A stretch of 64,000 bases of DNA, taken from NCBI GenBank assembly GCA_009777935.1, contig WRKU01000002.1, positions 11,205 through 75,204 of the forward strand, given 5' to 3'. Shown here piece by piece: positions 1-64,000 of this stretch. The DNA comes from Coriobacteriia bacterium (GTDB lineage Bacteria > Actinomycetota > Coriobacteriia > WRKU01). Positions within the stretch are counted from its first letter, which is position 1; the number at the start of each line of letters is the position of its first letter. Below the pieces are notes generated by a model that had not been told where the DNA came from, did no database searches, and saw nothing but the letters and a program-made list of their open reading frames with translations. The translations under genes were made by a program, and so were the position numbers.

Positions 1-330
1 CCGGATGTCATGGGAGCATTGCGTGAGGTGTATCGCATCCTCAAACCCGGTGGGTTTGTCCTCTGCACCATGCCAACCATCAGTCAGATTAGTCCTTACG
101 ATATGGAACGTTGGGGGGAGTATTGGCGCTTCACTTCGTTGGGTGCACGTGAACTTTTCGCGCGCGTGTTTGAGCCGAAAACCATAGATGTTTGTGCATA
201 TGGAAACATTTTTGCGGCAACTTGTTCTCTGCAGGGAATAGTCGCCGAACGAGTACCGCAGTATAAATTAGATATACATGATCCTGAATACGAACTCAAT
301 GTCTGTTTGCGTGCGCAAAAACTGAAGTAA
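1..330 (+). CDS. Class I SAM-dependent methyltransferase, C-terminal fragment (5' end lies outside the window)
   Basis: In-frame from nt 1. The 'VYRILKPGGFVL' segment matches the post-motif region of the SAM-MTase fold. Stop at 328-330. Confidence 0.5.
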   Translation, partial: PDVMGALREVYRILKPGGFVLCTMPTISQISPYDMERWGEYWRFTSLGARELFARVFEPKTIDVCAYGNIFAATCSLQGIVAERVPQYKLDIHDPEYELNVCLRAQKLK

Positions 331-331
331 C

Positions 332-1849
332 ATGCGTCCCGAAACTCGACTTCTGATAAAAAATACGGGATTTAATGCCGTTGCCAAAGTAATCGCGGTC
401 GTGGTTTCTTTTGCGCTTACTCCCTGGTTACTTCGAGGTTTTGGAGAGGAGCTTTATGGCGCATGGGCTCTTTCGTTGGCAATCGTTGCGTTTGCAATCG
501 CTTTTGACTTAGGTATCAATACAATACTTACCGCTCATCTTGCTCAGGCAATCGAACGCAAAGATAGACAGAAAGTGCTCGATGAAGTACGTGCCGCCGC
601 GGTCATCTATGGCGTACTTGGCATTGTGTGCGCAGGAACGCTCGCGGTACTTGCTTTTCAAGCAGAGCATATCTTCGCCCTTTCCGGTGCAGTTGCCTAT
701 TCTTTTAAGTGGATTATGCTCATCAATGCGGCAGCTCAGGCCATATACTGGCCTTGTTCGGTGGCTTCGATAGTGTTGGTGGCGTTCCGGCGCAACGATA
801 TTACCGCTGCCATCATGAGCCTTCAGACCTTGGTGGGTGCGGCAGCACTTATTTTTGTTGTGTTTATGAATAAGGGCCCGGTTGTATTGGCGGGGTTGAC
901 TAGCCTCTTAATCGTATGTTCCGGTGCAGGTTCGGTTGTTCTTGCGTGGCATGTGTTTCGGCGTAATTTGCCGACTGTCGTGACAACGCAACAACCGCTG
1001 GTACTTGGTACTGCCGTGCGATTTCTGCTGGTTGCTTCTTTGCCCATGTTTGTTATTCAGCTCACCACGCTTGCAACTCTCGATCAAGTGGACAAGATTG
1101 CCCTTGGTGTAATGGTAGGTGGTGTCGCTGTTGCAGTATATGAAATAGGAGCCAGGTTTTCAGGAGTCATTTCCCAAGGAATTTCGTTAGCACTTTCTGC
1201 GACACTTCCTCATGTGGTAACTATTCATGAAGAGTCGTCACCTCAGCGCTCACAATCCTTTTTTCTTAACGGTACACGTTTGCTCACGACTATGTTGTTA
1301 CCCGTTATCGTCATGTTGATATGTGTTGCAGGTGCTTTGATACCGGCGTGGGTTGGTGAGGGCTATCAAAGCTCTGTTGAGGTTATGCGTATACTTTTGT
1401 TTTCGCAAATGTTACTGCCGTTTTATGCGGTAGGAAACTGGTTTCTCGTCGCCTATAAACGCTTTCGATATTGGATTTTCGTGAGCATAGTGATAGCAGT
1501 AAGCAACATTATCCTTACTATTGTGCTTATTTCCTCGATAGGCATTGTAGGGGCTGCTCTTGCAACTCTTGTGATTAGCGTTATGGACGCGCTTCTCATC
1601 GGTCTATACATCATGAAAGTACTGGACATCCGCTACCGTCCTTTTTTGCGACAGGTGTTTTGGCCAACGGTTCCGGCTCTGCTCGTTATACCGTTTCTGT
1701 GGCTGTTGTTACGCACCTATGCGTACAGTGATGGCCTCGTTTCTGTCGGCGTAGCAGGTGCGGTACTGCTCGTTGGTTTTGGCGGCATCTACTATGGGCT
1801 TATGAAGGCAGGGGCTGTTTGCGCTAGGATGAACTTATGGCACAAGTAG
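332..1849 (+). CDS. Polysaccharide/oligosaccharide flippase (Wzx-like, MOP superfamily)
   Basis: 505 aa, about 12-14 hydrophobic helices, architecture typical of O-unit flippases. Immediately followed by glycosyltransferase genes. Confidence 0.7.
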   Translation: MRPETRLLIKNTGFNAVAKVIAVVVSFALTPWLLRGFGEELYGAWALSLAIVAFAIAFDLGINTILTAHLAQAIERKDRQKVLDEVRAAAVIYGVLGIVCAGTLAVLAFQAEHIFALSGAVAYSFKWIMLINAAAQAIYWPCSVASIVLVAFRRNDITAAIMSLQTLVGAAALIFVVFMNKGPVVLAGLTSLLIVCSGAGSVVLAWHVFRRNLPTVVTTQQPLVLGTAVRFLLVASLPMFVIQLTTLATLDQVDKIALGVMVGGVAVAVYEIGARFSGVISQGISLALSATLPHVVTIHEESSPQRSQSFFLNGTRLLTTMLLPVIVMLICVAGALIPAWVGEGYQSSVEVMRILLFSQMLLPFYAVGNWFLVAYKRFRYWIFVSIVIAVSNIILTIVLISSIGIVGAALATLVISVMDALLIGLYIMKVLDIRYRPFLRQVFWPTVPALLVIPFLWLLLRTYAYSDGLVSVGVAGAVLLVGFGGIYYGLMKAGAVCARMNLWHK

Positions 1850-2643
1850 TTGAAAATCGTCCCTTGATATCGGTTATTACGGTGTGCAAGAATGCCGAAC
1901 GTACCATCGAAAGAGCATTTTATTCACTACAACGGCAAACCGATGACGGAACCGATAGTGGTCTACTGTTTGCAGACTTTGAGCATATAATTGTTGATGG
2001 GGCCTCTACCGATAGCACGAAGAGACTTATTGAACAATATAGCGAAACAGCCCAGTTTCCCGTCACCATAATCTCCGAACCCGATCAGGGGATTTACGAT
2101 GCGATGAACAAGGGATTAGCGTGTGCAAAAGGGCTGTATACCGTATTTTTGAATGCTGATGATGTCTTTACCCAAAATGCATTCGTAACGGTGGCTGATT
2201 ATGCAAAAGAATTGCCCGATTGCATCGGCGGAGACTGCGATATCGTGGACAGGAACGGCAATGCATATCTGAGAAAGTGTTTGCCGTCCATGATATCCGA
2301 GCGATATCCGCAGATCATGCCTGCCCAACACCAAGCATGGTATGTGAAGACTGATACCTTACAGATGGCGGGAGGATTTGACCAGACGTTCCCTATTGCG
2401 GCAGACTATGAATTAGCTCTGCGATTAATTGAGGATAAGGTCTCTTGGATGTTTGTGCCCCATACTGTCGCACGGTTTTATCTGGGAGGCGTAAGTTTTC
2501 AGCTTGCGCGTACGGCATGGGATTGTTTTCGGGTTCGCCGAGCGCGCAGATGGCCAATCGTTTTTGCTTCACGTCTGCTAATTTGTAACATAGTGGCATC
2601 GTATGTCAGTCGTGTGTGCGGCTATTTTGGATGGGCTCGATGA
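1837..2643 (+). CDS. Glycosyltransferase family 2
   Basis: N-terminal 'ISVITVCKNAERTIERAF...VDGASTDSTKRL...DQGIYDAMNKG' GT2 (GT-A) signature. Overlaps the flippase stop. Confidence 0.8.
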   Translation: MAQVVENRPLISVITVCKNAERTIERAFYSLQRQTDDGTDSGLLFADFEHIIVDGASTDSTKRLIEQYSETAQFPVTIISEPDQGIYDAMNKGLACAKGLYTVFLNADDVFTQNAFVTVADYAKELPDCIGGDCDIVDRNGNAYLRKCLPSMISERYPQIMPAQHQAWYVKTDTLQMAGGFDQTFPIAADYELALRLIEDKVSWMFVPHTVARFYLGGVSFQLARTAWDCFRVRRARRWPIVFASRLLICNIVASYVSRVCGYFGWAR

Positions 2644-3746
2644 CGGTCCGTGTCACATATGACTATCAGGCGTTTTCGATGCAGAAGGTTGGCGGCATCT
2701 CGCGCTATGTTGCTGAAGTTACGCATGCGCTTAAGGGGCGTTCGGGTATCGAACCTGGAGTTCCGGTTCGGTACGCCGACAATCGATATCTCGTTGAAGT
2801 CTTAAATATCCGACCGCACACCTTGTTTCATCGATATCGCGGTCGCGGATGTCGTTACGTTATGTCCTTTGGCGATTATTTCAATAAAAAGTTGGCCCTA
2901 CGTGCGCTCGAAACGATTAGCGAACCAGTGTACCATCCCACCTATTACGACCCTTACTTGTTGCCACATCTCAATCAGACACCTTTTGTTATTACAGTGC
3001 ATGATATGATTCATGAGCTTTTCCCAGATGAAGTAGCAGATCCGTGGGTTGCTCTTCATAAGGCGGTTATGATTGAACAAGCAGACCACATAATCGCGGT
3101 GAGCGAATCAACCAAGCGCGATCTCCTACAGTTTTATCCTGAGTCTGCAGGGAAGGTGACCGTCATACATCATGGAGCGAGCTTTATGCGTCGCGAGAAC
3201 AATATCGAGCCTCTTGTATCAGGGCCATATTTACTGTTTGTGGGGAGTAGAGGAGCATACAAAAACTTCAAGATGACCGTTGAAGCATATGTGCAACTAG
3301 GGGGTGAGCACCCGGATCTTTCGCTGGTATGCGCCGGTGGGGGGATATTCACCCAAGACGAACAGTATATGCTTGATGCGCGAGGCATCAGCAGTCGTGT
3401 TTATCAAATCTCTGCGACCGATACGCAGCTCGAAAGTCTTTATGCTCATGCGGCAGCATTCGTTTTTCCTTCTCACTATGAAGGTTTTGGCCTGCCCATA
3501 CTCGAAGCTATGGCGTGTGGCGCTCCCTGTGCATTGAGCAACACGAGTTCACTGCCGGAAGTCGGCGGTGATGCAGCATGTTACTTTGATCCCTGTGACG
3601 CGGATGCGCAGGCGAGAATACTTGCAGATATTTTGAGTGATAATACGCTCGCATCTGATATGCGCCATGCAGGATTTAAGCGGGCAGCAAGTTTTACCTG
3701 GGAAAAGTCAGCACGTCAGCACGAAGAGGTGTACCTCGCATTATGA
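2640..3746 (+). CDS. Glycosyltransferase family 4 (GT1 superfamily, GT-B fold)
   Basis: C-terminal 'EGFGLPILEAMACGAPCALSNTSSLPEVGGDAACYFDP' motif typical of GT4. ATGA start/stop overlap with the upstream gene at 2640. Confidence 0.8.
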   Translation: MTVRVTYDYQAFSMQKVGGISRYVAEVTHALKGRSGIEPGVPVRYADNRYLVEVLNIRPHTLFHRYRGRGCRYVMSFGDYFNKKLALRALETISEPVYHPTYYDPYLLPHLNQTPFVITVHDMIHELFPDEVADPWVALHKAVMIEQADHIIAVSESTKRDLLQFYPESAGKVTVIHHGASFMRRENNIEPLVSGPYLLFVGSRGAYKNFKMTVEAYVQLGGEHPDLSLVCAGGGIFTQDEQYMLDARGISSRVYQISATDTQLESLYAHAAAFVFPSHYEGFGLPILEAMACGAPCALSNTSSLPEVGGDAACYFDPCDADAQARILADILSDNTLASDMRHAGFKRAASFTWEKSARQHEEVYLAL

Positions 3747-4576
3747 GAGAGCGACTCCCACAACAACCGACACTATTTTTGGTAACAGCATGTCTGAACG
3801 CAGAGGCAACTATTAGTGATACGTTTGCCGTTCTCGAAGAACAGGCTGTCGAATGGGCGCACTATTTTGTGATAGACGGTGCTTCGACTGACGGAACCGT
3901 TGAGCTGGCACATCGGTTTGCTGAGGAACAAGGCGGTCGCGTCACCGTTATCTCCGAACCCGATACCGGCATCTATAGCGCCATGAACAAAGGTGTACGA
4001 CTGGCGTTAAGGCGAGCGGCTGATGACGACCTGATAGCGATTATCAACGCTGACGACTACTACGTATCGGGTGCGTTGCACACGGTGCGCGCGGCTGCAG
4101 CGCGTCATCCTGAGGTTGACATATTCTATGGCGACTGCGAACTGCTCGATGAGTGTGGAGTTTCTCGGAGACAGCGGCGCACATCAGAGCCACGCTTACC
4201 CGTGACCCCGACGTGCTTCACGATGCCTCTCGAGCATCCCACCATGTTCATGCGTGCACATGTGTATAACACGTTCGGTCTTTACGACGAATCGTATCGC
4301 ATAGCGGCAGACTACGAGTTTGTATTGCGCCTTATCGTTGCGCAGACATCGACACTTTACCTCGCCGAGCCGATAACGTATTTTCGTGAAGGTGGCATCT
4401 CGACGACGAAGATTAACGAGAGCCTCAGGGAGGCCATACGTGCCCGGATTGCGCATGGTGCGAATCCGGTGTATGAGTGGGCACGGTATGCAAAACAAAA
4501 ATTTAACGAGCAACTGTTTGCTGTTTTACGCGTCGTTCCGGGCGTGGAATGTATCTACACTGAACGATACAGGTAA
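3743..4576 (+). CDS. Glycosyltransferase family 2
   Basis: 'LFLVTACLNAEATISDTF...IDGASTDGTVELAHRF...DTGIYSAMNKG' GT2 signature. ATGA overlap with the upstream gene. Confidence 0.8.
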   Translation: MRERLPQQPTLFLVTACLNAEATISDTFAVLEEQAVEWAHYFVIDGASTDGTVELAHRFAEEQGGRVTVISEPDTGIYSAMNKGVRLALRRAADDDLIAIINADDYYVSGALHTVRAAAARHPEVDIFYGDCELLDECGVSRRQRRTSEPRLPVTPTCFTMPLEHPTMFMRAHVYNTFGLYDESYRIAADYEFVLRLIVAQTSTLYLAEPITYFREGGISTTKINESLREAIRARIAHGANPVYEWARYAKQKFNEQLFAVLRVVPGVECIYTERYR

Positions 4577-4625
4577 CCCATCTTGTGACATGCCGTGATG
4601 GGCACTATGTGCCTTAAAACCGTGT

Positions 4626-4631
4626 TATAAT
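4626..4631 (+). promoter_or_regulatory. Putative -10 box (TATAAT) with conserved downstream leader 'ATATCTGAGACGAAAGG' ahead of paralog A
   Basis: TATAAT sits 30 nt upstream of the ATG at 4661. A GAAAGGGA ribosome-binding site follows. The same leader motif recurs upstream of 13668. Confidence 0.35.
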
Positions 4632-4660
4632 CGAGCATATCTGAGACGAAAGGGATATTC

Positions 4661-5536
4661 ATGACGAAAAAACTCGTCACACGAGTCGCTATGCTTGTCG
4701 GCGCAGGTATTATGGCGTTCGGGCTGGCAGGGATTGCCGTTGCCACGACGCCAGCTGAACTCTCCGAGATGCAGTACGTCGTTGCTGAGAACACGGAAGT
4801 AGGAACCAGTCTCATGACTGTGTATGGCTTTCTGCCAGACGATACCTCACTTCCGGCAACTGCACATTTCTACGCACCTTCTGACTTCTTGCTTGTCAAT
4901 GTTTTTGGGTTAACGCTTGAGGAAGATTCACGGGAAGTTGTGGTGTCGCATACGGCGACCGAGGAGGACAACGGCTTCACGCGCTATGACGTTGTTTTTA
5001 CTGAGAGCACCATGTTTATAGCGAGTTTTGTGCTTGACGCAAAGATATATGACACGACAGTGATGGGCGGTCCAAGTGCTGCTCCCATCGCTGAACTTGA
5101 GGTCCTTCCTCCAAATGACCTTGAGCTTCTTACGATTGGGTTTGTCGCTCCTGAGGGCTATGCAGGCGTGGGTCAAGGGGTGACTCAGCTGGGAACCGAT
5201 TATGATGGCAACGAAATCTACGGAATTGATTACACCAATGTTCCGGGTGATGAGGTCATTGTGGCGGTCGTCGCCTTTGGTCAACAGTTCGAACAAGTGG
5301 AGTTTAATGCAGAGAACGTAGCGTTGGCGACAGTGTGGTACGAAGAGCCGTTCACGTGGATTATGGGCGCGCTCATATTTGCTGCGGCAGGTCTTGCCGT
5401 TGTCCTCTACCTGATACTTACCTGCAAAGGCCCGTTTGCCTCACGTAGTGACGTAGGAACCCACGATGTGCAAGATTCCGATACACCAGCTAACACCGAC
5501 ACAACAACTTCCGATGAAGAAGCTTCAGCGCGTTAA
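4661..5536 (+). CDS. Uncharacterised surface protein, paralog A (N-terminal signal peptide, about 230-aa ectodomain, C-terminal TM anchor and acidic tail)
   Basis: Hydrophobic N-terminus, single C-terminal helix 'WIMGALIFAAAGLAVVLYLIL'. Shares a 'L.IGF.APEG..G.G' block with the proteins at 13668 and 14541. Confidence 0.55.
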   Translation: MTKKLVTRVAMLVGAGIMAFGLAGIAVATTPAELSEMQYVVAENTEVGTSLMTVYGFLPDDTSLPATAHFYAPSDFLLVNVFGLTLEEDSREVVVSHTATEEDNGFTRYDVVFTESTMFIASFVLDAKIYDTTVMGGPSAAPIAELEVLPPNDLELLTIGFVAPEGYAGVGQGVTQLGTDYDGNEIYGIDYTNVPGDEVIVAVVAFGQQFEQVEFNAENVALATVWYEEPFTWIMGALIFAAAGLAVVLYLILTCKGPFASRSDVGTHDVQDSDTPANTDTTTSDEEASAR

Positions 5537-5582
5537 GGATAGTATTCGACGTCGGTTAGCTGAGGATGACGCTCGGCCCCCG

Positions 5583-6527
5583 ATGACCACAGAGGACGCT
5601 AAGCGCCTTACTAAACGCTTGGCACCGTGGGTATTTCTGGCGGTGGTATTTCTGCTCTTGCTGCCCGGCGCCGTTGCGACGGTCTGGGTTCCCGCGTGTA
5701 GCTCGTGCCATGTTACCGTTGCTGAAGCAACGGCCGAGAGAGCACACGTCGATATGGCCTGCACCGACTGTCATAATACCGGAGGACGTCTCGCATACCG
5801 ACAAATCGTTATGTATAGCATGGTAACAAGGCTTGCCAATCCTTCAAATCTCGGTGCGGCAAACGTGTCTGATGAAACATGTCTCACCTGTCATGAAACG
5901 GACGTCACGCGCGGCACTACGCTGTCAAATGGCATCAATATCAGACATTCGGCATGCGCAGCAACCCTCGCATGCACAGTATGCCACTCGACGGCCGGTC
6001 ACTCGACGCCCGGCCTCCAGTATCAATACTCGATGGATCAGTGTCTCTGGTGTCATACCGACCAAATGGTCGATGCCGCCAACGAGGAAAGCTGCTACCT
6101 CTGTCATGATGGACGGTATCGATCGGTCATACCGAATAACACCTCGGCTTTTCGTATCACCCATAATGAGAACTGGCTTCGAACACACGGGCTTGGCGAT
6201 ATGAACTCTTGCCGGAGTTGCCACACAACGGAAACCTTCTGTGGCAGATGCCACGGACCACTAGTACCCCATCCTCCGACCATCCTTATGCGACATTCAG
6301 AGCCGGCGCGTGATCCGAACAATAAGTGCGACAGTTGCCATCCACAGTCGTTCTGTGACGATTGTCATGGCATGGAAATACCACATCCTGAGCGGTTCCT
6401 CCAAGAACACGCTGCCATCACCAACGAGCTTGGCGAGGACGCCTGTTATGGCTGTCATCTCACGAGCGATTGTCTGCGGTGCCATATGGCGCACATTCAT
6501 CCGGGTTGGGGGGTGTTCACGCGCTGA
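5583..6527 (+). CDS. Membrane-anchored multiheme cytochrome c with 12 CXXCH motifs (NapC/NirT-like N-terminal anchor)
   Basis: CSSCH, CTDCH, CLTCH, CTVCH, CLWCH, CYLCH, CRSCH, CGRCH, CDSCH, CDDCH, CYGCH and CLRCH were counted directly. N-terminal helix 'WVFLAVVFLLLLPGAV'. The start is uncertain: the ORF opens at 5466, with alternative ATGs at 5514 and 5583. 5583 is chosen because it lies just after the upstream stop at 5536. Confidence 0.75.
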   Translation: MTTEDAKRLTKRLAPWVFLAVVFLLLLPGAVATVWVPACSSCHVTVAEATAERAHVDMACTDCHNTGGRLAYRQIVMYSMVTRLANPSNLGAANVSDETCLTCHETDVTRGTTLSNGINIRHSACAATLACTVCHSTAGHSTPGLQYQYSMDQCLWCHTDQMVDAANEESCYLCHDGRYRSVIPNNTSAFRITHNENWLRTHGLGDMNSCRSCHTTETFCGRCHGPLVPHPPTILMRHSEPARDPNNKCDSCHPQSFCDDCHGMEIPHPERFLQEHAAITNELGEDACYGCHLTSDCLRCHMAHIHPGWGVFTR

Positions 6528-7735
6528 TGCAAGACTTTATCGATACCCTTTGGCAGATTGTCAACGTTCCCGTGCACGAAGACTCCTTTGCACAGCGGCT
6601 TGACTATCTGGCCGGTGTCATACGAAATCCGCAATCCGATGTTCCAGTTGCCATTCTGCTTTTTGCGATAGCATCACTTATTATTCTGGTAATCTTTTCT
6701 ATTGTTTTGTTAATAGTCTTAAGACTTGCGCACTCAGAGCCGACGTACGCGCTCGTTGACGCCGAGGGTAATCCTATTCGCGAGATATCGGCCGAAGAAG
6801 CTGAGAAGCGTCTCAAAGGGTCACCACTTGAAAAGGTGCAACGAACAACACGTGAGATACTCGATAAGACGGCGGCAAAGATTGCTATCAACATTATCAT
6901 ATGGGTTGGTATCGCACTCATTGTGGCGGCAATTACGGGGACGGCGACACGCTCGAATACGTTTTGTAACTCGTGCCATGAGGAAAACAATCATTCGCAA
7001 ATGCTTGCAGGCACTGCTCATGCAAATGTACTCTGCGTCGACTGCCACGAGACTGGAGGGATGGTGCAGTCTTTCACGGTGAACGTGCCAGGACGACTCG
7101 TTCATACTGCAGCGGGCTTTTTCTGGCAGTCGGGTGTGAACTACGCGTTCTTCCCGCGCGAATCGTGCTTCCGGTGTCATCCGCGTGAGAGTCTTGCTGA
7201 GACGATAATAGTCGACAACATTGCGATGCAACATGAGCCGCCCCTAGAGGCAGGGCTTACCTGTATTCAGTGCCACACTTTTAGTCCCTCACAGGAGTTT
7301 TCGTTTTCAACGCGAGGCATGCAAACGTGCTTGCGCTGTCATGATGGCGAGAACGTTAATCTGGACTGTGAAATATGTCACCGTCCTTCGTTAAGCGTTG
7401 TGCCGCGTACCGAACTCGATCCGGATACAACGGCTCAGGCACTACTCCAAGGTGTCGACTTCCAGCAAGGTTGTTATCGCTGTCACGACCCACGCCCGTG
7501 CGACGCATGCCATGGCTATCGTATACCACACGCCGAGGGCTACACGTTTCAGCCGCATGTCGATGATGCGCGGCGATATGGGTATCGAACGTGCTTAATA
7601 TGCCATTGGAAGGGGTCACCGACGGGTATTCCCACCTGCGATGATCCGGGATGTCATGGCAATATTTGGCAACTGATGGAGGTTCCCAACCCTTCCGGAC
7701 AAGTGCCCAGCCCCTCTTGGCGACGGCTCAGATAG
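6527..7735 (+). CDS. Membrane-bound multiheme cytochrome c with 9 CXXCH motifs plus one CX4CH, and two TM helices
   Basis: CNSCH, CVDCH, CFRCH, CIQCH, CLRCH, CEICH, CYRCH, CDACH, CLICH and CDDPGCH. TGATG overlap with the upstream cytochrome. Helices 'VAILLFAIASLIILVIFSIVLLIVL' and 'INIIIWVGIALIVAAITG'. Confidence 0.8.
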   Translation: MQDFIDTLWQIVNVPVHEDSFAQRLDYLAGVIRNPQSDVPVAILLFAIASLIILVIFSIVLLIVLRLAHSEPTYALVDAEGNPIREISAEEAEKRLKGSPLEKVQRTTREILDKTAAKIAINIIIWVGIALIVAAITGTATRSNTFCNSCHEENNHSQMLAGTAHANVLCVDCHETGGMVQSFTVNVPGRLVHTAAGFFWQSGVNYAFFPRESCFRCHPRESLAETIIVDNIAMQHEPPLEAGLTCIQCHTFSPSQEFSFSTRGMQTCLRCHDGENVNLDCEICHRPSLSVVPRTELDPDTTAQALLQGVDFQQGCYRCHDPRPCDACHGYRIPHAEGYTFQPHVDDARRYGYRTCLICHWKGSPTGIPTCDDPGCHGNIWQLMEVPNPSGQVPSPSWRRLR

Positions 7736-7736
7736 C

Positions 7737-9482
7737 GTGCTCGATTCTATGCGTAAATACGCTCTGGCGCTCTTCATGCTCGCGTGTTTTCTCGCGCCGG
7801 GCGCATTCCTCATCTTCACTGTTCCTCAACTTTACTACGCACAGATATGGTTCGTAATAACACCGCTTATCGGTTATGCGATATTCGCCGTATGTGCGCG
7901 TGGAGATACGGTCTTTTCAGAACGAGCACTTTTTATTACAACACTCATCGTTGGCGCAGCGCTCGTGCCGCTACTTGTGAACCCGCATATCTGGCAACAA
8001 ATTACGTTTGACATCTATGGCGAGATGCCGCTTATTTTGTGGCTGATGTATCCGCTTGTCTTTTTTATGGCATCGACGGTAAAGTTTGATTCGTCGGTTC
8101 GTCCGGGAATCTATGCGCTTGCGTACGTCGGCTTCTTGTTGATTGTGGTGGCCGGTGTTCAGCGTCTCATGATGGGCGATTGGTCGACGGTCTTTGGAAG
8201 TCGTGCATATTCGACGGTGGCGTTTGCCCCCATTCCCCTTTTGCTTCTTTACACGGCGAACCTCGACAAAGAGCACAAACCGGTGCATCTTGCGGCCGCT
8301 ATACTGGCTGTCGTCGGTGTTGCTTACTCTGGCGGCGCACTGGGTCTGTACACCGTCGCAGCTCTGCTGCTTCTTGCCGTGAGTTTTGCACCCGAGCTAC
8401 TGCAGATGCCGACGAAAGCTACCACATGGGCAAAACGAGGTGGGCGAGTCTTGCTGACGCTGTTTGTTACTGCTTCAGCCGTGGTTACCTTTGCGCCTGA
8501 CCTCGCACATACGATGCCCGATATTGCCGTGTTTTCCTCGAATGCGGTGGCGACGCGCATTCATCTCTGGGAGGCAGCGCAGAGGATGTTTCTCGCCGAA
8601 CCGTTATTCGGTTTTGGACCGGCTGGCTATCGATTCTCAGCGATACAGTTTTACGACCCTCAAATCTTTGAGTACACCATGACACTTGGCACCGACCCTA
8701 TTGCCTATAGCTCGCCGTCGCCGCACTCGCTTGCGTGGGAGGTGCTCACGAGGCTTGGCCTGTGGGGTGCTGTGCTTTTGACGGCTGCAGCGGTCGTGTG
8801 GGCTATTGATTTACGTGAAGCAATCCAAGAGAAAACGCGTAATAACCCGCGCATGTTGTTCGCTCTGTGTACGCTGGCCGCGCTTATGGCGCTCTTTGCG
8901 ACACCGTTTCATTTTGCGAGCGGCCTGCTCGTCGCGCTCTGTGCGGGATTGGCGATTGCGCCAACGGCGAGGGTGACAAAAGCGCGGGCTCCCCATTCTG
9001 CGCCGCAATCGTTGCGCTTCACGAATTTCTTGCCTGTCGCGCTTCTTGCGACAAACCTTATTCTGGTGCTTATCGGGGGATATGCGCTTTACGCACACAT
9101 CAATCTCCACACTCCTGACCCAACACCACAACACTATTTGGTACGGCTTGAGAATCTTCGTGCACGGGTGCCGGGCTATCCGTTTGCCGAGCGCGATTAT
9201 TATGAGATGCTCATCGTGACCGCTGGCGCACCACAGCAACAAGATGCTATCGCCGAAGAGATACTTACGCAAGCACCTTCGTATGTTTCGGGTTTTGGGC
9301 CAAATCTTGCATGGTATGCAGGGCTTATGCTCGATAACCTTGAGCGATGGGAAACAGACTCCGTGCGCTCTACGGATTCCGTCGTTATGGTACGCGCACT
9401 TCTCGATTGTGCAGCCGAAATAATGCCGTCGACCCCGGCGTATCTTGAGGCGCGCGAACGTTTGGCGGTTATGGTAGACTAA
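7737..9482 (+). CDS. O-antigen ligase / Wzy_C-domain membrane protein (candidate O-oligosaccharyltransferase or polymerase-ligase) with a C-terminal soluble extension
   Basis: At least 10 TM helices. 'HLWEAAQRMFLAEPLFGFGPAGY' resembles the conserved periplasmic loop of WaaL, PglL and Wzy_C proteins. Possible GTG start at 7737 or ATG at 7749. Confidence 0.55.
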   Translation: MLDSMRKYALALFMLACFLAPGAFLIFTVPQLYYAQIWFVITPLIGYAIFAVCARGDTVFSERALFITTLIVGAALVPLLVNPHIWQQITFDIYGEMPLILWLMYPLVFFMASTVKFDSSVRPGIYALAYVGFLLIVVAGVQRLMMGDWSTVFGSRAYSTVAFAPIPLLLLYTANLDKEHKPVHLAAAILAVVGVAYSGGALGLYTVAALLLLAVSFAPELLQMPTKATTWAKRGGRVLLTLFVTASAVVTFAPDLAHTMPDIAVFSSNAVATRIHLWEAAQRMFLAEPLFGFGPAGYRFSAIQFYDPQIFEYTMTLGTDPIAYSSPSPHSLAWEVLTRLGLWGAVLLTAAAVVWAIDLREAIQEKTRNNPRMLFALCTLAALMALFATPFHFASGLLVALCAGLAIAPTARVTKARAPHSAPQSLRFTNFLPVALLATNLILVLIGGYALYAHINLHTPDPTPQHYLVRLENLRARVPGYPFAERDYYEMLIVTAGAPQQQDAIAEEILTQAPSYVSGFGPNLAWYAGLMLDNLERWETDSVRSTDSVVMVRALLDCAAEIMPSTPAYLEARERLAVMVD

Positions 9483-9521
9483 GGGGTGTTTAGGACAGGT
9501 CTGAAGGTGAAAGGCGGCGCA

Positions 9522-10298
9522 ATGAGTGACGCAGATAAGCCGGTAGAAAAAGAAGTTGTAGTCGTGCGCAAGAAGCAGAAGATGTTTGATGATCCGGTGA
9601 ACCGGGTGCTTGGCGTTATTATCGCAGCACTTATCATCTGGTCGTTGGGGACGATATTAATGCTCATCTTGACCGGTGTCATTAACCTTTCCGGCGCACC
9701 ACAGAACGCCGATGATGCCGCCGTTCTCAAGTATGGGAGCGCACTCGATGCCGAAGCTGATTCGTGGCAGTGGCAGTTCTATGTGGTGACGCTTATTGAA
9801 TCGGGCAGATTGGCCGAGGCCGAAGCAGTCATCAATAGCGAAGACTTTCAGAATATCGATGTCTATCAGCATCAAGAGATTCTCTACTGTACGGCACTGC
9901 TCGAGTTCCGCCGAGGCAACTACGAAGAGGCCATCGCTCTTTATCGGCAGGTTATCGAGAAGACAAGAGAGTCGTACGAGCACATGCTCGAGACCGGTGG
10001 CGAGCACATGAACTGGGCTCTTGCTGAAGGCATATCTCCGAACTACTCCTTTGCGCTTCGCGATTTGACCGGTGCCTATATGGCGCTAGAAGAGTGGGAG
10101 TCTGCCTTGGAGACAGTGAGCCATTATCTTGAGATAAATCCTCAAGAGGCCGGTATGCTCATTGACCGCGCTCATATCAAGGAGCAACTAGGCGACTACG
10201 CCGGCGCTATAGCCGATCTTGAAATGGCGCAGGTATTCTTGCCAGAGGATGAAGAGGTTATCGAAAGTATCCAGCGTGTTGAAGGGAAACTGCAATGA
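9522..10298 (+). CDS. Tetratricopeptide-repeat protein with N-terminal TM anchor
   Basis: Single helix 'VLGVIIAALIIWSLGTILMLIL', followed by helical repeats with TPR-like spacing (e.g. 'EAIALYRQVIEK', 'GAIADLEMAQVFLPEDEE'). A ribosome-binding site (GAAAGG) lies upstream of the ATG at 9522. Confidence 0.6.
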   Translation: MSDADKPVEKEVVVVRKKQKMFDDPVNRVLGVIIAALIIWSLGTILMLILTGVINLSGAPQNADDAAVLKYGSALDAEADSWQWQFYVVTLIESGRLAEAEAVINSEDFQNIDVYQHQEILYCTALLEFRRGNYEEAIALYRQVIEKTRESYEHMLETGGEHMNWALAEGISPNYSFALRDLTGAYMALEEWESALETVSHYLEINPQEAGMLIDRAHIKEQLGDYAGAIADLEMAQVFLPEDEEVIESIQRVEGKLQ

Positions 10299-11599
10299 GC
10301 GAGGAACTAAAAGAGACACAACCGCAGAGTGTACCCCCAGCGGATTCGGATGCACAGTCACGGGTTGTTGAGATAGACGAGGCGCATGGTTCGGGCAAAA
10401 ATTCGGGTCGGGTCGCCCTTATTGTTGCTTTGATAACCTTGCTGTTCCTCATGGCGCTAGCAGCAGCCCTCCTTTTTTTCCTGACCGGTGGTCTGGGGGG
10501 TGGTGGTAGAACGGTCGCCGGTGTCACGTGGATACGGTCTATCTATGGCACCGGCCCCGAGCAGCACCAGCAGCACTCTCCCGGCGACGCACATCCGGCC
10601 CCCAGTGGCTCGCGCATGTTTGTGACCGATCAGTTCGGTATGCGTATCATCGAGTACGATCACAACGGTATGTATCACGGGTCGTTCGGTGGTCCGGACA
10701 CACTGCCGTATCCTTCGAACCTTGCCATCGCTGCCGACGGAACTAAATATATTGCGATGCAGACCCACGACAGAATCGTCATCTACGATTCGAATAACAA
10801 TCAAATTGGCGCCATCGAACTTCCCGAGTCACCGTTCTCTGTTGCCGTTAATCAAGACATGTTGCTGGTAGGTATGCGCGGAGCCTTTGGTGCTTTTGAG
10901 CTGGACGGTACTGAGATTGGATACGTCGGATCGTTTGGTAACGGCGAGTTCCAGTTCGATAATATCAGCGGCGTGGCTCTTGATAACAATAACAACGCAT
11001 ACATTGTGGATACGTTCAATAACCGTATTAGCAAGTATGATCCAGCCGGTGAACGGATATGGATTCATCGCACAGGTGTTCCGCGCAACGCAGGAATGAA
11101 CATTGCGCTTGAGGAGGATCTGGAAGTATCGCGCGAACTTTTTCCCTCTAATATGCAAATGCCCATGGGCGCTACCATCGATGCAGCCAACCGCCTCGTC
11201 ATCGTCGATATGATGGACTTCTCCATTGCGGCCTTCGATATGGAAACCGGTGAGTTCATTGATAAGTGGGGTACGTTCGGCGAGGCCGATGGCGCTCTCC
11301 ATTATCCAAACCAGATTGAGTACCATCGTGGCGAGGATGTGTTCTACATCGTTGAAACAGCGTTGGGTCGTGTACAGATTGTTTCATTGCCGGGTTCTGG
11401 CGGTGGCCTACTTACACAGTTAAATCGCAACTTGGCCGGTCCACTGGGTGCCTGCCTGTTACCGGTTCTCCTGATTATCGTCATCGCCACTGCCTATTAT
11501 GTAGCGCGTAAGATAATGAGAAAACGTGCCGAAGAAGCCGAGATTAAAGCTCAAGAGGCTCCAGAAGATACTGAGATGGGAACCAAAACGGGGGAATAA
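10295..11599 (+). CDS. NHL-repeat (six-bladed beta-propeller) protein anchored by both N- and C-terminal TM helices
   Basis: Repeated 'Y..D..N.RI..YD' blades, e.g. 'AYIVDTFNNRISKYDPAG', 'RLVIVDMMDFSIAAFD', 'VFYIVETALGRVQIV'. TM helices near residues 40-65 and 385-410. ATGA overlap at the start. Confidence 0.65.
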   Translation: MSEELKETQPQSVPPADSDAQSRVVEIDEAHGSGKNSGRVALIVALITLLFLMALAAALLFFLTGGLGGGGRTVAGVTWIRSIYGTGPEQHQQHSPGDAHPAPSGSRMFVTDQFGMRIIEYDHNGMYHGSFGGPDTLPYPSNLAIAADGTKYIAMQTHDRIVIYDSNNNQIGAIELPESPFSVAVNQDMLLVGMRGAFGAFELDGTEIGYVGSFGNGEFQFDNISGVALDNNNNAYIVDTFNNRISKYDPAGERIWIHRTGVPRNAGMNIALEEDLEVSRELFPSNMQMPMGATIDAANRLVIVDMMDFSIAAFDMETGEFIDKWGTFGEADGALHYPNQIEYHRGEDVFYIVETALGRVQIVSLPGSGGGLLTQLNRNLAGPLGACLLPVLLIIVIATAYYVARKIMRKRAEEAEIKAQEAPEDTEMGTKTGE

Positions 11600-11632
11600 C
11601 GCCATATGTTAATCTTTCTTAATAAAATTATG

Positions 11633-11663
11633 CCAATCCGCGGTCGATTTGGTCGCGGATTGG
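11633..11663. promoter_or_regulatory. Perfect 10-bp inverted repeat CCAATCCGCG-N11-CGCGGATTGG in the AT-rich leader upstream of the secreted cytochrome
   Basis: Seen directly. It lies 34 nt downstream of the stop of the upstream gene and about 170 nt upstream of the ATG at 11835. It could be a U-less terminator hairpin or a dimeric transcription-factor operator. Confidence 0.4.
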
Positions 11664-11834
11664 TGCGTCAAATATCACCTGAAATTACTTAAAAATCTTT
11701 CTGAAAAATATTTATTTTTTCCCGAAAATTTGATATACTATATATGGCTGACAAGTGTCAGATATTCTATGCTCGGATGGGGGGTGATAACAATGAAAGA
11801 GATGAAAAATGTTCCTTCTATTAAAGGAGATAGT

Positions 11835-13451
11835 ATGAAAAAAGTATTACTTACGCTTGCTTTGGCAGCAATGCTCGTCTTTGCATTTGCATCCGTTGCC
11901 GGAGCTAAGTATGCAGGTTATGCAATCGACGGTAACCGCGACCGCAACGAGATTAATTCCGAGACCGGAACCGTTAACTCACCACAGCCCGGCTTCCTCT
12001 CATGGGGCGGTGCTATCCGTATGCAGGATGCGAGTGGCTTTACCGCAGCTGCAACGGCACCCGGTGCACCCGGTGTTGGTAACGTGCACGGTGGCTATGC
12101 TATCGCGTCGTCTAAGTGTTTCGTCTGCCACTCTGCTCACCGCGCAGGTGTAGCAACGACACGTGCCTCACTGACCATGGGTGGCGCAGCGTGCGGTATC
12201 TGTCACACCGTATGGGGTGGCGGCGGTGCCAACAAGAAAGTTGAGTACAACCGTGACGAGATGCGTCCGCACTCGAGCGCAGACACGACCTGTCACCAGT
12301 GTCACGGTGGCGGTATCCACGGTGGTGGGGGATCTGAGTTCGCGGGTATGAACATGTTCCTCATTGGTGGCAGGGCTGACAGTCTCATCAGAGCAGAGAT
12401 TGGCGCGGACGCTGCCGATAACTCGAAGCCTAATCAGATTCCAAGTGGTCTGACAGCCGCTCGTACATGGTTTTTCGATAACGCTCCAGCATCGTCTGAT
12501 GCGTGGACCATTCCTACAGGTCTGAATCGTCAGACATGGAGTGTTGCAAAGGGTACCGTTACCGGTATGACCTGTAACCGGTCCGGATGTCACACCAACT
12601 CAGTCTTTGCTATCAATGAGTGGGGTGTTGGTGCGACGCGTAACGTTTCGAGCTCTAACCTTGGTGCAGCAATGGGCGGCACAGATACCAATACCGATCC
12701 GATTGCACACACCGGTCACATCAACCCTGGGCGCTATCGCAACACAGGTGGCGACGATTGTGCGCCGTGTCACGCCGGGAATGTATCCGCTGGCTTCCGT
12801 ATGCGCACGGTAGCGGGCTATGAAGATGCAGAACCTGTTGGTGTCGACGGTGACCGCTCGACTGCTTATGGCTGTGACCAGTGTCATGATATGGTCGGTG
12901 TTCAGACCGGTACGACCGCCTTCCCGCACGGTAACCGCGTAGCGGTATACGAGTGGGATGATAATGGTGCTGCAGTGACGACGACCTCGACGGCCGGTAA
13001 TCTCTGGATGTATGCAGGTAACATTGCTCAGATTTCTACCGTTAACTCGACCTGGTCCACCTGGCGTCAGGCCGACGGTATCACCGCACCAGCGGGCTCT
13101 CGAGTTCCCTCTCCGGTCGATCCTAGTTTCCGCGTCATTAACGGTGCGGTTGGTAGCAACAACGACGGTACTGCCAAGGACGGTGCGTGTCTGAAGTGCC
13201 ACATCACGACCGACGATGCGTCGTTCTACCATCTGGTGGGAAGCTATCCGGCAACGGTCGGTCCTGATGGATTCCGTCAGGCACTTACTCCGGCTGCTGT
13301 GGGTACCCGTCACCAGAATCGCGCTATCGGTACTTACTTTAACGCGACCACAACGACAGGCACCGCGTGGCAGAACAAGACCGTCTTTGACGGTACAAAC
13401 CTTGCCTCTGTCCGCGACAACGGTTCAGATGTTATCTGGATCTTCCGCTAG
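11835..13451 (+). CDS. Secreted Gly/Thr-rich multiheme cytochrome c with 6 CXXCH motifs plus one CX4CH
   Basis: Signal peptide 'MKKVLLTLALAAMLVFAFASVAGA'. A ribosome-binding site (AAAGGAGA) lies 7 nt upstream. Motifs: CFVCH, CGICH, CHQCH, CAPCH, CDQCH, CLKCH, CNRSGCH. No TM helix after the signal peptide. Thr-rich segments such as 'TTTSTAGN' and 'TTTTGTAW'. Confidence 0.8.
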   Translation: MKKVLLTLALAAMLVFAFASVAGAKYAGYAIDGNRDRNEINSETGTVNSPQPGFLSWGGAIRMQDASGFTAAATAPGAPGVGNVHGGYAIASSKCFVCHSAHRAGVATTRASLTMGGAACGICHTVWGGGGANKKVEYNRDEMRPHSSADTTCHQCHGGGIHGGGGSEFAGMNMFLIGGRADSLIRAEIGADAADNSKPNQIPSGLTAARTWFFDNAPASSDAWTIPTGLNRQTWSVAKGTVTGMTCNRSGCHTNSVFAINEWGVGATRNVSSSNLGAAMGGTDTNTDPIAHTGHINPGRYRNTGGDDCAPCHAGNVSAGFRMRTVAGYEDAEPVGVDGDRSTAYGCDQCHDMVGVQTGTTAFPHGNRVAVYEWDDNGAAVTTTSTAGNLWMYAGNIAQISTVNSTWSTWRQADGITAPAGSRVPSPVDPSFRVINGAVGSNNDGTAKDGACLKCHITTDDASFYHLVGSYPATVGPDGFRQALTPAAVGTRHQNRAIGTYFNATTTTGTAWQNKTVFDGTNLASVRDNGSDVIWIFR

Positions 13452-13495
13452 GATGTGTTTAAGTGGTTTAGTGTTACAATGTGTTTAGCGTAACA

Positions 13496-13530
13496 AGAAG
13501 GGGTCCTCCGGGACCCCTTCTTTATTGCCC
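13496..13530 (+). terminator. Rho-independent terminator
   Basis: AAGAAGGGGTCC-TCCG-GGACCCCTTCTT perfect 12-bp stem followed by TTATT, 45 nt after the cytochrome stop. Confidence 0.7.
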
Positions 13531-13667
13531 TGCCGCGCTTCATGTACCATCCGGCGCATCTCTTTCTGTTCCGGTCTCACCGCCATGCTACCTCTTTTCC
13601 GGTAAAGGTATATAATAGATGCGTAACGCGTGTCCGGTAAGTATATCTGAGGGCGAAAGGTACGAAC

Positions 13668-14480
13668 ATGATGAGACGACGTGGCATTCTTTCCGCATTC
13701 TTAGGCACAATCGTGCTTTTGGGTGTGTTAGGTATTGGCATCTCTGTGGCTGGTGCCGCGGTCTTTAATCGAATAAGCGTAATCGCTCGTCCCTACGATG
13801 CTTTTACGACCGAATACACGGTAATTGCGAGGCCGTCTGTGCACGACGCTCCGGTTGGCACCGCACAGCTTGTCTTGCCGCGCGACATCACGGTGGTTTC
13901 TGCACGCCATATCGCGGATGCCAGTAGCGTGGATGATGAGGGCGAAGCAGAATACACCGTCGAGCCACATTCGAATGGTATTGATGACGTCTACACCTTT
14001 GTTTTGGCCGATGAAGAAGGCACAAGCGGGCTTTTCGATTGGCAAGGAGTTCAGATAGTGCTCCACGCCGATGAACCGCTGTATTCTGAGACCGATGACG
14101 GTCAAATTGTGTCTTCGTTTCGATTCGTTGCACCAAACCCTCTATCAGGTCTCGAAATTGGCTTCGAGGCTCCAGCGAGGATGACAGGCAGCGGTGCTGG
14201 TGTCGTTTTGCTTGAGGAGGACGCATACGATAGGGCAGTATATGGTATTACTCGCGCAGAGAACGTGCGTGCGGATGAAGAGATTGTTGCACAGGTCGTC
14301 TTCAATCTTATTGAAGATCCTGGTCCGGCCGAAGCCGTGGCGCTTAGTGTCACTGAGTCAGTCGAAGAACATAACCGGGGCCTCATCATAGGTGCGCTCA
14401 TTGGTGCAATCATCCTTGTCGTCGTAGTCGTCGTGCTCGTTGCACGCAAGGTCAGTAAGGATAGGAAGCAGGCACAGTAG
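13668..14480 (+). CDS. Uncharacterised surface protein, paralog B (signal peptide and C-terminal TM anchor)
   Basis: Signal peptide ending 'VAGAAVF'. C-terminal helix 'LIIGALIGAIILVVVVVVLVA' followed by 'RKVSKDRKQAQ'. 'ADEPLYSETDDGQIVSSFRFV' and 'LEIGFEAPARMTGSG' align with the paralog at 14541. Confidence 0.6.
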   Translation: MMRRRGILSAFLGTIVLLGVLGIGISVAGAAVFNRISVIARPYDAFTTEYTVIARPSVHDAPVGTAQLVLPRDITVVSARHIADASSVDDEGEAEYTVEPHSNGIDDVYTFVLADEEGTSGLFDWQGVQIVLHADEPLYSETDDGQIVSSFRFVAPNPLSGLEIGFEAPARMTGSGAGVVLLEEDAYDRAVYGITRAENVRADEEIVAQVVFNLIEDPGPAEAVALSVTESVEEHNRGLIIGALIGAIILVVVVVVLVARKVSKDRKQAQ

Positions 14481-14540
14481 GCTGCAAACTAAGCCGCAGG
14501 CAGGCTGTTTGTAAAACCTGAACAGGAAGGTAGAGGCACG

Positions 14541-15311
14541 ATGAAGCGACTTGCCATCTTTATGACACTCGTAGGGGCTGTTCTACTCTTTGGCATGACG
14601 GGTTTGGGCGCAACCGAGGCTGGTGCTGCCTTCCAGCGCGTGGTCATCACCGGTTCCCCTCATGGCGATACAGCGGCCGAATACGAGGTTATTGCCCGAG
14701 TCTCGGCCCATCATCTTCCGAAGGATGCACCGAGACTTATACTTCCCGTTGATTTTGACGTAGTCGAGGTGGAGTATCTCTGGAGTGCTATGAGCCAGGG
14801 TGTGGAGCCTGAAAAGTATGCTGTTGGGCCTCATCCCGATGGGTGGGGTAACGTCTATTCGTTTAGCGTGACAGACTGGACAGGAATCCGGCTTGTGTTC
14901 CGTGTCGACGAACCACTGTATCGAGAAAACGACGACGGTGACCTTGTCTCGAGCTATTCTTTTAAAGTTGATTACGCTTTGTCCGAGCTCGTCATTGGCT
15001 TCGAGGCACCTGAGGGCATGGTTGGCACGGGCAAAGACGTTATCTTTTTGGGAGAAAGCGCGGATGATGTGCCTCTTTACGGCATCAACGTTGCGCCGGC
15101 GCGCGCAGGACAGGAAATCGTCGCCGAAGTTACCTTCACTGAACCTGAACCCGAAGTCGAACCGGGGTTCTTTGCGACTCTTAGTGCCAAGATAACCGAT
15201 CTTGCGCGCGAACATACGGTTGGATTAATCGTCGCCGTGTTGGTGGGCGGGATAGTACTTGTCGCTGCGGTTGCACTGTTCGTTGTCTGGCGAAGCCATC
15301 ACGAGAGGTGA
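14541..15311 (+). CDS. Uncharacterised surface protein, paralog C (signal peptide and C-terminal TM anchor)
   Basis: 'VDEPLYRENDDGDLVSSYSFKV' and 'LVIGFEAPEGMVGTGKDV' blocks. C-terminal helix 'LIVAVLVGGIVLVAAVALFVV' followed by 'WRSHHER'. Confidence 0.6.
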   Translation: MKRLAIFMTLVGAVLLFGMTGLGATEAGAAFQRVVITGSPHGDTAAEYEVIARVSAHHLPKDAPRLILPVDFDVVEVEYLWSAMSQGVEPEKYAVGPHPDGWGNVYSFSVTDWTGIRLVFRVDEPLYRENDDGDLVSSYSFKVDYALSELVIGFEAPEGMVGTGKDVIFLGESADDVPLYGINVAPARAGQEIVAEVTFTEPEPEVEPGFFATLSAKITDLAREHTVGLIVAVLVGGIVLVAAVALFVVWRSHHER

Positions 15312-15521
15312 AGCTTTCGGAAGATAACACCAAAATGGGCGACGTGTTAGCACAACTCGGCAGATTGCTCAGAGCAGAAGTCACATGACAGTAACATAAA
15401 TCAGGTTAATGCAAACATACATGTCGTATTGCAGTAGGATGAAGTGAGCGGCATGGGGTCTGTGTGTGCAATCTGCCGCAAATGGTTTCTAATTTGAGGT
15501 ACACCAGCAAGGAGGGCACTG

Positions 15522-16172
15522 GTGGAATTCATGTTACTAATATTTTCGAGCATCATCGCAATTGGGACACTGGCTGTGCTTATTTGGCAAGTTTCATTGC
15601 TTACCCGTCAAGTGGTTTTGGCGAGGAAGAGCATGGAAAATCAGTACGAACAAACAAGGCGCGTGCAGACAGTAGCGGTAAGTGCTAACTGGACCTCGGC
15701 CATGAGCCCTGCGTTGTATTTTGCGTTTCGGATAGTTTCACAACTTGATGACAAGCAGTGTGACAACTTGTATCGGCTTGTTAGTTTTGATGTGCAAAAT
15801 CTTGATCCGGGTCTCAAACCTTATTTATGTGAGTTATGTATGGCAGAAAAACATCAGAACGAATGCTCAGAAGAGTGTTCGGCTAGTGAAACGTATGCTC
15901 ACATATCAGGGAAAGCGCTTTCCGAACTTAGGACAGTTGCAATACGATTCCTAAATGAAGCCGAGACGGTTATGACTGCACGCGCGCTGGGCATAGTTGA
16001 TAAAGACACTATTGATCGTCAATTTATGTTCTTAGTCGATCCACGCAAGGGACAGCCGGCATTAGAGAAATTTAGAAAAGTTTCAGGTGGCTATCCTAAT
16101 TTAGATGCATTTATCGAAGAGCTTAAAGAGGCAAATAATGCTTCTTATAAGTCTCCTTTAACAGTCGAGTAA
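15522..16172 (+). CDS. Hypothetical protein with N-terminal TM helix, in a low-GC islet
   Basis: 216-aa ORF with an N-terminal helix 'MLLIFSSIIAIGTLAVLIW'. The surrounding roughly 0.9 kb (15.4-16.3 kb) is visibly AT-richer than the flanks. No family recognised. Confidence 0.4.
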   Translation: MEFMLLIFSSIIAIGTLAVLIWQVSLLTRQVVLARKSMENQYEQTRRVQTVAVSANWTSAMSPALYFAFRIVSQLDDKQCDNLYRLVSFDVQNLDPGLKPYLCELCMAEKHQNECSEECSASETYAHISGKALSELRTVAIRFLNEAETVMTARALGIVDKDTIDRQFMFLVDPRKGQPALEKFRKVSGGYPNLDAFIEELKEANNASYKSPLTVE

Positions 16173-16284
16173 AAAATTCTATGGTTTTGTCGCCAGAAGA
16201 GTTATAATGAGACGTAGGAGAAATCCTCGGCGAAGGGAGCAGAAATGAAATATGATGCGTGACATAGAGCCAAACCAATAAAGT

Positions 16285-16319
16285 GAGCCCCTTTCTTTCG
16301 AGAAGGGGCTCCTTCTTTT
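16285..16319. terminator. Bidirectional Rho-independent terminator between convergent genes
   Basis: GAGCCCCTT...AAGGGGCTC hairpin followed by CTTCTTTTG. It lies between the + gene ending at 16172 and the - gene ending at 16329. Confidence 0.6.
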
Positions 16320-16328
16320 GTCGATTAT

Positions 16329-17537
16329 TCACTGTTGGTACAGTTCGAGATATTGTGGGATAACGACGCTCGTGTCGTAGTGGGCGAGCGCGTGGCTGTG
16401 TTGTGTTGCGGCTAGGGTGGTGCGCTCTTGTGGCGTTGCGGTTGCCCAATGTTCGATAAGGTCGGCGAGTGCCTCGGGCGTGGGCTCACAGAGGGCGTTA
16501 GCATTGCGCACCTCGTCCGTGATGCCGCGGGTACGGGTGCCGACGATTGGCACACTGGCGGCCACAAACTCCATCAGCGAGCGTGGTAGCCCTTCGCGTT
16601 TGCTGACCAGTAGCCCCAAGTCACAGGCGACACAGAGCGCGGGGATGTCGGCAAACGGTACCGCCCCCGTGAAGTGCACGCTGTCGGCGAGGTTATGTTG
16701 CCGCACATATGCGCGAAGCCTACGCTCAAGCGGACCGCTGCCTATGAAGACGAAGCGAACAGGAGCGGTGCGTTGCGCGTGCTTCCGATGTTCGCGCTCT
16801 GAGCGCTCCTTCAGCAGACGCACTGCATCGAGCACGAGGCGGTGGCGTTTGTTCGCAGAGAGCTCGGCAATCACCCCGACGACGAACGCATCGGCATCGA
16901 TTCCCCGCTCAGCGCGGATAGCCGCACCGTCGGCAGCCGCAGCTGCTGTGCCAAACGCGGCGAAGTCGAAGCCCATACCATCGATACGCCGCAGCTCGCA
17001 GACGCGCTCGCTTCCCACGGTCAGCGCACACAGATTCGCACCGGCGACTTCATCCTCATCGTTCATGACGACGAGCGTATCGGTCCCGTGTATGACAAGC
17101 CGTTCAGCGGCGCGATATGCGAACGCACTAATGCCAGCACCTTTGTAAAAATGCAGGCCATGGGCGGTATATATAATGCGTGGTTTGTTCGCCCAACACG
17201 GCCTATACACGCCACCTTGCCCGTCGCGTTCGCGCATCTCGGCCAACGCTAAGCGTGTCACAAACGCGGCAATCGGCGTGTGCACGTGTACAACATCGTA
17301 TTCCTCATGCTCAACGAGCTCGCGAATCTCACGCGCGAAACGTTGCACCCTCAAGAGCGACAGCGGCGAACGTGTCCACCCAATCTCATGCACTGCATCG
17401 AAGTCGCCGTCCAAACTCGTGCCGTCATCGTGCGTCAAAGCATCGACAGTCCACCCCGTATCGCGGAGCGCACGGGTAAGCGGCAACAAAAATGCCCGCA
17501 GAGTAACACCGATTGTCGTTACCATTAAAGCCTTCAT
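16329..17537 (-). CDS. Glycosyltransferase family 4 (GT-B)
   Basis: 402 aa. 'MKALMVTTIGVTLRAFLLP' N-terminus typical of WbuB/PimA-like GT4. 'GTRTRGITDEV' near the C-terminal domain. A TATAAT sits 6 nt upstream of the ATG on the minus strand. Confidence 0.75.
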   Translation of the reverse strand: MKALMVTTIGVTLRAFLLPLTRALRDTGWTVDALTHDDGTSLDGDFDAVHEIGWTRSPLSLLRVQRFAREIRELVEHEEYDVVHVHTPIAAFVTRLALAEMRERDGQGGVYRPCWANKPRIIYTAHGLHFYKGAGISAFAYRAAERLVIHGTDTLVVMNDEDEVAGANLCALTVGSERVCELRRIDGMGFDFAAFGTAAAAADGAAIRAERGIDADAFVVGVIAELSANKRHRLVLDAVRLLKERSEREHRKHAQRTAPVRFVFIGSGPLERRLRAYVRQHNLADSVHFTGAVPFADIPALCVACDLGLLVSKREGLPRSLMEFVAASVPIVGTRTRGITDEVRNANALCEPTPEALADLIEHWATATPQERTTLAATQHSHALAHYDTSVVIPQYLELYQQ

Positions 17538-17644
17538 AGTGCCATTATAATAGACCTATGGAAACCGCGCCGTACTCAACTGCGCAATTGTTCAATTATA
17601 TGTCTGACGTACGCAAATCCCCACGAAACCTCCGCCACTCGCGC

Positions 17645-17650
17645 TATAAT
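17645..17650 (+). promoter_or_regulatory. Putative -10 (TATAAT) for the gmd-fcl operon, with a GGAAAGGAG ribosome-binding site
   Basis: 'cgcTATAATagagagaccggaaaggagcacgtgccATG'. The -10 lies 27 nt upstream of the start at 17677. Confidence 0.4.
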
Positions 17651-17676
17651 AGAGAGACCGGAAAGGAGCACGTGCC

Positions 17677-18771
17677 ATGTCCAAGCGCAATGTAGCACTC
17701 ATCACCGGCATCACTGGCCAGGATGGTGCATACCTCGCCGAGTTTCTGCTTGATAAAGGCTATGAGGTCCACGGCATCAAGCGTCGTTCTTCGAGCTTCA
17801 ACACACAACGTATCGACCATCTTTACCAAGACCCGCACGAATCCGACGTACACTTTCATCTCCACTACGGAGATTTGACCGATTCGGCCAACCTTATCCG
17901 CCTCATCAGCGAAATCAAGCCTAACGAAATCTATAACCTTGGTGCACAGTCGCACGTGCAGGTTAGTTTTGAGACGCCCGAATACACCGCCGATGTCGAC
18001 GCACTCGGTGCTCTGCGCATCCTCGAGGCCATCCGTATCCTTGGCCTTGAGCAGACGACGCGGTTTTACCAGGCCTCAAGCAGTGAGCTATTCGGCAAGG
18101 TCATTGAGATGCCGCAGCGCGAGACGACGCCGTTTTATCCACGCAGCCCGTACGCTGTCGCCAAGCTCTTTGCGTACTGGACTGCCGTTAACTATCGCGA
18201 AGCATACGGCATCTACGCCTGTAACGGTATTCTTTTCAATCACGAGTCGCCCCTGCGCGGTGAGACGTTTGTGACGCGCAAAATTACGCGCTCGGCCGCT
18301 CGCATCGCGCTCGGCATGCAAGACATGCTCTATCTGGGCAACCTCAATGCACAGCGCGATTGGGGCTACGCTGGCGATTACGTCGAACTCATGTGGCTGA
18401 TGTTGCAACAAGACGAACCCGACGATTACGTAATGGCGACCGGCGTGACGACCTCGGTACGCGACTTCTGCACGGCTGCGTTTCAGCGGGCCGGTATCGA
18501 GCTTCGCTGGGAGGGCGAGGGCATCGCTGAGCGTGGTATCGACAGCGCGACTAACCGTACCGTCGTTACCGTTGACGAGCACTACTTCCGCCCGGCAGAG
18601 GTCGACATGCTGTGTGGTGACGCGACCAAGGCACGAGAGAAGCTTGGCTGGGAGCCGAAGACCACGCTAGAAGAGCTGACCGCGTGTATGGTCGATGCCG
18701 ACCTCGAAGAGGCACGGCGTGAACGCCACCTGCGCGATGGCGGTTTCGAGACATACGAGCCGTGCGAGTAG
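17677..18771 (+). CDS. gmd: GDP-mannose 4,6-dehydratase
   Basis: '[44 protein letters not shown]...[26 protein letters not shown]' is near-canonical Gmd. Confidence 0.9.
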
Positions 18772-19730
18772 CGGACAAGATATTCGTCGCCGGGCACAAC
18801 GGGCTCGTTGGCTCGGCAATTGTGCGCGAGCTTACGCGGTGTGGCTACACGAACCTCGTAACCGCAACGCATGCCGAGCTCGATTTAACCAATCAAGTCG
18901 AAACCTGTGCTTTTTTCGAGCATGAACGCCCCGCTTACGTCTTTCTTGCCGCGGCGAAGGTCGGCGGTATCGGCGCGAATGCGGCCGAGCCGGCTCCATT
19001 CATCCACGATAACCTCGCCATTGCGCTCAACGTCATCGATGCAGCGTATCGCACTGGCGTCACCAAGCTCTGTAACCTCGGCTCTTCGTGTATCTATCCG
19101 CGTGACGCTGCACAGCCTATGGCCGAGGCAGCGTTGCTTACCGGACCGCTCGAGCCGACGAACGAGCCATACGCTATCGCCAAAATCGCCGCCATCAAGC
19201 TGTGCGAGGCGTACAACCGCCAATACGGCACCGACTTTATCTCGCTCATGCCGACGAATCTCTACGGTCCGGGCGACAACTACGACCTCACGACGAGCCA
19301 CGTGCTACCCGCGATGATTGCACGTTTCGATGACGCCAAGCGCACGGGAGCCAAAACTGTGACGCTATGGGGCGATGGTACGCCACAGCGTGAGTTTCTC
19401 TACGTCGACGATTTGGCCAACGCAGCCGTCTTCTTGATGGAACGCCATACCGCTGCTGAGCTCGGCGCATGGATTAACGTTGGCTCGGGCGAGGAGGTCA
19501 CCATCGCCGAGCTTGCGAATCTTATATGCGCGACAATATTTACTGATGGCATGAGCTCGGGCGGCCCCGCCGCACCTCCCACCATCGAGTGGGATGCTAC
19601 CAAGCCAAACGGCACGCCGCGCAAGCTTCTCGATTCCACGCGGCTTACCGGCCTTGGCTGGCAACCCAAGACGACGCTCGCCGACGGTCTTGCCGCAACG
19701 TACGCTGCTTATCTCAAGGATCGTCCATGA
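18762..19730 (+). CDS. fcl: GDP-L-fucose synthase (GDP-4-keto-6-deoxymannose 3,5-epimerase/4-reductase)
   Basis: '[28 protein letters not shown]...' short-chain dehydrogenase fold, 322 aa, immediately after gmd. Confidence 0.9.
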
Positions 19731-21553
19731 GCCTTATCGAGCGCATTATCAACGTTCGTGCGACGCGCCGCCGCTGGCAGATAGCACTCGCGGTGACTGA
19801 TGCAGCCGCCATTACGCTCGCCACATTGTTGACCTATCTCGCACGGTTTGAGGGCGCCGTTCCGCCTGAATTCGCACGCTTCCTCTTGCCAATGATTTTC
19901 GCATCGGTCATCGTCTATGGGACGCTTGCCGTTGTGTTTGGGCTCTATCGCGTGGTGCTGCGCTACGTGGGCATCGACACACTTTTGCGCATCGTCGGTG
20001 CCGTCATCATGGGTGCCGCGCTTCTTGCTATCGGCGATATATGCGTGAGTGCGTTTCGGGCATGGCAACGTCCGGTACCGCTTGGCGTTATCGGTATCCA
20101 GGCGGCGCTCGTTCTTCTGGCACTCGCATCTATCCGTATCGCTGTGCGTACGGCTCAGCATGTGCGTTCGGTGGCGCGTCACGAAGGGGAGCGTGCGCTA
20201 ATCGTTGGCGCGGGCAGTGCCGGCTCGCTTTTGTTGCGCGAGCTACAGATGCGTCGAGATATCGGCGTTGACGTCGTCGGTTTTCTCGATGATGATTCGG
20301 GGCTTGCGGCGAGTATTGTGGGCGGGGTGCGGGTTGTCGGCACAACCGCCGAGCTTGAGGATATCGTCGCAGCTGAAGATATTAGCGAACTGTTTGTTGC
20401 GCTTCCGAGCGCCAACGACACAGCCGTGCGCACTCTGCTCAATCGTGCGGCTGACCTTGGTCTTACCACCCACATCATGCCGAAAATCGTCGTCGAGCGC
20501 GGCAGCGTGCGCCTATCCGATATGCGCAAAGTCAACGTCGAAGACCTCCTTGGCCGCACACTGACTCCTATCGATACGCAGGCGGTGCGCACCACCCTTG
20601 AGGGTAAAATCGTTGCGGTGACCGGCGCAGCAGGGTCAATCGGCGCCGAGCTGTGCCGCCAGATTATCCGTATGTCTCCGGCCGAGCTTCACCTTTTTGA
20701 GATCGATGAATCGCGACTCTACGAGCTGCACTTTGAACTCGATGCAATCAAGGCCGGTATAGCACAGATGCACATTCTTGATATTCGTGACGAAGCTAAG
20801 GTTGAGCGGGTATTTGCCGACATCAAGCCGCAGGTTGTGCTCCACGCGGCTGCCTACAAGCACGTGCCGCTTATGGAAACCGAGCCGGCCGAGGCGTTGC
20901 GTACCAATGTGCTTGGCACGGCACACATCATCGATGCCGCTGCTCGTCATGGTGCCGAGCATTTTGTTCTCATTTCGACCGACAAGGCTGTTATGCCTGT
21001 CAACGTTATGGGCAAGACCAAAGAACTCTCCGAACGCCTTATGCTCGAGCGTGCCGCACGTTATCCGCAGATGACCTGTGTGGCGGTGCGCTTCGGTAAT
21101 GTGCTTGGCAGCCGTGGCTCGGTCGTGCCTATCTTTGAGGAGAAGCTATTGCGTGGTGAAAACCTCACCGTGACCGATGAGCGTGCTACCCGCTACTTTA
21201 TGGTAATCCCCGAAGCGGCGCGGCTCGTTTTGCAGGCGCAGGCGATTGGTGCTACCGGCGATATATTTGTACTTGAGATGGGTGAGCCGGTGCGTATCGT
21301 CGACCTTGCCCGCAAGATGATTGCGCTTTCCGGTATTCCCGTTGAAATCGAGTTCATAGGTTTGCGTCCGGGCGAGAAGTTGCACGAAACGCTTACCAAT
21401 GAGATGGAGGTGCTTGAGCCGACGTCGGCCGAAAAGATTCAGCGTGTTGCACGTCTAGCACTGGCACCACTCGATGAAGCGACCTATGCGCGTATCACAG
21501 CGCTTGCCGAGAACGGCCCCACGACCACACCGACTGAGGTGCTCGCGCTATGA
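19727..21553 (+). CDS. Membrane-anchored nucleotide-sugar 4,6-dehydratase (PglF/CapD/WbpM family)
   Basis: Four N-terminal TM helices, then a Rossmann '[12 protein letters not shown]' and CapD-type dehydratase domain. ATGA overlap at 19727. Confidence 0.85.
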
Positions 21554-22866
21554 GTCGAGCGACAGCAGACAAAAAACTAGCGATAGACGGCGGAACCCCC
21601 GTGCGTACAACGCCCTTTCCGGCGTGGCCACCGGTGGCTGGTGAGACGGCTGGTGTCGGCATCGGTGCAGGTCAAGGGAGTGATCGCTACTTTAAGCGTG
21701 CGTTGGAACGAATTGCTGCTGTTCTTTCAAGCGGTCGCATTAACTATCACACCGGTGGACAGGGAAAGACCTTTGAGGCCGCCTTCGCAACGTGGCTTGG
21801 TGAAGATGCGCCTTATGACATGGCCCCGCTCTATGCGCTCGCCGTTGTTAACGGTACCGTTGCGCTTGAGATTGCGTTGCGTGCCCATGGGATTGGCTCT
21901 GGTGACGAGGTCATCATCCCGAGCCGCACCTTTATCGCAACAGCCGGTGCCGTCGTTGCCGTGGGCGCTACGCCGGTTATCGCCGATATCGATTTGAGCA
22001 CTAACTGCGTGACGGCGAAGACCTGTGCTCAGGTGCTTACGGCGCGTACGCGTGCGATTATTCCGGTACATCTCGGCGGTTTTCCTGCACCGGTTGCCAA
22101 AATCCAAGCACTCGCCGCGCAAAATGGGGCAATCGTTATCGAAGACTGTGCCCAAGCACTCGGTGCTCGTTCGGGTGGGGCGCATGTCGGTACTACGAGT
22201 GCTGCGGGCTGCTTTTCATTTTGCCAAGATAAGATTCTTCCGCTTGGTGAGGGTGGCATGATTGTCTTTACCGATGAAGCGGCCTACCACCGCGCATGGG
22301 CGTATCGTGACCACGGACGTAGCTATGAGAAAGCACACGACGCGACCGTCGGTGCAGCGTCATCTGAGTTCACGTGGCTTAACGATTCCTTTGGTACTAA
22401 CGCACGTATGACCGAGTTTCAGTCTGCGTTGGGTTTGGCAGCATTCGATGAACTTGAGGGTTGGCTTGCGCAACGTGCCGCCAACGCGGCCGTGCTGGTA
22501 GACGCGATGGCTGAGCTGCCCGGTATTGAGCCGGTTGTTGTGAACGCTAAGGAGGACACCTACGCGTACTATCGCCTTTACGCACGCCTCAACCTTGAGC
22601 TTCTTGCCGACGGCTGGACGCGCAATCGCGTTATCGATGCACTTAACGCTGAGGGTGTACCGGTACAGTATGGGAGCTGTGCGCTTATCGGGCGTGAGGA
22701 GGCCTTCGCTAATGCGGGAATTGCTGTGACGGCTGAGCTTCCCGGTGCACAGGCAGTTCATGAGGCCACACTAGCATTTTTTGTGCACCCTACCGCCACC
22801 GAGGCTGATATGGCTGATGTGGCTACGGCCCTGTACAAGGTCCTAACTGCGAGTACACTGGTATAA
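21550..22866 (+). CDS. DegT/DnrJ/EryC1/StrS-family PLP-dependent sugar aminotransferase
   Basis: 'GTVALEIALRAHGIGSGDEVIIPSRTFIATAGAVVAVGATPVIADID' motif. ATGA overlap with the upstream dehydratase. Confidence 0.85.
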   Translation: MSRATADKKLAIDGGTPVRTTPFPAWPPVAGETAGVGIGAGQGSDRYFKRALERIAAVLSSGRINYHTGGQGKTFEAAFATWLGEDAPYDMAPLYALAVVNGTVALEIALRAHGIGSGDEVIIPSRTFIATAGAVVAVGATPVIADIDLSTNCVTAKTCAQVLTARTRAIIPVHLGGFPAPVAKIQALAAQNGAIVIEDCAQALGARSGGAHVGTTSAAGCFSFCQDKILPLGEGGMIVFTDEAAYHRAWAYRDHGRSYEKAHDATVGAASSEFTWLNDSFGTNARMTEFQSALGLAAFDELEGWLAQRAANAAVLVDAMAELPGIEPVVVNAKEDTYAYYRLYARLNLELLADGWTRNRVIDALNAEGVPVQYGSCALIGREEAFANAGIAVTAELPGAQAVHEATLAFFVHPTATEADMADVATALYKVLTASTLV

Positions 22867-22876
22867 TAAATCCACT

Positions 22877-24493
22877 ATGGCAAACTTACATGCTGTGATA
22901 CTTGCCGGTGGTAGCGGCTCGCGCTTCTGGCCGCTTTCGCGCGAGATGAACCCCAAGCAGATGCTCGATGTCTTTGGCACCGAGTCGCTGCTCGTCGGTG
23001 CCGTCAAACGTGCCGCAAGCGTTTGCACCGGACACGCAGAGCGTGCTGCCGGAGCACAGTCTCACGGTGCCATCTGGATCGTTGTGGGCGAGGCGCTTCA
23101 CGATGAACTGCGCAATCACCTTAAGGCTCATAGTGAACTCAGTCGTCTCGATATTCGCTACGTTATCGAGCCGTGTGCGCGCAATACGGCACCGGCGCTT
23201 GCACTTGCCGCAGCTACTATTAAGCTCAAAGATCCGACGGCCCAGATTGTCATGCTTCCGTCGGACCATATCTGTAACGACGATGACGAGTGGCAGAGCG
23301 TCATTGCCGCAGCACGCACGCGTGCAGCGGCGGGCGATCTCGTTGTCATTGGGCTCAAACCCACCGCACCCATAACTGGCTATGGCTACATTAAACGCGG
23401 CGCTGAATATCCGCCCGACGACCGCACGCTGCCCGACGATAGCACACCAAATGCGCCATCTGTCTATGCCGTCGAGTGCTTTGCCGAGAAGCCTGATGAG
23501 GCCACGGCGCGTGAATACGTACAATCCGGTGAGTACTTCTGGAACTCTGGCATGCTCGTGGCAGGTGCGAAGACGATTATCGCTCAGTTGCGTATCGCTG
23601 GCGCGCGCTATTCGGGCTATGGTGACGATGCCGGAGCACATCCGGCCGCCGAGTACAGCGGCAAGATTGCCTCGGTCGCCGAGACGCTCGCCGACGCCGG
23701 GCCTGACGCGTGGAAAAACGATGCCTGTCGCTTTCTCTATGCCGATTGTCCAAAGGTGCCGTTCGACACCGCATGTCTTGAGGTCGCCGAAGATGTGAGC
23801 GTCGTCGCCGCCGACCTCGGCTGGAGTGACGTCGGCTCGCTCGAGGCGTTGACCAATCTGCAGGAGCCCGATGAGCACGGCAACACCCTTATCGGCCGTG
23901 CCGTCGATGTCGAGAGTCACAATACGCTTTCCTACGCTGAGAGCGGACGGGTGGTTGCCACGCTCGGCCTCAAGGACGTTCTCGTCGTTGACAGCGCTGA
24001 TGCCACTCTGGTAGCGGCACGCGAGCGTGCACAAGAGGTGCGTCGGGTCGTCGATGCGCTCAAAGCGTGCAATATGCCTGAGGTCGCACAGTCCAAGACA
24101 TCGCTACGCCCCTGGGGGAGCTGGACGATGCTCGTGCGCATGCCGGGCTATCACGTCAAAGAGATTACCGTGTTGCCGGGTATGCGCCTCTCAAGCCAAA
24201 GCCACGAGCATCGTGCTGAACACTGGATCGTTGCCGAGGGCACGGCGCTCGTGACCTGCAATGGAGGTACCATCACGCTCCATGAGAATGAGAGTGCGTT
24301 TTTGCCGATTGGCACCGTACATCGCCTTGAAAACGTGGGCGAGGGACTCTTGCGTGTCGTCGAGGTTGCAACCGGCACCTATCTTGGCGAGGACGATATC
24401 GTTCGCTATGAAGATGACTATGGACGTGACTCCGGTAGTGAGGGAGAGCATAACGACGACCGCAATGATGGTCGTGAGGGGAGTGCAACATGA
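22877..24493 (+). CDS. manC: Mannose-1-phosphate guanylyltransferase / mannose-6-phosphate isomerase (type II PMI-GMP, C-terminal cupin)
   Basis: 'HAVILAGGSGSRFWPLSREMNPKQML' nucleotidyltransferase N-terminus. C-terminal cupin 'ITVLPGMRLSSQSHEHRAEHWIVAEGTALV'. Confidence 0.85.
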   Translation: MANLHAVILAGGSGSRFWPLSREMNPKQMLDVFGTESLLVGAVKRAASVCTGHAERAAGAQSHGAIWIVVGEALHDELRNHLKAHSELSRLDIRYVIEPCARNTAPALALAAATIKLKDPTAQIVMLPSDHICNDDDEWQSVIAAARTRAAAGDLVVIGLKPTAPITGYGYIKRGAEYPPDDRTLPDDSTPNAPSVYAVECFAEKPDEATAREYVQSGEYFWNSGMLVAGAKTIIAQLRIAGARYSGYGDDAGAHPAAEYSGKIASVAETLADAGPDAWKNDACRFLYADCPKVPFDTACLEVAEDVSVVAADLGWSDVGSLEALTNLQEPDEHGNTLIGRAVDVESHNTLSYAESGRVVATLGLKDVLVVDSADATLVAARERAQEVRRVVDALKACNMPEVAQSKTSLRPWGSWTMLVRMPGYHVKEITVLPGMRLSSQSHEHRAEHWIVAEGTALVTCNGGTITLHENESAFLPIGTVHRLENVGEGLLRVVEVATGTYLGEDDIVRYEDDYGRDSGSEGEHNDDRNDGREGSAT

Positions 24494-25353
24494 AGGCGAT
24501 AATACCGGCCGCAGGACTCGGAACGCGCTTTTTGCCGGTTACCAAAGCCCAGCCCAAAGAGATGTTACCGGTTGTTGACACGCCGATCATGCAGTACGTT
24601 GTCGAAGAAGCGGCTGCTGCTAAAGCGAGCGAGATACTGCTCGTGACCGGCAAGTCAAAGCGCGCCATCGAAGACCACTTTGATCGCAACCTTGAGCTTG
24701 AGACGCAGCTCGAAGAGACCGAAAAGCTATCTATGCTCCGCAAAGTGCGCGCCGTATCGGACATTGCAAAACTTTTTTCGGTACGTCAAAAGCGGCCGCG
24801 TGGACTTGGTCATGCCGTGCATTGCGGCGCGCCCTTTACCGCTGACGAGCCGTTTTACGTGTTGCTCGGCGATATTGTGGTACCGGAGAAAAACATTCTG
24901 TCGCGCTTGCGTGAAGTGCATGAACAGACCGGCGCAAGCGTCATTGCTGTCGAGCCGGTACCTGAACGCGATGTGTCAAAGTACGGTGTTATCGGTGGTT
25001 CTGAGCTTGCCGACGGCACGTGGAATGTGCGTGAACTCGTGGAAAAACCCCCGGTCAACGATGCACCGTCCAATCTTGCCATTATGGGACGCTATTTGCT
25101 GACGCCGCGTGTGATGCAGCTTCTTGCGACGACTGAGCCGGGTCGCGGCAATGAGATTCAACTTACCGATGCGCTCGTCGAACTTCTTGAGCACGAGTCG
25201 GTCTACGCCGTTGTCGTCGATCCGGCCGAGAGCTTCGATACCGGTAGCGTTCCCGGCTGGCTTGAAGCAAATCTGCGCCTTGCGCTGGCCGATGAGCGGT
25301 ATGCAGACTCGACTCAGGCACTTATCGACACATTAGCCACCAACGCATGTTAG
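24490..25353 (+). CDS. galU: UTP--glucose-1-phosphate uridylyltransferase
   Basis: 'MKAIIPAAGLGTRFLPVTKAQPKEMLPVVDTPIMQYVVEEA' is canonical GalU. ATGA overlap with manC. Confidence 0.85.
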   Translation: MKAIIPAAGLGTRFLPVTKAQPKEMLPVVDTPIMQYVVEEAAAAKASEILLVTGKSKRAIEDHFDRNLELETQLEETEKLSMLRKVRAVSDIAKLFSVRQKRPRGLGHAVHCGAPFTADEPFYVLLGDIVVPEKNILSRLREVHEQTGASVIAVEPVPERDVSKYGVIGGSELADGTWNVRELVEKPPVNDAPSNLAIMGRYLLTPRVMQLLATTEPGRGNEIQLTDALVELLEHESVYAVVVDPAESFDTGSVPGWLEANLRLALADERYADSTQALIDTLATNAC

Positions 25354-25382
25354 CAGGATGTTAGAGAAACTCTGCGCTTTGC

Positions 25383-26807
25383 GTGCTCGTTTACGTTACA
25401 ATAAGTACCATGGATAATAGCACGTCCGATAGCCTCTACACTCCGGAATCCGAGGCCGACTTTGCGGTGTCTGGGCCTGAAACAGAGCCGGAACCGATGC
25501 CTGAGGAGACTTCGCGTGAACGTGCGCTTCGCAGGTTGCGTATTGTGCTTGCGGTGCTCGGTGCAGGCATTGTGCTGTATGCTGTTGTCATCGCGGCACT
25601 CGTGATGTTGGGCTGGACACCCAAACCGCTCCCGAGTCTCCTTATGCGAGCTGGGGACGAAATCGTGCATATCGAAGAAGAGCTTGTTGGCGCAGTCGGT
25701 GTGGCCGAAAAGGCTGTTGTTGAAACACATATCGAAGAGTGGTCTGATGCTGAGCTCGCCGCGCAGGTTTGCATGGTGATGGTGCCCGCGCGTGATGCGG
25801 CGAGCCATATCGAAACGTGGACAAAACGCAACGTTGGCGCAATTGTACTCGATGGTGTGGAGGTGCCGCGTGATCTCGCCGCTTTTGTCGGAAAGGCGCG
25901 ACGCGACGCACCACGAGGGGTTGCTCCGCTCATTGCAAGCAATGTCGAGGGTGGGAGCCGTAACGATATGGCCACCATTGCTGGGCCGCTTGATTCAGCG
26001 CAGACATTTGGTACGAAGACTCCAGCTCAGATTGAGCGCGAAGTCGCTCTCTATGCTGCCGAGCTTGCCAAAAATGATCTCTCGCTTGTGCTGGGTCCGT
26101 CAGCCGATCTTGCGATGCCCGGCTGTGCGATTGCACGGGAGCAACGTGGCTTTAGCTCCAATCCAAATGAAACCGCCGCTGCCGCCGCCGCATGGGTGCG
26201 CGGCATGGAATCTGCTGGCATCGGCACCGTGCTCAAGCACTGGCCCGGCATCGGAGGATATGCCGATGTGAGCGGCCCTCTCGTCGCATTTATGCCGTGG
26301 AATGAGCTCGAGAAAACTCACGCGCGCGCCTTTGCTGATGCACATAAAGCCGGACACCCTGCTGCTGTCATGGTAGGTCATGTCGTTGTTCCCGGCTTCA
26401 CTGAAGATGGTACGCCGGCCAGCACCTCAAAACGAGCCTACGACTATGTGCGCGAAATGACCGGCAACGACACGTTGCTTATAACCGATAATCTTGGCAT
26501 TGCGGTGCGCACGCAAAACGCGTCTGCCAACACAAACGCGGCCGTGGCACAGACGGCCGTCGGTGCGCTGCAGGCCGGTGCAGACCTCATATTGTTTGCG
26601 CCCAGCCCGGATGCCGAGACCGTCGTCATCGATGCGATTGTTCGTGCGCTCGATAGTGGCACGCTTTCGCGCAGTGCGCTTCGCGCGTCGGCACGTCGTG
26701 TTGTGCAGGTGAAAGTGTCGCGCAATCTTGCACCAGAGTTTATGCCGCTCGGCACAAACATCAAATCTGTCTCACCCGACACCACGCAAGATACACCCAA
26801 TCCATAA
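25383..26807 (+). CDS. Glycoside hydrolase family 3 (NagZ/beta-hexosaminidase-like), N-terminal TM anchor
   Basis: 'VLKHWPGIGGYADVSGP' (the GH3 'KHFPGHG' region). TM helix 'LRIVLAVLGAGIVLYAVVIAALVML'. Confidence 0.7.
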   Translation: MLVYVTISTMDNSTSDSLYTPESEADFAVSGPETEPEPMPEETSRERALRRLRIVLAVLGAGIVLYAVVIAALVMLGWTPKPLPSLLMRAGDEIVHIEEELVGAVGVAEKAVVETHIEEWSDAELAAQVCMVMVPARDAASHIETWTKRNVGAIVLDGVEVPRDLAAFVGKARRDAPRGVAPLIASNVEGGSRNDMATIAGPLDSAQTFGTKTPAQIEREVALYAAELAKNDLSLVLGPSADLAMPGCAIAREQRGFSSNPNETAAAAAAWVRGMESAGIGTVLKHWPGIGGYADVSGPLVAFMPWNELEKTHARAFADAHKAGHPAAVMVGHVVVPGFTEDGTPASTSKRAYDYVREMTGNDTLLITDNLGIAVRTQNASANTNAAVAQTAVGALQAGADLILFAPSPDAETVVIDAIVRALDSGTLSRSALRASARRVVQVKVSRNLAPEFMPLGTNIKSVSPDTTQDTPNP

Positions 26808-26818
26808 GGAACCACCCG

Positions 26819-27997
26819 GTGGCGAAACCAAAACCTCAAACCTATATGCGCATAGTAAGGTGGTTTCTCATCGTCGTGGCGATACTTTTGCTTGTCTATG
26901 GCACTATCTTCGGTATGCTCTTGTTGCTTGGTTACCAGCCCGATACTTTCGAGCGGTTTGCGCAAATCTTTGCATCTCAGCCTGAAGAAGAAGGTCCACC
27001 TCCACGCGACCTTTCCGAATGGACAGACGAAGAACTTGCTGCTCAGATGCTGATTGTGATGAGTCCGTCATACGATCCGGTTGGCCTCTATATGCTGGCG
27101 CGTATAGGGGTGGGAGGTATCCTGCTTTCAAGCGATGAGCCTTACGACAACATTGCGGCGGTTATCAAAGAGGTGCAGGGGCAAACACCACGTAATATTC
27201 GGATGTTCATCGCAAGTGACGAAGAGGGTGGCGAGCTCGAGCGTATGCAGCGCAAGATTGGCGAGCTCCCCAGTGCAAAAACGATGGGCACCTGGAAGCC
27301 TGAGCGCATTCGCGACGCGACGTTCGAGTACGGACGAGAGCTACACGACCTTGGCATAAACCTTGTGGCTGCGCCCGTTGCTGATCTTGCCGTGCCCGGA
27401 ACCTACATGACTGAACATGGGCGCACGTTTAGCGATGATCCGCAGACGGTCGCCGACTGTGTTGTTGCATGGAGCGACGGCATGCGCGCGGCTGGCATTG
27501 CCGTTATGCCCAAGCACTGGCCGGGAATCGGTAGCGCACGTGACACACATCTCGTCGTCACGACGGTGCCCTCACGCGAGGCGCTTGAAAAGGCGGAGAT
27601 GGTTCCGTTTATTGCCGCGCTGGAGAGTGGTGCTGAGATGATTATGGTCGGTCATGTGGTGGCCTCCGACCTGACTGAGCCCAATACACCGGCAAGTATC
27701 TCGCCGAGTGCGATGGCATACCTGCGCGAAAAGGCTGGAGAAGACGTAATTATCGTCGTTGATGAGGTTGGTATGGAGGGCGCAAACACGACAGGAATGC
27801 CGCGGCCGATCGATGAAGCAGTCATTCAGTCTGCGATAGCCGGTGCCGATCTCGTCATGATTGGCGCGCTTGTTACCGAAGACTCTATTGCCTCGCTTAC
27901 CAAGGCGATTGCTGACGGACGCTTTGACCGTATGCAGGCCGAAGACTCGGTACGTCGTATTCTGCGTCTTAAAGAGCAGATGGGACTGATGCGGTAG
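26819..27997 (+). CDS. Glycoside hydrolase family 3, paralog, N-terminal TM anchor
   Basis: 'VMPKHWPGIGSARDTHLVV'. TM helix 'WFLIVVAILLLVYGTIFGMLLLL'. Tandem to the preceding GH3. Confidence 0.7.
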   Translation: MAKPKPQTYMRIVRWFLIVVAILLLVYGTIFGMLLLLGYQPDTFERFAQIFASQPEEEGPPPRDLSEWTDEELAAQMLIVMSPSYDPVGLYMLARIGVGGILLSSDEPYDNIAAVIKEVQGQTPRNIRMFIASDEEGGELERMQRKIGELPSAKTMGTWKPERIRDATFEYGRELHDLGINLVAAPVADLAVPGTYMTEHGRTFSDDPQTVADCVVAWSDGMRAAGIAVMPKHWPGIGSARDTHLVVTTVPSREALEKAEMVPFIAALESGAEMIMVGHVVASDLTEPNTPASISPSAMAYLREKAGEDVIIVVDEVGMEGANTTGMPRPIDEAVIQSAIAGADLVMIGALVTEDSIASLTKAIADGRFDRMQAEDSVRRILRLKEQMGLMR

Positions 27998-30033
27998 TGC
28001 TTGCTCTCATGACTCTTGTGCAACGCACGATTGAGCAGCCCCAGCTTTTTCTTATTGTGTTGCTATTTGCCGGCGGCATTGCCGCAACGGCTCTTCTGGT
28101 GCGCATAAGATTTGAGCTGGCGGCACCCCTCTTTTTTGCCGGAGCCACCGTAGGTCTGTACGGCGTCTCGTTATTCGGACTATTGCAGATTGGGTTTTAT
28201 CTCGTCGCGGCGTACTGCATTGCTGGCATCATCGCTACGGTTGCGACATGCGCGTTACCTTCTCGACGCGACCGAGCAAAAGAACTTCTTCTTACTCCGG
28301 GCGCGCTTGCTTTCGTGCTGACCGGAACAATACTTGTCTTCTATAATTCTGTCTCGCAGGTCAGCGCGTGGGATGACTATGCGCACTGGGGGACCGCCGT
28401 TAAGGAGATGGTACGCCTCAATGACCTGTACGTACGTCCCGATGCAGGGTTACCGTTTGCACGTACCTATCCTCCCGGGCTTAAGCTTATCGAATACGTG
28501 GGCTCAAAGATGACGGGTGGGTTTTCCGAACCGGCACTATTCTTGTCATTGCAGCTCTTCAGCCTCTCATTCATTTTGCCTTTATTCGCAACGACGCAAC
28601 TTAAAAAGTATACACAGTGGGTATGCCTTCTGTTGGTGTTTCCTCTTTTGATACTGATATCACACGATGGTTCTCAGCATCTCTTCATATCGCTGTACGC
28701 AGACATCCCGATGGGATTGGTATTCGGGTTTGGGCTCTATCTTTTGCTTACCAAACAATACGACGCTCCGCTCAAGACCGTACTTCTGTGTCTTGTTGCG
28801 GTACTCTTGGTTCTCGTTAAAGAGATAGGGCTTGTGCTTGCCGGTGTTCTTGTCATTATGCTTGGTTTGCAGGCGCTGTATGAGTGGCGTGTTTCGCGCA
28901 CCTCTTTGAGTTCGGCAACGCATCAACTCGTCTCTGTGGCTGCGGTGCTGGGCTCGATTGTTGCCACAAAGATGACATGGTCGTGGTATCTGTTGAACTT
29001 CCCCAATCGACACGATGGGGATGTATTTCGTTCGACGTCAACGATTCAATCGGTCGTCGACTTCGTGCTTGGTAATGGGCAGGAATATCAGTACGAGACA
29101 CTGTGGAGATTCATAGGATCTTTTGTACAAACCATGGTATTACGGATGACCGGCACGACGATGCTGATGCTGATTATTGTCATTATGTTCGCAGCCCTCT
29201 GGTATCAACAGAGACACAAATCTCAGGAAAAGCGTATTCTTGTCGGGTGGCTATTCGTGGGGTCAATGGTGGCGATTCTGTTCTACTCGCTTGCGCTTCT
29301 TGCGGCGTATTTGTTTACCTTTGCCCCTTACGAGGCGGTTGAGGTGGTGGTGTATTCGCGCTATATGGTGACCCTTTACGTTGCCATTGGTGTTTTCTGG
29401 GGGTTGACTCTTTTTGAACATCGCACGTCAAAACACTCTCGGTTTTCCCCTAAGCAAAGCATGGTTCTTGTGCTAGTGGTCCTATTAGCGGGTATGCAGT
29501 TTTTTGTTCTGGAGTTTTCTCGCCTTAAGGTATTTGGACGCGAGGCAAGTTTCGAAGAGGCGTTCTGGGCAGAGCGTCCTGTGCTTAAGGCTCTATGGGA
29601 TACACCCGAATCATCTGAAGCCAAGGTTTACATGATTGCGACCGGTACACTCGGGCATGATTTTTATACCACGCGATACTATGCGTCCGGCATCCCGATG
29701 AATGAATTCGGTCTGTATTGGATAACTCCGCGCCCATACGGGGGAGGCGACACCGGTATGCTCGATCGTTTTGCGACCGTGATGTCTCGAGATGAATGGG
29801 CTCAACTGCTTATTGATGAGGGATATCGTTACGTGTGGTTCGGTGCAGGACCCGATGACGAGGCCTACTATTCGGTAAGCCCGGAAGAACACGAGCGATG
29901 GCGTCATGTGCAAAAAGAGTTTATTGAGGAGTATGGCTCTCTGTTTGAGAACCCTGATGATATTAGACCTTTCACGCTCTTCGAGATTCGTCCTCGTAAA
30001 GGTGGCGGAATCGTGCTAGTAAGAGTCGGATAA
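27997..30033 (+). CDS. Large polytopic membrane protein, possibly a GT-C-fold glycosyltransferase or polysaccharide-modifying enzyme
   Basis: 678 aa with at least 12 TM helices, an early extracytoplasmic 'SAWDDYAHWG' loop and a roughly 170-aa C-terminal soluble domain. Assignment is tentative. Confidence 0.4.
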   Translation: MLALMTLVQRTIEQPQLFLIVLLFAGGIAATALLVRIRFELAAPLFFAGATVGLYGVSLFGLLQIGFYLVAAYCIAGIIATVATCALPSRRDRAKELLLTPGALAFVLTGTILVFYNSVSQVSAWDDYAHWGTAVKEMVRLNDLYVRPDAGLPFARTYPPGLKLIEYVGSKMTGGFSEPALFLSLQLFSLSFILPLFATTQLKKYTQWVCLLLVFPLLILISHDGSQHLFISLYADIPMGLVFGFGLYLLLTKQYDAPLKTVLLCLVAVLLVLVKEIGLVLAGVLVIMLGLQALYEWRVSRTSLSSATHQLVSVAAVLGSIVATKMTWSWYLLNFPNRHDGDVFRSTSTIQSVVDFVLGNGQEYQYETLWRFIGSFVQTMVLRMTGTTMLMLIIVIMFAALWYQQRHKSQEKRILVGWLFVGSMVAILFYSLALLAAYLFTFAPYEAVEVVVYSRYMVTLYVAIGVFWGLTLFEHRTSKHSRFSPKQSMVLVLVVLLAGMQFFVLEFSRLKVFGREASFEEAFWAERPVLKALWDTPESSEAKVYMIATGTLGHDFYTTRYYASGIPMNEFGLYWITPRPYGGGDTGMLDRFATVMSRDEWAQLLIDEGYRYVWFGAGPDDEAYYSVSPEEHERWRHVQKEFIEEYGSLFENPDDIRPFTLFEIRPRKGGGIVLVRVG

Positions 30034-30107
30034 CACCGATAATGCTACAATAATGGGCTGAGCATACGAACACGTAACGCATCGAACTCAAAGGAGAGCC
30101 GACCCAC

Positions 30108-31001
30108 ATGAAAGGCATTATTTTGGCGGGAGGATCGGGCACACGCCTCTATCCGCTGACCAAAGCAATCTCAAAGCAGCTTCTGCCGGTCTACGGAAAG
30201 CCGATGATCTACTATCCGCTCTCCACGCTTATGCTGGCTGGCATACGTGACATTCTCATCATCTCGACGCCTGACGACATCGGGCACTTTGAAAAACTGC
30301 TGGGGGATGGATCGAGTTTCGGGGTCTCGCTTTCATATGCGGTGCAACCAAAGCCCGAAGGCCTTGCGCAGGCGTTTATTATCGGCGAAGACTTTGTTGC
30401 CGGGAGTGCGTGTGCGCTCATCTTAGGGGACAATATCTTTTACGGCAACGGGCTTGGCAATCAGCTTAGGAACGCGGTGGCGAATGTCCAAGAGGGATAT
30501 GCCACCATCTTTGGCTATCACGTGACCGACCCCGAACGCTTCGGCATTATGGAAGTCGATAACGAAACCGGTGCTATCCTCTCTGTTGAGGAAAAGCCAA
30601 CACACCCCAAGAGCAACTACTGTATCACCGGCCTGTACTTTTACGACGAGCGCGTCACGGAATTTGCCAAGCAAGTTGAGCCTTCGGATCGCGGTGAACT
30701 TGAGATTACCTCACTCAATGACCTCTACCTGCAGGCAGGAGCCCTTAAAGGCGAGCTTCTGGGGCGTGGCTACGCGTGGCTTGACACAGGCACATTCGAT
30801 AGCTTGCTCGACGCCGGTGATTTTGTGCGCCTTGTCGAGAAACGTCAGAGTATCGTCATCTCATCTCCGGAAGAGATCGCGTATCGCAACGGCTGGATAG
30901 ACACCGAGAAGCTGGCGGAGGCCGCCACCGCATATGCAAAATCACCGTATGGGGAGTATCTACGCACTATTGTTGATGCGGCACAGGGAAGCACGACGTA
31001 A
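30108..31001 (+). CDS. rmlA: Glucose-1-phosphate thymidylyltransferase
   Basis: '[53 protein letters not shown]' is canonical RmlA. TACAAT and AAAGGAGAG lie upstream. Confidence 0.9.
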
Positions 31002-31561
31002 TGAAGCGCATCGACACCGCGCTGCCCGGGGTTATTATCCTCGAGCCGAAGGTCTTTAGCGATGACCGTGGCTTCTTCTTTGAGTCGTACTCGCAACGCT
31101 CTTTTGCAGAGTGCGGCATCGAAGCAACGTTTGTGCAGGCCAACGAGAGTTTTTCAGCACAAAAAGGAACACTGCGTGGACTGCATTTTCAGAACGCACC
31201 TGCTGCACAGGCCAAGCTCGTACGTGTTGCGCGCGGCGCAGCACTTGACGTTGTCGTCGATATTCGCCGTGGCTCTCCGACCTATGGACAAAGCGTTCAG
31301 GTTGAACTCACCGAGGACAACAAGCGCATGCTTTTTGTGCCGCGTGGCTTTGCGCATGGATTCCTTACACTGACCGATAACGTACTTTTTACCTATCTTG
31401 TAGACGCATTGTACGATGCCGCACACGACCGCAGCATCCGTTTCGATGACCCTACGCTTGCCCTCGAATGGCCGGTAGCTGAGCCTCTGCTTTCAGCAAA
31501 GGATAGTGCCGCGCCGCTGCTCAAAGACAGCGACTGCAATTTTGTGTTTGGAGAGATATGA
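31001..31561 (+). CDS. rmlC: dTDP-4-dehydrorhamnose 3,5-epimerase
   Basis: 'IILEPKVFSDDRGFFFESYS' cupin. TAATG overlap with rmlA. Confidence 0.9.
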   Translation: MKRIDTALPGVIILEPKVFSDDRGFFFESYSQRSFAECGIEATFVQANESFSAQKGTLRGLHFQNAPAAQAKLVRVARGAALDVVVDIRRGSPTYGQSVQVELTEDNKRMLFVPRGFAHGFLTLTDNVLFTYLVDALYDAAHDRSIRFDDPTLALEWPVAEPLLSAKDSAAPLLKDSDCNFVFGEI

Positions 31562-32544
31562 TGAAGATGCTTGTGACCGGAGGTGCCGGCTTTATCGGCG
31601 CGAACTTCGTGTTTTACCAGCGCGAACACTATCCTGACGATCAGATTGTCTGTGTCGACAGCCTGACCTATGCGGGTAACATCGAGACGCTACGCCCTCT
31701 CCTAGACGCCGAAAACTTTACGTTCTATCAGGACGATATTGCGGACCGTGCTGCCATGAACAGGATTTTTGCCGCCGAGAAACCCGATGTTGTCGTCAAC
31801 TTTGCCGCCGAGTCCCACGTTGATCGTTCGCTGGAAGACCCAGAGGTATTCCTGCGCACTAATATCATCGGTACGCATGTATTGATGGATGCCGCACGCG
31901 ACTATAACGTCACACGTTTTCATCAGGTGTCGACCGATGAGGTTTACGGTGATTTGCCCATCGATAGGCCTGACCTGCTTTTTACCGAGCAAACGCCGCT
32001 GTGCCCCTCAAGCCCGTACTCGTCGTCGAAGGCTTCGGCCGATTTACTCGTGATGGCGTACTATCGCACCTTTGGGCTACCGGTGACGATTTCGCGTTGC
32101 TCGAACAACTACGGGCCCTATCAGTTCCCCGAAAAGCTGATACCGTTGATGATTGCGCGTGCGCTCGCCGACGAAACGTGTCCGGTCTACGGGGCCGGCA
32201 TCAACATCCGCGATTGGCTCTACGTTGAGGACCACTGCTCGGCCGTTGACGCTATCGTGCGCCATGCGGAAACGGGTGCCCTCTATAACATTGGGGGCAA
32301 CAATGAGTATCGCAACATCGATATCGTCAAGATGATTCTCACGCAACTCGGTAAGCCTGAGGCCTACATCGAGTTTGTTACCGATCGTCTCGGGCACGAC
32401 CAGCGCTATGCTATCGACTCCTCCAAGATTAAAGATGAACTCGGTTGGGAGCCAGCTACCGATTTTGAGACGGGACTCGCCAAGACCATTACGTGGTACC
32501 TCGAAAATAAGGAGTGGTGGGAGCCACTTCTCGAGCGTTGCTAG
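31558..32544 (+). CDS. rmlB: dTDP-glucose 4,6-dehydratase
   Basis: 'MMKMLVTGGAGFIGANFV...' and 'YSSSKASADLLV' catalytic YxxxK. ATGA overlap with rmlC. Confidence 0.9.
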   Translation: MMKMLVTGGAGFIGANFVFYQREHYPDDQIVCVDSLTYAGNIETLRPLLDAENFTFYQDDIADRAAMNRIFAAEKPDVVVNFAAESHVDRSLEDPEVFLRTNIIGTHVLMDAARDYNVTRFHQVSTDEVYGDLPIDRPDLLFTEQTPLCPSSPYSSSKASADLLVMAYYRTFGLPVTISRCSNNYGPYQFPEKLIPLMIARALADETCPVYGAGINIRDWLYVEDHCSAVDAIVRHAETGALYNIGGNNEYRNIDIVKMILTQLGKPEAYIEFVTDRLGHDQRYAIDSSKIKDELGWEPATDFETGLAKTITWYLENKEWWEPLLERC

Positions 32545-32559
32545 GAGACGGTCGAGAAG

Positions 32560-33837
32560 GTGAGCGCAGCATCAATCACAGAAACACCAGCTGTTGACAG
32601 GCCTCTTCTGGGCGTACACGTCCTCTTTGTGGCAGCGTCGCTCGACACCAAAACGCGCGAAGGGCGAGAAGCACGTGCGCTTGCTGAGGCGGGTGCTACC
32701 GTTGAGTTTCTTGGTATCGGTGAAACGGTGCCGGCGCATCTTCAGGATACTTCGTTTCCGGTAACGCTGGTTCCAGATATAGGGATACCTCCGCGTTGGT
32801 CACAGCTGCGGTGGAAGTGGGCGTGCCACATCGTCAATAGGCTTTTCTGGATTCCTCGTATGAAGTTTCTGCATGCCAAGGGTGCGCGAAATCCTCTGCT
32901 TATCGAGAAGGGCAAGACACTTCGAGCCGACGTCGTACATGCAGCTGATCTCATGATACTGAGGGAGGCAGCATGTATTGCACGTTCTCTTAAGGCGAAA
33001 TTAGTCTATGACATGCATGAATACTGGCGTGGACACGTCAAAAGCCCGCTACTCGATACCTTGCCCGAATATGCGACACGTTTGATTGCCACGGAAAATA
33101 AATATATCTCGCGGGCAAACCTTGTTCTTGTGACGAGCGAGACGATGAAAGATCGCATTATCGAAGACCATGGGCCGCTACCGTGTCACGTTCTCTACAA
33201 TGCGCCGTGGACCTACGTGACAGCGAACACACCCGTGAACACACCACTTCGCTTTGTGCATCTTGGTGTTATTGTTCTTGATCGAAATATTCACGAACTG
33301 CTGAACGCATTTTCGCGGGTATACGGCGCATGCGAACTCCATCTTCATGGAGGGCTATGGGGCAATGTTTCGCCCGAACAGATGGATGAGCTTTTGGCAA
33401 AGTATCAAGGGACGTGTCCGGTATTTTATCATGGCGAGTATGCGCATAGCGATATCTCAACAATACTCGCCAACTACGACGTTGGCGTCTACACCGCTAC
33501 GGCAATCGATGGCAACTTCGATGTTACGTTGCCGAACAAGCTTTTTGATTATCTATGCAATGGACTGGCCGTCGTGATGCCGCCCTTTGAGTCGATTGAG
33601 CGCATCCTTGCTGACGCGCCCTGCGGTGTGACGGTCGATACATCGTCAACCGAGGCCATTGCTACCTGTTTGCAAGGGTTCGTTGATAGCCCTGAACTGG
33701 TCGAAGCATATAAAAAGGAAGCTGTCGCACATGCATCACAGTATGCCTATCCAGAGCAGGCGAAAAAGCTCGTTGCGGCCTATGCAGACATGATGGACAG
33801 AAATACGCATCGCATCGCACGGAAGGCGCGCGCATGA
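32560..33837 (+). CDS. Glycosyltransferase (GT4-like, GT-B), member of a four-copy paralog family in this locus
   Basis: GTG start. N-terminal 'LLGVHVLFVAASLDTKTREGREARALAEAGATVEFLGIG' resembles the N-termini of the genes at 46723, 47949 and 61638. Embedded between rmlB and rmlD. Confidence 0.65.
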   Translation: MSAASITETPAVDRPLLGVHVLFVAASLDTKTREGREARALAEAGATVEFLGIGETVPAHLQDTSFPVTLVPDIGIPPRWSQLRWKWACHIVNRLFWIPRMKFLHAKGARNPLLIEKGKTLRADVVHAADLMILREAACIARSLKAKLVYDMHEYWRGHVKSPLLDTLPEYATRLIATENKYISRANLVLVTSETMKDRIIEDHGPLPCHVLYNAPWTYVTANTPVNTPLRFVHLGVIVLDRNIHELLNAFSRVYGACELHLHGGLWGNVSPEQMDELLAKYQGTCPVFYHGEYAHSDISTILANYDVGVYTATAIDGNFDVTLPNKLFDYLCNGLAVVMPPFESIERILADAPCGVTVDTSSTEAIATCLQGFVDSPELVEAYKKEAVAHASQYAYPEQAKKLVAAYADMMDRNTHRIARKARA

Positions 33838-34712
33838 ACATTCTCATAACGGGCGCGGCAGGTCAGCTCGGCACCGAAATTCGCACACAGCTCCGCGAGG
33901 GCAAATCGGTTCTCGGGGCCTTGCCGGCTGCGTATACCGACGCGCAGGTATTCGAGGCCGATGTGCCGGAGGTCGATATCACCAATCCTGCCAGCCTACG
34001 TACCTGTTTTGAGCGTGCGCGCCCGGACATCGTCATCAACTGCGCCGCCTATACGAACGTCGATGGCTGTGAGACAGACAAAGATGCTGCGTGGGCGGTA
34101 AACGCTGACGGCCCGGAACTCCTCGCGCAACTCGTGCAGGAATATGGCGCGAAGCTCGTGCACGTGTCAACCGATTACGTCTTTGAAGGAGTCGGCTCTA
34201 CTCCCTACAAGGAGACCGACGCACCCAATCCGCAGAGCGTGTACGGCTCCTCCAAGCTTGCGGGCGAGCAACGAGTAGCCGAACAGTGTGCTCACCATTT
34301 TATTGTGCGAACCGCGTGGCTCTATGGTACTGCGGGGAAGAACTTCGTGAAAACTATCACGAATGCGGCGCAGGCAGGAAAAGAGCTGCGAGTCGTCGAC
34401 GATCAGGTAGGCTGTCCGACCAACGCGACCGATCTCGCACACCAACTTCTGCTACTGGCCGTAACCGACTCATACGGCACCTATCACTGTGTTAACGCCG
34501 GACAGTGCAGCTGGTTCGAGTTTGCCACACAGATCGTTGCTAATGCCGGCATCGATGCATTGGTAAATCCCTGCTCAAGTGCTGAATATCCTACGCCTGC
34601 GCGACGTCCTGTGTACTCGGTGCTTGACTGCACCAAGATTGAAGCGGTGACCAATGAATCGATGCGTACCTGGTTTGATGCGCTCGACGACTACTGCCAT
34701 TCGACGCGTTAG
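33834..34712 (+). CDS. rmlD: dTDP-4-dehydrorhamnose reductase
   Basis: 'MNILITGAAGQLGTEI...' and 'YGSSKLAGEQ' is canonical RmlD. Confidence 0.9.
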   Translation: MNILITGAAGQLGTEIRTQLREGKSVLGALPAAYTDAQVFEADVPEVDITNPASLRTCFERARPDIVINCAAYTNVDGCETDKDAAWAVNADGPELLAQLVQEYGAKLVHVSTDYVFEGVGSTPYKETDAPNPQSVYGSSKLAGEQRVAEQCAHHFIVRTAWLYGTAGKNFVKTITNAAQAGKELRVVDDQVGCPTNATDLAHQLLLLAVTDSYGTYHCVNAGQCSWFEFATQIVANAGIDALVNPCSSAEYPTPARRPVYSVLDCTKIEAVTNESMRTWFDALDDYCHSTR

Positions 34713-37012
34713 TTCCAGTTTTTGATGAGCTGGTAGAACGGGTTAGGGGTACCATCTGCATCGACAAGATTGAGATTGAAGTACGGATCCTCACGTACAT
34801 AGATCTCCGCCCACTGTACGTGCAGGGTTGCCCACTCTCTGAAAGATCGAGTGCGCTTCTCGAGAGTGGCTCCGTCGAATCCACGAGATACCGATTCAAA
34901 GTGGTAGAGCTCAACGCGTGGCTCATATACGACCAAGTAATTTTTGGCACGCACCTTAAGACAATAATCGACATCATTGAATGCGACCGTAAATACCTCG
35001 TTAAAGCCACCTACCTCGTCAAAGACGCTGCGTTTGGTCATCAAGCAGGCGGCGGTGACGGCGCTGAGGTTTTGTGGGCGTGACGCAAGCTGGATATAGC
35101 CACTATTTGAGGGGGGAAGCCCACGGTTCAGATGGATAGCTCCTCCCTTGCGGGAAAGGGCAACTCCGGCGTGCTGTAGCGTGTGGTCGGCGTAGTAGAG
35201 CTTTGCCCCAACGATTCCCACCTCATCACGCGCACATATGCCTAGCATGAGCTCAATCCATTCGGGAGTGATAACTTCGGTATCGTTATTGAGTAGCAGC
35301 AGATAATCGCCGCGCGCGTGCTTAACTCCAAAGTTGACGATCTTCGAGAAGTTAAACTCGTGTTCCCACGTTACCATACGTATCAGATGGGGATGTGCGT
35401 GGGTAAGGGCCTCGTATGTGGCAAACGTTTCAGTTTCGGTACTGTTGTTCTCGACGATAATGATCTCGTAGTTTTGATACGTGGATTTCTCGATAATTGA
35501 GCGTACGCATACATCGAGCAACTCATATTGGTCCTTGTTGGGGATGATAATCGACACAAGGGGAGGACTGTCAGGTAGCGCGTATGTCACCGTGCACGAT
35601 TCAGGGACGTTTCCTACGTCAACTCGTGCGGCAATGCCAAGACGGCTAAGGTGGTTTTTTACCGCGTCGATATCGGCCGAGACCATATGAGATGATACGT
35701 TTTCGTTAGGGCGTTCGTGGTAGAGCACCAGAGGTATGTGATGCACATAACGCGCCTGTTCAACTGCTCGTAGGATAAGATCGTGCCTTCGAGTGCTCAG
35801 GGTATCGAAGGATATCCCAAGTGTCTTGAGGAGGGATGTCCGTATACAAAGCAGGTGGCGGATATAGTCGCAGTTTCGCAGCAGGTCGATTGAGAAGTCC
35901 GGCTTGAAGAGAGGTGAAACATATTGGCCATCAACGATTCTATCGTGATCAGAATACAAGACATCGATGTTGGGGTGTAGGTCGTAGGCTTTGGCGCACT
36001 CAAAGAGGGCATTCGGCTCTAAGGTGTCACCACTATCGAGAAGACACACGAACTCGCTTTTTGCGGCCTCGATATCCGTGACGAGCTCCCATTGCCCATA
36101 GGTTTGCCGCATAACTGAGGCAAGTGTCTCATCGAAACGCTCCTGTGAGACGTGAGGCGAAGATATGATGATGCTAAAGAGGGGCATATTCGAGAACCGA
36201 TAGGTTCTCTGGTCTCTTAGTTCGATTGGCTTTGCACGATTGTGTGTAAGCCACTCGCCATAGCGAGAATCGTCGGCTACCGAGCGCACATCCAGATCGT
36301 AGCCGTGCAGCATTCTCTGGTACCCACCCTTATCGAGCATGATGAAAGTGCGGTACTGCGGATTATTTCGGTCGGTCAAGGTGAAGAGGTAATTCGTACA
36401 CTCAAGAGGTATACGCATCGAAAAGGCGTAGTCTCTTCGTTTTGATAAGGTTGCCGTAAGAGGCATAGCTTCGCCCTGATGAACAACAATCGGTTCCAGG
36501 GGGATTCTCGTCAGGTGTTCGCCATAGCACCTGATCTCTATGTCGTTGGTGTCCTCATAGGAAACGTCGACGAACAGGTGAAGGATGTTGGCGTCTGTGT
36601 CACGCTTGAGGGCAACAAATGCGACACCAATCTCTTCTTCGCAGGGCGCTTGTTCGGCGGCGCGCATATCGATGCAAAATGCAGGACGAAGGTAGTGGTT
36701 GAGGCGTCCTTCCCACTTTGCTCGTGCTGCGTCAACCTTTATCTGCTTTGTAGCAATCGGTTGTCCGTGCTCGTCCGTGGCGACAAGCTGGTACGAGAGT
36801 ACACGGATGCCGATGTCGGGCGTGACCATTACGAAGCAACGTTTTGCGTTGCCAGATGCTACTTCGCATTCGTAGAGGCGTCCCGGCACGACCACATCGC
36901 CCACCATAGGACCTTCAAGTGAGACTTTCACATCGGCGCCTAAGCCGCTGACAAGGAGTTTTGTGTAGATGTTACCGTCTCCTCGACAGCTTCCGACCTT
37001 CTTTACAAGCAT
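34709..37012 (-). CDS. Multidomain glycosyltransferase with two GT2 (GT-A) domains
   Basis: Two DXD-type GT2 modules ('FSIIISSPHVSQERFDETLASVMRQTYGQWELV', 'VSIIIPNKDQYELLDVCVRSIIEKSTYQNYEIIIVENNS'). The chosen start is the ATG at 37012, which has a GAGAGGTG ribosome-binding site. The ORF extends to 37111. The stop overlaps the rmlD stop convergently. Confidence 0.75.
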   Translation of the reverse strand: MLVKKVGSCRGDGNIYTKLLVSGLGADVKVSLEGPMVGDVVVPGRLYECEVASGNAKRCFVMVTPDIGIRVLSYQLVATDEHGQPIATKQIKVDAARAKWEGRLNHYLRPAFCIDMRAAEQAPCEEEIGVAFVALKRDTDANILHLFVDVSYEDTNDIEIRCYGEHLTRIPLEPIVVHQGEAMPLTATLSKRRDYAFSMRIPLECTNYLFTLTDRNNPQYRTFIMLDKGGYQRMLHGYDLDVRSVADDSRYGEWLTHNRAKPIELRDQRTYRFSNMPLFSIIISSPHVSQERFDETLASVMRQTYGQWELVTDIEAAKSEFVCLLDSGDTLEPNALFECAKAYDLHPNIDVLYSDHDRIVDGQYVSPLFKPDFSIDLLRNCDYIRHLLCIRTSLLKTLGISFDTLSTRRHDLILRAVEQARYVHHIPLVLYHERPNENVSSHMVSADIDAVKNHLSRLGIAARVDVGNVPESCTVTYALPDSPPLVSIIIPNKDQYELLDVCVRSIIEKSTYQNYEIIIVENNSTETETFATYEALTHAHPHLIRMVTWEHEFNFSKIVNFGVKHARGDYLLLLNNDTEVITPEWIELMLGICARDEVGIVGAKLYYADHTLQHAGVALSRKGGAIHLNRGLPPSNSGYIQLASRPQNLSAVTAACLMTKRSVFDEVGGFNEVFTVAFNDVDYCLKVRAKNYLVVYEPRVELYHFESVSRGFDGATLEKRTRSFREWATLHVQWAEIYVREDPYFNLNLVDADGTPNPFYQLIKNWN

Positions 37013-37035
37013 GAAACACCTCTCTGTGTATTTGC

Positions 37036-37075
37036 TTGACAACCTTTTAGTATTATAGAATAGAAGACTGGGATA
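37036..37075 (+). promoter_or_regulatory. Putative sigma-70-like promoter (TTGACA plus a TATAGAAT-like -10) in the divergent intergenic region
   Basis: 'TTGACAaccttttagtatTATAGAAT' in the AT-rich 107-bp gap between the divergent genes at 37012 (-) and 37120 (+). Confidence 0.3.
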
Positions 37076-37119
37076 TGTGCGGAATACCAAACATATCGAT
37101 AAGATGACCAAGGAGAAAC

Positions 37120-40100
37120 ATGGCTTATTCGCGGAAACTTCTGTCGTCCGTGTTAACCTGCGTCCTTTTGCTCAACGTCTTTGCTCCCACTCTTGCGTTT
37201 GCGGAAAATGGGAGTGTTCAGGCGGAATCTGACGTAAATACCGCCCATGAGGATATTACGACAGGTACCGGCATCGGCCTTGATGACGGCACTGGCGGTA
37301 CTGGCTCAAGTGAGCAGAAAAACATCACGTTCGATTTTGCGTCGACCGTCTACGAAGAGACCGTCGATGCCATTGTTGATGTCGTCGAATACGTGTATAT
37401 CGATGCACTTGAACTTGTGTTGGGTACGCCACAGAACGTCGTCGTTGGTTTTATCGACGAGGAACTTGAACCAATTTCAGCGACGCTCTATTTTGAGCAT
37501 CTTGAGAGCGGGGCGCAACTGTCGGCAAAGGCAGATAATGCTATACCGGGTGCCGTGCTCTTTGAGCTCGATCCCGCCGATCTTTCGACACTCGGTTCTT
37601 ATCAGCTTACAAGTGTTGAGTATATGTTGGCGCTCGATGGTCACGTGTATGTCGTCGACTTCTCGACCGACCCCGAGAATGCTTACTTTTTTACTGTGGT
37701 AGAAGAAGGCACCAAAGGCGATGAAGGTGGGGATACGGTAGAGATTACCGCCTTTGCCGTCGATGAAGGCGGCGCTCTCGTCGAGCAAGAGGAACTTACC
37801 GTCGCGCTTGAAGAGGCAGAAAGTGCCATCACCGGGGTAGCCATTTCGGCATCTTCTGCGATAGCGCCAACGTCGAGTGCGGCGCAAATTGTTGTTGTGC
37901 TTGATCCCGGTCATGGGGGCACTGAGCCCGGTGCGGTGTACGGTGGTATGCGGGAGGCCGATATCAACCTTGCCATCGCACAGGCCTGTGCTGATGAGTT
38001 GAGGCAGTATGATGGCGTTAGGGTCGTCATGACGCGCACGACTAACGTAAACATGTCTATCGTTGATCGTGCCATCTTTGCTGCCAACCAAGGCGCACAC
38101 GTGCTCATTAGCATTCACTGTAATGCGAGCACTAACACAGCCGTCAACGGAGCCGAGATTTGGATTCCCAACAATGCAAGTTTCCACTTGGACCACCATT
38201 ACGCGGCTTCCCAGCTGTCTATTCGCATCCTTGCGGAGCTCCAACAGCTTGGTCTTGCCAATCGTGGTTTTTTTACGCGCAATGGTGATACGAACTACCC
38301 CAGTCCCGGTGGCCTGACCGACTGGTATGGACTTATTAGAGAGGCGCGCCTGCGTAACGTTCCCGCTATTATTGTCGAAAATGCTTTTATGAGCAACCCT
38401 ACGGAGATGGCACGTCTGAGCAATCCCAGCTTCCTTAGGCAGCTTGGCGCTGCTAACGCCACAGGAATTGCGCTTCATTTTGGTTTAACGAAGTGGACAT
38501 GGAATGCGCAGGTCAGCTCGACGCTTGCTTCGAATCAGCGCACCGCCACCATTACTATTGCACCTGCTGGCGCACCGGCGGGGCTCACCTCGATACGCGT
38601 ACCGGTGTGGGGTGCCGCAAATGGTCAGAACGATATCCGCTGGTACAACGCCGTGCGCCAGCCTAATGGTTCATGGACGGTTACCGTTCCCCTCTCCAAT
38701 CATCGTGAAACCGGGCGATACCATGCCCACGCCTACGCGCGTACAGACGGTGCCGAAAAACTCATTGGCTCAACGACCTTTACGGTTACGGCACCGACAG
38801 GCAGAATTGCTACCAGCCATTACAACGCTGCAGCAGGCACTTTTCGTGTCACGGTAAGCAACATCAACGCACCTGCCGGCATTTCACAGGTACGCGTTCC
38901 GGTATGGCATAACAACAATGGACGTCAAGAACACCTTGTATGGTACACAGCAACACGCCAGTCTAACGGGGATTACACCGTCAACGTCGCTGCCAGCAAT
39001 CACGGGTGGCGCACGGGTACCTATGAGGCTCACGCATATGTGCGCGATGGCAATGGTGCTGAAACACTAGTCGCAGGTACACGCCAAACGGTACAACGCC
39101 CTCCCGTTGAAGTACGCACGGCAGTCTCAAGCAATCAACGACAGGTGAGCTTTTATGTCGCCGGTGGACAGACCGTTAACGCCACGGCTGTTTGGTTCCC
39201 GACTTGGTCTAATCGTAACGGCCAAGATGATCTCGTGTGGCATCGTGCCACACGTATGGCCGATGGTTCCTGGCAGGCTACCGTACCGCTCTCACTTCAC
39301 CGTGATACCGGGGCATATACCATGCATGTGCATGCCGATATACCCGGCTCTGGACGTGTAGTGGTAGGTTCGAAGGCCTTTACGGTAACTCCACCGACCG
39401 GTCGTGTTTCTACCAGCCACTATAACGCCTCGACTGGTATGTTTCGTGTTACTGCCGGCAATCTGAGAGTGCCTCAAGGTATATCCGAGGTGCAGATTGC
39501 GGTATGGCGCGACAACAATGGACGCCAAGATCAGCTCAGGTGGTTTCGTGCCACACGTCAGGCCAATGGTGACTACACCCTTAACGTAGCGGCCAGCAAT
39601 CACGGATGGCTGACCGGCACCTACGTTGCTCACGCGTATGTGCGTGATGCTAACGGTCACTTCACGATAGTTGGCAGTGCGCGACAGAACGTACAGCGTC
39701 CTCCCGTTGAGGTACGCACTGCTGTGTCAAGCAATCAGCGACAGGTGAGCTTTTATGTCGCCGGTGGACAAACTGTCAATGCCACGGCTGTTTGGTTCCC
39801 GACTTGGTCTAACCGTAACGGTCAAGATGATCTCGTGTGGCACCGCGCGACGCGTATGGCTGACGGCTCCTGGCAGGCTACCGTACCACTTTCACTTCAC
39901 CGTGACGCTGGAGCATATACCATGCACGTTCATGCCGATATACCGGGTGGCGGTCGTGTCATAGCTGGCTCCAAAAACTTTACCGTTGCACCACCGACGG
40001 GCACTCCGGTAGTAAGAAGCGTGAACACCAACGCAGGTACGATGGTTGTCGAGATGACGGTGGGATCTCCTGCCGGTGTCCAAGCCGTCCAGTTCCCCTT

Positions 40101-40875
40101 CTGGAGTAATGCGAATCAGAGCGATATCCAATGGGTGAACGCGACGCATGTGGGTAACAACGTCTATCGTGCCACCTTGACGACGCCTCACCGCTTTGAC
40201 CGACAAGAACGCACCTATCAGATTCACGGATATGTGAGGACAGGCAACGGGCATTTTGTGCTTACCGGCTCTACCAGCAGAACCTTCTCCTACACCGGTA
40301 CGCTGAACGGGGCCCCGATTATGGGGGCATCGCAGACGAACGTTGCGCAGATGGTGCGTTACTTTAATAGTTCCGGTGCGACCTATCCCGGCCACATATA
40401 CGGCCAGTATGGGGCACCGACGATCACCGATTGGTGTCGTATTTTGCTCGAAGAAGCGAATCGAGAAGGTGTGCGTGCTGAAGTCGTGATGACCCAGGCG
40501 ATGAAAGAGACCGGATGGTTACGGTTTGGCGGACAGGTGCAGGTTGCACAGTGTAACTTTGGTGGTATTGGAGCTACCAACGGTGGTGCTGCCGGTGCGG
40601 ATTTCCGTCAATCTATGCAGGGTTCTCCTCTACAAGGCAGTGCTAATGGAGTGCGCCGAGGGTTGCGTGCACAGGTACAACACCTAAAAGGATATGCGAC
40701 CACTACACCGGCTGCGCAGTTTGCGACCTTTATCGAAAGTCCCCGCTTTCATTTCTTGGCAGATAGAAGGGGCGTAGCTCCAACGGTTATCGGTCTGAAC
40801 GGTCGATGGGCGGTGCCCGGTACGACCTATGGGCAGGATATTACCGCTATGATACAAGTGCTTCTGTCGAGATAG
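37120..40875 (+). CDS. Secreted modular cell-wall hydrolase: N-acetylmuramoyl-L-alanine amidase (Amidase_3), about 6 Bsp-like repeats, and a C-terminal glucosaminidase domain
   Basis: Signal peptide. 'VVVLDPGHGGTEPGAVYGGMREADINLAIAQ...' Amidase_3 domain. Tandem roughly 97-aa repeats ('VPVW..NGRQ..L.WY.A.RQ.NG.YT..V..S.H....G.Y..HAY'). C-terminal 'EVVMTQAMKETGWLRFGG...CNFGGIGAT' glucosaminidase-like domain. Confidence 0.75.
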   Translation: MAYSRKLLSSVLTCVLLLNVFAPTLAFAENGSVQAESDVNTAHEDITTGTGIGLDDGTGGTGSSEQKNITFDFASTVYEETVDAIVDVVEYVYIDALELVLGTPQNVVVGFIDEELEPISATLYFEHLESGAQLSAKADNAIPGAVLFELDPADLSTLGSYQLTSVEYMLALDGHVYVVDFSTDPENAYFFTVVEEGTKGDEGGDTVEITAFAVDEGGALVEQEELTVALEEAESAITGVAISASSAIAPTSSAAQIVVVLDPGHGGTEPGAVYGGMREADINLAIAQACADELRQYDGVRVVMTRTTNVNMSIVDRAIFAANQGAHVLISIHCNASTNTAVNGAEIWIPNNASFHLDHHYAASQLSIRILAELQQLGLANRGFFTRNGDTNYPSPGGLTDWYGLIREARLRNVPAIIVENAFMSNPTEMARLSNPSFLRQLGAANATGIALHFGLTKWTWNAQVSSTLASNQRTATITIAPAGAPAGLTSIRVPVWGAANGQNDIRWYNAVRQPNGSWTVTVPLSNHRETGRYHAHAYARTDGAEKLIGSTTFTVTAPTGRIATSHYNAAAGTFRVTVSNINAPAGISQVRVPVWHNNNGRQEHLVWYTATRQSNGDYTVNVAASNHGWRTGTYEAHAYVRDGNGAETLVAGTRQTVQRPPVEVRTAVSSNQRQVSFYVAGGQTVNATAVWFPTWSNRNGQDDLVWHRATRMADGSWQATVPLSLHRDTGAYTMHVHADIPGSGRVVVGSKAFTVTPPTGRVSTSHYNASTGMFRVTAGNLRVPQGISEVQIAVWRDNNGRQDQLRWFRATRQANGDYTLNVAASNHGWLTGTYVAHAYVRDANGHFTIVGSARQNVQRPPVEVRTAVSSNQRQVSFYVAGGQTVNATAVWFPTWSNRNGQDDLVWHRATRMADGSWQATVPLSLHRDAGAYTMHVHADIPGGGRVIAGSKNFTVAPPTGTPVVRSVNTNAGTMVVEMTVGSPAGVQAVQFPFWSNANQSDIQWVNATHVGNNVYRATLTTPHRFDRQERTYQIHGYVRTGNGHFVLTGSTSRTFSYTGTLNGAPIMGASQTNVAQMVRYFNSSGATYPGHIYGQYGAPTITDWCRILLEEANREGVRAEVVMTQAMKETGWLRFGGQVQVAQCNFGGIGATNGGAAGADFRQSMQGSPLQGSANGVRRGLRAQVQHLKGYATTTPAAQFATFIESPRFHFLADRRGVAPTVIGLNGRWAVPGTTYGQDITAMIQVLLSR
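38500..40290 (+). repeat. Intragenic tandem Bsp-like repeat array (period roughly 290 nt, with a two-repeat super-period near 600 nt)
   Basis: 39090-39350 and 39690-39950 are about 90% identical at the DNA level. About 1.5 kb of the array is also near-identical to the inverted copy at 58690-60165. Confidence 0.8.
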
Positions 40876-42810
40876 GTGGCGGTTTTGTTAAAGAAACTCG
40901 CCCGCTATGTGCGGGATAAAGTAAGGCCGCTTTTCTGTTATCTGCAGGATAAGCTCAAGATAACGGCGGTCCGAAACCTCTTCCGCTTCGTTGAGATCAA
41001 GAAGTCGGAAGTCTTTGGCCTCGTAATGTTTGCTGTGATTTTTACCGTCTTTGAAGGCATGGGGGTTACCTTCCTCCTCCCCATTCTTCAATACGCGGAG
41101 TCGGGCGGCTCAGCCGTTGAAAACTCAAGCGGTTTTATCTGGGAGACTATCGCAGACATACTCGCGCTCGTAAACCTTGAGCCGACGCTCATCGTGCTGC
41201 TCATTATGGCTTTTATACCCATCTTGCTGCGCAACGTACTCTTCTACATGAGAGCGTGGTACAGCTCGGTTGTGTCGAGTCGTATCATGTTGCGATTGCG
41301 CATGAAGGTCGCCGATGTTATCTATGCCTCTGACCCCGAATTCTTTACGCGACATCCCGTCGGTGAGCTCTATGGGGTAGTGATGTCAAAGACCTCAACG
41401 GCAGGCGGTGCGGTACTAGCCATTATCAACCTCCTTGGTATTGGCCTGCTGCTCGTTATGTACACGGCTATTTTGTTGTTGCTCTCCGTTCCCTTGACAC
41501 TCGTTGCGCTAGGCTTTGCTCTCGTGGTGTCGCTCGTGAACAAGCGGGTGCTCAAATGGATTGCGGCCAACTCACTTAAGACGGCACGCCTGAGCCAAAA
41601 ACTCACCGCGAAGATTGTCGAGCGTATGGGACAGATGCAGCTCGTCAAGCTACGCCACACCGAAAAAGAAGAGGTCGAGAACATCAGGTATACGTCAGAG
41701 ACGATGCGTATGCTTGGCATCAAAGCAGCTAAGGTGGGGGCCGGTGTTGAAATTATCGTCGACCCTATCATGATGCTCTCTGTTTTTGTAACACTCTACA
41801 TCGCTATCGCCGTTCTTGGCTCAACGCTTGCGCAGCTGACGCTCGTCATCTTTATCTTGACGCGGCTCAATGGGCGCGTGAGGGAGTTCAACGGTGCGCT
41901 GCAGGGGATCACGAGCGCGACGGCTGGTGTCAAACTTGTCAACGAGATGTTTGAGGCTTCGCAAGAGGCAAACGTTATTGTATCGGGGCCGCGGGAGTTC
42001 ACCGGTGCGCAAGAGTCAATCGAGTTTCGTAACGTGGCGTTTGACTATCCCGATGTGTACTCGGCGAAAGGCGCGCTCGTATCGGTCGGCAGACCGGTTA
42101 TCGCTGACTTTAATGCAACCATCAAGGCGGGTTCGTTTACGGCATTGGTGGGCCGTAGTGGTGCCGGTAAATCGACGCTCGTCGAGCTTATTCCGCGTAT
42201 GCGTGAGGCGACGGCCGGCGAAATTCTGTATGACGGTGTGAGCATTAAAGAGTTTCAGGTTGGGTCTTTGCGTCGCGGCATAGGATACGTTACTCAGACG
42301 CCGATGCTCTTCAACAATACCGTCTATGAGAACCTCACCTACGGTCTCGATCGTGAGCCGGCCGGTCATGAGGTATACGATGCGCTTGAGAAAGCGCACG
42401 CGACCTTTGTCTACGACCTGCCAAAGGGACTTGAGACGAAGATTGGCGATCGAGGTGTTCGTTTTTCGGGGGGTGAACGCCAACGTATTGCTATGGCACG
42501 CGTGCTACTTGCCGATCCTGATGTATTCGTTTTCGACGAGCCGACCTCTGCCCTCGATAGTGAGAGCGAAGGCTATATTCAGCAGACTCTTAATGCACTC
42601 CATGGCCAGAAGACACTCATCGTTATCGCTCATCGTCTTGCGACTGTGGTGGCCGCCGATCAGCTTCTCGTCGTCGATAAAGGAAAGGTCGTCGAACGAG
42701 GCACTCACACAGATCTTATTGCACAAGATGGGGTATATGCGGATCTCTTCCAGAGCCAGCTTCTCGGTTTTGACGGCGATGAGAGTGGGCAGAAAGAAAG
42801 CAGCGCATAA
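40876..42810 (+). CDS. ABC exporter, fused permease/ATPase (MsbA-like half transporter)
   Basis: Six TM helices, Walker A 'GRSGAGKST', ABC signature 'LSGGERQRIAMAR', Walker B 'VFVFDEPTSALD'. Confidence 0.85.
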   Translation: MAVLLKKLARYVRDKVRPLFCYLQDKLKITAVRNLFRFVEIKKSEVFGLVMFAVIFTVFEGMGVTFLLPILQYAESGGSAVENSSGFIWETIADILALVNLEPTLIVLLIMAFIPILLRNVLFYMRAWYSSVVSSRIMLRLRMKVADVIYASDPEFFTRHPVGELYGVVMSKTSTAGGAVLAIINLLGIGLLLVMYTAILLLLSVPLTLVALGFALVVSLVNKRVLKWIAANSLKTARLSQKLTAKIVERMGQMQLVKLRHTEKEEVENIRYTSETMRMLGIKAAKVGAGVEIIVDPIMMLSVFVTLYIAIAVLGSTLAQLTLVIFILTRLNGRVREFNGALQGITSATAGVKLVNEMFEASQEANVIVSGPREFTGAQESIEFRNVAFDYPDVYSAKGALVSVGRPVIADFNATIKAGSFTALVGRSGAGKSTLVELIPRMREATAGEILYDGVSIKEFQVGSLRRGIGYVTQTPMLFNNTVYENLTYGLDREPAGHEVYDALEKAHATFVYDLPKGLETKIGDRGVRFSGGERQRIAMARVLLADPDVFVFDEPTSALDSESEGYIQQTLNALHGQKTLIVIAHRLATVVAADQLLVVDKGKVVERGTHTDLIAQDGVYADLFQSQLLGFDGDESGQKESSA

Positions 42811-42812
42811 CT

Positions 42813-44210
42813 ATGGGTAAGAAGCCGGCCTCGGTTGGCATTGTGCTTGCGGCATATAACTCCGCGGAGTTTCTTGAGCGCGCAGTACATTCGGTACAGG
42901 CGCAAACCTGCAAGGACTGGCAGCTTGTTATCGTTGACGATGCCTCGACCGATGATACCTATGCGATTGCGTGTCGGCTTGCTGCCGATGACGCGCGCAT
43001 TGTGGCGCTTACCTATGAGGAGAACAGGGGGCGTGAGTACGCACGCCAGCATGGGCTCGAACACCTCGATACGCAATGGGTGACCTATCTTGACCATGAC
43101 GATGCCTTCGATCCGCGCTGGTGTCGCACGATGCTGAAAACGGCGCGTCGTCACCCCGGCTATGTGATGTATGGCTGTAACTGGGAGTTTTATCGCTACC
43201 GTCCGAATGCCGGGCAGACAGGTGAGTTCGAGCCTACGGGTCGCACCATGTTTCATGAGACAGAGCTAGTCGAAGTCGATTTCCTCACGCACATTCGCGG
43301 ATGGGCACAAGGGTGGAGAATTTGGATGAATGGCACGATTATCGATCGTGCGTGGTTCATGGGCATCGGCGGATACAGCTTTTACGGGGAGAATATCGGC
43401 GATGATATTCTGCCGGCGCTTTCGATTCTGCATCGGGGAACCGGGCTTCGTATTCCGCAGGTTTTGTACCATCATACACGCGGCGTTGAAGGACAGGGAT
43501 CATCACTTTCGCTCGACCGCCTCTGGGAGAAAAATATTACGTATTACACGCTTTTCCTTGAAAAAGAACAGCTTAACGCCGATGAAAAAGAGGCGATGCA
43601 GGCTGAAATACGTAAGATGCAACGTTTTATCGAAAGTCGCCGAGGGGAAGTATACAATCCGCTCGATGAGCGGGCGAAGATTGCGCCGGCGGTTTTTACC
43701 GATGAAGCGATAGGGAAGAACTCGCTCGCAGGGTGCACGGTATGCCTCGTGCATCCTTTTGGAACAGGTGCCTACGATATGCGGGTACACAAGACGGCCT
43801 ACGCGCTGTATCGACTGGGAGCTACGGTTACGCTGATTGCTGACGCAGCAACGGAAGGCACGTGTCACGATGCGGCCTGGACACCATTTGACTACCCGCT
43901 GCATATCCAGCAGTTGAAGACGCCGTTGCTGCGTCGACACCGCCCGTATCGTAACGTAACAGGCTGGCTCGTGCGTGAAGCGCGTGAAGCGAAGCGGTTC
44001 GATGTCATCGGGTTTTTTGGGCCGGATGCGCAGAAGGAAGCTGAACTTCTACACGAACAATATGGCATGCGTACCGCACACGATGCTTATCTCGAGACCG
44101 ATATCTCCTTTGAGGTTCTGCCTGAGGTAGGAGATTACGATGGTTCGAGCTACTGTGAGGCGCACCAAGCAGCGGCTTTGTATGCTACGTATGGCGTGGC
44201 CAGTGCTTAG
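42813..44210 (+). CDS. Glycosyltransferase family 2 with C-terminal extension
   Basis: 'VGIVLAAYNSAEFLERAVHSVQAQTCKDWQLVIVDDASTDDT' GT2 N-terminus. Confidence 0.75.
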   Translation: MGKKPASVGIVLAAYNSAEFLERAVHSVQAQTCKDWQLVIVDDASTDDTYAIACRLAADDARIVALTYEENRGREYARQHGLEHLDTQWVTYLDHDDAFDPRWCRTMLKTARRHPGYVMYGCNWEFYRYRPNAGQTGEFEPTGRTMFHETELVEVDFLTHIRGWAQGWRIWMNGTIIDRAWFMGIGGYSFYGENIGDDILPALSILHRGTGLRIPQVLYHHTRGVEGQGSSLSLDRLWEKNITYYTLFLEKEQLNADEKEAMQAEIRKMQRFIESRRGEVYNPLDERAKIAPAVFTDEAIGKNSLAGCTVCLVHPFGTGAYDMRVHKTAYALYRLGATVTLIADAATEGTCHDAAWTPFDYPLHIQQLKTPLLRRHRPYRNVTGWLVREAREAKRFDVIGFFGPDAQKEAELLHEQYGMRTAHDAYLETDISFEVLPEVGDYDGSSYCEAHQAAALYATYGVASA

Positions 44211-44230
44211 GCATCTGCTACCATAGTCTT

Positions 44231-45382
44231 ATGAGCAAAACTCACGATAAAGCTGACAAAATCGCCGTCGGTATCATCTGTGACGAAGCAGGCTCCTTAT
44301 TCGAGGGCGGCACATCGCTTCCGCGTTTTGGCGGTGCCGGTTTGCATATGTATCTGCTTGGCAAGGGGCTGAGCGCGAATCCGCGCTACGACGTGCGTTT
44401 TATCTTTACCTATACGCCTCCGGTCAACCTGCACGAAGACAATATTTCGTTTATCTGGCTCAAGACCGTTTCGCATGCTCTTGAGCGTAGGCTTGCTCGC
44501 TGGATACCTCCGTTGCGTAACGCACTCGGCGCACGCCCCTATCGCAATCTACCCGAAAAACGTGTGTTTATTACCACGATGGCCGATTTTGCTCCGCATC
44601 TTATTGAGCAGGCGAACTACGCCGAGGCCAAGACCATCTTTCAGACTGCGTGTGAGCTCGATGTGACGCAGCCATATGAGCGCACGCCCGAAGACGGCGC
44701 GGTGTTGCTCGACACCATCGCTGCGTGTGACCAGGTTTTCGTACAAACTGAAGCTCAGCGTGATAATCTGCGTGCTAATCGCGGCAAGGACTCAATCGCT
44801 GTCCATAAAGGGTGGCCGGCACCTCTGCGACGTCCCTCGATTAGCGGTCGAGACTATGTCTTGTGGGTGGGCAGCGCCCAGATGGTGAAGCAGCCGTGGC
44901 TATTTTTTGACACTGCGCGCTTATTGCCAGATATCCCCTTCGTTGGTGTCATGCCTCCCGCCGTCAAGAGTGTGGCCGACTACGCGCGCCGACAAGCAAG
45001 TGAGCTGCCTAACGTTACGCTGATCGATAAGCAGTTGGGATATCGTGAGGTGCAGGAGTACTTTGGCAAGGCCGCCGTCTATCTCTATACGACCGAGTTC
45101 GGCACGCACCCGGAGTTGACGGTCATTCAGGCTGCCGTCGGCGGTGCAGCAATCGTTTCTGAACGTCTTGATCCCGATGACGGCATGTTTGTTCGTAAGG
45201 AGTGCGGTCTCGTTACCGGTGTGGGTGCAAATCGACTTGCTGCCGGTATCACCACCGTCTTAGACGATGTGGCACTCAGAGAAACGCATACGCAAAATGC
45301 CTTCGATTACGTTGCGCATCACTACAGTTACGAGGGCATGATAGAGGCATACGAAGAGGTTATCGATGGCTTTTTCGCATAA
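44231..45382 (+). CDS. Glycosyltransferase family 4 (GT-B)
   Basis: 'FGGAGLHMYLLGKGL' N-terminal motif. C-terminal GT1 'TEFGTHPELTVIQAAVGGAAIV'. Confidence 0.7.
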   Translation: MSKTHDKADKIAVGIICDEAGSLFEGGTSLPRFGGAGLHMYLLGKGLSANPRYDVRFIFTYTPPVNLHEDNISFIWLKTVSHALERRLARWIPPLRNALGARPYRNLPEKRVFITTMADFAPHLIEQANYAEAKTIFQTACELDVTQPYERTPEDGAVLLDTIAACDQVFVQTEAQRDNLRANRGKDSIAVHKGWPAPLRRPSISGRDYVLWVGSAQMVKQPWLFFDTARLLPDIPFVGVMPPAVKSVADYARRQASELPNVTLIDKQLGYREVQEYFGKAAVYLYTTEFGTHPELTVIQAAVGGAAIVSERLDPDDGMFVRKECGLVTGVGANRLAAGITTVLDDVALRETHTQNAFDYVAHHYSYEGMIEAYEEVIDGFFA

Positions 45383-46736
45383 GCGCTTCGTGCCGAAGAG
45401 CCTTGCTTCTCTCTTAGCAACGGTTGCTGTTTTTGCAGCGATTACCTTTGGGGGAGCAGCTCTTGTGACGGGCCCGGCCTTTGTTTTTAGCGATTCTATG
45501 AGCTATAGCATCGCTGCGCAACGTCTGATACATACAGGAACCTTTGAGATGAACGGTATTCCCGAGCTAGAGGTTCAGAGTGGCCCCTCGGCGTGGACGA
45601 TGCCGGGGTACACGCTGTTTCTTGCTCCGGTATATGCTGCGATAGGTCTTACGGACGATGTGCTTACAAACGTTGAACGTGCCCGGCCGATTATCTGTAC
45701 GTTACAGTATTTGCTGGCGGTAAGTTCTGCGGTCGCGCTCGCGGGGTGCGGGTTCTTGATAGCTGGCACAAAGGGAGCGGGGATTGCGGGTGTTTTGACC
45801 GCGCTGTATCTGCCTCTTGGCATCAACGCCATGTATATCGGTACAGAAACGGTGGCGTTTTTTGGTACGGCCCTTTGTCTTCTCTGTGCGTTGTTGATGT
45901 TATACGCATCGTCACGAAAACAGGCACTCATCTGGAGTGTCTGTTACGGTATTGCGGGCGGCATTCTTGTTATGGTTCGCCCCACTATCCTCCCTTGGCT
46001 CGTTGTGCCGTTTCTATTTTTTGTATGGTCACGACGCAAAGATTTACCAACGGCGGCCATGACGGTCGGTGTTTGGTGTATGGCAGTGGCTGTGATAATG
46101 AGCCCGTGGATTATCCGTAATGCTGTTGTCTTCAATCAGTTCATTCCCCTTATGACCGCCTCAAGCAGTCCGCTTCTTGAGTCTACCGGGGCTACAACCT
46201 TTTCTTCGGAAGAGGAAGAGATTGCACGGCAAGCAGAGCAAGATGGGGAAGATGCTAACAGAGCGGTCGCACACCATCGTTTGATGCAGCGATGGCAGGC
46301 AAGCCGCAGAAACTTTGTTTTGTGGAAGATAGAAGCACTCTATGCATCCTCCATCCAGTATCCCCATATGCCTCGTGCAAACCAACACATGTATACAGCG
46401 ATTTTTGACTTGCCGGAAAAAGAACGGGAGGGCTACAACCTTGCGGTAGTCGAAAGCTCGCGCCACCAAAACCCTGAGCGCGTGGGGGAAAAAGTGCTCG
46501 ATTGGTACACTACTTGGTATCATCGCGTGCTGTTGGTAGGTGCTTTTTTGGGGTTGGTGTTCTCATATAAGAAACGCGATGCATGGCTTTTGGCTTCGCT
46601 GCCCCTTTTCTTTTTTGCCGCGCACTCGTACTTCCTCGTTGAACCCCGTTATCTTTACTATAACGTGACGGCATACGTGCTTCTTACCACGTTAGGCATA
46701 GTTAGTGTGATGGGGTGGGCACATGCTCGCAGGTAA
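45366..46736 (+). CDS. GT-C-like polytopic membrane glycosyltransferase (ArnT/PMT-like), paralog 1
   Basis: About 11 TM helices. First extracytoplasmic loop 'FVFSDSMSYSIAAQRLIHTGTFEMNG'. Paralog of the gene at 51124. Confidence 0.45.
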   Translation: MAFSHKRFVPKSLASLLATVAVFAAITFGGAALVTGPAFVFSDSMSYSIAAQRLIHTGTFEMNGIPELEVQSGPSAWTMPGYTLFLAPVYAAIGLTDDVLTNVERARPIICTLQYLLAVSSAVALAGCGFLIAGTKGAGIAGVLTALYLPLGINAMYIGTETVAFFGTALCLLCALLMLYASSRKQALIWSVCYGIAGGILVMVRPTILPWLVVPFLFFVWSRRKDLPTAAMTVGVWCMAVAVIMSPWIIRNAVVFNQFIPLMTASSSPLLESTGATTFSSEEEEIARQAEQDGEDANRAVAHHRLMQRWQASRRNFVLWKIEALYASSIQYPHMPRANQHMYTAIFDLPEKEREGYNLAVVESSRHQNPERVGEKVLDWYTTWYHRVLLVGAFLGLVFSYKKRDAWLLASLPLFFFAAHSYFLVEPRYLYYNVTAYVLLTTLGIVSVMGWAHARR

Positions 46737-47952
46737 GCGCATCTGCCTGTCGCACCCTTACAATATCGCCTACGATGTGCGACTTCTCAAGTCTGTGCGT
46801 GCGCTACAAGAAGCAGGTGCTGAGGTCAGTATCATGGTGCGAAAATGGGAGACGACGGGTGAGACCCCCTATCATGATCTGTGCGAAATTATCGAAGTTG
46901 ACACAACTGCGTATCTGGTACCGGTTACGCATTCCGAACACCGCATAGGGCCGCTTAAGGTGCTCTGGAATCTCGCGGTGTACGAGCCGATGCGCCACTG
47001 GTGTACTACGAAGAAAAAGGTGAATCTACTGACCGGCTTTGCCGAAGAGATGATAGCGCGTGACTTTGACATCGTGCACTTTACCGACTACGTATCGGCG
47101 GCCGAGGCACTACGTATGACCGAACGTTCCGATATTCCGGTCGTTTACGAGACCTACGAATATTCTCCGACGATTATTGCTGCTGTACCGGCACATCAAG
47201 ACGTAGCGCGCTTCTATGCCGATCAGGAAATCGCTGCAATGGATAGTGCGGACGCCGTTATTGTAGTGAGTGAAGATATCAAAGAGAGGTACGGACGCGA
47301 GACGACAAACGATAACGTCCACGTCGTTCTCAATGTCCCGCCCAATACGCCGTTGCCGCCTCGATCTGTCCGCGATCCGATGCGTTTTTACTTTCAGAGC
47401 ATCATTCGTCCTGACTACGGCCTTGAGATGCTTATCGATGCTTTTTCCCAGGTCAAAGGGGGTTGGGAGCTCGCTATCCAGGGGCCAAATGCTTACCCTG
47501 AGTATCGCAAGGAGCTGGAACGTCGTGTGGAAGAACGGGGTCTACAAGACCGCGTGTCTTTCCCTGATCCGGTGACTTCGCTTGAGGTTGTCGAGGCCGC
47601 GAATGCACACGATGTAGGACTGTGGCTTATCCCCACTGTTCAGAAGGGGCAGGTGCGTGAGAGCTGGAAACTGACGCTTGCCAACAAGCTTTTTGTGTAT
47701 GCCAATGCTGGTCTTGCAATGGTAATGGGGGACTACACAGCCACCAAGCATGTCATGAGTGGCTACGACGCCGTGTCGTGGGTCGATGAACTTTCGAGAG
47801 AAGATATCGTGGCACATATTCAGGAGCTCGTCGATAATCCGGTGCGGGTGGATGCCATGAAGCGGGCTTCGGCGGCGTGGTCGCAACATTACAATCTCGC
47901 GATTGGTCTGCAGCAGGTGCGCGATGCGTATCTCTCGGTGGTGAGCAGATGA
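46723..47952 (+). CDS. Glycosyltransferase (GT4-like), tandem paralog 1
   Basis: 'KRICLSHPYNIAYDVRLLKSVRALQEAGAEVSIMV'. The C-terminal half is roughly 75% identical at the protein level to the next gene. Confidence 0.65.
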   Translation: MLAGKRICLSHPYNIAYDVRLLKSVRALQEAGAEVSIMVRKWETTGETPYHDLCEIIEVDTTAYLVPVTHSEHRIGPLKVLWNLAVYEPMRHWCTTKKKVNLLTGFAEEMIARDFDIVHFTDYVSAAEALRMTERSDIPVVYETYEYSPTIIAAVPAHQDVARFYADQEIAAMDSADAVIVVSEDIKERYGRETTNDNVHVVLNVPPNTPLPPRSVRDPMRFYFQSIIRPDYGLEMLIDAFSQVKGGWELAIQGPNAYPEYRKELERRVEERGLQDRVSFPDPVTSLEVVEAANAHDVGLWLIPTVQKGQVRESWKLTLANKLFVYANAGLAMVMGDYTATKHVMSGYDAVSWVDELSREDIVAHIQELVDNPVRVDAMKRASAAWSQHYNLAIGLQQVRDAYLSVVSR

Positions 47953-49244
47953 CACCGCGGACATCATCGACATCACCGGATTTCTCTTCGCTGCGAGGTA
48001 AGCGTATTTGTCTGTCGCATCCGCACAATATTACCTATGACGTACGCCTTCTCAAGTCTGTTCGTGCCTTGCGGGAAGCGGGTGCCGAGGTCAGCATCAT
48101 GGTACGACGTCACAGTGTGCCGAAGAACGCGCTTTGCGAAGACTTACGCAACATTGAGATTATTGAGGTTGATACGACGGCAAATCTCGCTTTACTCAAA
48201 CCTTCCGAGAGTCGTATTTGGCCACTCAAGGTGCTATGGAACCTCTTTGTTTTCGAGCCTCTTCGTCGCTTGCGTAGCCGAAAAAGGGGAGAGAATGTCA
48301 TCATAGGGTTCGCCGAAGAGATGATCGCATGTGGCTTCGATATCGTGCACTTTACCGATTACGTATCGGCGGCCGAGGCTGCGCGTATGGCCGAATTTTC
48401 CGACATACCGGTCGTTTATGAGACCTATGAATACTCCCCGACAGTTATCGCCACGGTACATCCCAGTCGTGATATAGCACACTCTCTTGTCGAGCAGGAG
48501 ATCGCCGCGATGGACAGAGCTGCGGCTGTCATTGTTGTGGGCGATGAAATCTGCGAGAAGTATCGCCACAAAACCACGAATGAGAACGTACACGTGGTGT
48601 TAAACGTTCCGCTTGACATGCCGTTGCCGCCCCGCCCCGTCCACAACCCGATGCGATTCTACTTCCAAAGTATCATTCGTCCTGACTATGGCCTTGAGAT
48701 GCTAGTGGACGTTTTTTCTCAGGTCACAGGACATTGGGAGCTCGCTATTCAGGGGCCGAACGTCTACCCGAAGTACCGGCAAGAGCTTGAGCGTCGTGTA
48801 CAAAAGCATGGCCTGTACGATCGCATATCGTTTCTCGAGCCCGTTACTTCGTCTGAGGTCGTCGCGGAGGCGAACAGGCACGATGTCGGGATACTGCTTA
48901 TTCCCTCTATTCAAGAAGGGCAGGTACACGAGAACGCAAAGCTCGCGTTGCCGAACAAGTTTTTTACCTATGCCAATGCTGGCCTTGCAATGGTGTTGGG
49001 GGATTACATCGCCATGAAGCGCATCATGCAGGGATACGATGCGGTGTCGTGGGTCGATGAACTTTCAAGAGATGACGTCGTGGCGCACATCCAAGAACTT
49101 ATCGATGATCCGACACGTGTTAACGCAATGAAACAGGCTTCGGCGGAGTGGTCGCAACACCATAATCTCACAATCGGTCTACAGCAGATTTGCAAAACCT
49201 ACCTCTCGGTTGCAGAGGCTATCGATCAGCCGGAGGCCTCATGA
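47949..49244 (+). CDS. Glycosyltransferase (GT4-like), tandem paralog 2
   Basis: ATGA overlap at 47949. 'KRICLSHPHNITYDVRLLKSVRALREAGAEVSIMV', and 'FQSIIRPDYGLEML' is shared with paralog 1. Confidence 0.65.
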   Translation: MTPRTSSTSPDFSSLRGKRICLSHPHNITYDVRLLKSVRALREAGAEVSIMVRRHSVPKNALCEDLRNIEIIEVDTTANLALLKPSESRIWPLKVLWNLFVFEPLRRLRSRKRGENVIIGFAEEMIACGFDIVHFTDYVSAAEAARMAEFSDIPVVYETYEYSPTVIATVHPSRDIAHSLVEQEIAAMDRAAAVIVVGDEICEKYRHKTTNENVHVVLNVPLDMPLPPRPVHNPMRFYFQSIIRPDYGLEMLVDVFSQVTGHWELAIQGPNVYPKYRQELERRVQKHGLYDRISFLEPVTSSEVVAEANRHDVGILLIPSIQEGQVHENAKLALPNKFFTYANAGLAMVLGDYIAMKRIMQGYDAVSWVDELSRDDVVAHIQELIDDPTRVNAMKQASAEWSQHHNLTIGLQQICKTYLSVAEAIDQPEAS

Positions 49245-50401
49245 ACGGTGCGCCAACAAATCGCATAACAGTCTTTTTTGAGGCCGATGACTTCCTCGCG
49301 CTGTTAACCGGCGACTCATGCGATGATTGGACAATCGGCGGGGCAGAGGTGCAACAGTCGTATCTTGCACGCAGTTTTGCAGTAGATGAACGTTTTCATG
49401 TGGTGCTCGCTGCCAATAGGCCGCGCCCTGCAGCGCTTGATGACGGCTTTACCTATGTGCAGATTCCGGCTCACCTCAAACGGGGTCTGCCAATCGCAGG
49501 TCGAATCGTAAACCTTCTGCGTTCACGCGCCACCTTCGATACCGTCAAACCACCTGCCGTCTTTCTGCAGACACAGTACGAACGTTTTGACTTGACCTAT
49601 GCCGCGCAGAGGGCAGGCATTAAGATTGTGCGCTGGATAAACGGCGACTCGCTCGTCGATGGCAGTAATCTCATCGATGAGACGGCGCGCAGACGGTTGA
49701 ACTATCGGCTTAAGATGGCCGATGCGCTCGTCGCGCAATCCCCGCATCAACAGCAGCTCATCGCTCAGAATTTGCATCGAGAGAGTACGGTCATCGGCAG
49801 CATCGTTCCTGCTATGGGTGGTGTTGGTGCAGAGGCGGATACGCACACCGATACACACACACGATTTGGCGCGCGCACTGCTCTCTGGGTGGGCCGCTGC
49901 CATCCGGTCAAGAATCCTGAAGCATTTCTCGACCTCGCAGAGACGTTACCCGAAGTGTATTTTACGCTGGTTGCTGCGCCATGCGATGCAACACAAGAAT
50001 ATCAAGATGCCATCACAACACGCGCCAACTCTTTATCTAATGTGACGTTGCACGCGGGTCTTTCGCTTGATGCGACACAACGCCTGTACGGTCAGGTCTC
50101 ACTTTGCGTCAACACGTCTCATTCCGAAGGTATGCCCAACACGCTCATTGAGGCCTTTGCGGCCGGTATTCCTACGGCAGCGCTCACCGTCAACCCGGAA
50201 GGGCTGCTCGTTGAAGAAAACGGCTGTTTTTGTGCAGAGGGCGATCCCAAAGACCTTGCGCGGTGGATTCAACGTATGCTCGACGATGTTGTCCTCTATG
50301 CGGCGCAGTGCGATAAAGTACAACTAGGTGCAAAGAAGCAGTGGAGCAACGAGAAGGTAGTCGATGATTACTACCGGTTGTTCGTGGACGTAACGAGGTA
50401 G
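49241..50401 (+). CDS. Glycosyltransferase family 4 (GT-B)
   Basis: GGAGG ribosome-binding site, then an ATG at 49241 overlapping the previous stop. 'NTSHSEGMPNTLIEAFAAGIP' GT1 motif. Confidence 0.7.
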   Translation: MNGAPTNRITVFFEADDFLALLTGDSCDDWTIGGAEVQQSYLARSFAVDERFHVVLAANRPRPAALDDGFTYVQIPAHLKRGLPIAGRIVNLLRSRATFDTVKPPAVFLQTQYERFDLTYAAQRAGIKIVRWINGDSLVDGSNLIDETARRRLNYRLKMADALVAQSPHQQQLIAQNLHRESTVIGSIVPAMGGVGAEADTHTDTHTRFGARTALWVGRCHPVKNPEAFLDLAETLPEVYFTLVAAPCDATQEYQDAITTRANSLSNVTLHAGLSLDATQRLYGQVSLCVNTSHSEGMPNTLIEAFAAGIPTAALTVNPEGLLVEENGCFCAEGDPKDLARWIQRMLDDVVLYAAQCDKVQLGAKKQWSNEKVVDDYYRLFVDVTR

Positions 50402-50403
50402 GG

Positions 50404-51111
50404 GTGCAGATGTACGATATTGGTTCGTTTTCTACGGTTCATGAGGGCGCTCAAATCGGTGAGGGAAGCGTTATCGGCAACAACGTTACCATCTATGCAG
50501 ACGTTGTGTTAGGCGCGCGTTGCACCGTTGCAGATTGTGCGGTGCTCGGCAAGAAGCCGAAGCTTGCGGCGTCATCGACAGCGGCAGGCGGAGACCTCGC
50601 CCCTCTCGTGATGGGCGATGACTGTGTGGTCGGGGCCCATACCGTTCTTATGGCAGGCACCACGTTTGGTGAGCGCTGCATCGTGGGTGATAATGCCGGC
50701 GTGCGTGAGCGTTGCGCTATTGGCGACAACGTGGTAGTCGGGCGGGGAGTTACCGTCGAAAACGACACGACTATCGGCGCACGTACGCGCATTCAGAGCG
50801 GCGCCTACATCACGGCATACGTTACTATCGAAGACGATGTCTTTATCGCACCGATGGTAGTGACCACTAATGACAACTACATGGGACGTACCGAGGGTGC
50901 GACCGCTGCGATGAAGGGCTGTGCGATTCGTCGTGCCGCGCGCGTGGGCGGCGGTGTCCACATTTTGCCGGGTATCGATATCGGTGAAGACTCGTTCGTA
51001 GCCACCGGTGCCGTCGTCACAAAAGACGTGCCCGCGCGCACCGTTGTTATGGGGGTGCCGGCTCGGCCGGTGCGTGAGGTCGCGGCCGAGGAACTTCTCG
51101 AAACTCTCTGA
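50404..51111 (+). CDS. Hexapeptide-repeat (left-handed beta-helix) sugar N- or O-acetyltransferase (PglD/WbpD/NeuD-like)
   Basis: Repeating [LIV]G..... hexapeptides throughout ('IGEGSVIGNNVTIYADVVLGARCTVADCAVLG...'). Confidence 0.75.
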   Translation: MQMYDIGSFSTVHEGAQIGEGSVIGNNVTIYADVVLGARCTVADCAVLGKKPKLAASSTAAGGDLAPLVMGDDCVVGAHTVLMAGTTFGERCIVGDNAGVRERCAIGDNVVVGRGVTVENDTTIGARTRIQSGAYITAYVTIEDDVFIAPMVVTTNDNYMGRTEGATAAMKGCAIRRAARVGGGVHILPGIDIGEDSFVATGAVVTKDVPARTVVMGVPARPVREVAAEELLETL

Positions 51112-51123
51112 CAGGTATTCATT

Positions 51124-52498
51124 GGTGTTCGCAAAATATCGCACATCCATTCTGCTTGCGACCGTCGCGCTCGTTGCTCTGCTCGTCTTCAGTGTCGTTG
51201 CGTATCTCAGGGGTCCGGCAGAGATCGTCGGTGATTCACTTTCTTACGTGGCCGCCGCACAGCGCTTGATAACGACTGGCACGTTCGACATGAGCAGAGA
51301 GCCTTCTCTTGAAGTTATTGATGGACCGACCGCATGGGCGATGCCGGGCTATACGTTTTTTCTGGTGCCCTTGTACTTGATGTCGGGCGTCAGCGATGAT
51401 TTTTATGCGAACGTGCACAATGTCTATCCGTTGATTGTAGGGATGCAGCTCGTACTTGCCGCACTTAGCGTTGCTGTGCTGGCAGGGTGTGGGTTTTTGC
51501 TACAGGGCAATCGCGGTGCTTTTCTTGTGGGTGTACTTGGTATCTGTTATCTTCCTCTTGCATTCAATGCAGCCTACATCGGCACCGAAACGCTCGCGTT
51601 CTTCCTGACATCACTCGTGCTTTTATGTGCACTCGGCCTTTTGCAAACATCGGTTGGGAAACGTGCGATATTGTGGGCGTGCGCACTCGGGGTTGTCGGT
51701 GGTCTGCTCGTGCTTGTGCGTCCCTCTATTTTGCCGTGGCTGCTCGTTCCGACGGTATTTTATGTGATTCTCAACCGCACGCAGTTAGCCCGCGCACTTG
51801 TGATTGCCCTGGCGTGCGTGGCGTGCGTCGGGCTGGTGATGAGCCCGTGGATAGTGCGCAACGCTGTCGTTTTTGGCGAGTTTATTCCTTTGACGAGCGG
51901 CTCCGGGCATCCCTTGTTTGCGTCTGTCTCCTCAGACCCGATTACTGCTGAAGACGAAGACTTCATGCAGCAGGCTGAAGCGCGTGGTGAAGACGGATAT
52001 CGAGCGTTAGCGTTCCAACGCCTCTCTGCGCGCTGGCATCAAGACCCCGTGGAATTCGTACTTTGGAAGGTGGAGACAATCGGCTCGGCAGCCACAAGGT
52101 ATCCAGACACCACTTTTGACGCATGGGTATGGAAGAATACCGTATGGCCGGCGATGGACGAGGCCGAACGGGTCACTTTCCATGCGGTTGAGCAGGCGGA
52201 CGTCAAAGACCCCTACAGCCATTTTGACCGAGCGCTCAGGTTGTGGACAGCTTACTATCATCGACTTTTGCTCGTTATGGCGGTGTTTGGCTTTGCGGTT
52301 TCTCTCAAGAAATGGGAAGGGTGGTTTCTCGCTTCGCTGCCGGTCTTTTTTCTGTTGGTACACACGTACTTTGTGGTCGAGCCTCGCTACCTGTACTACA
52401 ATGTTACTGCAGTTGTTCTTCTTGCAATGTTGGGCGTGTATTTTTGTGTCGATAAACTTGGCGCGCTTTCGGGTGCAGGCACGAGAGATGAGGATTAA
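51124..52498 (+). CDS. GT-C-like polytopic membrane glycosyltransferase, paralog 2
   Basis: The ORF opens at 51008 and overlaps the upstream gene. A likely TTG or GTG start near 51124 gives 'VFAKYRTSILLATVAL...'. The loop 'IVGDSLSYVAAAQRLITTGTFDMS' is homologous to the gene at 45366. Confidence 0.45.
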
Positions 52499-52500
52499 CC

Positions 52501-53607
52501 ATGGCTATACCACTGCTCGATCTTACGAACCAGTACTTTGAGCTCAAAGAAGAGTCCGATGCTATCTGGTTTGACGTCATGGAAAACTCTGCCTATATCG
52601 GGGGACCGCGGGTGGCTCAGCTCGAGAAAGAGCTCGCCGAATACGTTGGCGTCAAGCATTGCATAGCGTGCGCGAACGGTACTGACGCACTGTTCCTTAT
52701 CCTCGAAGCACTCGGCATAAAGCGCGGCGACGAAATTATCACGACACCGTGGACCTTTTTTGCCACCATCGAATGCATCACGCATCTCGGTGCGAAGCCG
52801 GTTATGGTCGATATCGATCCACGCTCCTACAATATCGACCCTGCGGCGATTGAGGCCGCGATTACGCCGAACACAAAGGCGATTATTCCGGTACATATCT
52901 ACGGTCAGTGTTGTGATATGGATGCCATTAACGACATCGCTAAACGGCATAATCTCTTCGTCATCGAAGACGCCTGTCAGGCGATGGGGGCGGCTTATAA
53001 AGGTAAGCGTGCCGGCGCACTTGCGGATGCTGCGGCGTTTAGCTTCTACCCGACGAAAAATCTGGGCTGTGGTGGCGACGGTGGCTGCATCACGACCGAC
53101 AATGACGAGGTCGCTGCGCGTATTCGCCTTATTGCGACGCACGGTATGCCGCAGCCTTATCGACACACAGCGTTTGGGGTAAACTCGCGCCTCGACGCGC
53201 TTCAAGCTGGACTACTGTCCCTGCGTCTCGCTAAACTTGATGAGTGGAACGGCCAGCGTGCTGCTGAGGCCGCCTACTACAACGAGCAACTTGCCGGTGT
53301 GGGTGATCTCATCACGCCGCATGGCGAAGACTTCAGTACGCATATCTACCATCTCTATATCCTCAAAACCGACCACGCACCCGAACTCCAACAATATCTA
53401 CGCGATCAAGGTATCGGCGCCGCCATCTACTATCCTCTTGCGCTGCACGAACAGGAGTGCTTCGACCTTTTGCCCGATTACGTGAAGCCGTCGCTGCCGA
53501 TTGCCGAAGAATGTGCAAACAAGACGCTTGCCATCCCGTGTTTCCCCGGTCTCACGCGCGAGCAACAAGACGAGGTTATCGCAGCTATCAAGAAGTTTTT
53601 TACGTAG
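52501..53607 (+). CDS. DegT/DnrJ/EryC1-family sugar aminotransferase (WbpE/PglE-like)
   Basis: 'LLDLTNQYFELKEESDAIWFDVMENSAYIGGPRVAQLEKELAEYVGVKHCIACANGTDAL' is canonical. Confidence 0.85.
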   Translation: MAIPLLDLTNQYFELKEESDAIWFDVMENSAYIGGPRVAQLEKELAEYVGVKHCIACANGTDALFLILEALGIKRGDEIITTPWTFFATIECITHLGAKPVMVDIDPRSYNIDPAAIEAAITPNTKAIIPVHIYGQCCDMDAINDIAKRHNLFVIEDACQAMGAAYKGKRAGALADAAAFSFYPTKNLGCGGDGGCITTDNDEVAARIRLIATHGMPQPYRHTAFGVNSRLDALQAGLLSLRLAKLDEWNGQRAAEAAYYNEQLAGVGDLITPHGEDFSTHIYHLYILKTDHAPELQQYLRDQGIGAAIYYPLALHEQECFDLLPDYVKPSLPIAEECANKTLAIPCFPGLTREQQDEVIAAIKKFFT

Positions 53608-54550
53608 TACAGAGCGCCTCAATCTGCTCGACGAGCTCGACAGCACGCAGACCGTCCTCACCGGTAACGAGCGGCTCACGTTTGCTGAGAACAGCGTCGT
53701 AGAAGTCGTCTTGCTCGAGGCGGAGCGGCTCGCCGCCGGACACCAGTGTCGGAATCTCGACAACGCTTGCCTGTGAGAAAACGACCTCGTCGTTCTCACG
53801 CGTGTATTTGACCTCGGCCTCGCGTTTTATCTCAATCTCTTGGCGCAAGGTATCGGCGATGAAGAAACGCTCTGGCTCGGCAATAGTAATACGGCGCACT
53901 TTGTCCTGAGTAACGCGCGAAGTCTGTATGGTGGCGATACACCCGTTCTCGAACTCGATAACGGTGCTCGCAACATCAATCGTCTCGCTGAAGACCTTCG
54001 TACCTGCCGCGCTGACTTTGACCGGACTACTCTTCGCAAGCCAGCAGGCAAGATCGACGTCGTGCACGGTGAGATCGTAGATAACGCTGTCTTTAATGCG
54101 CGGGGTGTAGGGCGACAGGCGCTCAATCGAAATCATCTTTGGATCGTCGGAGAGTCGAGAAAGCGTCTGAATAGCTGGATTAAAACGTTCTACGTGTCCG
54201 ACGGCGAGTTTTACCCCGGCAGCCTTGGCGGCATCGACAATCTGGCGAGCCGTCTCGGGGCACTCTGCAAGAGGTTTCTCGATGAGGAGGTTGACGTTGC
54301 GCTCGATAAGCGTTAATGCAATCTCGCCGTGGCAGTGGGTTGGGGTCACGACGACGGCGACATCGATGGGGGGCAACTCATCCATCGATGCAAATACCGG
54401 CGCTCCCCACGGTGCGGCGACCTCTTGCGCACACGCAAGGTCAGGATCAACGACACCAACGAGTTCGACATCGGGGTGCTGTGACATGATGCGTACGTGA
54501 TGGCGCCCCATTCTGCCGGCACCGAAGACCGCTCCGCGAAGTTGTGACAT
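53600..54550 (-). CDS. Gfo/Idh/MocA-family NAD(P)-dependent oxidoreductase (WbpB-like)
   Basis: 'LRGAVFGAGRMGRHHVRIMSQHPDVELVGVVD' Rossmann N-terminus. Converges on and overlaps the aminotransferase end. Confidence 0.8.
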   Translation of the reverse strand: MSQLRGAVFGAGRMGRHHVRIMSQHPDVELVGVVDPDLACAQEVAAPWGAPVFASMDELPPIDVAVVVTPTHCHGEIALTLIERNVNLLIEKPLAECPETARQIVDAAKAAGVKLAVGHVERFNPAIQTLSRLSDDPKMISIERLSPYTPRIKDSVIYDLTVHDVDLACWLAKSSPVKVSAAGTKVFSETIDVASTVIEFENGCIATIQTSRVTQDKVRRITIAEPERFFIADTLRQEIEIKREAEVKYTRENDEVVFSQASVVEIPTLVSGGEPLRLEQDDFYDAVLSKREPLVTGEDGLRAVELVEQIEALCTT

Positions 54551-54580
54551 GCGTGCCTCCCTGAGTGAACGTACAAATAC

Positions 54581-55300
54581 CTAGAAGTTAACCGCCGGTG
54601 CGTTGTCGCCATCGAGGCAGACCTCGACCTCTTGAGTTGCCGCACCACCAGGTGCCGGAGCGACGTTTTCGACGGCAGGCGCAGTATAGGTGGAGCTTGC
54701 CGCCGCTTCTGCGGCAGCGGCAGCCTCTGCTGCGGCCAACGCTTCGGCCTCAAGCGCTGCCCGGTGAGCATGCGCCGCCTCCTTCGTGTTTACCGTCTCA
54801 TTCGTCTCAGGATCGACGTACTCGATGAAGAGTACCTCGCCGTCATAGCGCACGGTGAACTCATCAAGAACGTCGAGTCCTACGGCGTAAAGCTCCATAG
54901 TAGAGCCATCTTCAAAGGTGAAGAGGAAGTTGTAGAGGGTATTGATAGCACGCTCATCGTCGCCGTCCGCCGCACTATCGGTGACGGTTTCGTCCGGAGT
55001 AGCTACGTCAGCAGGAGGGGTGAAAAAGACGCGAACCGTTTCATTGGTCTCGATGAAAGTGTCCGCCTCTATCAAGCCTGCCGGATACGCCGGTGCCAAT
55101 GCATCCTTGATAGCCATTTCGGTAATCACGAGGCCGGTGCCGTTTGTCATGAGAAATGCGAGAGCACCGGTGGTTTCCGTTCCGATAGTCTGGTACTCCG
55201 GTGCCGAATCTTCCTCGATGGGTGCCTCTTCTTCCGGTGTGCAGGCAGACACGGTAAACACAAGCCCTGCAATGAGTAATACGAACAATATCTTTCTCAT
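54581..55300 (-). CDS. Hypothetical lipoprotein
   Basis: 'MRKILFVLLIAGLVFTVSAC' lipobox. Acidic mature protein with an Ala-rich helical tail. Confidence 0.45.
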   Translation of the reverse strand: MRKILFVLLIAGLVFTVSACTPEEEAPIEEDSAPEYQTIGTETTGALAFLMTNGTGLVITEMAIKDALAPAYPAGLIEADTFIETNETVRVFFTPPADVATPDETVTDSAADGDDERAINTLYNFLFTFEDGSTMELYAVGLDVLDEFTVRYDGEVLFIEYVDPETNETVNTKEAAHAHRAALEAEALAAAEAAAAAEAAASSTYTAPAVENVAPAPGGAATQEVEVCLDGDNAPAVNF

Positions 55301-55302
55301 GG

Positions 55303-56763
55303 TTAGTTCTCCTGTGATATGATGCCGGTTGCTACAACAGACTGTTTCCCACTGTCTTCAAGAATAACATAGAATGGTGTGTCGTTTTGTTCAAGCGATG
55401 TCTTGCGAAGGTAGAGGCGGAACCCATATGCGCTTGGCAATCCGTCTCTTGTTGCTGTGATATAGAACGGCTGATACACACGTGGCACGGTGTCACCCTG
55501 TTGCTCAAGCGCGATGTATATCTGCACGTTGGGATGCTGCGCAAGCTGAGGATCCAGTATGCCATCGACGACGACATAGTCTCCATCGGTATGGACCGCC
55601 GTGAGAGTTGGGGTAGCGGTCTCGTCGTTAGCGTCGAGCGTAAGAGACAGCTCGTTGAAGGCCGGTAAAGCGACCTCAACAGTTGGCCCTTCAAAGACCG
55701 GAGGGTTATCCTGCCAGAGCGAAATGCTGCGTTCAGCACGCTGAAAGACGACGTAGTCGAAAGATCCTGTCAGAAGATCGTATTCGAGGTTATAAGGGAT
55801 ATATTGCGTGAAGACTGCACGTTCAAACTCTTCAGCAAAGAACGGGACAAGCATATCGGCGAACGAATCTCGATACATCAAGAGCGATCCCGTCTGTGCG
55901 GGATTGGCCGTCACAAGATAGTCACTGTTAGCGTCCTGTGTTTTGTCCACGTAACGAAGTTTCAGGTTTTCGTGGTAGACGTAACCTTCCTCGTGGTCTA
56001 CATTTTCAATCAGGAGCATGCGGTCGAGATCACCGACATTGACCGGCTCAATACGAGGATTCACGCTTTCATAACGCCCATGCTCTCTGTCCAAGGTATC
56101 CAGAACAGTACTATACGCGATAAGAGCACCTCGGTTATTCCAGTGTGTATCGCGCTTATAGTAGATGCCAAGACCGGAAAGGTTTTGCTCTGCCGCGGCA
56201 GCACGAAGGGGAGCAAAAAGGTCGGCATAGGTGACCTCGGTATGAGCAAGATGCTCTTCGAGGAGGTCGATGTTCGAGGTGTCGCTTACCACTCGGTAGC
56301 GGGTCGGCATGTACTTGCCGTACACCGAGTTCTTGTTCGGCGCAATCGTTGCCACAAACTGCGCACCGTGACGTTCGACAAAACTCTGTGTGAGTTCGAG
56401 GTTGTGGACGATATTGTATGCTTGGCGTTCTGACATGAGGTTTCTGCCAAGATAATCATCGAGTGTTTCGACAAAGAAAAGCCACTCGTTGGTACCGATA
56501 ATGACCTGATTGGTCGCCGAAACCCCGACGGCGTATCTCATGTGGCCGTTGAGACTCAAAAACTCTTTGCGATAGGCAAAGTTTTCTTCGAAGAAATCGC
56601 CCAACTTTGCAAGATACGCAAGGTCAAAGATAACTTCCTCAGAAGGAGCAGGCATTTCAGAGGTATCTGTCTCATACCATAACAGCCCTACCAGAGGGAG
56701 CAGCAGGATTGCCATGCCGAGGGTCAGATAGAAGGCAATGAGGGCTTTGCGCACAGATGCCAT
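55303..56763 (-). CDS. AlgX/AlgJ/DHHW-like SGNH-fold protein, membrane-anchored (polysaccharide O-acetylation partner)
   Basis: N-terminal TM helix. 'YYKRDTHWNNRGAL' (the D-x-H-W catalytic motif of AlgX/AlgJ/DHHW proteins). Immediately downstream of an MBOAT gene. Confidence 0.55.
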   Translation of the reverse strand: MASVRKALIAFYLTLGMAILLLPLVGLLWYETDTSEMPAPSEEVIFDLAYLAKLGDFFEENFAYRKEFLSLNGHMRYAVGVSATNQVIIGTNEWLFFVETLDDYLGRNLMSERQAYNIVHNLELTQSFVERHGAQFVATIAPNKNSVYGKYMPTRYRVVSDTSNIDLLEEHLAHTEVTYADLFAPLRAAAAEQNLSGLGIYYKRDTHWNNRGALIAYSTVLDTLDREHGRYESVNPRIEPVNVGDLDRMLLIENVDHEEGYVYHENLKLRYVDKTQDANSDYLVTANPAQTGSLLMYRDSFADMLVPFFAEEFERAVFTQYIPYNLEYDLLTGSFDYVVFQRAERSISLWQDNPPVFEGPTVEVALPAFNELSLTLDANDETATPTLTAVHTDGDYVVVDGILDPQLAQHPNVQIYIALEQQGDTVPRVYQPFYITATRDGLPSAYGFRLYLRKTSLEQNDTPFYVILEDSGKQSVVATGIISQEN

Positions 56764-56765
56764 CG

Positions 56766-58217
56766 TTAAAACCTCGCGTAGATGAACGGGCTATAGGTCA
56801 TTGCCGACAGTGCAAGGAGGCACAGCATGAGCAGCATGAGGCTCAACGCATAGGAGGCGAAGGTGGCAGCTTTCAGTATCGATGGACGACACGAGAGCTG
56901 TGGGAAGCACGAGAAACGCTCGTCCGAAAGCATGCGCTTTGCCCATACGCGTAAGGGAAGGAGCCCGATGAGGGCTACGGTGATGGTCGCAACAAAGAGA
57001 GGATCGAACTGCTCAAAGGCAAGGCTCAGTGCTGCTGCCGATTGGTGCCAGCCCACAAACATCTGCGTGATAAAGTGCCATGCCTGCGTGAGGGTATCTG
57101 CGCGAAAGATAACGAATCCTATGGTGATGAGGAGCAGCGCATATCCGTGCTGCAGTAATCGAGGGAGCTTCTTGAAGGGTACATAGTCTTCGAGGACAAC
57201 GCAGAAGCCCTGTAACATGCCCCATACGACGAACGTCCAGTTAGCACCGTGCCAGAGCCCCGTACAGAAAAAGACGAATAGCTTGTTGCATGCGGTCTTC
57301 AGCTTCCCCTGACGGTTGCCGCCAAGGGGAATGTAGAGATAGTCTCGAAACCACGCACCGAGCGTCATGTGCCAGCGACGCCAAAACTCCTGGATACCGC
57401 GTGAGCCATAGGGGTAGTTGAAATTCTCGGGGAAGGTGAACCCAAACATAAGCCCCAGCCCGATTGCCATGTCGGTATATCCACTGAAATCGTAGAATAT
57501 CTGTAGCAGAAAGGCGATAGCGGCAATCCACGCGCCGAGTGCCCCAATATGCTCTGAGGGCGCGGCGAACAGAGCATCGACGGCGAGACCAAGTGTGCTA
57601 GCAATCAATACCTTTTTACCGAGCCCTGTGATAAAGCGACGAAAGCCGCGCGCCATCTCGGGCGAGCGAAGTGGTCGTACGGTAAGTTGCGGAGCTATCT
57701 GGTCGAACCTCACAATCGGTCCGGCAATAATGCGCGGAAAAAATGCAATGTGAAGACAGACATGCCCGAAGTTGCGTGTCGCCCCAATGGTGCCACGGTA
57801 TACATCGACGACGTACGAGATGGCTTGAAAGGTAAAGAACGAGATGCCGAGAGGAAGGAGAATCGCCGGTGTTGACCACGAGGTACCTACGAGATGGTTG
57901 AAGGTCTCGGTAAACATGATGCTGTACTTGCACACGCCGAGTACGGCCACATTGACGATAACGGCGAGAGCGAGGGAGCCTTTTGCGAGTACCGGACGTG
58001 AGTCCCGTCGTGCTTTGCCGATAAGCAATCCCAGCAGGTAGTTAAAGACCGTGCTCGCAAACATGAGCGCAATAAAGACTGGCTCACCGTAAGCGTAGAA
58101 CAAAAAACTTGCACAGATGAGAAGTGCGTTACGTGCACGAGTACTCGGAGTGACGACGTAGAGCAGGACAACGAGCGGCAGAAAGACGCACAGAAAAACG
58201 AACGAATCAAAGAACAT
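56766..58217 (-). CDS. MBOAT-family membrane O-acyltransferase (AlgI/DltB-like)
   Basis: 483 aa, at least 10 TM helices. The conserved His-containing MBOAT region ('LWHGANWTFVVWGMLQG') is present. Confidence 0.8.
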   Translation of the reverse strand: MFFDSFVFLCVFLPLVVLLYVVTPSTRARNALLICASFLFYAYGEPVFIALMFASTVFNYLLGLLIGKARRDSRPVLAKGSLALAVIVNVAVLGVCKYSIMFTETFNHLVGTSWSTPAILLPLGISFFTFQAISYVVDVYRGTIGATRNFGHVCLHIAFFPRIIAGPIVRFDQIAPQLTVRPLRSPEMARGFRRFITGLGKKVLIASTLGLAVDALFAAPSEHIGALGAWIAAIAFLLQIFYDFSGYTDMAIGLGLMFGFTFPENFNYPYGSRGIQEFWRRWHMTLGAWFRDYLYIPLGGNRQGKLKTACNKLFVFFCTGLWHGANWTFVVWGMLQGFCVVLEDYVPFKKLPRLLQHGYALLLITIGFVIFRADTLTQAWHFITQMFVGWHQSAAALSLAFEQFDPLFVATITVALIGLLPLRVWAKRMLSDERFSCFPQLSCRPSILKAATFASYALSLMLLMLCLLALSAMTYSPFIYARF

Positions 58218-58263
58218 TGTGGCGGTCTCTTGCTATATTCTTTCGGGCAGGTCTTCGTGCATG

Positions 58264-60390
58264 CTACCAGCGATAACTTAAGACATGACCACCGGGCGGC
58301 TGCATATAAAAATTATATCCGCGCATAGAGCGTTGTGCTTCAGGGTCACAGATATACACGACACCTCCGCTGGTAATGTTGACCCAACTATGAGGCCCCC
58401 AGCCACCATTTGCCAAACGTACTTCTCCGGAGACAGCCTGTGCGTTATGTCCGAGTGCACGTGCGAGGTAATAGAACAGCGCGGCATAGCTATAGCAGTT
58501 ACCGGCTCCGTCTCGAATCATATTGAGCGCGTAGGGGGTCTCCCATCCCGGTGCCGGATAGAGGCCCCGTTGTTGCCACGAGAAGTTATTGACCACATAC
58601 ATATAGGCAGCGTGGAGGTCGTTGCCGGTTATCGCAAGGATCCTCTGTATTTCACGATTGAGCTCCGCGTTTGAAGAAATCAAGGCACCGGTATAGGCAA
58701 AGGTTCTGCTCGTTGAGCCGGTGAGTACCAAGTGTCCGTTGCCGGTACGCACATATCCATGAATCTGATAGGTACGACTGTTTCTGTCGAACTTGTGAGG
58801 GGTCGTCAGCGTTGCACGATAGACGTTGTTGCCTACATGCGTCGCTGTCACCCATTGGATATCGCTCTGATTCGCGTTACTCCAGAAGGGGAACTGAACG
58901 GCTTGGACACCGGCAGGCGACGCCACCGTCATCTCGACGACCATCGTACCGGCGTTGGTGTCTACGCTTCGCACCGTTGGCCTGCCTGTAGGTGTCGCAA
59001 TCGTAAAGGCCTTCGAGCCGACAATGATGCGACCAGAGCCGGGTATATCGGCGTAGACGTGAGTAGTGTAGGCTCCGACGTCACGATGAAGCGAGAGGGG
59101 TACGGTAGCCTGCCATGAGCCATCGGCCATACGCGTGGCTCTGTGCCATACGAGATCATCTTGACCATTGCGGTTAGACCAGGTTGGGAACCAGACAGCA
59201 GTCGCACTGAAGGTCTGTCCCCCTGCCACGTAAAAACTTACCTGTCGTTGGTTGTTTGACACGGCAGTGCGCACCTCAACGGGAGGACGCACGACGCTTT
59301 GTCGCGCACTGCCAACTATTGTGAAATGCTCGTTGGCATCGCGCACATACGCGTGAGCGATATAGGTGCCGGTCAGCCACGCGTGATTGCTGGCCGCTAC
59401 GTTGAGGGTGTAATCACCATTGGCCTGACGTGTGGCACGAAACCACCTGAGCTGATCTTGGCGTCCGTTATTGTCACGCCATACCGCAATCTGCACCTCG
59501 GATATACCTTGAGGAACGCGCAGATTGCCGACGGTCACACGAAAGGTTCCTGCCGCAGTATTGTAGTGGCTCGTAGAGACGCGACCGGTCGGTGGCGTGA
59601 CCGTAAAGGTCTTCGAGCCGACAATGACGCGACCAGAGCCGGGTATATCGGCATGAACGTGCATGGTATATGCTCCAGCGTCACGGTGAAGCGAGAGGGG
59701 TACGGTAGCCTGCCAGGAACCGTCAGCCATACGCGTCGCGCGGTGCCACACCAGGTCATCTTGGCCGTTACGATTAGACCAAGTCGGGAACCAAACAGCC
59801 GTGGCGTTAACGGTCTGTCCGCCTGCAACATAAAAGCTTACCTGTCGCTGATTGCTTGAGACTGCCGTGCGTACTTCAACGGGAGGGCGCTGTACGGTCT
59901 GCCGCGTGCCTCCAAGCAATGTTTCAGCACCATTGCTATCGCGCACGTATGCGTGAGCTACATAGGTGCCGGTGCGCCACCCGTGATTGCTGGCAGCGAC
60001 GTTAACGGTGTAATCGCCGTTAGACTGACGTGTTGCCGTGTACCATATGAGGTTATTTTGCCGTCCGTTACTGTCGTGCCATACCGGAACGCGTACCTGT
60101 GAAATGCCGGCAAGTGCGTTGATGTTGCTTACCGTGACACGGAACGTGCCGGCAGCAACATTGTAGTGGCTTGTGGCAATTCTGCCCGTCGGGCGTGTGA
60201 CCGTAAGGGCCACTGAGCTCTCTTCCAAAAGAAGCATATGTGGCGTTTCGCTTGCGCCGGAGGAAAGATCGCTTCCAAGGGTGTTTCCGCTTGCGTATCC
60301 TCCCATTGTGACGGTTAATGCGCAAACGACGAGTGCGAGAAAAAGAGTCTTTTTTGTAATATGACGTTCAGAGACGTTAAAAGCCCTCAT
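58264..60390 (-). CDS. Secreted Bsp-like-repeat protein with a C-terminal transglutaminase-like cysteine-protease domain
   Basis: Signal peptide 'KKTLFLALVVCALTVTMGGYASG'. Five repeats near-identical to those of the gene at 37120. C-terminal 'AGNCYSYAALFYYLARALG...GPHSWVNI...YICDPE' (Cys/His/Asp triad, transglutaminase-core-like). Start ATG at 60390 (the ORF extends to 60426). Confidence 0.65.
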   Translation of the reverse strand: MRAFNVSERHITKKTLFLALVVCALTVTMGGYASGNTLGSDLSSGASETPHMLLLEESSVALTVTRPTGRIATSHYNVAAGTFRVTVSNINALAGISQVRVPVWHDSNGRQNNLIWYTATRQSNGDYTVNVAASNHGWRTGTYVAHAYVRDSNGAETLLGGTRQTVQRPPVEVRTAVSSNQRQVSFYVAGGQTVNATAVWFPTWSNRNGQDDLVWHRATRMADGSWQATVPLSLHRDAGAYTMHVHADIPGSGRVIVGSKTFTVTPPTGRVSTSHYNTAAGTFRVTVGNLRVPQGISEVQIAVWRDNNGRQDQLRWFRATRQANGDYTLNVAASNHAWLTGTYIAHAYVRDANEHFTIVGSARQSVVRPPVEVRTAVSNNQRQVSFYVAGGQTFSATAVWFPTWSNRNGQDDLVWHRATRMADGSWQATVPLSLHRDVGAYTTHVYADIPGSGRIIVGSKAFTIATPTGRPTVRSVDTNAGTMVVEMTVASPAGVQAVQFPFWSNANQSDIQWVTATHVGNNVYRATLTTPHKFDRNSRTYQIHGYVRTGNGHLVLTGSTSRTFAYTGALISSNAELNREIQRILAITGNDLHAAYMYVVNNFSWQQRGLYPAPGWETPYALNMIRDGAGNCYSYAALFYYLARALGHNAQAVSGEVRLANGGWGPHSWVNITSGGVVYICDPEAQRSMRGYNFYMQPPGGHVLSYRW
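58690..60165 (-). repeat. Bsp-like repeat array, inverted near-identical copy of 38790-40290
   Basis: The reverse complement of 59800-59930 matches 39090-39230 with only scattered mismatches. Repeat order R2-R6 is conserved. Confidence 0.8.
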
Positions 60391-60498
60391 ATAATGGCAC
60401 TGCCCTCTCATGTTTTTGGCTACCATCTGCGTGTGTGTACAAGTCTTTATTTTATCATATCGGCTATAATGCTCGTACGGACCCTAAGGGGAGAAGAC

Positions 60499-61641
60499 AT
60501 GGCACGAAAGGTACTTTCGATATTTGGCACGCGGCCCGAGGCCATCAAGATGGCACCGGTCGTTCGTGCGCTTGCGCGTGACGAGCGCTTCGATGCAAAG
60601 GTGCTGGTAACAGCACAACATCGTGCCATGCTCGATCAGGTTCTCAATTTCTTCGAGATTGTCCCCGACTTTGATCTCGATATCATGGAGCATGGCCAAA
60701 CACTCGCCCAGATTACGGCACGCGTACTCGAAGGTGTGACGCAGGTTCTCGACGAGTGGACGCCTGACGTCATCGTCGTGCACGGAGATACGACGACAAC
60801 CTTTGCCGCTGCACTCGCGGCGTTTTATCGTCACGTTGACGTTGCACATATTGAGGCCGGTATGCGTACCGGTGACCTCCACCAGCCGTTTCCCGAAGAG
60901 CTCAACCGTACGCTTGTGGCCCGTATGGCGCGTTACAGCTTTGCGCCGTCAGCCGAATGCGAGGGGCATCTGTTGCGTGAGGGTATCGCGCCTGAGCGCA
61001 TTATTCGCACGGCACACAACACGGGGGTTGATGCGCTTCTCTTGGCACGCGATATGCTCGCCGATGACCTTGCAAGCGAGTTGGCAGAAGCGCACGATAA
61101 GCATATTCTTGTGACCGCACATCGACGCGAAAGTTGGGGCGAAAGCATGCGTAATATATTCGGTGCAGTAGCCGATATCGCCTCCGCTCACCCCGACTAT
61201 CACATCAGCGTGGCGACGCATGCCAATCCGCTCGTTGCCGATGATGCGACCGCTATTTTGGATGGCATTTCTAACGTTGAACTTTTGCCGCCACAGTCTT
61301 ACCGCGATTTTGTCACACGTATGGCGCGGTCGCGTGTCATCCTTTCCGATTCCGGCGGCATTCAAGAAGAGGGACCGACGCTGGGGGTACCGGTCGTCGT
61401 CATGCGTAACAAGACCGAATACCACGAGTTGCTCGATGCCGGTGTCGTCTTTCTGGGAGGTACGCAGCGTGCATCTATCGTCGAGACGACCGAGCGCATC
61501 CTCGCCGACGAAGCCATCCACGCTCACGTACGACAGTTTGCGTGCGACCGCGCCACACAGTCGAGCATTCCGCAGATACTCGATACGCTGGCAGCTGATA
61601 TCAGCGACACGCAGACACTCGACACGCAGGCCGGTGCATGA
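60499..61641 (+). CDS. wecB: UDP-N-acetylglucosamine 2-epimerase (non-hydrolysing)
   Basis: 'KVLSIFGTRPEAIKMAPVVRAL...VHGDTTTTFAAALAAFYRHVDVAHIEAGMRTGD' is canonical. A ribosome-binding site (AAGGGGA) lies upstream of the ATG at 60499. TATAAT at about 60466. Confidence 0.85.
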   Translation: MARKVLSIFGTRPEAIKMAPVVRALARDERFDAKVLVTAQHRAMLDQVLNFFEIVPDFDLDIMEHGQTLAQITARVLEGVTQVLDEWTPDVIVVHGDTTTTFAAALAAFYRHVDVAHIEAGMRTGDLHQPFPEELNRTLVARMARYSFAPSAECEGHLLREGIAPERIIRTAHNTGVDALLLARDMLADDLASELAEAHDKHILVTAHRRESWGESMRNIFGAVADIASAHPDYHISVATHANPLVADDATAILDGISNVELLPPQSYRDFVTRMARSRVILSDSGGIQEEGPTLGVPVVVMRNKTEYHELLDAGVVFLGGTQRASIVETTERILADEAIHAHVRQFACDRATQSSIPQILDTLAADISDTQTLDTQAGA

Positions 61642-62795
61642 GGAGTGTCGCTCTCATAACCGATGCGCCTTTCTGTAGGGATGTTCGCACGCAGCGTACC
61701 GTCGAGGCATTGACCGAACAAGGCTTACATATTTCCGTCATCGACCAGGGGTTTCATGCGGAGGAGTCGCGTGCGCTTTTGCCTGCACAGCACGAGCTAT
61801 TCTCGTCGCCCATCCCGCGGGGAAGCGTGCGCAAGTTTTGGTGGCATCTGCAAAATCGCCTCACCCCACTCCGTGCGTATCGCCAACGTACGCGGTGGCT
61901 TGTCAGCACGTTGCGCTCGCTGGAAGCAGACGTTATTCATTGCGTTAACGTGTTCGGCCTCGAAGCGGCGGTAACGGTGGCGACGGAAACACGCACCCCG
62001 CTCATCTACGAGCCTCTTGAGTACTGGCCGCAGTATCTGTTCTCCTCGACGTACGGCCTCTCGCGGCGGCTTGCTACCGCACTTGAGCGGTGTGAGCGTG
62101 ATGCGGCGACGACGGTAACACAGATGATAACGGTGAGCCCGGTGATGGCGGACAACTACGCCGCACGAGGCTATCGAAACGCCAACGTCATCTACAACGC
62201 GAACGTTCCTGAGCATGGTCTCGCGCAACCTTCAGAGGTCCACACACCTATCCGTCTCGTGCATTCGGGATATCTCAATAGGGATCGCAATATCAGTGAG
62301 ATTATCGCTGCATGTCTCGATAACCCTCTTGTCGAGCTCACCGTTCAGGGTGAAGGCCCGTGTCTGGCTGCTGCAAGACAACAGGCACACGGTGCGCCGA
62401 ACATCAGATTTACGAGTCTCGTGCCCTACGGCCAGACCATCGATTCACTCGCAGATTACGACATCGGTCTCGCCGGTCTCTCGCCCGATGACGACCTTGC
62501 CGACTACGCGCTGCCAAATAAAATCTTCGACTATCTGGCTGCAGGTCTCACCATCGTCTGCACACGATCTCGTTCGGTTGCTTCGCTCGAAGACAGTAAT
62601 GCATATGTTCGCTTTGTCGATGCACCAACGGCGGACCGTTTTGCCGAAGCATTCGCAGAACTCACGGCGGACCCTGCGGGGTTGCAGCGCAGGAAAGAAG
62701 CAGCGTTGGTGGCAAGTCGCGCCTATAGCCGTACGCGACAAAAAGAGCTCATCAAGAGCGTGTACGAACAGATTGAGCAGGTGGTCGCGTCATGA
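61638..62795 (+). CDS. Glycosyltransferase (GT4-like), fourth member of the local paralog family
   Basis: 'VALITDAPFCRDVRTQRTVEALTEQGLHISVI' N-terminus resembles the genes at 32560, 46723 and 47949. GT-B C-terminal domain. Confidence 0.65.
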   Translation: MRSVALITDAPFCRDVRTQRTVEALTEQGLHISVIDQGFHAEESRALLPAQHELFSSPIPRGSVRKFWWHLQNRLTPLRAYRQRTRWLVSTLRSLEADVIHCVNVFGLEAAVTVATETRTPLIYEPLEYWPQYLFSSTYGLSRRLATALERCERDAATTVTQMITVSPVMADNYAARGYRNANVIYNANVPEHGLAQPSEVHTPIRLVHSGYLNRDRNISEIIAACLDNPLVELTVQGEGPCLAAARQQAHGAPNIRFTSLVPYGQTIDSLADYDIGLAGLSPDDDLADYALPNKIFDYLAAGLTIVCTRSRSVASLEDSNAYVRFVDAPTADRFAEAFAELTADPAGLQRRKEAALVASRAYSRTRQKELIKSVYEQIEQVVAS

Positions 62796-63646
62796 TTTCT
62801 ATCCTCATGCCTGCCTACAATGCTGAGCGTACGATTGCGCAAGCAGTTCGTTCGGTGCTTGGTCAACAGGGCGCAGAGTTTGAGCTCATCGTCGTCGATG
62901 ACGGCTCGACCGATGCGACAGCTGACGTGGTGTGCGCGATTACGGCAGGCGATTCGCGCGTGAAGTTCATCCAACAGGAAAATCGGGGAACCGGTGGCGC
63001 GCTGGCAACGGCGACCGCTCACGCAGAAGGGGAGTGGCTGCTTCGGCTTGATGCTGACGACTGGCTTACCGAGGGCTCTCTGGCATGTCGCGTTACCTTC
63101 ATGCACGAGCATCCCGGTTACGACATCTATTCAGCCTCATGTATCTATATCGAGGATGAATGCGAGAGCGAAGGTAGCGCTGCACAACGTGTTTTTCCTG
63201 GCTGGCAGGAACCTCGCTCGGTAACCTTTACTCAAGAGGTCGATTTTCCGTGGATTCAGGTGACCTCGCTCTTTCGACGTGATCTTTCTGAGCAGATCGG
63301 CAGCTTTCGCCCGCAGTTTTATAACGAGGACTATGACCTTTGGTTGCGTCTGCTGGCTGCCGGCGCGCGGCATCTCCATCAGCCGGAACCGCTCGCCTTC
63401 TATCGTATCCATCAGGGGCAGAAGACAGATGACGTTCTCAAGCAACGTGCCGACGACTGCGCAATCTTTAACGACTTGCTCGCATCCGGCGCCTTAACCG
63501 ATGAGCAAGCTATTCATGTGCAAGCAGTTATCAAGCGCCATAAGCGCAACATTGCACTGCGCAAGACACTCTACGTTATAATAGGGCGCGAAAGAGCTGA
63601 AGTGGCAATCCGGAAGATACAAGGGGATCCATGTATCGAGATATGA
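62792..63646 (+). CDS. Glycosyltransferase family 2
   Basis: 'MISILMPAYNAERTIAQAVRSVLGQQGAEFELIVVDDGSTDAT'. Confidence 0.8.
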   Translation: MISILMPAYNAERTIAQAVRSVLGQQGAEFELIVVDDGSTDATADVVCAITAGDSRVKFIQQENRGTGGALATATAHAEGEWLLRLDADDWLTEGSLACRVTFMHEHPGYDIYSASCIYIEDECESEGSAAQRVFPGWQEPRSVTFTQEVDFPWIQVTSLFRRDLSEQIGSFRPQFYNEDYDLWLRLLAAGARHLHQPEPLAFYRIHQGQKTDDVLKQRADDCAIFNDLLASGALTDEQAIHVQAVIKRHKRNIALRKTLYVIIGRERAEVAIRKIQGDPCIEI

Positions 63647-64000
63647 AGATAGCGGCGCTGGTGCCTGCGTACAACGAGGGCAAGCACGTCGATAGAGTTA
63701 TCACGACGATGCCCGACTATGTGGATTATATCGTGCTCGTTAACGATGGCTCGACCGATGACACCGCAGAGGTTATCAAGGCTAACCTCACCGAGCGGTG
63801 TACTTTTGTTAACCGTGGAGAGAATCGAGGGCTTGGAGCGACGCTGGTAGAGGCGAATCAGGTGACTCTTGCGCGAACCGATGCCGAGCTCATGGTGATT
63901 ATGGCCGGTGATGCACAGATGGACCCGACCTACCTTCCCGCGCTGCTTGATCCGCTTGTCGATAATACGTGTGAGTTCTCTAAAGGCAATCGTTTCTTTA
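63631..64000 (+). CDS. Glycosyltransferase family 2 (DPM1/polyprenol-phosphate sugar synthase-like), 3'-truncated by the window end
   Basis: 'MYRDMKIAALVPAYNEGKHVDRVITTMPDYVDYIVLVNDGSTDDT'. No stop before nt 64000. The start is 63631 or 63643. Confidence 0.65.
   Translation, partial: MYRDMKIAALVPAYNEGKHVDRVITTMPDYVDYIVLVNDGSTDDTAEVIKANLTERCTFVNRGENRGLGATLVEANQVTLARTDAELMVIMAGDAQMDPTYLPALLDPLVDNTCEFSKGNRFF

Follow-up and report, generated by a model that had tools for sequence, protein, structure and literature searches.

The gene that we call H7 lies at positions 11835-13451 of a 64,000-nucleotide stretch of DNA from a Coriobacteriia bacterium, which is referred to here as the window. The genes at and around this position, all on the + strand, are as follows.

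4661-5536, + strand: secreted protein of 291 aa with a C-terminal membrane anchor (signal peptide and C-terminal hydrophobic segment)
5466-6527, + strand: MHC_A, a 12-haem c-type cytochrome (12 CXXCH) with an N-terminal membrane anchor (hydrophobic residues 48-81)
6470-7735, + strand: MHC_B, a 10-haem cytochrome (nine CXXCH and one CDDPGCH) whose N-terminal haem region is NapC/NirT/NrfH-like and which has membrane segments
7737-9482, + strand: polytopic membrane protein of the Wzy_C family (WaaL/PglL type), with a soluble domain at the C-terminus
9486-10298, + strand: membrane-tethered TPR protein of 270 aa with one N-terminal hydrophobic segment
10295-11599, + strand: NHL-repeat β-propeller of 434 aa with N- and C-terminal membrane tethers (hydrophobic residues 35-71 and 378-408)
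11835-13451, + strand: H7, a secreted heptahaem c-type cytochrome of 538 aa, assigned from its ORF and motifs
13668-14480, + strand: second paralogue of the secreted, C-terminally anchored protein, 270 aa
14541-15311, + strand: third paralogue of the same secreted, C-terminally anchored family, 256 aa

MHC_A matches the Pfam families Cytochrome_C7 and c3_2, and 12 CXXCH motifs are also present in 26 of its 29 orthologues. MHC_B exceeds the cut-off of Pfam Cytochrom_NNT (30.4 bits against 24.1), also matches Paired_CXXCH_1 and, weakly, the NrfH and NapC families of NCBIfam, and is a candidate quinol dehydrogenase. The TPR protein scores above the cut-offs of TPR_14, TPR_2 and TPR_9, and the β-propeller matches NHL (22 bits; cut-off 20) and SGL; homologues of the latter protein were found only in uncultured Actinomycetota, with no cultured organism among them. 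The protein encoded at 4661-5536 has no Pfam or NCBIfam match, and in 9 of 69 loci a relative is encoded no more than 10 kb from an H7-family gene; the protein encoded at 13668-14480 shares its architecture and sequence blocks and has no Pfam match above cut-off. Cytochrome maturation genes are absent from the window.

The H7 protein is 100% identical to the NCBI entry 'hypothetical protein FWG78_00800 [Coriobacteriia bacterium]'. A sequence-only reading had described it as a secreted, Gly/Thr-rich multihaem cytochrome with six CXXCH motifs, a possible CX4CH haem site and no transmembrane helix after its signal peptide, preceded by a strong ribosome-binding site and an AT-rich leader with a perfect inverted repeat and followed by a strong terminator, and every one of these sequence features was found where it had been placed. 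The signal peptide, MKKVLLTLALAAMLVFAFASVAGA followed by KYAGY, combines a basic n-region with a hydrophobic core and an AxA site and is kept across the family, and residues 1-27 are the sole hydrophobic segment of the protein. Mature H7 consists of 13.8% G, 10.1% T, 6.6% N and 2.3% L, compared with averages of 7.2%, 6.5%, 3.2% and 9.5%, respectively, for the products of the other genes in the window. The signal peptide and haem sites, with their conservation in an alignment of 56 homologous sequences, are as follows.

11835-11906, + strand: Sec signal peptide of 24 aa, AxA cleavage before KYAGY
12117-12131, + strand: haem site 1, CFVCH, followed by the invariant H102 (CxxCHxxH); invariant in 56 of 56
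12192-12206, + strand: haem site 2, CGICH; invariant in 56 of 56
12291-12305, + strand: haem site 3, CHQCH; CXXCH in 51 of 56 (H7 included), CX3CH in four, CX4CH in one
12573-12593, + strand: haem site 4, CNRSGCH (CX4CH); the same column is CX4CH in 54 of 56 and CXXCH in 2 of 56
12759-12773, + strand: haem site 5, CAPCH; present in 55 of 56, missing from short relatives
12873-12887, + strand: haem site 6, CDQCH, inside the AYGCDQCHDMVG...AFPHGN block; invariant
13188-13202, + strand: haem site 7, CLKCH; invariant

All 14 cysteines of H7 fall in these seven motifs (the CXXCH motifs begin at C95, C120, C153, C309, C347 and C452, and CNRSGCH spans C247 to H253), which excludes chance. CNRSGCH is almost certainly a genuine seventh haem site: C247, C252 and H253 are invariant, and the CX4CH and CXXCH forms occupy one and the same alignment column. 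CX4CH is classic in tetrahaem cytochrome c3. It is also catalogued as a minority haem motif (PMC11492766). Further, six histidines outside the motifs are invariant (H85, H102, H146, H162, H295 and H365), and another histidine follows the last motif in 55 of the 56 sequences, mostly 20-50 residues on (7-53 overall), so that candidate distal ligands and haems are equal in number, at seven. These seven conserved histidines fit an electron-transfer protein with probable bis-histidine ligation of every haem. Conservation also extends to W391-M392-Y393, which is invariant or nearly so, and to both ends of the protein, with (K/T)(Y/F/W)(A/R)G(Y/F) at the mature N-terminus and LFLYR or IYLWR at the extreme C-terminus.

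The DNA on either side of the coding sequence contains the following features.

11600-11834, + strand: AT-rich intergenic leader of 235 bp, 34% GC (window 54%)
11632-11664, + strand: hairpin holding a perfect 10+10 inverted repeat (-21.6 kcal/mol, z = -4.0)
11731-11739, + strand: putative extended -10 element, TGaTATACT, picked out by eye
11794-11834, + strand: second start, in frame and upstream, preceded by a separate Shine-Dalgarno sequence and giving a possible 14-aa signal-peptide extension, MKEMKNVPSIKGDS
13495-13527, + strand: intrinsic terminator with a 12-bp stem, UCCG loop and U-rich tail (-27 kcal/mol, z = -5.1); the GC-rich stem spans 13495-13522

The ribosome-binding site, AAAGGAG at 11823-11829, lies 5 nt before the ATG of H7. 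Low GC in the leader and a strong Shine-Dalgarno sequence hold across 25 homologous genes, the upstream regions of which have a mean GC of 45% compared with 57% for their loci, and GC-rich hairpins follow many of these genes at the 3' side. This recurrence points to an H7 gene that is expressed separately and probably at a high level. We note that the layout of two Shine-Dalgarno sequences and two in-frame ATGs recurs in most of 37 family genes (in locus L001 at the nucleotide level), and the start at 11794 may be the true start of H7. The inverted repeat, with arms CCAATCCGCG (11633-11642) and CGCGGATTGG (11654-11663), would be expected zero times by chance and forms, as RNA, a 14-bp stem that lacks a U-tract. 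The sequence-only reading had seen in it a sign of independent regulation of H7; the repeat is real, but its role as an operator of H7 did not hold up. Because it begins some 33-34 nt past the stop codon of the NHL gene and is the sole copy in the window, we consider that the hairpin more probably closes the upstream operon, as its 3' end or terminator, than acts as a regulatory operator for H7. Likewise, the half-site has no further copies within the window and thus gives no sign of a regulon operator. A sigma-70 consensus scan found no full site on the + strand of the leader, the 5' UTR of H7 folds no more stably than shuffled sequence (z = -0.16), and Rfam and tRNA scans of the window gave no matches, arguing against a riboswitch or known RNA leader.

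To place H7 among known proteins, we compared it with sequence families and structures. Its family comprises 434 representatives at E<=1e-3. In a species-level genome scan, the family was recovered only from uncultured Coriobacteriia/Actinomycetes; there is no cultured organism among the relatives found, and a word-indexed protein search with the family profile added no members. The closest homologues come from MAGs of higher-termite guts, with soil or humus feeders among the hosts. H7 has no Pfam, NCBIfam or PDB family match above threshold: it scores 21.3 bits against a gathering threshold of 24.8 for cytochrome c3/c7 (PF14522, PF14537, PF02085), and 23.1 bits against a cut-off of 30 for the MtrC/OmcA/MtrF decahaem family (PF22113), for which there was no PDB sequence match. 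Among 35 members of the H7 family, however, 34 match Cytochrome_C7 at E<0.01 (best 4e-10) and 28 match c3_2. Searches of the PDB with two family profiles returned only motif-level matches to NrfA, NrfB and c7 at E>0.03. The only match of H7 itself in a PDB sequence search, to a CFA/I fimbrial trimer fusion (E = 3e-6), was rejected as spurious, being the sum of three low-complexity alignments in which the cysteines are not conserved. AlphaFold2 models of the haem-free monomer reached a pLDDT of 54.6 with the 56-sequence alignment and, for the monomer without haems or signal peptide, a pLDDT of 62.6 and a pTM of 0.71 with a 94-sequence alignment; the predicted structure, of moderate confidence, has little regular secondary structure, and Foldseek comparison of both models with the PDB gave nothing below E = 6. 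We conclude that H7, although a protein of a well-known kind, belongs to a family that is new and uncharacterised.

The surroundings of H7 were compared over 69 distinct loci, the genomes of which are deeply diverged (30-50% identity). An NHL gene lies near the H7-family gene in 46 of the 69 loci, TPR and NHL genes are paired in 29, MHC_A and MHC_B co-occur in 25, and the NHL gene is found together with both cytochromes in 24. The order of these genes rotates among loci, and in one case the set is flanked solely by housekeeping genes. As judged from this linkage, H7 sits in a conserved module composed of MHC_A, MHC_B, the TPR protein, the NHL β-propeller and, sometimes, the Wzy_C protein; in the window, the three paralogous anchored proteins (the first at 4661-5536) flank it. 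The module had been missed in the sequence-only reading. NHL and TPR genes have been described beside multihaem clusters for extracellular electron transfer (EET) in the Gram-positive Dethiobacter (PMC10376724). Within the Coriobacteriia, cultured Anaerosomatales have 17-18 multihaem cytochromes, and one of them is an obligate Fe(III) reducer (PMC9686372); an anode-enriched Coriobacteriales MAG has 37 (PMC7399161). The window genes from 5466 to 13451 combine the components that mark Gram-positive EET clusters, namely a NapC/NirT-like cytochrome, other multihaem cytochromes, and NHL and TPR proteins, and by its gene content the H7 module is a probable EET cluster of the kind already noted in Firmicutes.

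We therefore favor, with a probability of about 0.7, the view that this monoderm Coriobacteriia bacterium has an EET module, of which H7 is secreted and forms the outer part. The H7 gene would be transcribed alone from its AT-rich leader and stopped at the strong terminator, and the protein would be exported by Sec and cleaved after AGA24. Seven haems are predicted to be attached covalently, six at the CXXCH motifs and one at the family-conserved CX4CH, and bis-histidine ligation of all seven, which the extra histidines make probable, would suit H7 to relaying electrons rather than to catalysis. Topology and gene linkage suggest that electrons from the menaquinol pool enter via the membrane-bound, NapC/NirT-like, 10-haem MHC_B, pass to the membrane-anchored 12-haem MHC_A and from there to H7, which would be located in the wall or on the cell surface and would deliver them to insoluble or polymeric acceptors, e.g. 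humic substances or Fe(III) minerals. Docking or assembly of the cytochromes would probably fall to the TPR protein and the NHL β-propeller, both of which are tethered to the membrane, and the Wzy_C-type protein would be an optional accessory. No signal for anchoring to the wall could be recognised in H7, whether LPXTG, SLH domain or membrane segment, so that its retention at the surface is assumed.

An addition compatible with this explanation is that H7 is O-glycosylated, with the Wzy_C protein of the module moving an undecaprenyl-linked glycan, made by the surrounding glycan locus, onto Ser/Thr residues of H7. The sequence-only reading had raised this idea from the Gly/Thr richness of H7 and from a Wzy_C protein next to it. 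The first argument fails, because OmcS of Geobacter sulfurreducens is nearly identical to H7 in composition and haem density; of the second, it stands that the Wzy_C gene belongs to the same co-directional cluster, but it is not adjacent to H7 and lies two genes upstream. The protein scores 24.3 bits for Pfam Wzy_C (PF04932; cut-off 31.7). Orthologues of the same subfamily, with 28-36% identity, lie in or next to the module in seven further loci (L013, L026, L034, L038, L039, L045 and L071), and among these loci and the window are 6 of the 26 loci that contain MHC_B; five of these seven orthologues pass the Pfam threshold (34-44.6 bits). This recurrence in diverged loci lends the idea some comparative support. 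The motif H[NSQ]X9GXX[GTY], which we take to be the ligase motif, is kept in the large external loop of seven of the eight sequences, and the conserved motif PSPHSLxWExLTRLG contains an invariant PSPH(S/A)L (8 of 8). Two traits of PglL-type enzymes are thus seen here, the conserved catalytic-loop histidine (E. coli WaaL H338 / PglL H349) and a gene close to the proposed target, the Wzy_C gene lying inside the H7 module in eight loci; the histidine is not specific to PglL, because it is common to WaaL ligases. There is precedent for such adjacency of gene and target, since PglL-type O-OTase genes usually adjoin their target, 21 of 31 lying next to pilin genes (PMC3643930). Further, the H7 subfamily closest to the window has a 12-aa S/T/A/P-rich linker after the conserved N-terminus, and PglF/E/D/C-like and glycosyltransferase genes lie nearby in the window and in L001. 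Against this, the linker of the window H7 itself is charged and not S/A/P-rich, and PglL_A (PF15864), the motif that separates PglL from WaaL (PMC3643930), has no match at E<=0.1 in the window protein or its seven orthologues. The Wzy_C gene is absent from about three quarters of the module loci, in the window its product could just as well work for the cell-wall polysaccharide locus around it, and our literature search turned up no report that connects multihaem cytochromes with PglL-type O-glycosylation. We thus regard O-glycosylation of H7 as a tentative idea that is less likely than not.

H7 might also be the polymerising subunit of a wall-spanning or extracellular cytochrome 'nanowire' like OmcS, OmcE or OmcZ, with the conserved termini of H7 forming the subunit interfaces and with assembly or anchoring being the task of the TPR and NHL-propeller proteins. 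H7 is G/A/T/S/N-rich and L/K/E-poor and has 73 residues per haem compared with 68 in OmcS, and its gene, with its own leader, strong Shine-Dalgarno sequence and terminator, is laid out like that of a major structural subunit. The mature N-terminus and extreme C-terminus are conserved, as are dedicated accessory genes around H7, and H7 lacks a wall anchor, yet the cell wall must be crossed. The CxxCHxxH at haem 1 resembles the N-terminus of OmcS, in which the second histidine reportedly ligates the haem of the neighbouring subunit in the 6EF8 structure. Homology to OmcS (the sequence compared is 100% identical to 6EF8) is, however, undetectable, with an hhalign probability of 37.6% over 27 columns and no phmmer or profile match, and we therefore rejected H7 as an OmcS homologue. 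Neither H7 model matched a filament cytochrome of the PDB in Foldseek, all seven haems can be ligated within one chain, the composition is common to many monomeric surface cytochromes, and we found no Gram-positive cytochrome filament in our literature searches or in the review that we consulted. We consider a filament of H7 unlikely. A broader proposal, in which H7 forms a structurally new class of filament through or beyond the wall of monoderm Actinomycetota on a TPR/NHL-propeller platform, is O-glycosylated in some lineages by the WaaL/PglL-like ligase of the module, and is the agent of iron and humic reduction in soil-feeding termite guts, strikes us as a long shot.

Finally, it is very improbable that H7 is a catalytic multihaem oxidoreductase of the nitrite, sulfite, tetrathionate or hydroxylamine type instead of a relay, since the weak, sub-significant profile matches to the haem regions of NrfA and NrfB and the near-invariant W391-M392-Y393 are outweighed by the lack of CXXCK or any other special catalytic motif (against penta- and octahaem reductases of the NrfA, Otr and HAO type, only motif-level NrfA matches at E>0.8 were seen), by seven conserved histidines being available for seven bis-histidine haems, by the lack of significant similarity to any solved multihaem enzyme, by a context of two large membrane cytochromes with TPR and NHL proteins and not of enzyme partners, and by the many paralogues per genome with variable loops.

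Overall, we conclude that H7 and its module probably serve uncultured Gram-positive gut bacteria in transferring respiratory electrons to extracellular acceptors. To our knowledge, the mechanism of EET is understood almost only in the Gram-negative Geobacter and Shewanella; the passage of electrons across the thick wall of monoderms is poorly known, and we know of no actinobacterial system that has been characterised. The module that this locus defines is compact and conserved, and it is widely duplicated among uncultured Coriobacteriia/Actinomycetes; its outer component, H7, is a new heptahaem family that has no solved or curated relative. Iron and humic-acid reduction occurs during passage through the guts of soil- and humus-feeding termites, and because the closest members come from higher-termite guts, the module is a candidate molecular basis for it. 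H7, the two membrane cytochromes, the TPR and NHL proteins and, in some loci, the Wzy_C ligase are thus targets for expression, structure determination and meta-omics, and the recurrent Wzy_C partner makes it possible to test whether a glycan ligase can be dedicated to a respiratory cytochrome.

Compared with known systems, H7 resembles class III (c3/c7-type) cytochromes in its short haem-dense segments and weak to sub-threshold Pfam matches, but is about five times larger, with large non-haem insertions and a different context. Like OmcS (G. sulfurreducens, PDB 6EF8), it is secreted, loop-rich and G/A/T/S/N-rich, with ~70 residues per haem and, at haem 1, CxxCHxxH; unlike the hexahaem OmcS, it has seven haems, one of them on CX4CH, and a host that lacks an outer membrane. 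The Wzy_C protein shares with PglL, PilO and WaaL the Wzy_C domain and the external-loop histidine motif and, as with many pglL genes, is encoded next to a secreted structural protein, but it lacks PglL_A, has a conserved C-terminal soluble domain and occurs in a monoderm that has no LPS. A recurrent Wzy_C-type gene also sets the module apart from known Gram-positive EET clusters that have a CymA/NapC-like quinol oxidase, secreted multihaem cytochromes and NHL/TPR-repeat proteins, for which we found no description of one, and H7 has no detectable sequence similarity to the solved OcwA of Thermincola or to any PDB cytochrome. In its logic and gene types, the module is nevertheless like the cluster of Dethiobacter alkaliphilus, in which a NapC/NirT-like cytochrome is likewise combined with multihaem cytochromes and NHL/TPR proteins in a monoderm (PMC10376724), and further Gram-positive EET systems of this kind are those of Thermincola potens and Carboxydothermus ferrireducens.

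The open reading frame at 11835-13451 on the forward strand encodes a secreted heptahaem cytochrome of 538 amino acids (H7; residue numbers refer to the precursor). NCBI lists an identical "hypothetical protein" from a Coriobacteriia MAG. The feature proved real, and the sequence-only reading was correct in its observations on it, save for the position of the Wzy_C gene. As proposed there, a strong ribosome-binding site (AAAGGAG, 11823-11829) lies 5 nt from the ATG, and the sole hydrophobic segment is the N-terminal Sec signal peptide, of standard type and ending in an AxA site (MKKVLLTLALAAMLVFAFASVAGA/KYAGY), with no later transmembrane helix. Six CXXCH motifs (C95, C120, C153, C309, C347, and C452) and a single CNRSGCH (C247-H253) take up all 14 cysteines. 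The Gly/Thr richness is also borne out: mature H7 contains 13.8% Gly, 12.5% Ala, 10.1% Thr, 6.6% Asn, and 2.3% Leu, compared with averages of 7.2% Gly, 6.5% Thr, 3.2% Asn, and 9.5% Leu in the remaining genes of the window. We note a second in-frame ATG at 11794 with its own Shine-Dalgarno-like GGGGGGTGA; such an ATG, 13-17 codons before the annotated start (window 11780-11834; termite-gut contig L001, 9945-10000; most family genes), forms a double-start layout (…KGGVxMKE…KGExxMKK…) in most of 37 H7-family genes, which suggests a longer signal-peptide n-region or dual translation starts.

In an alignment of 56 H7 homologues, haem sites 1, 2, 6, and 7 are CXXCH throughout, site 5 is CXXCH in 55, and site 3 has CXXCH in 51 and a longer spacer (CX3-4CH) in the remaining 5. 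Site 4, which had been proposed to be an atypical haem site, is CX4CH in 54 of the 56 and CXXCH at the same column in the other two (P0058 and P0091); C247, C252, and H253 likewise never vary in a wider alignment of 35 sequences, some of them from relatives at only 20-25% identity. CX4CH is a recognised minority haem motif (PMC11492766). Comparison of homologues strongly supports site 4 as a genuine haem site, since the spacing variant and the canonical motif interchange at one conserved column. Six histidines that belong to none of the motifs are invariant (H85, H102, H146, H162, H295, and H365), and a histidine follows the last motif in 55 of the 56 sequences, mostly 20-50 residues downstream. 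Candidate distal ligands and haems are therefore equal in number, seven of each, and this argues for bis-His haems that transfer electrons and against a catalytic site.

H7 reached no Pfam gathering score (MtrC/MtrF II-IV, 23.1 versus 30; Cytochrome_C7, 21.3 versus 24.8), had no NCBIfam match, and had no meaningful match in the PDB by sequence or profile search. An exhaustive HMM search returned 434 cluster representatives at E ≤ 1e-3 (89 at E ≤ 1e-30), including shorter forms of about 380-470 amino acids that have the first three haems in common and fusions with large surface-protein-like N termini. In the latter (P0104, P0122, P0175, and P0193), the H7-type haem domain is the C-terminal part of proteins of 850-1270 amino acids, several with extra CXXCH motifs and one cluster member annotated "InlB B-repeat-containing protein"; they look like surface-protein fusions of an H7-type cytochrome. 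A scan of one genome per species gave 68 loci, nearly all from Coriobacteriia, Coriobacteriaceae/-ales, Actinomycetes, Actinobacteria, or Actinomycetota MAGs, with three exceptions from two MAGs titled "Eubacteriales". The best matches bear sample codes of a higher-termite gut MAG study (PMC7024585), and none of the relatives found in our searches came from a cultured organism. Genomes carry several copies (at least seven in one MAG). H7 represents a protein family that is itself uncharacterised, although its functional kind is known.

Six genes on the same strand precede H7, and the whole module here sits inside an extensive region for envelope-glycan biosynthesis.

Features of the window surrounding H7
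4661, forward strand: secreted protein, C-terminally anchored
5466, forward strand: MHC_A, 12-haem membrane-anchored cytochrome
6470, forward strand: MHC_B, 10-haem cytochrome with membrane segments; NapC/NirT domain above threshold
7737, forward strand: Wzy_C-type membrane protein
9486, forward strand: membrane-tethered TPR protein
10295, forward strand: NHL β-propeller, membrane segments N- and C-terminal
11731-11739, forward strand: candidate extended -10 element TGaTATACT, by eye only
332-4576 and 16329-49244: cell-envelope glycan locus around the module
37120-40875: 1251-aa amidase with six GBS Bsp-like repeats

We compared the module proteins with all open reading frames of 69 distinct loci holding H7 relatives. 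NHL was present in 46 loci, TPR with NHL in 29, MHC_A with MHC_B in 25, and all of NHL, MHC_A, and MHC_B in 24; 15 loci held two or more H7 copies. The gene order rotates (TPR-NHL-H7-A-B, H7-TPR-NHL-A-B, or A-B-(Wzy)-TPR-NHL-H7), pairwise identities are only 25-48%, one Actinomycetes MAG carries the five-gene set flanked by housekeeping genes such as PNPase, RNase III, and SMC, and contig L001 carries two complete modules (4657-11719 and 14284-20547) about 2.5 kb apart. Together, these comparisons indicate a conserved functional module, not local synteny. The paired modules, with four to at least seven paralogues of variable loop length in single MAGs, further indicate that the family is expanding and diversifying.

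Several other features of the module deserve mention. MHC_B (6470-7735) also has a CX4CH motif (CDDPGCH, residue 390), but, unlike in H7, long-spacer motifs are not conserved: 13 of 25 MHC_B orthologues lack one, and in the rest CX3CH or CX4CH occurs at differing positions. The module is flanked by three paralogous proteins (4661-5536, 13668-14480, and 14541-15311) that each combine a signal peptide, a domain of roughly 200 amino acids, and a C-terminal membrane anchor and match no Pfam or NCBIfam family; they may be a further accessory or docking component, since in 9 of the 69 loci relatives are encoded no more than 10 kb from H7-family genes. The extreme C terminus of H7 (residues 534-538) and of the family is a conserved aromatic/aliphatic-x-aromatic-basic sequence (IWIFR, IYLWR, or LFLYR), with short forms ending in …GVGxxF/Y. 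Because TPR domains often bind C-terminal peptides, we speculate that it is a putative docking site for the module TPR protein.

The AT-rich leader, perfect inverted repeat, and terminator attributed to H7 are all present. The 235-bp leader (11600-11834) is 34% GC versus 54% in the window, and the hairpin past the stop codon (13495-13527) is a GC-rich 12-bp stem with a U-rich tail (-27 kcal/mol, z = -5.1). The independent regulation deduced from them stands in part. The 10+10 inverted repeat (11633-11663; unique in the window, 0 matches expected by chance, no second copy elsewhere) folds into a 14-bp stem (-21.6 kcal/mol) without a U-tract and starts 34 nt past the NHL stop codon; we read it as the probable 3' hairpin of the upstream operon. 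In 25 homologous genes, GC content over the 235 nt upstream is 45% on average versus 57% for their loci. A Shine-Dalgarno sequence of the AAAGGAG type precedes nearly all of these genes, and many are followed by clear GC-rich hairpins. This implies that expression of H7 apart from the accessory genes, and probably at a higher level, is a family trait, as it is for major structural subunits. A consensus promoter scan gave nothing on the forward strand of the leader, Rfam gave no family matches, and the fold of the 5' UTR is not unusual. An imperfect 19-nt direct repeat (AATCTTTCT.A.AAA.ATT, 11611-11629 and 11694-11712, 84% identity) stands on either side of the inverted repeat and could be a regulator site or chance.

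It is possible, though doubtful, that H7 is O-glycosylated with the module Wzy_C protein in addition to a role in extracellular electron transfer (EET). The Wzy_C gene, which had been placed next to H7, is actually two genes upstream, and Gly/Thr richness carries no weight here, being general in loop-rich extracellular cytochromes such as OmcS, the Geobacter sulfurreducens nanowire cytochrome (PDB 6EF8). Yet seven other loci, among them 6 of the 26 with MHC_B, have a Wzy_C orthologue (28-36% identity) within or next to the module; these orthologues share a C-terminal soluble domain and the conserved loop GSDPxAYSxPSPHSLxWExLTRLG, and 5 of the 7 pass the Pfam Wzy_C threshold. The link is more than coincidence, and the Wzy_C partner is a recurrent, undescribed module accessory. 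Further, PglL-type O-OTase genes typically adjoin their targets (PMC3643930), and in the H7 subfamily nearest the window a linker rich in S/T/A/P follows the conserved N terminus. Against this, neither the window protein nor the 7 orthologues have a PglL_A motif, most modules lack a Wzy_C gene, and the window Wzy_C could instead serve the surrounding polysaccharide locus, with its flippase, many GT2/GT4 glycosyltransferases, GDP-mannose dehydratase and epimerase, rmlABCD, and PglF/PglE-like dehydratase and aminotransferase.

That H7 is an OmcS-like nanowire subunit is conceivable but unsupported, and we consider it improbable: OmcS resembles H7 in composition (11.1% Gly, 12.3% Ala, 10.6% Thr, 8.6% Ser, and 6.1% Asn), residues per haem (68 versus 73), and a CxxCHxxH first site, and the mature H7 termini are strongly conserved, but the two have no significant homology, Foldseek matched nothing in the PDB to two AlphaFold models of H7 (pLDDT 54.6 and 62.6), and the literature searches and the review consulted gave no Gram-positive cytochrome filament. 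The locus would be of high interest only if H7 polymerisation or dedicated glycosylation were shown.

Overall, the best description of H7 is that of an outer cytochrome, expressed separately, in a conserved actinobacterial EET module. The sequence itself shows that H7 has an export signal, seven haem motifs that are conserved, and as many candidate distal histidines, and that its linkage to the NHL propeller, the TPR protein, and the two membrane multihaem cytochromes is conserved. Menaquinol would be oxidised by the NapC/NirT-like MHC_B, electrons would pass via the 12-haem MHC_A to H7, placed either within the cell wall or on the surface, and on to extracellular acceptors, and the TPR and NHL proteins would act in scaffolding or assembly. 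Among Coriobacteriia that carry many multihaem cytochromes are an obligate Fe(III) reducer (PMC9686372) and an anode-enriched MAG (PMC7399161). The same gene types as in the H7 module are found in the EET clusters of Gram-positive Dethiobacter, which combine a CymA-like cytochrome, secreted multihaem cytochromes, and NHL and TPR proteins and whose genes respond to ferrihydrite (PMC10376724).

Follow-up and report, generated by a model that had tools for sequence, protein, structure and literature searches.

How multiheme cytochromes are placed in or across the thick wall of monoderm bacteria is poorly understood, and work on it is limited to a few thermophilic Firmicutes. In the monoderms Thermincola (the OcwA pathway) and Carboxydothermus (Smh/OmhA), membrane-bound and secreted multiheme cytochromes are encoded together (PMC6703420, PMC7829351). 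The cytochrome clusters for extracellular electron transfer in Gram-positive bacteria are accompanied by NHL and TPR proteins, for which a role in organising or stabilising complexes of cytochromes has been proposed but not shown (PMC10376724; bioRxiv 10.1101/2022.05.06.490989). These non-redox helper proteins are uncharacterised. Among cultured Coriobacteriia, the OPB41/Anaerosomatales lineage has many multiheme cytochromes, and one of these organisms respires Fe(III) (PMC9686372).

Here we describe a locus from a Coriobacteriia bacterium (contig WRKU01000002.1). We analysed a stretch of 64 kb, which we call the window. As in Thermincola and Carboxydothermus, membrane-bound and secreted multiheme cytochromes are encoded together. 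Unlike in the described Gram-positive conduits, the cytochromes lie within a glycan island and are accompanied by a dedicated Wzy_C-type protein. (Over more than 50 kb, the window is given to genes for cell-envelope glycans.) NHL and TPR genes are in the same gene array, and so are three members of an undescribed protein family. Like the NHL/TPR accessory proteins of Dethiobacter alkaliphilus, 'Ca. Tenderia', and Desulfovibrio ferrophilus, the family is non-redox, extracytoplasmic, and encoded in cytochrome clusters. However, it lacks repeats, has another fold, and is anchored by a C-terminal transmembrane (TM) helix. (No NHL or TPR repeat family matched it, and its structural model is a beta domain that is free of TPR-like helical repeats and did not match propellers.) Also, NHL/TPR proteins are widespread, whereas this family is limited to one lineage and, unlike the TPR-NHL pair, is also found away from cytochromes. 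We found no paper on a comparable family of cysteine-free, C-terminally anchored partners of Gram-positive cytochrome conduits. Our tentative preference, which could well be wrong, is that the family provides a non-redox membrane tether or docking subunit for an envelope module.

The cytochrome gene array

All of the features in this section are on the plus strand of the window. As in the preliminary description, paralog A (4661..5536) opens the cytochrome cluster, and paralogs B (13668..14480) and C (14541..15311) come after the last cytochrome. Directly upstream of A is a GT2 glycosyltransferase (3743..4576; Pfam PF00535). The 3' end of A is overlapped by the reading frame of a 12-heme cytochrome c (5466..6527, with an alternative start at 5514), which has an N-terminal membrane anchor and resembles the cytochrome c7/c3/MtrC-like families of Pfam. 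It is followed by a membrane-bound 10-heme cytochrome (6470..7735) with weak similarity to NapC/NirT/NrfH. This is probably the quinol-side entry point, and it has orthologs at L002, L010, L011, and L012, four of the other loci that encode family members.

Within the cytochrome operon is a gene for a polytopic membrane protein of the Wzy_C type (7737..9482), which is O-antigen-ligase-like. Its match to Pfam's Wzy_C is weak (24.3 bits, under the cut-off). It is a full-length ortholog of the Wzy_C protein whose gene ends the operon at L010 (31% identity, E = 1e-59), and it is distantly related to the Wzy_C protein encoded just ahead of the family member P0006 at L013 (E = 8e-11).

The next two genes encode a membrane-anchored TPR protein (9486..10298; Pfam TPR families) and an NHL-repeat beta-propeller (10295..11599; Pfam NHL/SGL and the NCBIfam ScyF-like NHL model), which has a TM helix at each end and charged residues in its C-terminal tail. 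TPR and NHL genes are conserved in all six of the cytochrome-linked loci (as identified by Pfam, with BLAST grouping for five of them). The last cytochrome is large and secreted, with seven heme motifs (11649..13451; the probable start is the ATG at 11835). Alone among the cytochromes in the window, it combines a cleavable signal peptide with the lack of a membrane anchor, and B and C follow it. Its homologs adjoin or lie near family members at L002, L010, L011 (two), L012 (two), and L018. (A phmmer comparison of this cytochrome to PDB sequences returned only the CFA/I fimbrial subunit B, with no stretch that passed by itself, and we dismissed this as compositional noise.)

B and C are separated by 61 bp. 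Downstream of C is a 216-aa protein (15522..16172) with an N-terminal TM helix. It has no match in Pfam or NCBIfam and no homolog in the other loci, and there is no conserved uncharacterised gene directly downstream of the family members across loci. This is the last gene before a terminator-like hairpin (16285..16311), whose 10-bp stem precedes a T-rich tail. The stem is the longest among such sites listed for both strands from 4300 to 16400. The hairpin is only suggestive of a terminator, with the total number of sites being no higher than in shuffled sequence. More broadly, neither the promoter scan nor the terminator scan rose above the shuffled expectation.

Relationships, build, and predicted fold of the family

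The three genes had been described as paralogs, and they are: the open reading frames are present at the coordinates given above, and both BLAST and a family HMM find homology far beyond chance. B and C (270 and 256 amino acids) are 39% identical across their full length (E = 3e-57). A (291 amino acids) is related to B with E = 1e-9 and to C with E = 3e-8, in alignments that cover the C-terminal half only, and A and B are just 26% identical. The family HMM scored each of the three across the whole ectodomain, with E values from 4e-60 to 1e-50 (3.9e-60 for A), and did not identify a fourth copy in the 64-kb window. B is identical to the NCBI protein FWG78_00805, which is from a metagenome-assembled genome (MAG), and C is identical to P0003 of the representative library. 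Over the ectodomain, A is 61% identical to P0004 from L002, which is in the same place, ahead of a 12-heme cytochrome.

A hydropathy scan gave the same build for all three proteins: a signal peptide, an ectodomain of about 190 amino acids, and a single C-terminal TM helix. Each has a hydrophobic N-terminal signal sequence with an AxA-type site. In B, the signal peptide is at about residues 1-30, the ectodomain is at residues 31-236, and the TM helix is at about residues 238-260. These had been called surface proteins, which is imprecise: the topology is of the type I membrane kind, with a small domain just outside a monoderm's cytoplasmic membrane and not necessarily on the surface of the cell. 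A short charged tail had also been ascribed to all three. The tails of B and C are indeed short and basic, but A, whose TM helix is at about residues 230-260, has a cytoplasmic tail of about 31 amino acids that is acidic and rich in Ser/Thr. Similarly, B and C have no cysteines, as described, but A has one, near the cytoplasmic end of its TM helix. The absence of heme motifs holds throughout: there is no CxxCH in A, B, or C, or in any of the other family members that we retrieved. As cysteine-poor proteins without heme motifs, they are not redox carriers.

Of the two shared sequence blocks that were noticed at the outset, "L.IGF.AP.G..G.G" is present in all three paralogs and is the best-conserved stretch of the entire family, with a glycine/proline core motif that is kept in all members. 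The other block, "DEPLY.E.DDG..VSS", is found in B, in C, and in the close relative P0002, but is vestigial in A (D...Y...G).

The C-terminal region also bears on how these proteins are attached. In B and C, only a short basic tail comes after the TM helix, as might be expected if this were a sorting signal that is cleaved by a sortase or by an exosortase- or archaeosortase-like enzyme, leaving the ectodomain on the wall or on a lipid. The neighbouring TPR and NHL proteins do match NCBIfam models for exosortase systems, but far under the cut-offs. Many family members have 20-97 residues after the TM helix (mostly acidic, and about 100 at most), which is incompatible with a terminal signal. No LPXTG, PEP, or PGF motif precedes the TM helix in the members' sequences, the NCBIfam models for sorting domains match none of the 41 members, and there was no sortase or exosortase gene among those open reading frames of the window that were scanned with Pfam or NCBIfam. 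The idea of a cleaved sorting signal is largely refuted, and we consider it very improbable. (Many ectodomains contain a conserved "LPxT" in their N-terminal part, but this is far from the C-terminus, has no glycine after it, and is absent from B and C, so we rejected it as a sortase motif.)

The family had been called unrecognised, and our searches agree. Pfam and NCBIfam scans of A, B, C, and the 41 members found just sub-threshold noise from TM helices (such as RIFIN, TMEM154, and Syndecan), with no model matching any of the 41 members. A comparison of the family profile to PDB sequences gave nothing meaningful, and a literature search found no description of the family or of cytochrome clusters from termite-gut Coriobacteriia. 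The family is also small. It was recovered by an exhaustive profile search of 1.84 billion representative proteins, which yielded only 41 clusters, and not by a word-indexed search of 5.8 billion proteins, which returned 2 and then 5 proteins. Pattern scans of a genome collection found no relatives with the first pattern and two MAG contigs with the second, and a pattern scan of metagenomes led to two loci. All of the named clusters are from MAGs of Coriobacteriia or "Actinomycetes", and for two contigs the traceable source is termite-gut MAG sets. In short, this is an undescribed family of cysteine-poor, single-pass membrane proteins that is restricted to one lineage and is known from termite-gut Coriobacteriia.

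We predicted the structure of the ectodomain of B with AlphaFold2. Using an alignment of 43 sequences, the model has a pLDDT of 89.3 and a pTM of 0.83. (It replaced a first model, from 4 sequences, with a mediocre pLDDT of 73.5.) The model is all-beta and resembles, at the level of the fold only, the beta-saddle of the N-terminal domain of M1 zinc aminopeptidases (ERAP1/2, IRAP, LTA4H, PepN). The top Foldseek matches were ERAP1, ERAP2, LTA4H, and IRAP (best E = 1.2e-5), with query-normalised TM-scores of 0.50-0.56 over about 205-215 aligned columns and 9-14% sequence identity. In the M1 enzymes, the beta domain leads into a thermolysin-like catalytic domain that carries the motifs HEXXH-(18)-E and GXMEN. 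In contrast, the family lacks peptidase domains of any kind, the catalytic one included: there is no Peptidase_M1 match, and A, B, and C (256-291 amino acids) consist of the beta domain and the TM helix only, so that the ectodomain stands alone with its own signal peptide and anchor. Nor is there a profile-level sequence match between the family and these enzymes. In the solved structures that were matched, the beta-saddle is not catalytic itself and belongs to a larger enzyme or complex. Structure prediction and the homology check gave only fold-level likenesses, to the M1 N-terminal domain and to ribophorin I, and no adhesin.

The likeness to ribophorin I (OST1 of the eukaryotic oligosaccharyltransferase) is relevant to another possible role. 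Two ribophorin I chains, 8b6l_O and 6s7o_E, were among the Foldseek matches, and the type I topology predicted for the family, in which a single TM helix links an extracytoplasmic domain rich in beta structure to a cytoplasmic tail, is also that of ribophorin I. Also, members of the family are frequently encoded near a Wzy_C-type protein for glycan transfer. By loose analogy, the family could be an accessory or acceptor-presenting subunit of a Wzy_C-type ligase, polymerase, or O-oligosaccharyltransferase, and of the island's flippase, with cytochromes being merely one class of its cargo or neighbours. But the superposition is poor (rmsd of 9.6-9.8 Å, with E around 1e-4, ranked below the M1 peptidases), ribophorin I is twice as long, and it has no sequence relationship to the family. 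In particular, none of the 41 members match Pfam's Ribophorin_I (PF04597) at E ≤ 0.1, or any other Pfam family. Furthermore, Wzy_C proteins are unrelated to STT3 of the oligosaccharyltransferase. The ribophorin I analogy is a lead, not a result. We consider a partnership with the glycan machinery somewhat unlikely overall, but it is a serious rival to a tether for cytochromes, as the genomic neighbourhoods make clear.

Linkage to cytochrome and glycan genes

The family occurs in 11 loci that we counted as independent, although the loci are not phylogenetically independent. In 6 of the 11, including the window, a family gene lies no more than 10 kb from genes for a cytochrome, a TPR protein, and an NHL protein. 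The association with cytochromes extends to other genomes: in L002, L010, L011, L012, and L014, members that share only some 16-25% identity with B across the ectodomain head, or diverge from, the same kind of TPR-NHL-multiheme operon as in the window. In a seventh locus, L018, a homolog of the large cytochrome is 8.5 kb from the family gene. L011 has two copies of the family, each adjoining a 7-heme cytochrome of about 650 amino acids. At L007, the partial reading frame upstream of the B-like protein P0005 shares with the large cytochromes a hydrophobic-basic C-terminus. Some of these genes overlap. The reading frames of the family gene and the cytochrome gene overlap at L002, just as those of A and the 12-heme cytochrome do, and at L014 the reading frame of P0031 overlaps the TPR gene. 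Overlapping frames at three loci fit with co-translation.

The link to cytochromes is conserved without being exclusive. Nine of the 11 loci (the window, L002, L009, L010, L012, L013, L016, L017, and L018) are in or beside surface-glycan genes, as a partner of the glycan machinery would be. L013, a pure glycan locus, carries two family copies, and the 10 kb to each side contain no gene for a cytochrome, a TPR protein, or an NHL protein. One of these copies (P0006) begins 43 bp after a Wzy_C gene. The Wzy_C ortholog is inside the cytochrome operon in the window and at L010, and one abuts the operon at L012. The GT2 glycosyltransferase that is directly upstream of A has counterparts directly upstream of a family member at L017 and directly downstream of one at L013, and probably also at L001, where a partial reading frame related to it precedes the family member. 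More generally, the immediate neighbours are genes for glycosyltransferases or sugar-nucleotide metabolism at L016, L017, L018, L009, and L001. (Four of the contigs end within 3 kb on one side.) On the other hand, L011 and L014 have the family together with TPR, NHL, and cytochrome genes, but the nearest 10 kb contain neither glycan genes nor a Wzy_C gene, and there is no Ser/Thr-rich, acceptor-like segment that is conserved across the family.

In a tree of the family, cytochrome-adjacent and glycan-adjacent members are interleaved, so there is no subfamily that is dedicated to cytochromes. Along with the glycan-only locus L013 and the glycan neighbours elsewhere, this mixed tree counts against a tether for cytochromes. 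Since the window is a glycan region of over 50 kb, the genes could be neighbours because they belong to one "envelope island" and not because their products form one complex.

The neighbourhoods also raise the possibility of a variable envelope or coat (glyco)protein: a fast-evolving, multi-copy coat component, adhesin, or determinant of phage/host interactions, with no direct part in electron transfer or glycan assembly. Loci have two or three divergent copies, of which A and B are an example, and the family is frequently at the junctions or borders of the variable island, where it adjoins serA (L001, L002, L012, and L017). A signal peptide, an ectodomain, and a C-terminal TM helix would also suit a membrane-anchored surface glycoprotein, and in several members the TM helix is preceded by low-complexity linkers of Ala/Ser/Thr/Pro/Gly. 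However, a domain of 190 amino acids on a short stalk is unlikely to span a Gram-positive wall. The conserved glycine/proline core and the frame overlaps with cytochrome and TPR genes point to a fixed partner and away from free display, and the long acidic cytoplasmic tails suggest intracellular contacts as well. We think that a coat protein is unlikely.

A possible tether and what it would mean

The family members are exported by a Sec-type signal peptide, and the single C-terminal TM helix, with its K/R stop-transfer sequence, anchors them in the cytoplasmic membrane. The beta-saddle ectodomain, of about 190 amino acids, sits on a short helical stalk. If the family does provide a tether or docking subunit, this ectodomain would hold its partner just outside the membrane, below the wall. 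The module would comprise the membrane-bound 10-heme cytochrome on the quinol side, the anchored 12-heme and secreted 7-heme cytochromes, the TPR and NHL proteins, and often a dedicated Wzy_C-type protein. Separate paralogs would serve separate partners. For B and C, the most plausible partner is the anchorless 7-heme cytochrome, and for A it is the 12-heme cytochrome. Homology, topology, fold class, the lack of redox motifs, the restriction to one lineage, and the recurrent gene linkage with its overlapping frames are shown, whereas we infer the physical contact with cytochromes, the specificity for partners, and the tethering role itself. The preliminary description had suggested scaffolds or receptors associated with cytochromes in the envelope; this is partly supported, and the scaffold or receptor role itself stands as a proposal.

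A more elaborate proposal is that the family is the membrane platform of an undescribed Gram-positive system for displaying cytochromes. The ectodomain would capture the anchorless 7-heme cytochrome, possibly via that protein's conserved hydrophobic-basic C-terminus, and the cytochrome would be glycosylated, or joined to a wall polymer, by the operon's Wzy_C-type enzyme and would thereby extend across the wall. We consider this quite improbable. If it were true, the family would be a bacterial functional counterpart, for electron-transfer proteins, of an accessory subunit of oligosaccharyltransferase.

Whatever the family does, the locus marks out a compact, recurring module of termite-gut Coriobacteriia, which consists of three types of cytochromes, TPR and NHL proteins, a Wzy_C-type protein dedicated to the module, and type I membrane proteins of a new family. 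In termite guts, the reduction of humus and iron are plausible electron sinks. If the family turns out to be a partner of the glycan machinery or a coat protein, then it would be an ordinary lineage-specific envelope protein, and the Wzy_C gene in the cytochrome operon would be the more interesting lead. If instead the family is a tether or an assembly platform, it would offer a concrete way into the question of how cytochromes are placed in the envelope of Gram-positive bacteria, and of whether electron transfer is linked to the glycosylation of the envelope.

Paralogs A, B and C and the genes around them

The three paralogs, A (4661-5536), B (13668-14480) and C (14541-15311), belong to a co-directional + strand array that runs from a glycan flippase and three glycosyltransferases (332-4576, from the domain scan) to a 216-aa protein. 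(Gene identities in the array are from Pfam and NCBIfam scans, and heme counts are counts of CxxCH-type motifs.) The end of A is overlapped by the ORF of an N-terminally anchored cytochrome that has 12 heme motifs (5466-6527). Behind it lies a second cytochrome, membrane-bound and with 10 heme motifs, that weakly resembles NapC/NirT/NrfH (6470-7735). Genes for a polytopic Wzy_C-type protein (7737-9482) and a TPR protein (9486-10298) come next, and then one for an NHL propeller that carries TM helices at its two ends (10295-11599). The third cytochrome (11649-13451, with a probable start at 11835) is large, has 7 heme motifs and a cleavable signal peptide, and lacks an anchor. (The C-terminal TM helix of the NHL protein is followed by basic and then acidic residues, and resembles the anchor of the paralogs.) B and C follow, and the array ends with the 216-aa protein (15522-16172), which contains several cysteines and a single N-terminal TM helix; it had no family match and no homolog among the related loci. 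A terminator-like hairpin at 16285-16311 has the longest stem within 4300-16400, in a terminator scan that overall was not above the shuffled expectation.

Beyond the array, to at least 53 kb, the window carries genes for making sugar nucleotides (GDP-mannose/fucose and dTDP-rhamnose), along with many glycosyltransferase genes and those for an ABC exporter and a large wall amidase. The cytochrome module is thus embedded in a cell-envelope glycan region of over 50 kb, and it looks like an insertion into that region. Nearly the entire window (1-53600) is one envelope glycan region, with a flippase, at least 10 glycosyltransferases, two GH3 genes, and DegT aminotransferases. The wall hydrolase (1251 aa; 37120-40875) has an Amidase_3 and a glucosaminidase domain together with six GBS Bsp-like repeats. 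Four large ORFs in the region (678, 383, 456, and 496 aa; 27997-30033, 44231-46736, and 51008-52498) had no Pfam match at E ≤ 1e-5.

Sequence, distribution and predicted fold of the family

The preliminary description proposed that A, B and C are paralogs from an unrecognised family, and this was confirmed. Aligned over their full length, B and C share 39% identity (E = 3e-57), while A matches B (E = 1e-9) and C (E = 3e-8) mostly in the C-terminal half of the ectodomain. The ectodomains of A, B and C are all covered by the family HMM (E = 4e-60 to 1e-50), which found no further copy in the window. All three have the expected build: an N-terminal hydrophobic signal sequence, an ectodomain of ~190 aa, and one C-terminal TM helix. 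Some details needed correction. None of the three contains CxxCH, but A does carry one cysteine, and its tail, described as short and charged, is instead ~31 aa and acidic. Of the two shared motifs, 'L.IGF.AP.G..G.G' is a family-wide signature, but 'DEPLY...DDG..VSS' is limited to B, C, and their close relative. (B is identical to the hypothetical protein FWG78_00805 of a Coriobacteriia MAG.)

Searching 1.84 billion cluster representatives with an ectodomain profile yielded only 41 clusters at E ≤ 1e-3. None of the 41 members matches a Pfam or NCBIfam model above noise, and the family profile had no match among PDB sequences. Wherever a source is named, it is a Coriobacteriia or "Actinomycetes bacterium" MAG. 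The genome collection gave two contigs, from MAGs Md513_bin57 and Emb289P1bin20; in a MAG study (PMC7024585), the label "Emb289" denotes Embiratermes neotenicus, a termite that feeds on humus.

Every full-length member has a signal peptide, the ectodomain, a C-terminal TM helix, a K/R cluster, and a tail, which varies from a few basic residues to ~97 strongly acidic ones. Very acidic cytoplasmic tails are common among members P0004-P0042 (up to 43 Asp/Glu in 97 residues) and suggest a cytoplasmic contact as well. Many of the same members have a Trp-aromatic motif right before the TM helix, often followed by proline (W-[FY]-x-x-P-like). We rejected the idea that the family is a sorting-signal substrate.

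An AlphaFold2 model of the B ectodomain, built from a 43-sequence alignment, is confident and all-beta, followed by a helical stalk (pLDDT 89.3, pTM 0.83). In a Foldseek search of the PDB, the model groups with M1 aminopeptidases, specifically with their N-terminal beta domain. ERAP1 comes first (chain 3mdj_B; E = 1.2e-5, TM-score 0.56 normalised to the query), then ERAP2, IRAP, and LTA4H. Ribophorin I of the human oligosaccharyltransferase is a weaker match (E ~ 1e-4, rmsd > 9 Å). Sequence identity is 9-14%, and the modelled resemblance is one of fold, not of family. The predicted fold is compatible with a protein-binding module. It also speaks against an Ig-type adhesin, a generic adhesin domain being the alternative that had been raised.

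Genomic context of family members

We surveyed eleven independent loci with usable flanks, including the window. The suggestion that the family accompanies cytochromes held up in other genomes: a TPR-NHL-multiheme operon adjoins a family gene in the window and in loci L002, L010, L011, L012, and L014. L002 has the window's order (family gene, 12-heme, 10-heme, TPR, NHL, 7-heme) and repeats the overlap of the family gene with the 12-heme gene. In L014, a family gene overlaps the TPR gene, with NHL and a 7-heme cytochrome next, and a second copy lies 6 kb upstream. L011 has two divergent family genes, each adjoining a ~650-aa 7-heme cytochrome, and then TPR, NHL, 12-heme, and 10-heme genes. The family gene is divergent from TPR-NHL-cytochrome-cytochrome-Wzy_C in L010, with a glycan operon on the opposite flank, and from a flippase, TPR, NHL, and four cytochromes in L012, with Wzy_C just past these on the opposite strand. 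In L018, a homolog of the large cytochrome lies 8.5 kb off, beyond a glycan cluster. L007 has only 293 bp upstream, with a partial ORF ending in '...FAVINLFK', like the hydrophobic-basic C-termini of large cytochromes; this sequence hints at the window's order of large cytochrome and then B-type gene.

The large secreted cytochromes (~7 heme motifs; window 11835-13451, L002 15294-17060, L011 6923-8917 and 11179-13119, L018 1-1440) lack a membrane anchor. Among the ends read, the window and L018 proteins share the mature N-terminus 'KYAGYA'. Hydrophobic-basic C-termini occur in the window (VIWIFR), in L002 (VLWIVR), and in both L011 copies (RLFLYR); L018 ends otherwise. A RelB/ParE toxin-antitoxin pair lies directly upstream of an A-type gene in L002 (9205-9832) and L004 (974-1601), where serA borders the cytochrome module; this fits a recombination-prone island border. 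In L016, from termite MAG Emb289P1bin20, an FKBP-type peptidyl-prolyl isomerase (1759-2373) is divergent from the family member. The 'Ca. Tenderia' cytochrome cluster also includes a peptidyl-prolyl isomerase (bioRxiv 10.1101/2022.05.06.490989).

Other loci point to glycans. The main rival to the reading favored below, somewhat less likely than it but serious, is that the family is a partner of Wzy_C and the glycan machinery. Within 10 kb on each side, L013 has two family copies and only glycan genes, with one copy 43 bp after Wzy_C. L016 has a family gene, an unknown gene, GDP-mannose dehydratase, two GT4, a flippase, and Wzy_C. In L017 and L001, a GT2 or GT2-like ORF directly precedes the family gene, with synteny to L012 on the serA side; L009 also has glycan genes nearby. 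(On one side, contigs L001, L009, L016, and L017 run for only 0.5-3 kb beyond the family gene; L018 stops just after it.) In an unbiased all-against-all clustering of ORFs from the surveyed loci, the commonest companions were the NHL protein and the large cytochrome (6 loci each), followed at 5 loci each by the 12/10-heme cytochromes, the TPR protein, GT2, sugar epimerases/dehydratases, and the flippase. Cytochrome-adjacent and glycan-adjacent members are interleaved in every subclade of the tree. For example, A and P0004 are cytochrome-linked, while P0006, a relative with 45% identity to them, lies after a Wzy_C gene.

Cultured relatives have ~17-18 multiheme genes in few clusters (PMC9686372). 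With genomes assumed to be a few Mb in size, a 20-kb stretch taken at random would seldom hold one, so a cytochrome link in 6 or 7 of 11 loci greatly exceeds the chance level. The argument is only a rough one, because the loci share ancestry.

Wzy_C also occurs within the cytochrome operon, which connects the two contexts. The window's protein (581 aa, 7737-9482) falls below the Pfam cut-off. Nevertheless, it is a full-length ortholog of the Wzy_C that ends the L010 cytochrome operon (1005-2909; 31% identity, E = 1e-59), and is more distant from the glycan-locus Wzy_C of L013 (E = 8e-11). Thus, an O-antigen-ligase-like protein is recurrent in the cytochrome operon itself in these monoderm bacteria. 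(L012 also has Wzy_C, at 1-793.) Its recurrence suggests that the cytochromes or their partners may be glycosylated or ligated to a wall polymer.

Putative role of the family

The family is not a redox protein and is outside every described family. Its members are small extracytoplasmic beta domains tethered to the membrane, fast-evolving and multi-copy. A displayed, variable envelope protein is a third explanation, and a less likely one than a glycan partner. Family genes are encoded alongside genes of the cytochrome/TPR/NHL/Wzy_C envelope module and overlap them in three cases. We tentatively favor a putative non-redox tether or docking subunit of the cytochrome module. The likeliest client of B and C would be the anchorless 7-heme cytochrome. 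The interpretation first proposed is partly supported, and the scaffold or receptor role within it is putative.

Among electroactive bacteria, Gram-positive ones included, cytochrome clusters are known to encode NHL and TPR proteins, for which a role in organising complexes has been proposed without proof (PMC10376724; bioRxiv 10.1101/2022.05.06.490989). In the literature, we found neither a companion family that lacks cysteines and is anchored at the C-terminus, nor an account of these cytochrome clusters in termite-gut Coriobacteriia. The family is therefore a new, lineage-restricted addition to the known accessory proteins of envelope cytochrome clusters: such accessory proteins were already known, and the family, with its known fold, is new. 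Overall, the family is real, conserved, and undescribed, yet it is narrowly distributed and its functional role is putative. The most promising threads are the embedded Wzy_C gene and a possible link between envelope glycosylation and cytochrome placement.

Follow-up and report, generated by a model that had tools for sequence, protein, structure and literature searches.

The window, which is the whole 64,000-nt stretch of Coriobacteriia DNA analysed here, contains two genes for putative secreted cell-wall hydrolases, referred to as gene A and gene B. Gene A (37120-40875, plus strand) is an open reading frame of 1251 aa and is identical to database protein P0002. Its product consists of a signal peptide, an Amidase_3 domain (aa 259-451), six GBS Bsp-like units and a Glucosaminidase domain (aa 1109-1215). 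The Pfam matches are 2.8e-115 for GBS_Bsp-like (377 bits in six stretches, PF08481 cutoff 31.6), 6.9e-40 for Amidase_3 and 5.2e-07 for Glucosaminidase, the last being barely over its cutoff (30.8 versus 30.2 bits). By a crude hydropathy test, the N-terminus carries a hydrophobic segment from residue 6 followed by ...APTLAFA/ENG, as in a Sec-type signal. Gene A is a predicted Atl-like bifunctional autolysin.

The stop codon of gene A abuts the start of an ABC exporter gene, and Pfam together with ORF calls points to a plus-strand operon 3' of gene A (40876-53607). Its first part encodes the ABC exporter, one GT2, three GT4 and two ORFs without Pfam match, one of which has about eight TM segments. 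A hexapeptide acetyltransferase, a DUF2142-like polytopic membrane protein and a DegT aminotransferase are also encoded. The first-pass annotation had counted about eight glycosyltransferases in the interval, but only four are recognisable, plus three membrane or unknown proteins. When the gene calls of contig L004 were mapped to the window, a divergent intergenic region was found between a minus-strand GT2 gene and gene A (37013-37119), which is presumed to be the promoter region of the gene A operon.

Gene B (58264-60426, minus strand; database protein P0001) encodes 720 aa, or 708 aa with the NCBI start at 60390. An N-terminal hydrophobic signal or anchor is followed by five Bsp-like units (GBS_Bsp-like 1.1e-96, 317.5 bits in five stretches, PF08481 cutoff 31.6) and a C-terminal transglutaminase-like (clan CA) core (aa 604-686, 58369-58617; Transglut_core 4.1e-09). 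The domain content that had been assigned to both genes was thus confirmed by Pfam. A predicted minus-strand operon lies 3' of gene B (53600-58217) and encodes an MBOAT protein, an AlgX-like SGNH protein, a 239-aa ORF and a GFO/IDH/MocA oxidoreductase; it converges with the plus-strand operon at about 53600. From the gene calls of contig L006 and the start of P0001, the divergent intergenic region between gene B and a UDP-GlcNAc 2-epimerase gene was located at 60391-60498, where the promoter of the gene B operon is presumed to lie. A promoter and terminator scan returned sites no more frequently than in shuffled sequence.

The two genes share a single long inverted repeat. The left arm (38768-40306, plus strand) lies in gene A and the right arm (58680-60218, minus strand) in gene B, and each has 1539 nt, aligned ungapped, with a spacer of 18,373 nt separating them. 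In blastn, the arms were aligned once (1532 nt) under a filter of E <= 1e-20, with a length and identity far beyond chance. Both arms are in frame within their genes and hold five units in identical order. The units of gene A, on the plus strand, are A1 (38794-39099), A2 (39100-39393), A3 (39394-39699), A4 (39700-39993) and A5 (39994-40299). Those of gene B, on the minus strand, are B1 (59887-60192), B2 (59593-59886), B3 (59287-59592), B4 (58993-59286) and B5 (58687-58992). Their lengths of 102/98/102/98/102 aa along the shared block reflect two alternating subtypes of GBS Bsp-like units. Gene A alone has a divergent first Bsp-like unit, A0 (38494-38793, plus strand; 34-45% aa identity to the remaining units). 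The shared block starts within the final strand of A0 and includes its last nine or so codons. The homology has sharp edges at both ends of the block, beyond which the genes are unrelated. These results agree with the first-pass annotation, which had placed the arms at 38790-40290 (plus) and 58690-60165 (minus), with the same repeat order (A1-A5 do match B1-B5 one to one) and with divergence of the two genes elsewhere. No additional copy of the array was detected in the window by tblastn. Tandem Repeats Finder called zero arrays in 36000-62000, which reflects the strong divergence of the units and a real period of about 600 nt.

The arms had also been described as near-identical at the DNA level, which our comparison did not bear out. 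Their DNA identity is 84.5%, with 239 mismatches over 1539 nt, and ranges from 67% to 95% in 60-nt windows along the arms. The three longest exact matches in register span 65, 53 and 41 nt, and the longest one out of register (A4 versus B2) spans 50 nt. Most of the mismatches (173/239, 72%) fall at third codon positions, and third-position identity between partner units is 53-73%. For the whole array, the Nei-Gojobori method gave pS of 0.45, dS of 0.68, dN of 0.056 and omega of about 0.08; dS per unit pair was 0.5-1.3, and omega of the even units was 0.03-0.06. The protein likeness of the arms is about 90%, reaching 94-97% in the even units. Such a combination of dS and dN therefore indicates old paralogues that are kept alike by purifying selection on the protein. 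The synonymous differences are directionally biased (T in arm A with C in arm B, 45 versus 21, p = 0.004), and the bias has the same direction in each of the five units. The synonymous make-up of each arm fits its own strand context evenly along the array, arm B resembling its C3-rich minus-strand neighbours.

We consider it likely that the arms are a paralogous cell-wall-targeting module carried by two secreted wall hydrolases, and not a switching device. A block of five Bsp-like units with alternating a/b subtypes would have been duplicated as one piece. Its copies would now sit in gene A, the Atl-like amidase/glucosaminidase, and in gene B, a transglutaminase-like cysteine hydrolase. The two genes would each open an operon, and the two operons, which converge, would serve to make, export and O-acylate a glycopolymer of the cell envelope; we propose that the inverted orientation is due to this convergent layout. 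Synonymous sites would have drifted while both arrays bound the same envelope ligand, and the need to bind it may be the reason why the arms are still about 90% alike in protein. We infer that a wall or lipoteichoic-type polymer serves as the ligand, and this may be what the locus itself produces. When modelled, a unit folds as a beta-sandwich of seven strands (pLDDT 78.6), and its closest resemblance is to glycoside-hydrolase accessory or carbohydrate-binding domains. A Foldseek search with this model gave only generic Ig/FN3/CBM-like beta-sandwiches, none with E <1e-3, so the fold does not allow a specific ligand to be inferred, and the array sequence matched no PDB entry.

Gene conversion is another way to keep two arrays alike. 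It had been suggested that conversion keeps the repeats identical, i.e. that concerted evolution actively homogenises both arrays, and part of the pattern is consistent with DNA exchange. The mismatches are more clustered than in a codon shuffle (P = 0.005 for the 65-nt longest run and P = 0.0002 for the sum of the top three runs). The informative sites of the even units are mosaic, with 9 positional, 4 by gene and 6 crossed. A4 resembles B2 more than B4, its counterpart by position, and B2 has only 2 private changes while B4 has 29. Clustered mismatches and mosaic even units therefore suggest that some exchange among units took place, although the clustering could also come from uneven codon constraint. 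Conversion copies synonymous sites as well, so any homogenisation must have been short-tract and old. The synonymous likeness and long identical tracts of concerted evolution were not seen: with an array dS of 0.68, third-position identity of just 53-73% and no identical tract longer than 65 nt, only tracts of up to 65 nt are over-represented. Taken together, the sequence patterns speak for exchanges among units that were old and short. The dS value and the 72% of mismatches at third positions contradict arrays that are kept identical, and we regard ongoing homogenisation as unlikely.

The locus had further been proposed as a substrate for RecA-dependent inversion. On this reading, a crossover between the arms would flip about 18.4 kb, yield chimeric genes and exchange the operon promoters, and cell-surface heterogeneity would result. 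The geometry of the proposed swap holds. The arms are colinear, ungapped and in the same codon phase, so the products of an inversion would be intact: two in-frame chimeras are predicted, Amidase-array-transglutaminase-like and signal peptide-array-Glucosaminidase. Genes A and B each head a predicted operon with its own divergent upstream region, and a crossover would trade the operon bodies between these two regions, which stay put. If this were true, a flip of the 18.4-kb segment would give domain-swapped autolysins and would bring the O-acyltransferase operon under the promoter of the exporter/glycosyltransferase operon and vice versa.

Homology is where the proposal loses ground. At 65, 53, 50 and 41 nt, several exact tracts are longer than the minimum homology of about 30 bp, and segments flanked by inverted genes of 22% divergence were indeed inverted by RecABCD (PMC2327257). 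In that lambda assay, however, identical copies gave RecABCD inversion at about 3e-4 and copies with 22% divergence at about 1e-6, and the authors also quote, for the E. coli chromosome, a 1000-fold decrease when divergence is just 4% (PMC2327257). These data imply that the inversion rate at the 15.5% divergence of our arms would be about 1e-6 per generation or lower (PMC2327257). The synonymous composition of each arm, uniform along the array and matching its own strand context, also argues against exchange by inversion. To our knowledge, the known homology-driven switches rely on near-identical repeats, which counts against inversion here.

The available assemblies were also compared. The independent metagenome contigs L004, L005 and L006, all from one sample, match the window at 99.98-100% identity, and its orientation is the only one they contain. 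All the assemblies stem from a single population, and each reflects just the arrangement that prevails there. The flipped junction is present in no contig, and protein database searches did not find the chimeric architecture. A GC-skew profile of 30-64 kb was uninformative and did not indicate a recently inverted block. In the nearest sampled relative, the orthologous exporter has no gene A beside it. Array peptides retrieved no relatives from the scanned metagenome contigs or genome contigs, and a search of metagenome contigs for the transglutaminase-like catalytic region, by a degenerate DNA pattern, had no match.

The idea of an inversion substrate thus keeps a few exact tracts above the minimum of about 30 bp, but loses to a divergence of 15.5% and to independent contigs that show only the orientation of the window. 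Both dynamic proposals, inversion and conversion, rest on near-identity, which is false. A rare inversion is geometrically possible but unsupported; we infer that no meaningful inversion occurs, and RecA-dependent switching at this locus seems very unlikely. It is likewise very unlikely that the 50-65-nt exact tracts allow a homeologous crossover now and then and so provide slow homology-driven surface variation in this uncultured gut Coriobacteriia lineage. A related reading of similarly low probability is that the high synonymous divergence has itself been favoured for suppressing such rearrangements. A site-specific invertase of the Hin/Gin, Fim, shufflon or Bacteroides promoter-inversion type was rejected: Pfam found no serine or tyrosine recombinase family among the window ORFs, which were scanned at >=180 aa in 1-34800 (all ORFs) and at >=100 aa beyond (non-nested ORFs).

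An assembly artefact, in which a repeat of a metagenome-assembled genome (MAG) would have been collapsed or joined wrongly, can practically be dismissed: the window comes from a single MAG contig, and each of the JGI contigs L005 and L006 ends within the array, at the 50-nt A4/B2 exact match, but the arms differ at 239 sites and so are not collapsed copies, the independent 16.5-kb contig L004 covers the entire gene A, arm included, with unique flanks at 100% identity, and L005 and L006, with a 75-nt overlap, tile gene B exactly as the window does.

In conclusion, the inverted repeat is probably an ordinary shared cell-wall-targeting module, and it reveals no new kind of genetic switch. The common theme is a single wall-anchoring repeat module that is reused by different hydrolases beside envelope-glycopolymer genes. 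It leads to a testable guess, that the Bsp-like array may recognise the polymer made by its own locus, and it provides an Atl-like autolysin architecture for a little-known group within the gut Coriobacteriia. Strong protein conservation combined with free synonymous drift also illustrates that repeats which are long at the protein level do not have to serve as substrates for recombination.

Homology-driven inversion is known from the sap locus of Campylobacter fetus, where RecA-dependent inversion between oppositely oriented S-layer genes changes the expressed gene body. There, the shared blocks are 5' regions of virtually identical sequence, and the invertible piece carries the promoter. The inversion suggested by the first-pass annotation is of this type. 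Our locus is similar in that oppositely oriented surface-protein genes with a conserved block bracket a segment, and the alternative genes would be intact after inversion. In contrast to sap, the block is located mid-gene and only one orientation is seen in the assemblies, and the near-complete repeat identity over hundreds of bases is replaced by 84.5% identity, a 65-nt longest tract and a dS of 0.68. The lambda assay with diverged oxa genes (Martinsohn, Radman and Petit 2008, PMC2327257) likewise has gene-sized inverted repeats, of graded divergence, flanking an invertible segment, so that this geometry can be measured directly against experiment. It used an engineered phage in E. coli, and rates in Coriobacteriia may differ.

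A related but distant Coriobacteriia MAG (contigs L001-L003, protein P0003) has a Bsp-transglutaminase-like gene adjoining a Bsp-subtilase gene, near glycosyltransferase genes. As at our locus, two secreted enzymes have common Bsp-like arrays with a two-unit period (579 nt), and one of them has the array plus transglutaminase-like architecture of gene B, to which its protein identity is only 40%. Unlike genes A and B, the pair is adjacent and in direct orientation, its arrays are 72-76% DNA-identical, and the partner is an S8 protease.

Gene A itself is arranged like staphylococcal Atl/AtlE, with a signal peptide, an N-acetylmuramoyl-L-alanine amidase, central repeats and a C-terminal glucosaminidase. 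The amidase of Atl is Amidase_2, that of gene A Amidase_3; the Atl repeats alternate as a/b half-repeats, comparable to the two subtypes in gene A. The difference is that gene A has GBS Bsp-like beta-sandwiches in place of the Atl repeat type, and a Coriobacteriia MAG as host. The Amidase_3-repeat-Glucosaminidase scaffold is also found in other lineages with Bsp-like, ChW or choline-binding repeats. In Streptococcus suis Atl, lipoteichoic acid is bound by the Bsp-like domain, which also serves as the anchor of the enzyme (PMC13248702). Streptococcal proteins match our array at about 35% identity, and S. suis Atl and the streptococcal Bsp-like hydrolases (PF08481) have the same fusion of a multi-unit Bsp-like array to a wall hydrolase. 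In contrast to these streptococcal enzymes, one array is common here to two different hydrolases, both within a glycopolymer biosynthesis locus.

Self-comparison of the window sequence over 36000-63000 revealed one dominant inverted repeat, at the site where the first-pass annotation had reported near-identical inverted arrays and within about 50 nt of its coordinates. The arms (38768-40306 and 58680-60218) are 1539 nt long, ungapped and 18,373 nt apart. The repeat is genuine and lies well outside what chance would produce, since blastn returns it as a single 1532-nt alignment, yet it has diverged: arm identity is 84.5%, ranging from 67% to 95% per 60-nt window. Near-identity is ruled out by 239 mismatches and a longest exact run of 65 nt. 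With all registers taken together, only three exact tracts of at least 50 nt were found, two in register (65 and 53 nt) and one of 50 nt between repeat unit 4 of the left arm and unit 2 of the right (A4/B2).

The left arm lies in gene A (37120-40875, + strand; 1251-aa ORF) and the right arm in gene B (58264-60426, - strand; 720-aa ORF). Pfam assigned Amidase_3, six GBS Bsp-like repeats and a C-terminal Glucosaminidase to gene A, and five GBS Bsp-like repeats plus a transglutaminase-like core to gene B. The common block spans A1-A5 in one gene and B1-B5 in the other, exactly five units each (102/98/102/98/102 aa) with order and codon phase preserved, and the genes are unrelated outside it. The earlier domain calls, the shared repeat order and the divergence of the genes elsewhere were thus all borne out. 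Two unit subtypes alternate with a two-unit period of ~600 nt, which explains the weaker matches that the self-comparison gave out of register (I2 and I3). The array of gene A alone begins with a further, divergent unit, A0 (38494-38793). Homology takes in the last ~9 codons of A0 and runs 2-3 codons past unit 5; these edges with unrelated flanks are the mark of one duplication of the block as a whole. No further array copies were detected in the window by tblastn.

Third codon positions hold 173 of the 239 mismatches. Over the whole array, Nei-Gojobori estimates were pS 0.45, dS 0.68 and dN 0.056 (omega about 0.08). Among the even units (A2, A4, B2 and B4), protein identity was 88-97% at a DNA identity of only 79-89%, with omega of 0.03-0.06. 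It is thus purifying selection at the protein level that maintains the likeness of the arrays. Orthologous genes of the nearest sampled relative (contig L007, MAG Emb289P3bin53) are saturated at synonymous sites (pS 0.69-0.77), and the array duplication is therefore younger than that split, but old.

We read part of the pattern as old short-tract exchange among units, within and between genes. Arm mismatches are clustered beyond a codon-column shuffle (longest run, P = 0.005; three longest summed, P = 0.0002), and the parsimony-informative sites of the four even units disagree, 9 giving a positional grouping, 4 a grouping by gene and 6 a crossed one. At the DNA level A4 is 88% identical to B2 versus 79% to its positional partner B4; private changes number 29 in B4 and 2 in B2. 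Uneven constraint could contribute to the clustering and the mosaic pattern, and any exchange has left no identical tract longer than 65 nt.

It had also been proposed that RecA could invert the 18-kb segment, swapping promoters and catalytic domains. The geometry is correct. Recombination between the arms would leave two in-frame genes, Amidase-array-transglutaminase-like and signal peptide-array-Glucosaminidase, and operon bodies would be exchanged between two upstream regions that themselves stay fixed. No recombinase gene was found in the window, so homologous recombination would be the only route. In lambda, gene-sized inverted repeats supported RecABCD-driven inversion at about 3e-4 when identical and about 1e-6 at 22% divergence; the same work cites about 30 bp as the least homology required and, for the E. 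coli chromosome, a 1000-fold decrease when divergence is no more than 4% (PMC2327257). At the 15.5% divergence found here, inversion is expected to be very rare, with an evolutionary rather than phase-variable rate.

The window comes from a single Coriobacteriia MAG contig, and three independently assembled JGI contigs (sample 3300002469) all agree with it. L004 (window 30912-47376, 100%) covers the whole of gene A and unique flanks, L005 (54586-59659, 99.98%) the O-acyltransferase genes and the distal half of gene B, and L006 (59585-63060, 100%) proximal gene B and an epimerase. L005 and L006 each end inside unit B2, in the interval 59585-59691, at the out-of-register A4/B2 match (A4 side 39895-39944). 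A rearrangement was rejected as the cause of these ends, which reflect an assembly-graph break at the 50-nt exact match and exemplify how the repeat breaks up short-read assemblies. No flipped junction was seen among the contigs found, and protein searches returned no protein of chimeric architecture. Synonymous arm differences are biased (A=T/B=C 45 versus 21 reverse, p = 0.004; same sign in 5/5 units), and arm B is C3-rich, like other minus-strand genes. The bias speaks, modestly, for a long stay of each arm in its present context. Taken together, these observations lend inversion no support, although an inverted minority that only reads would reveal may exist. That homeologous inversion occurs at a low rate and exchanges catalytic domains and operons is, in our judgement, highly improbable. 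Synonymous sites are copied along with everything else in gene conversion, and their divergence here (dS 0.68) therefore contradicts the remaining suggestion, that recent or ongoing conversion keeps the arrays identical.

The entire 64-kb window is a cell-envelope glycan region. The stop codon of gene A directly abuts an ABC exporter gene, followed on the plus strand, in order, by GT2, two ORFs without Pfam match, three GT4 genes, a hexapeptide acetyltransferase, a DUF2142-like membrane protein and a DegT aminotransferase. Downstream of gene B, on the minus strand, come MBOAT, an AlgX-like SGNH protein, a 239-aa ORF and a GFO/IDH/MocA oxidoreductase. The two strings, presumably operons, converge at about 53600, and about 107 nt separate each hydrolase gene from its divergent neighbour (gene calls, L004 and L006). 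Two adjacent GT4 genes at 46723-49244 (+) are paralogues with overlapping ORFs (about 69.5% DNA identity over 660 nt), and two tandem GH3 glycoside hydrolase genes, a pair also present in L007, lie within a polysaccharide biosynthesis region at 25383-27997 (+). ORFs without Pfam match occur at 44231-46736 (+; 383 aa, apparently soluble, and 456 aa, about 8 TM segments), 54581-55300 (-; 239 aa, N-terminal anchor) and 27997-30033 (+; 678 aa, about 12 TM segments); these could act as polymerase-, ligase- or flippase-like components. Clustered multihaem c-type cytochrome ORFs (353 aa/12 CXXCH, 421 aa/9 and 600 aa/6) at 5466-13451 (+) neighbour a TPR protein and Pfam-less membrane ORFs, with glycosyltransferase genes on both sides, and may form an extracellular or respiratory electron-transfer module.

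Gene A is probably an Atl-like bifunctional autolysin, and gene B, with its clan CA transglutaminase-like core, another wall hydrolase. The same five-unit array would target both enzymes to the envelope. Modelled from the 11 units of the window, unit A2 folds as a seven-strand beta-sandwich (mean pLDDT 78.6, pTM 0.71). The closest solved folds were pullulanase accessory/carbohydrate-binding beta-sandwiches, a CBM56-associated Big_2 domain and FN3 domains (top TM-score 0.70; no match with E < 1e-3), and no PDB entry matched the array by sequence. The predicted fold fits a glycan-binding module, non-specifically. Streptococcus suis Atl is anchored through its Bsp-like domain, which binds lipoteichoic acid (PMC13248702). 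From this analogy and the genomic position, we infer that both arrays recognise the same envelope glycopolymer, plausibly one made by this locus. If true, a common ligand would account for the strong protein-sequence constraint on the arrays.

Sampling of the lineage is very thin: in a search of 5.8 billion protein clusters, the top-ranking relative was 33% identical for gene A and, after its own paralogue, 40% identical for gene B (P0003). In L007 the ABC exporter is 69% identical to the window's and directly follows the two GH3 genes. A comparison of window 27997-40875 with L007 4166-4233 shows that the relative lacks this stretch of ~13 kb, with the 12-TM membrane protein, rml-like genes, GT4, GT2 and gene A; the 12-TM protein instead has a weak homologue (28%) downstream of the exporter. 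P0003 belongs to another Coriobacteriia MAG and combines a transglutaminase-like core with eight Bsp-like units. On its contig (L001, 10001-16132), the next gene after that of P0003, in direct orientation, encodes a subtilase (Peptidase_S8 with fervidolysin-like prodomain) with Bsp-like units. The two L001 arrays are 72-76% DNA-identical and share the two-unit period of the window arrays. In this distant MAG a protease thus reuses the wall-binding array of P0003. In general, different secreted enzymes reuse wall-binding arrays modularly in plastic glycan loci, and the inverted arrangement in the window is one of several layouts. The Amidase_3-repeat-Glucosaminidase scaffold is found elsewhere with Bsp-like, ChW or choline-binding repeats centrally.
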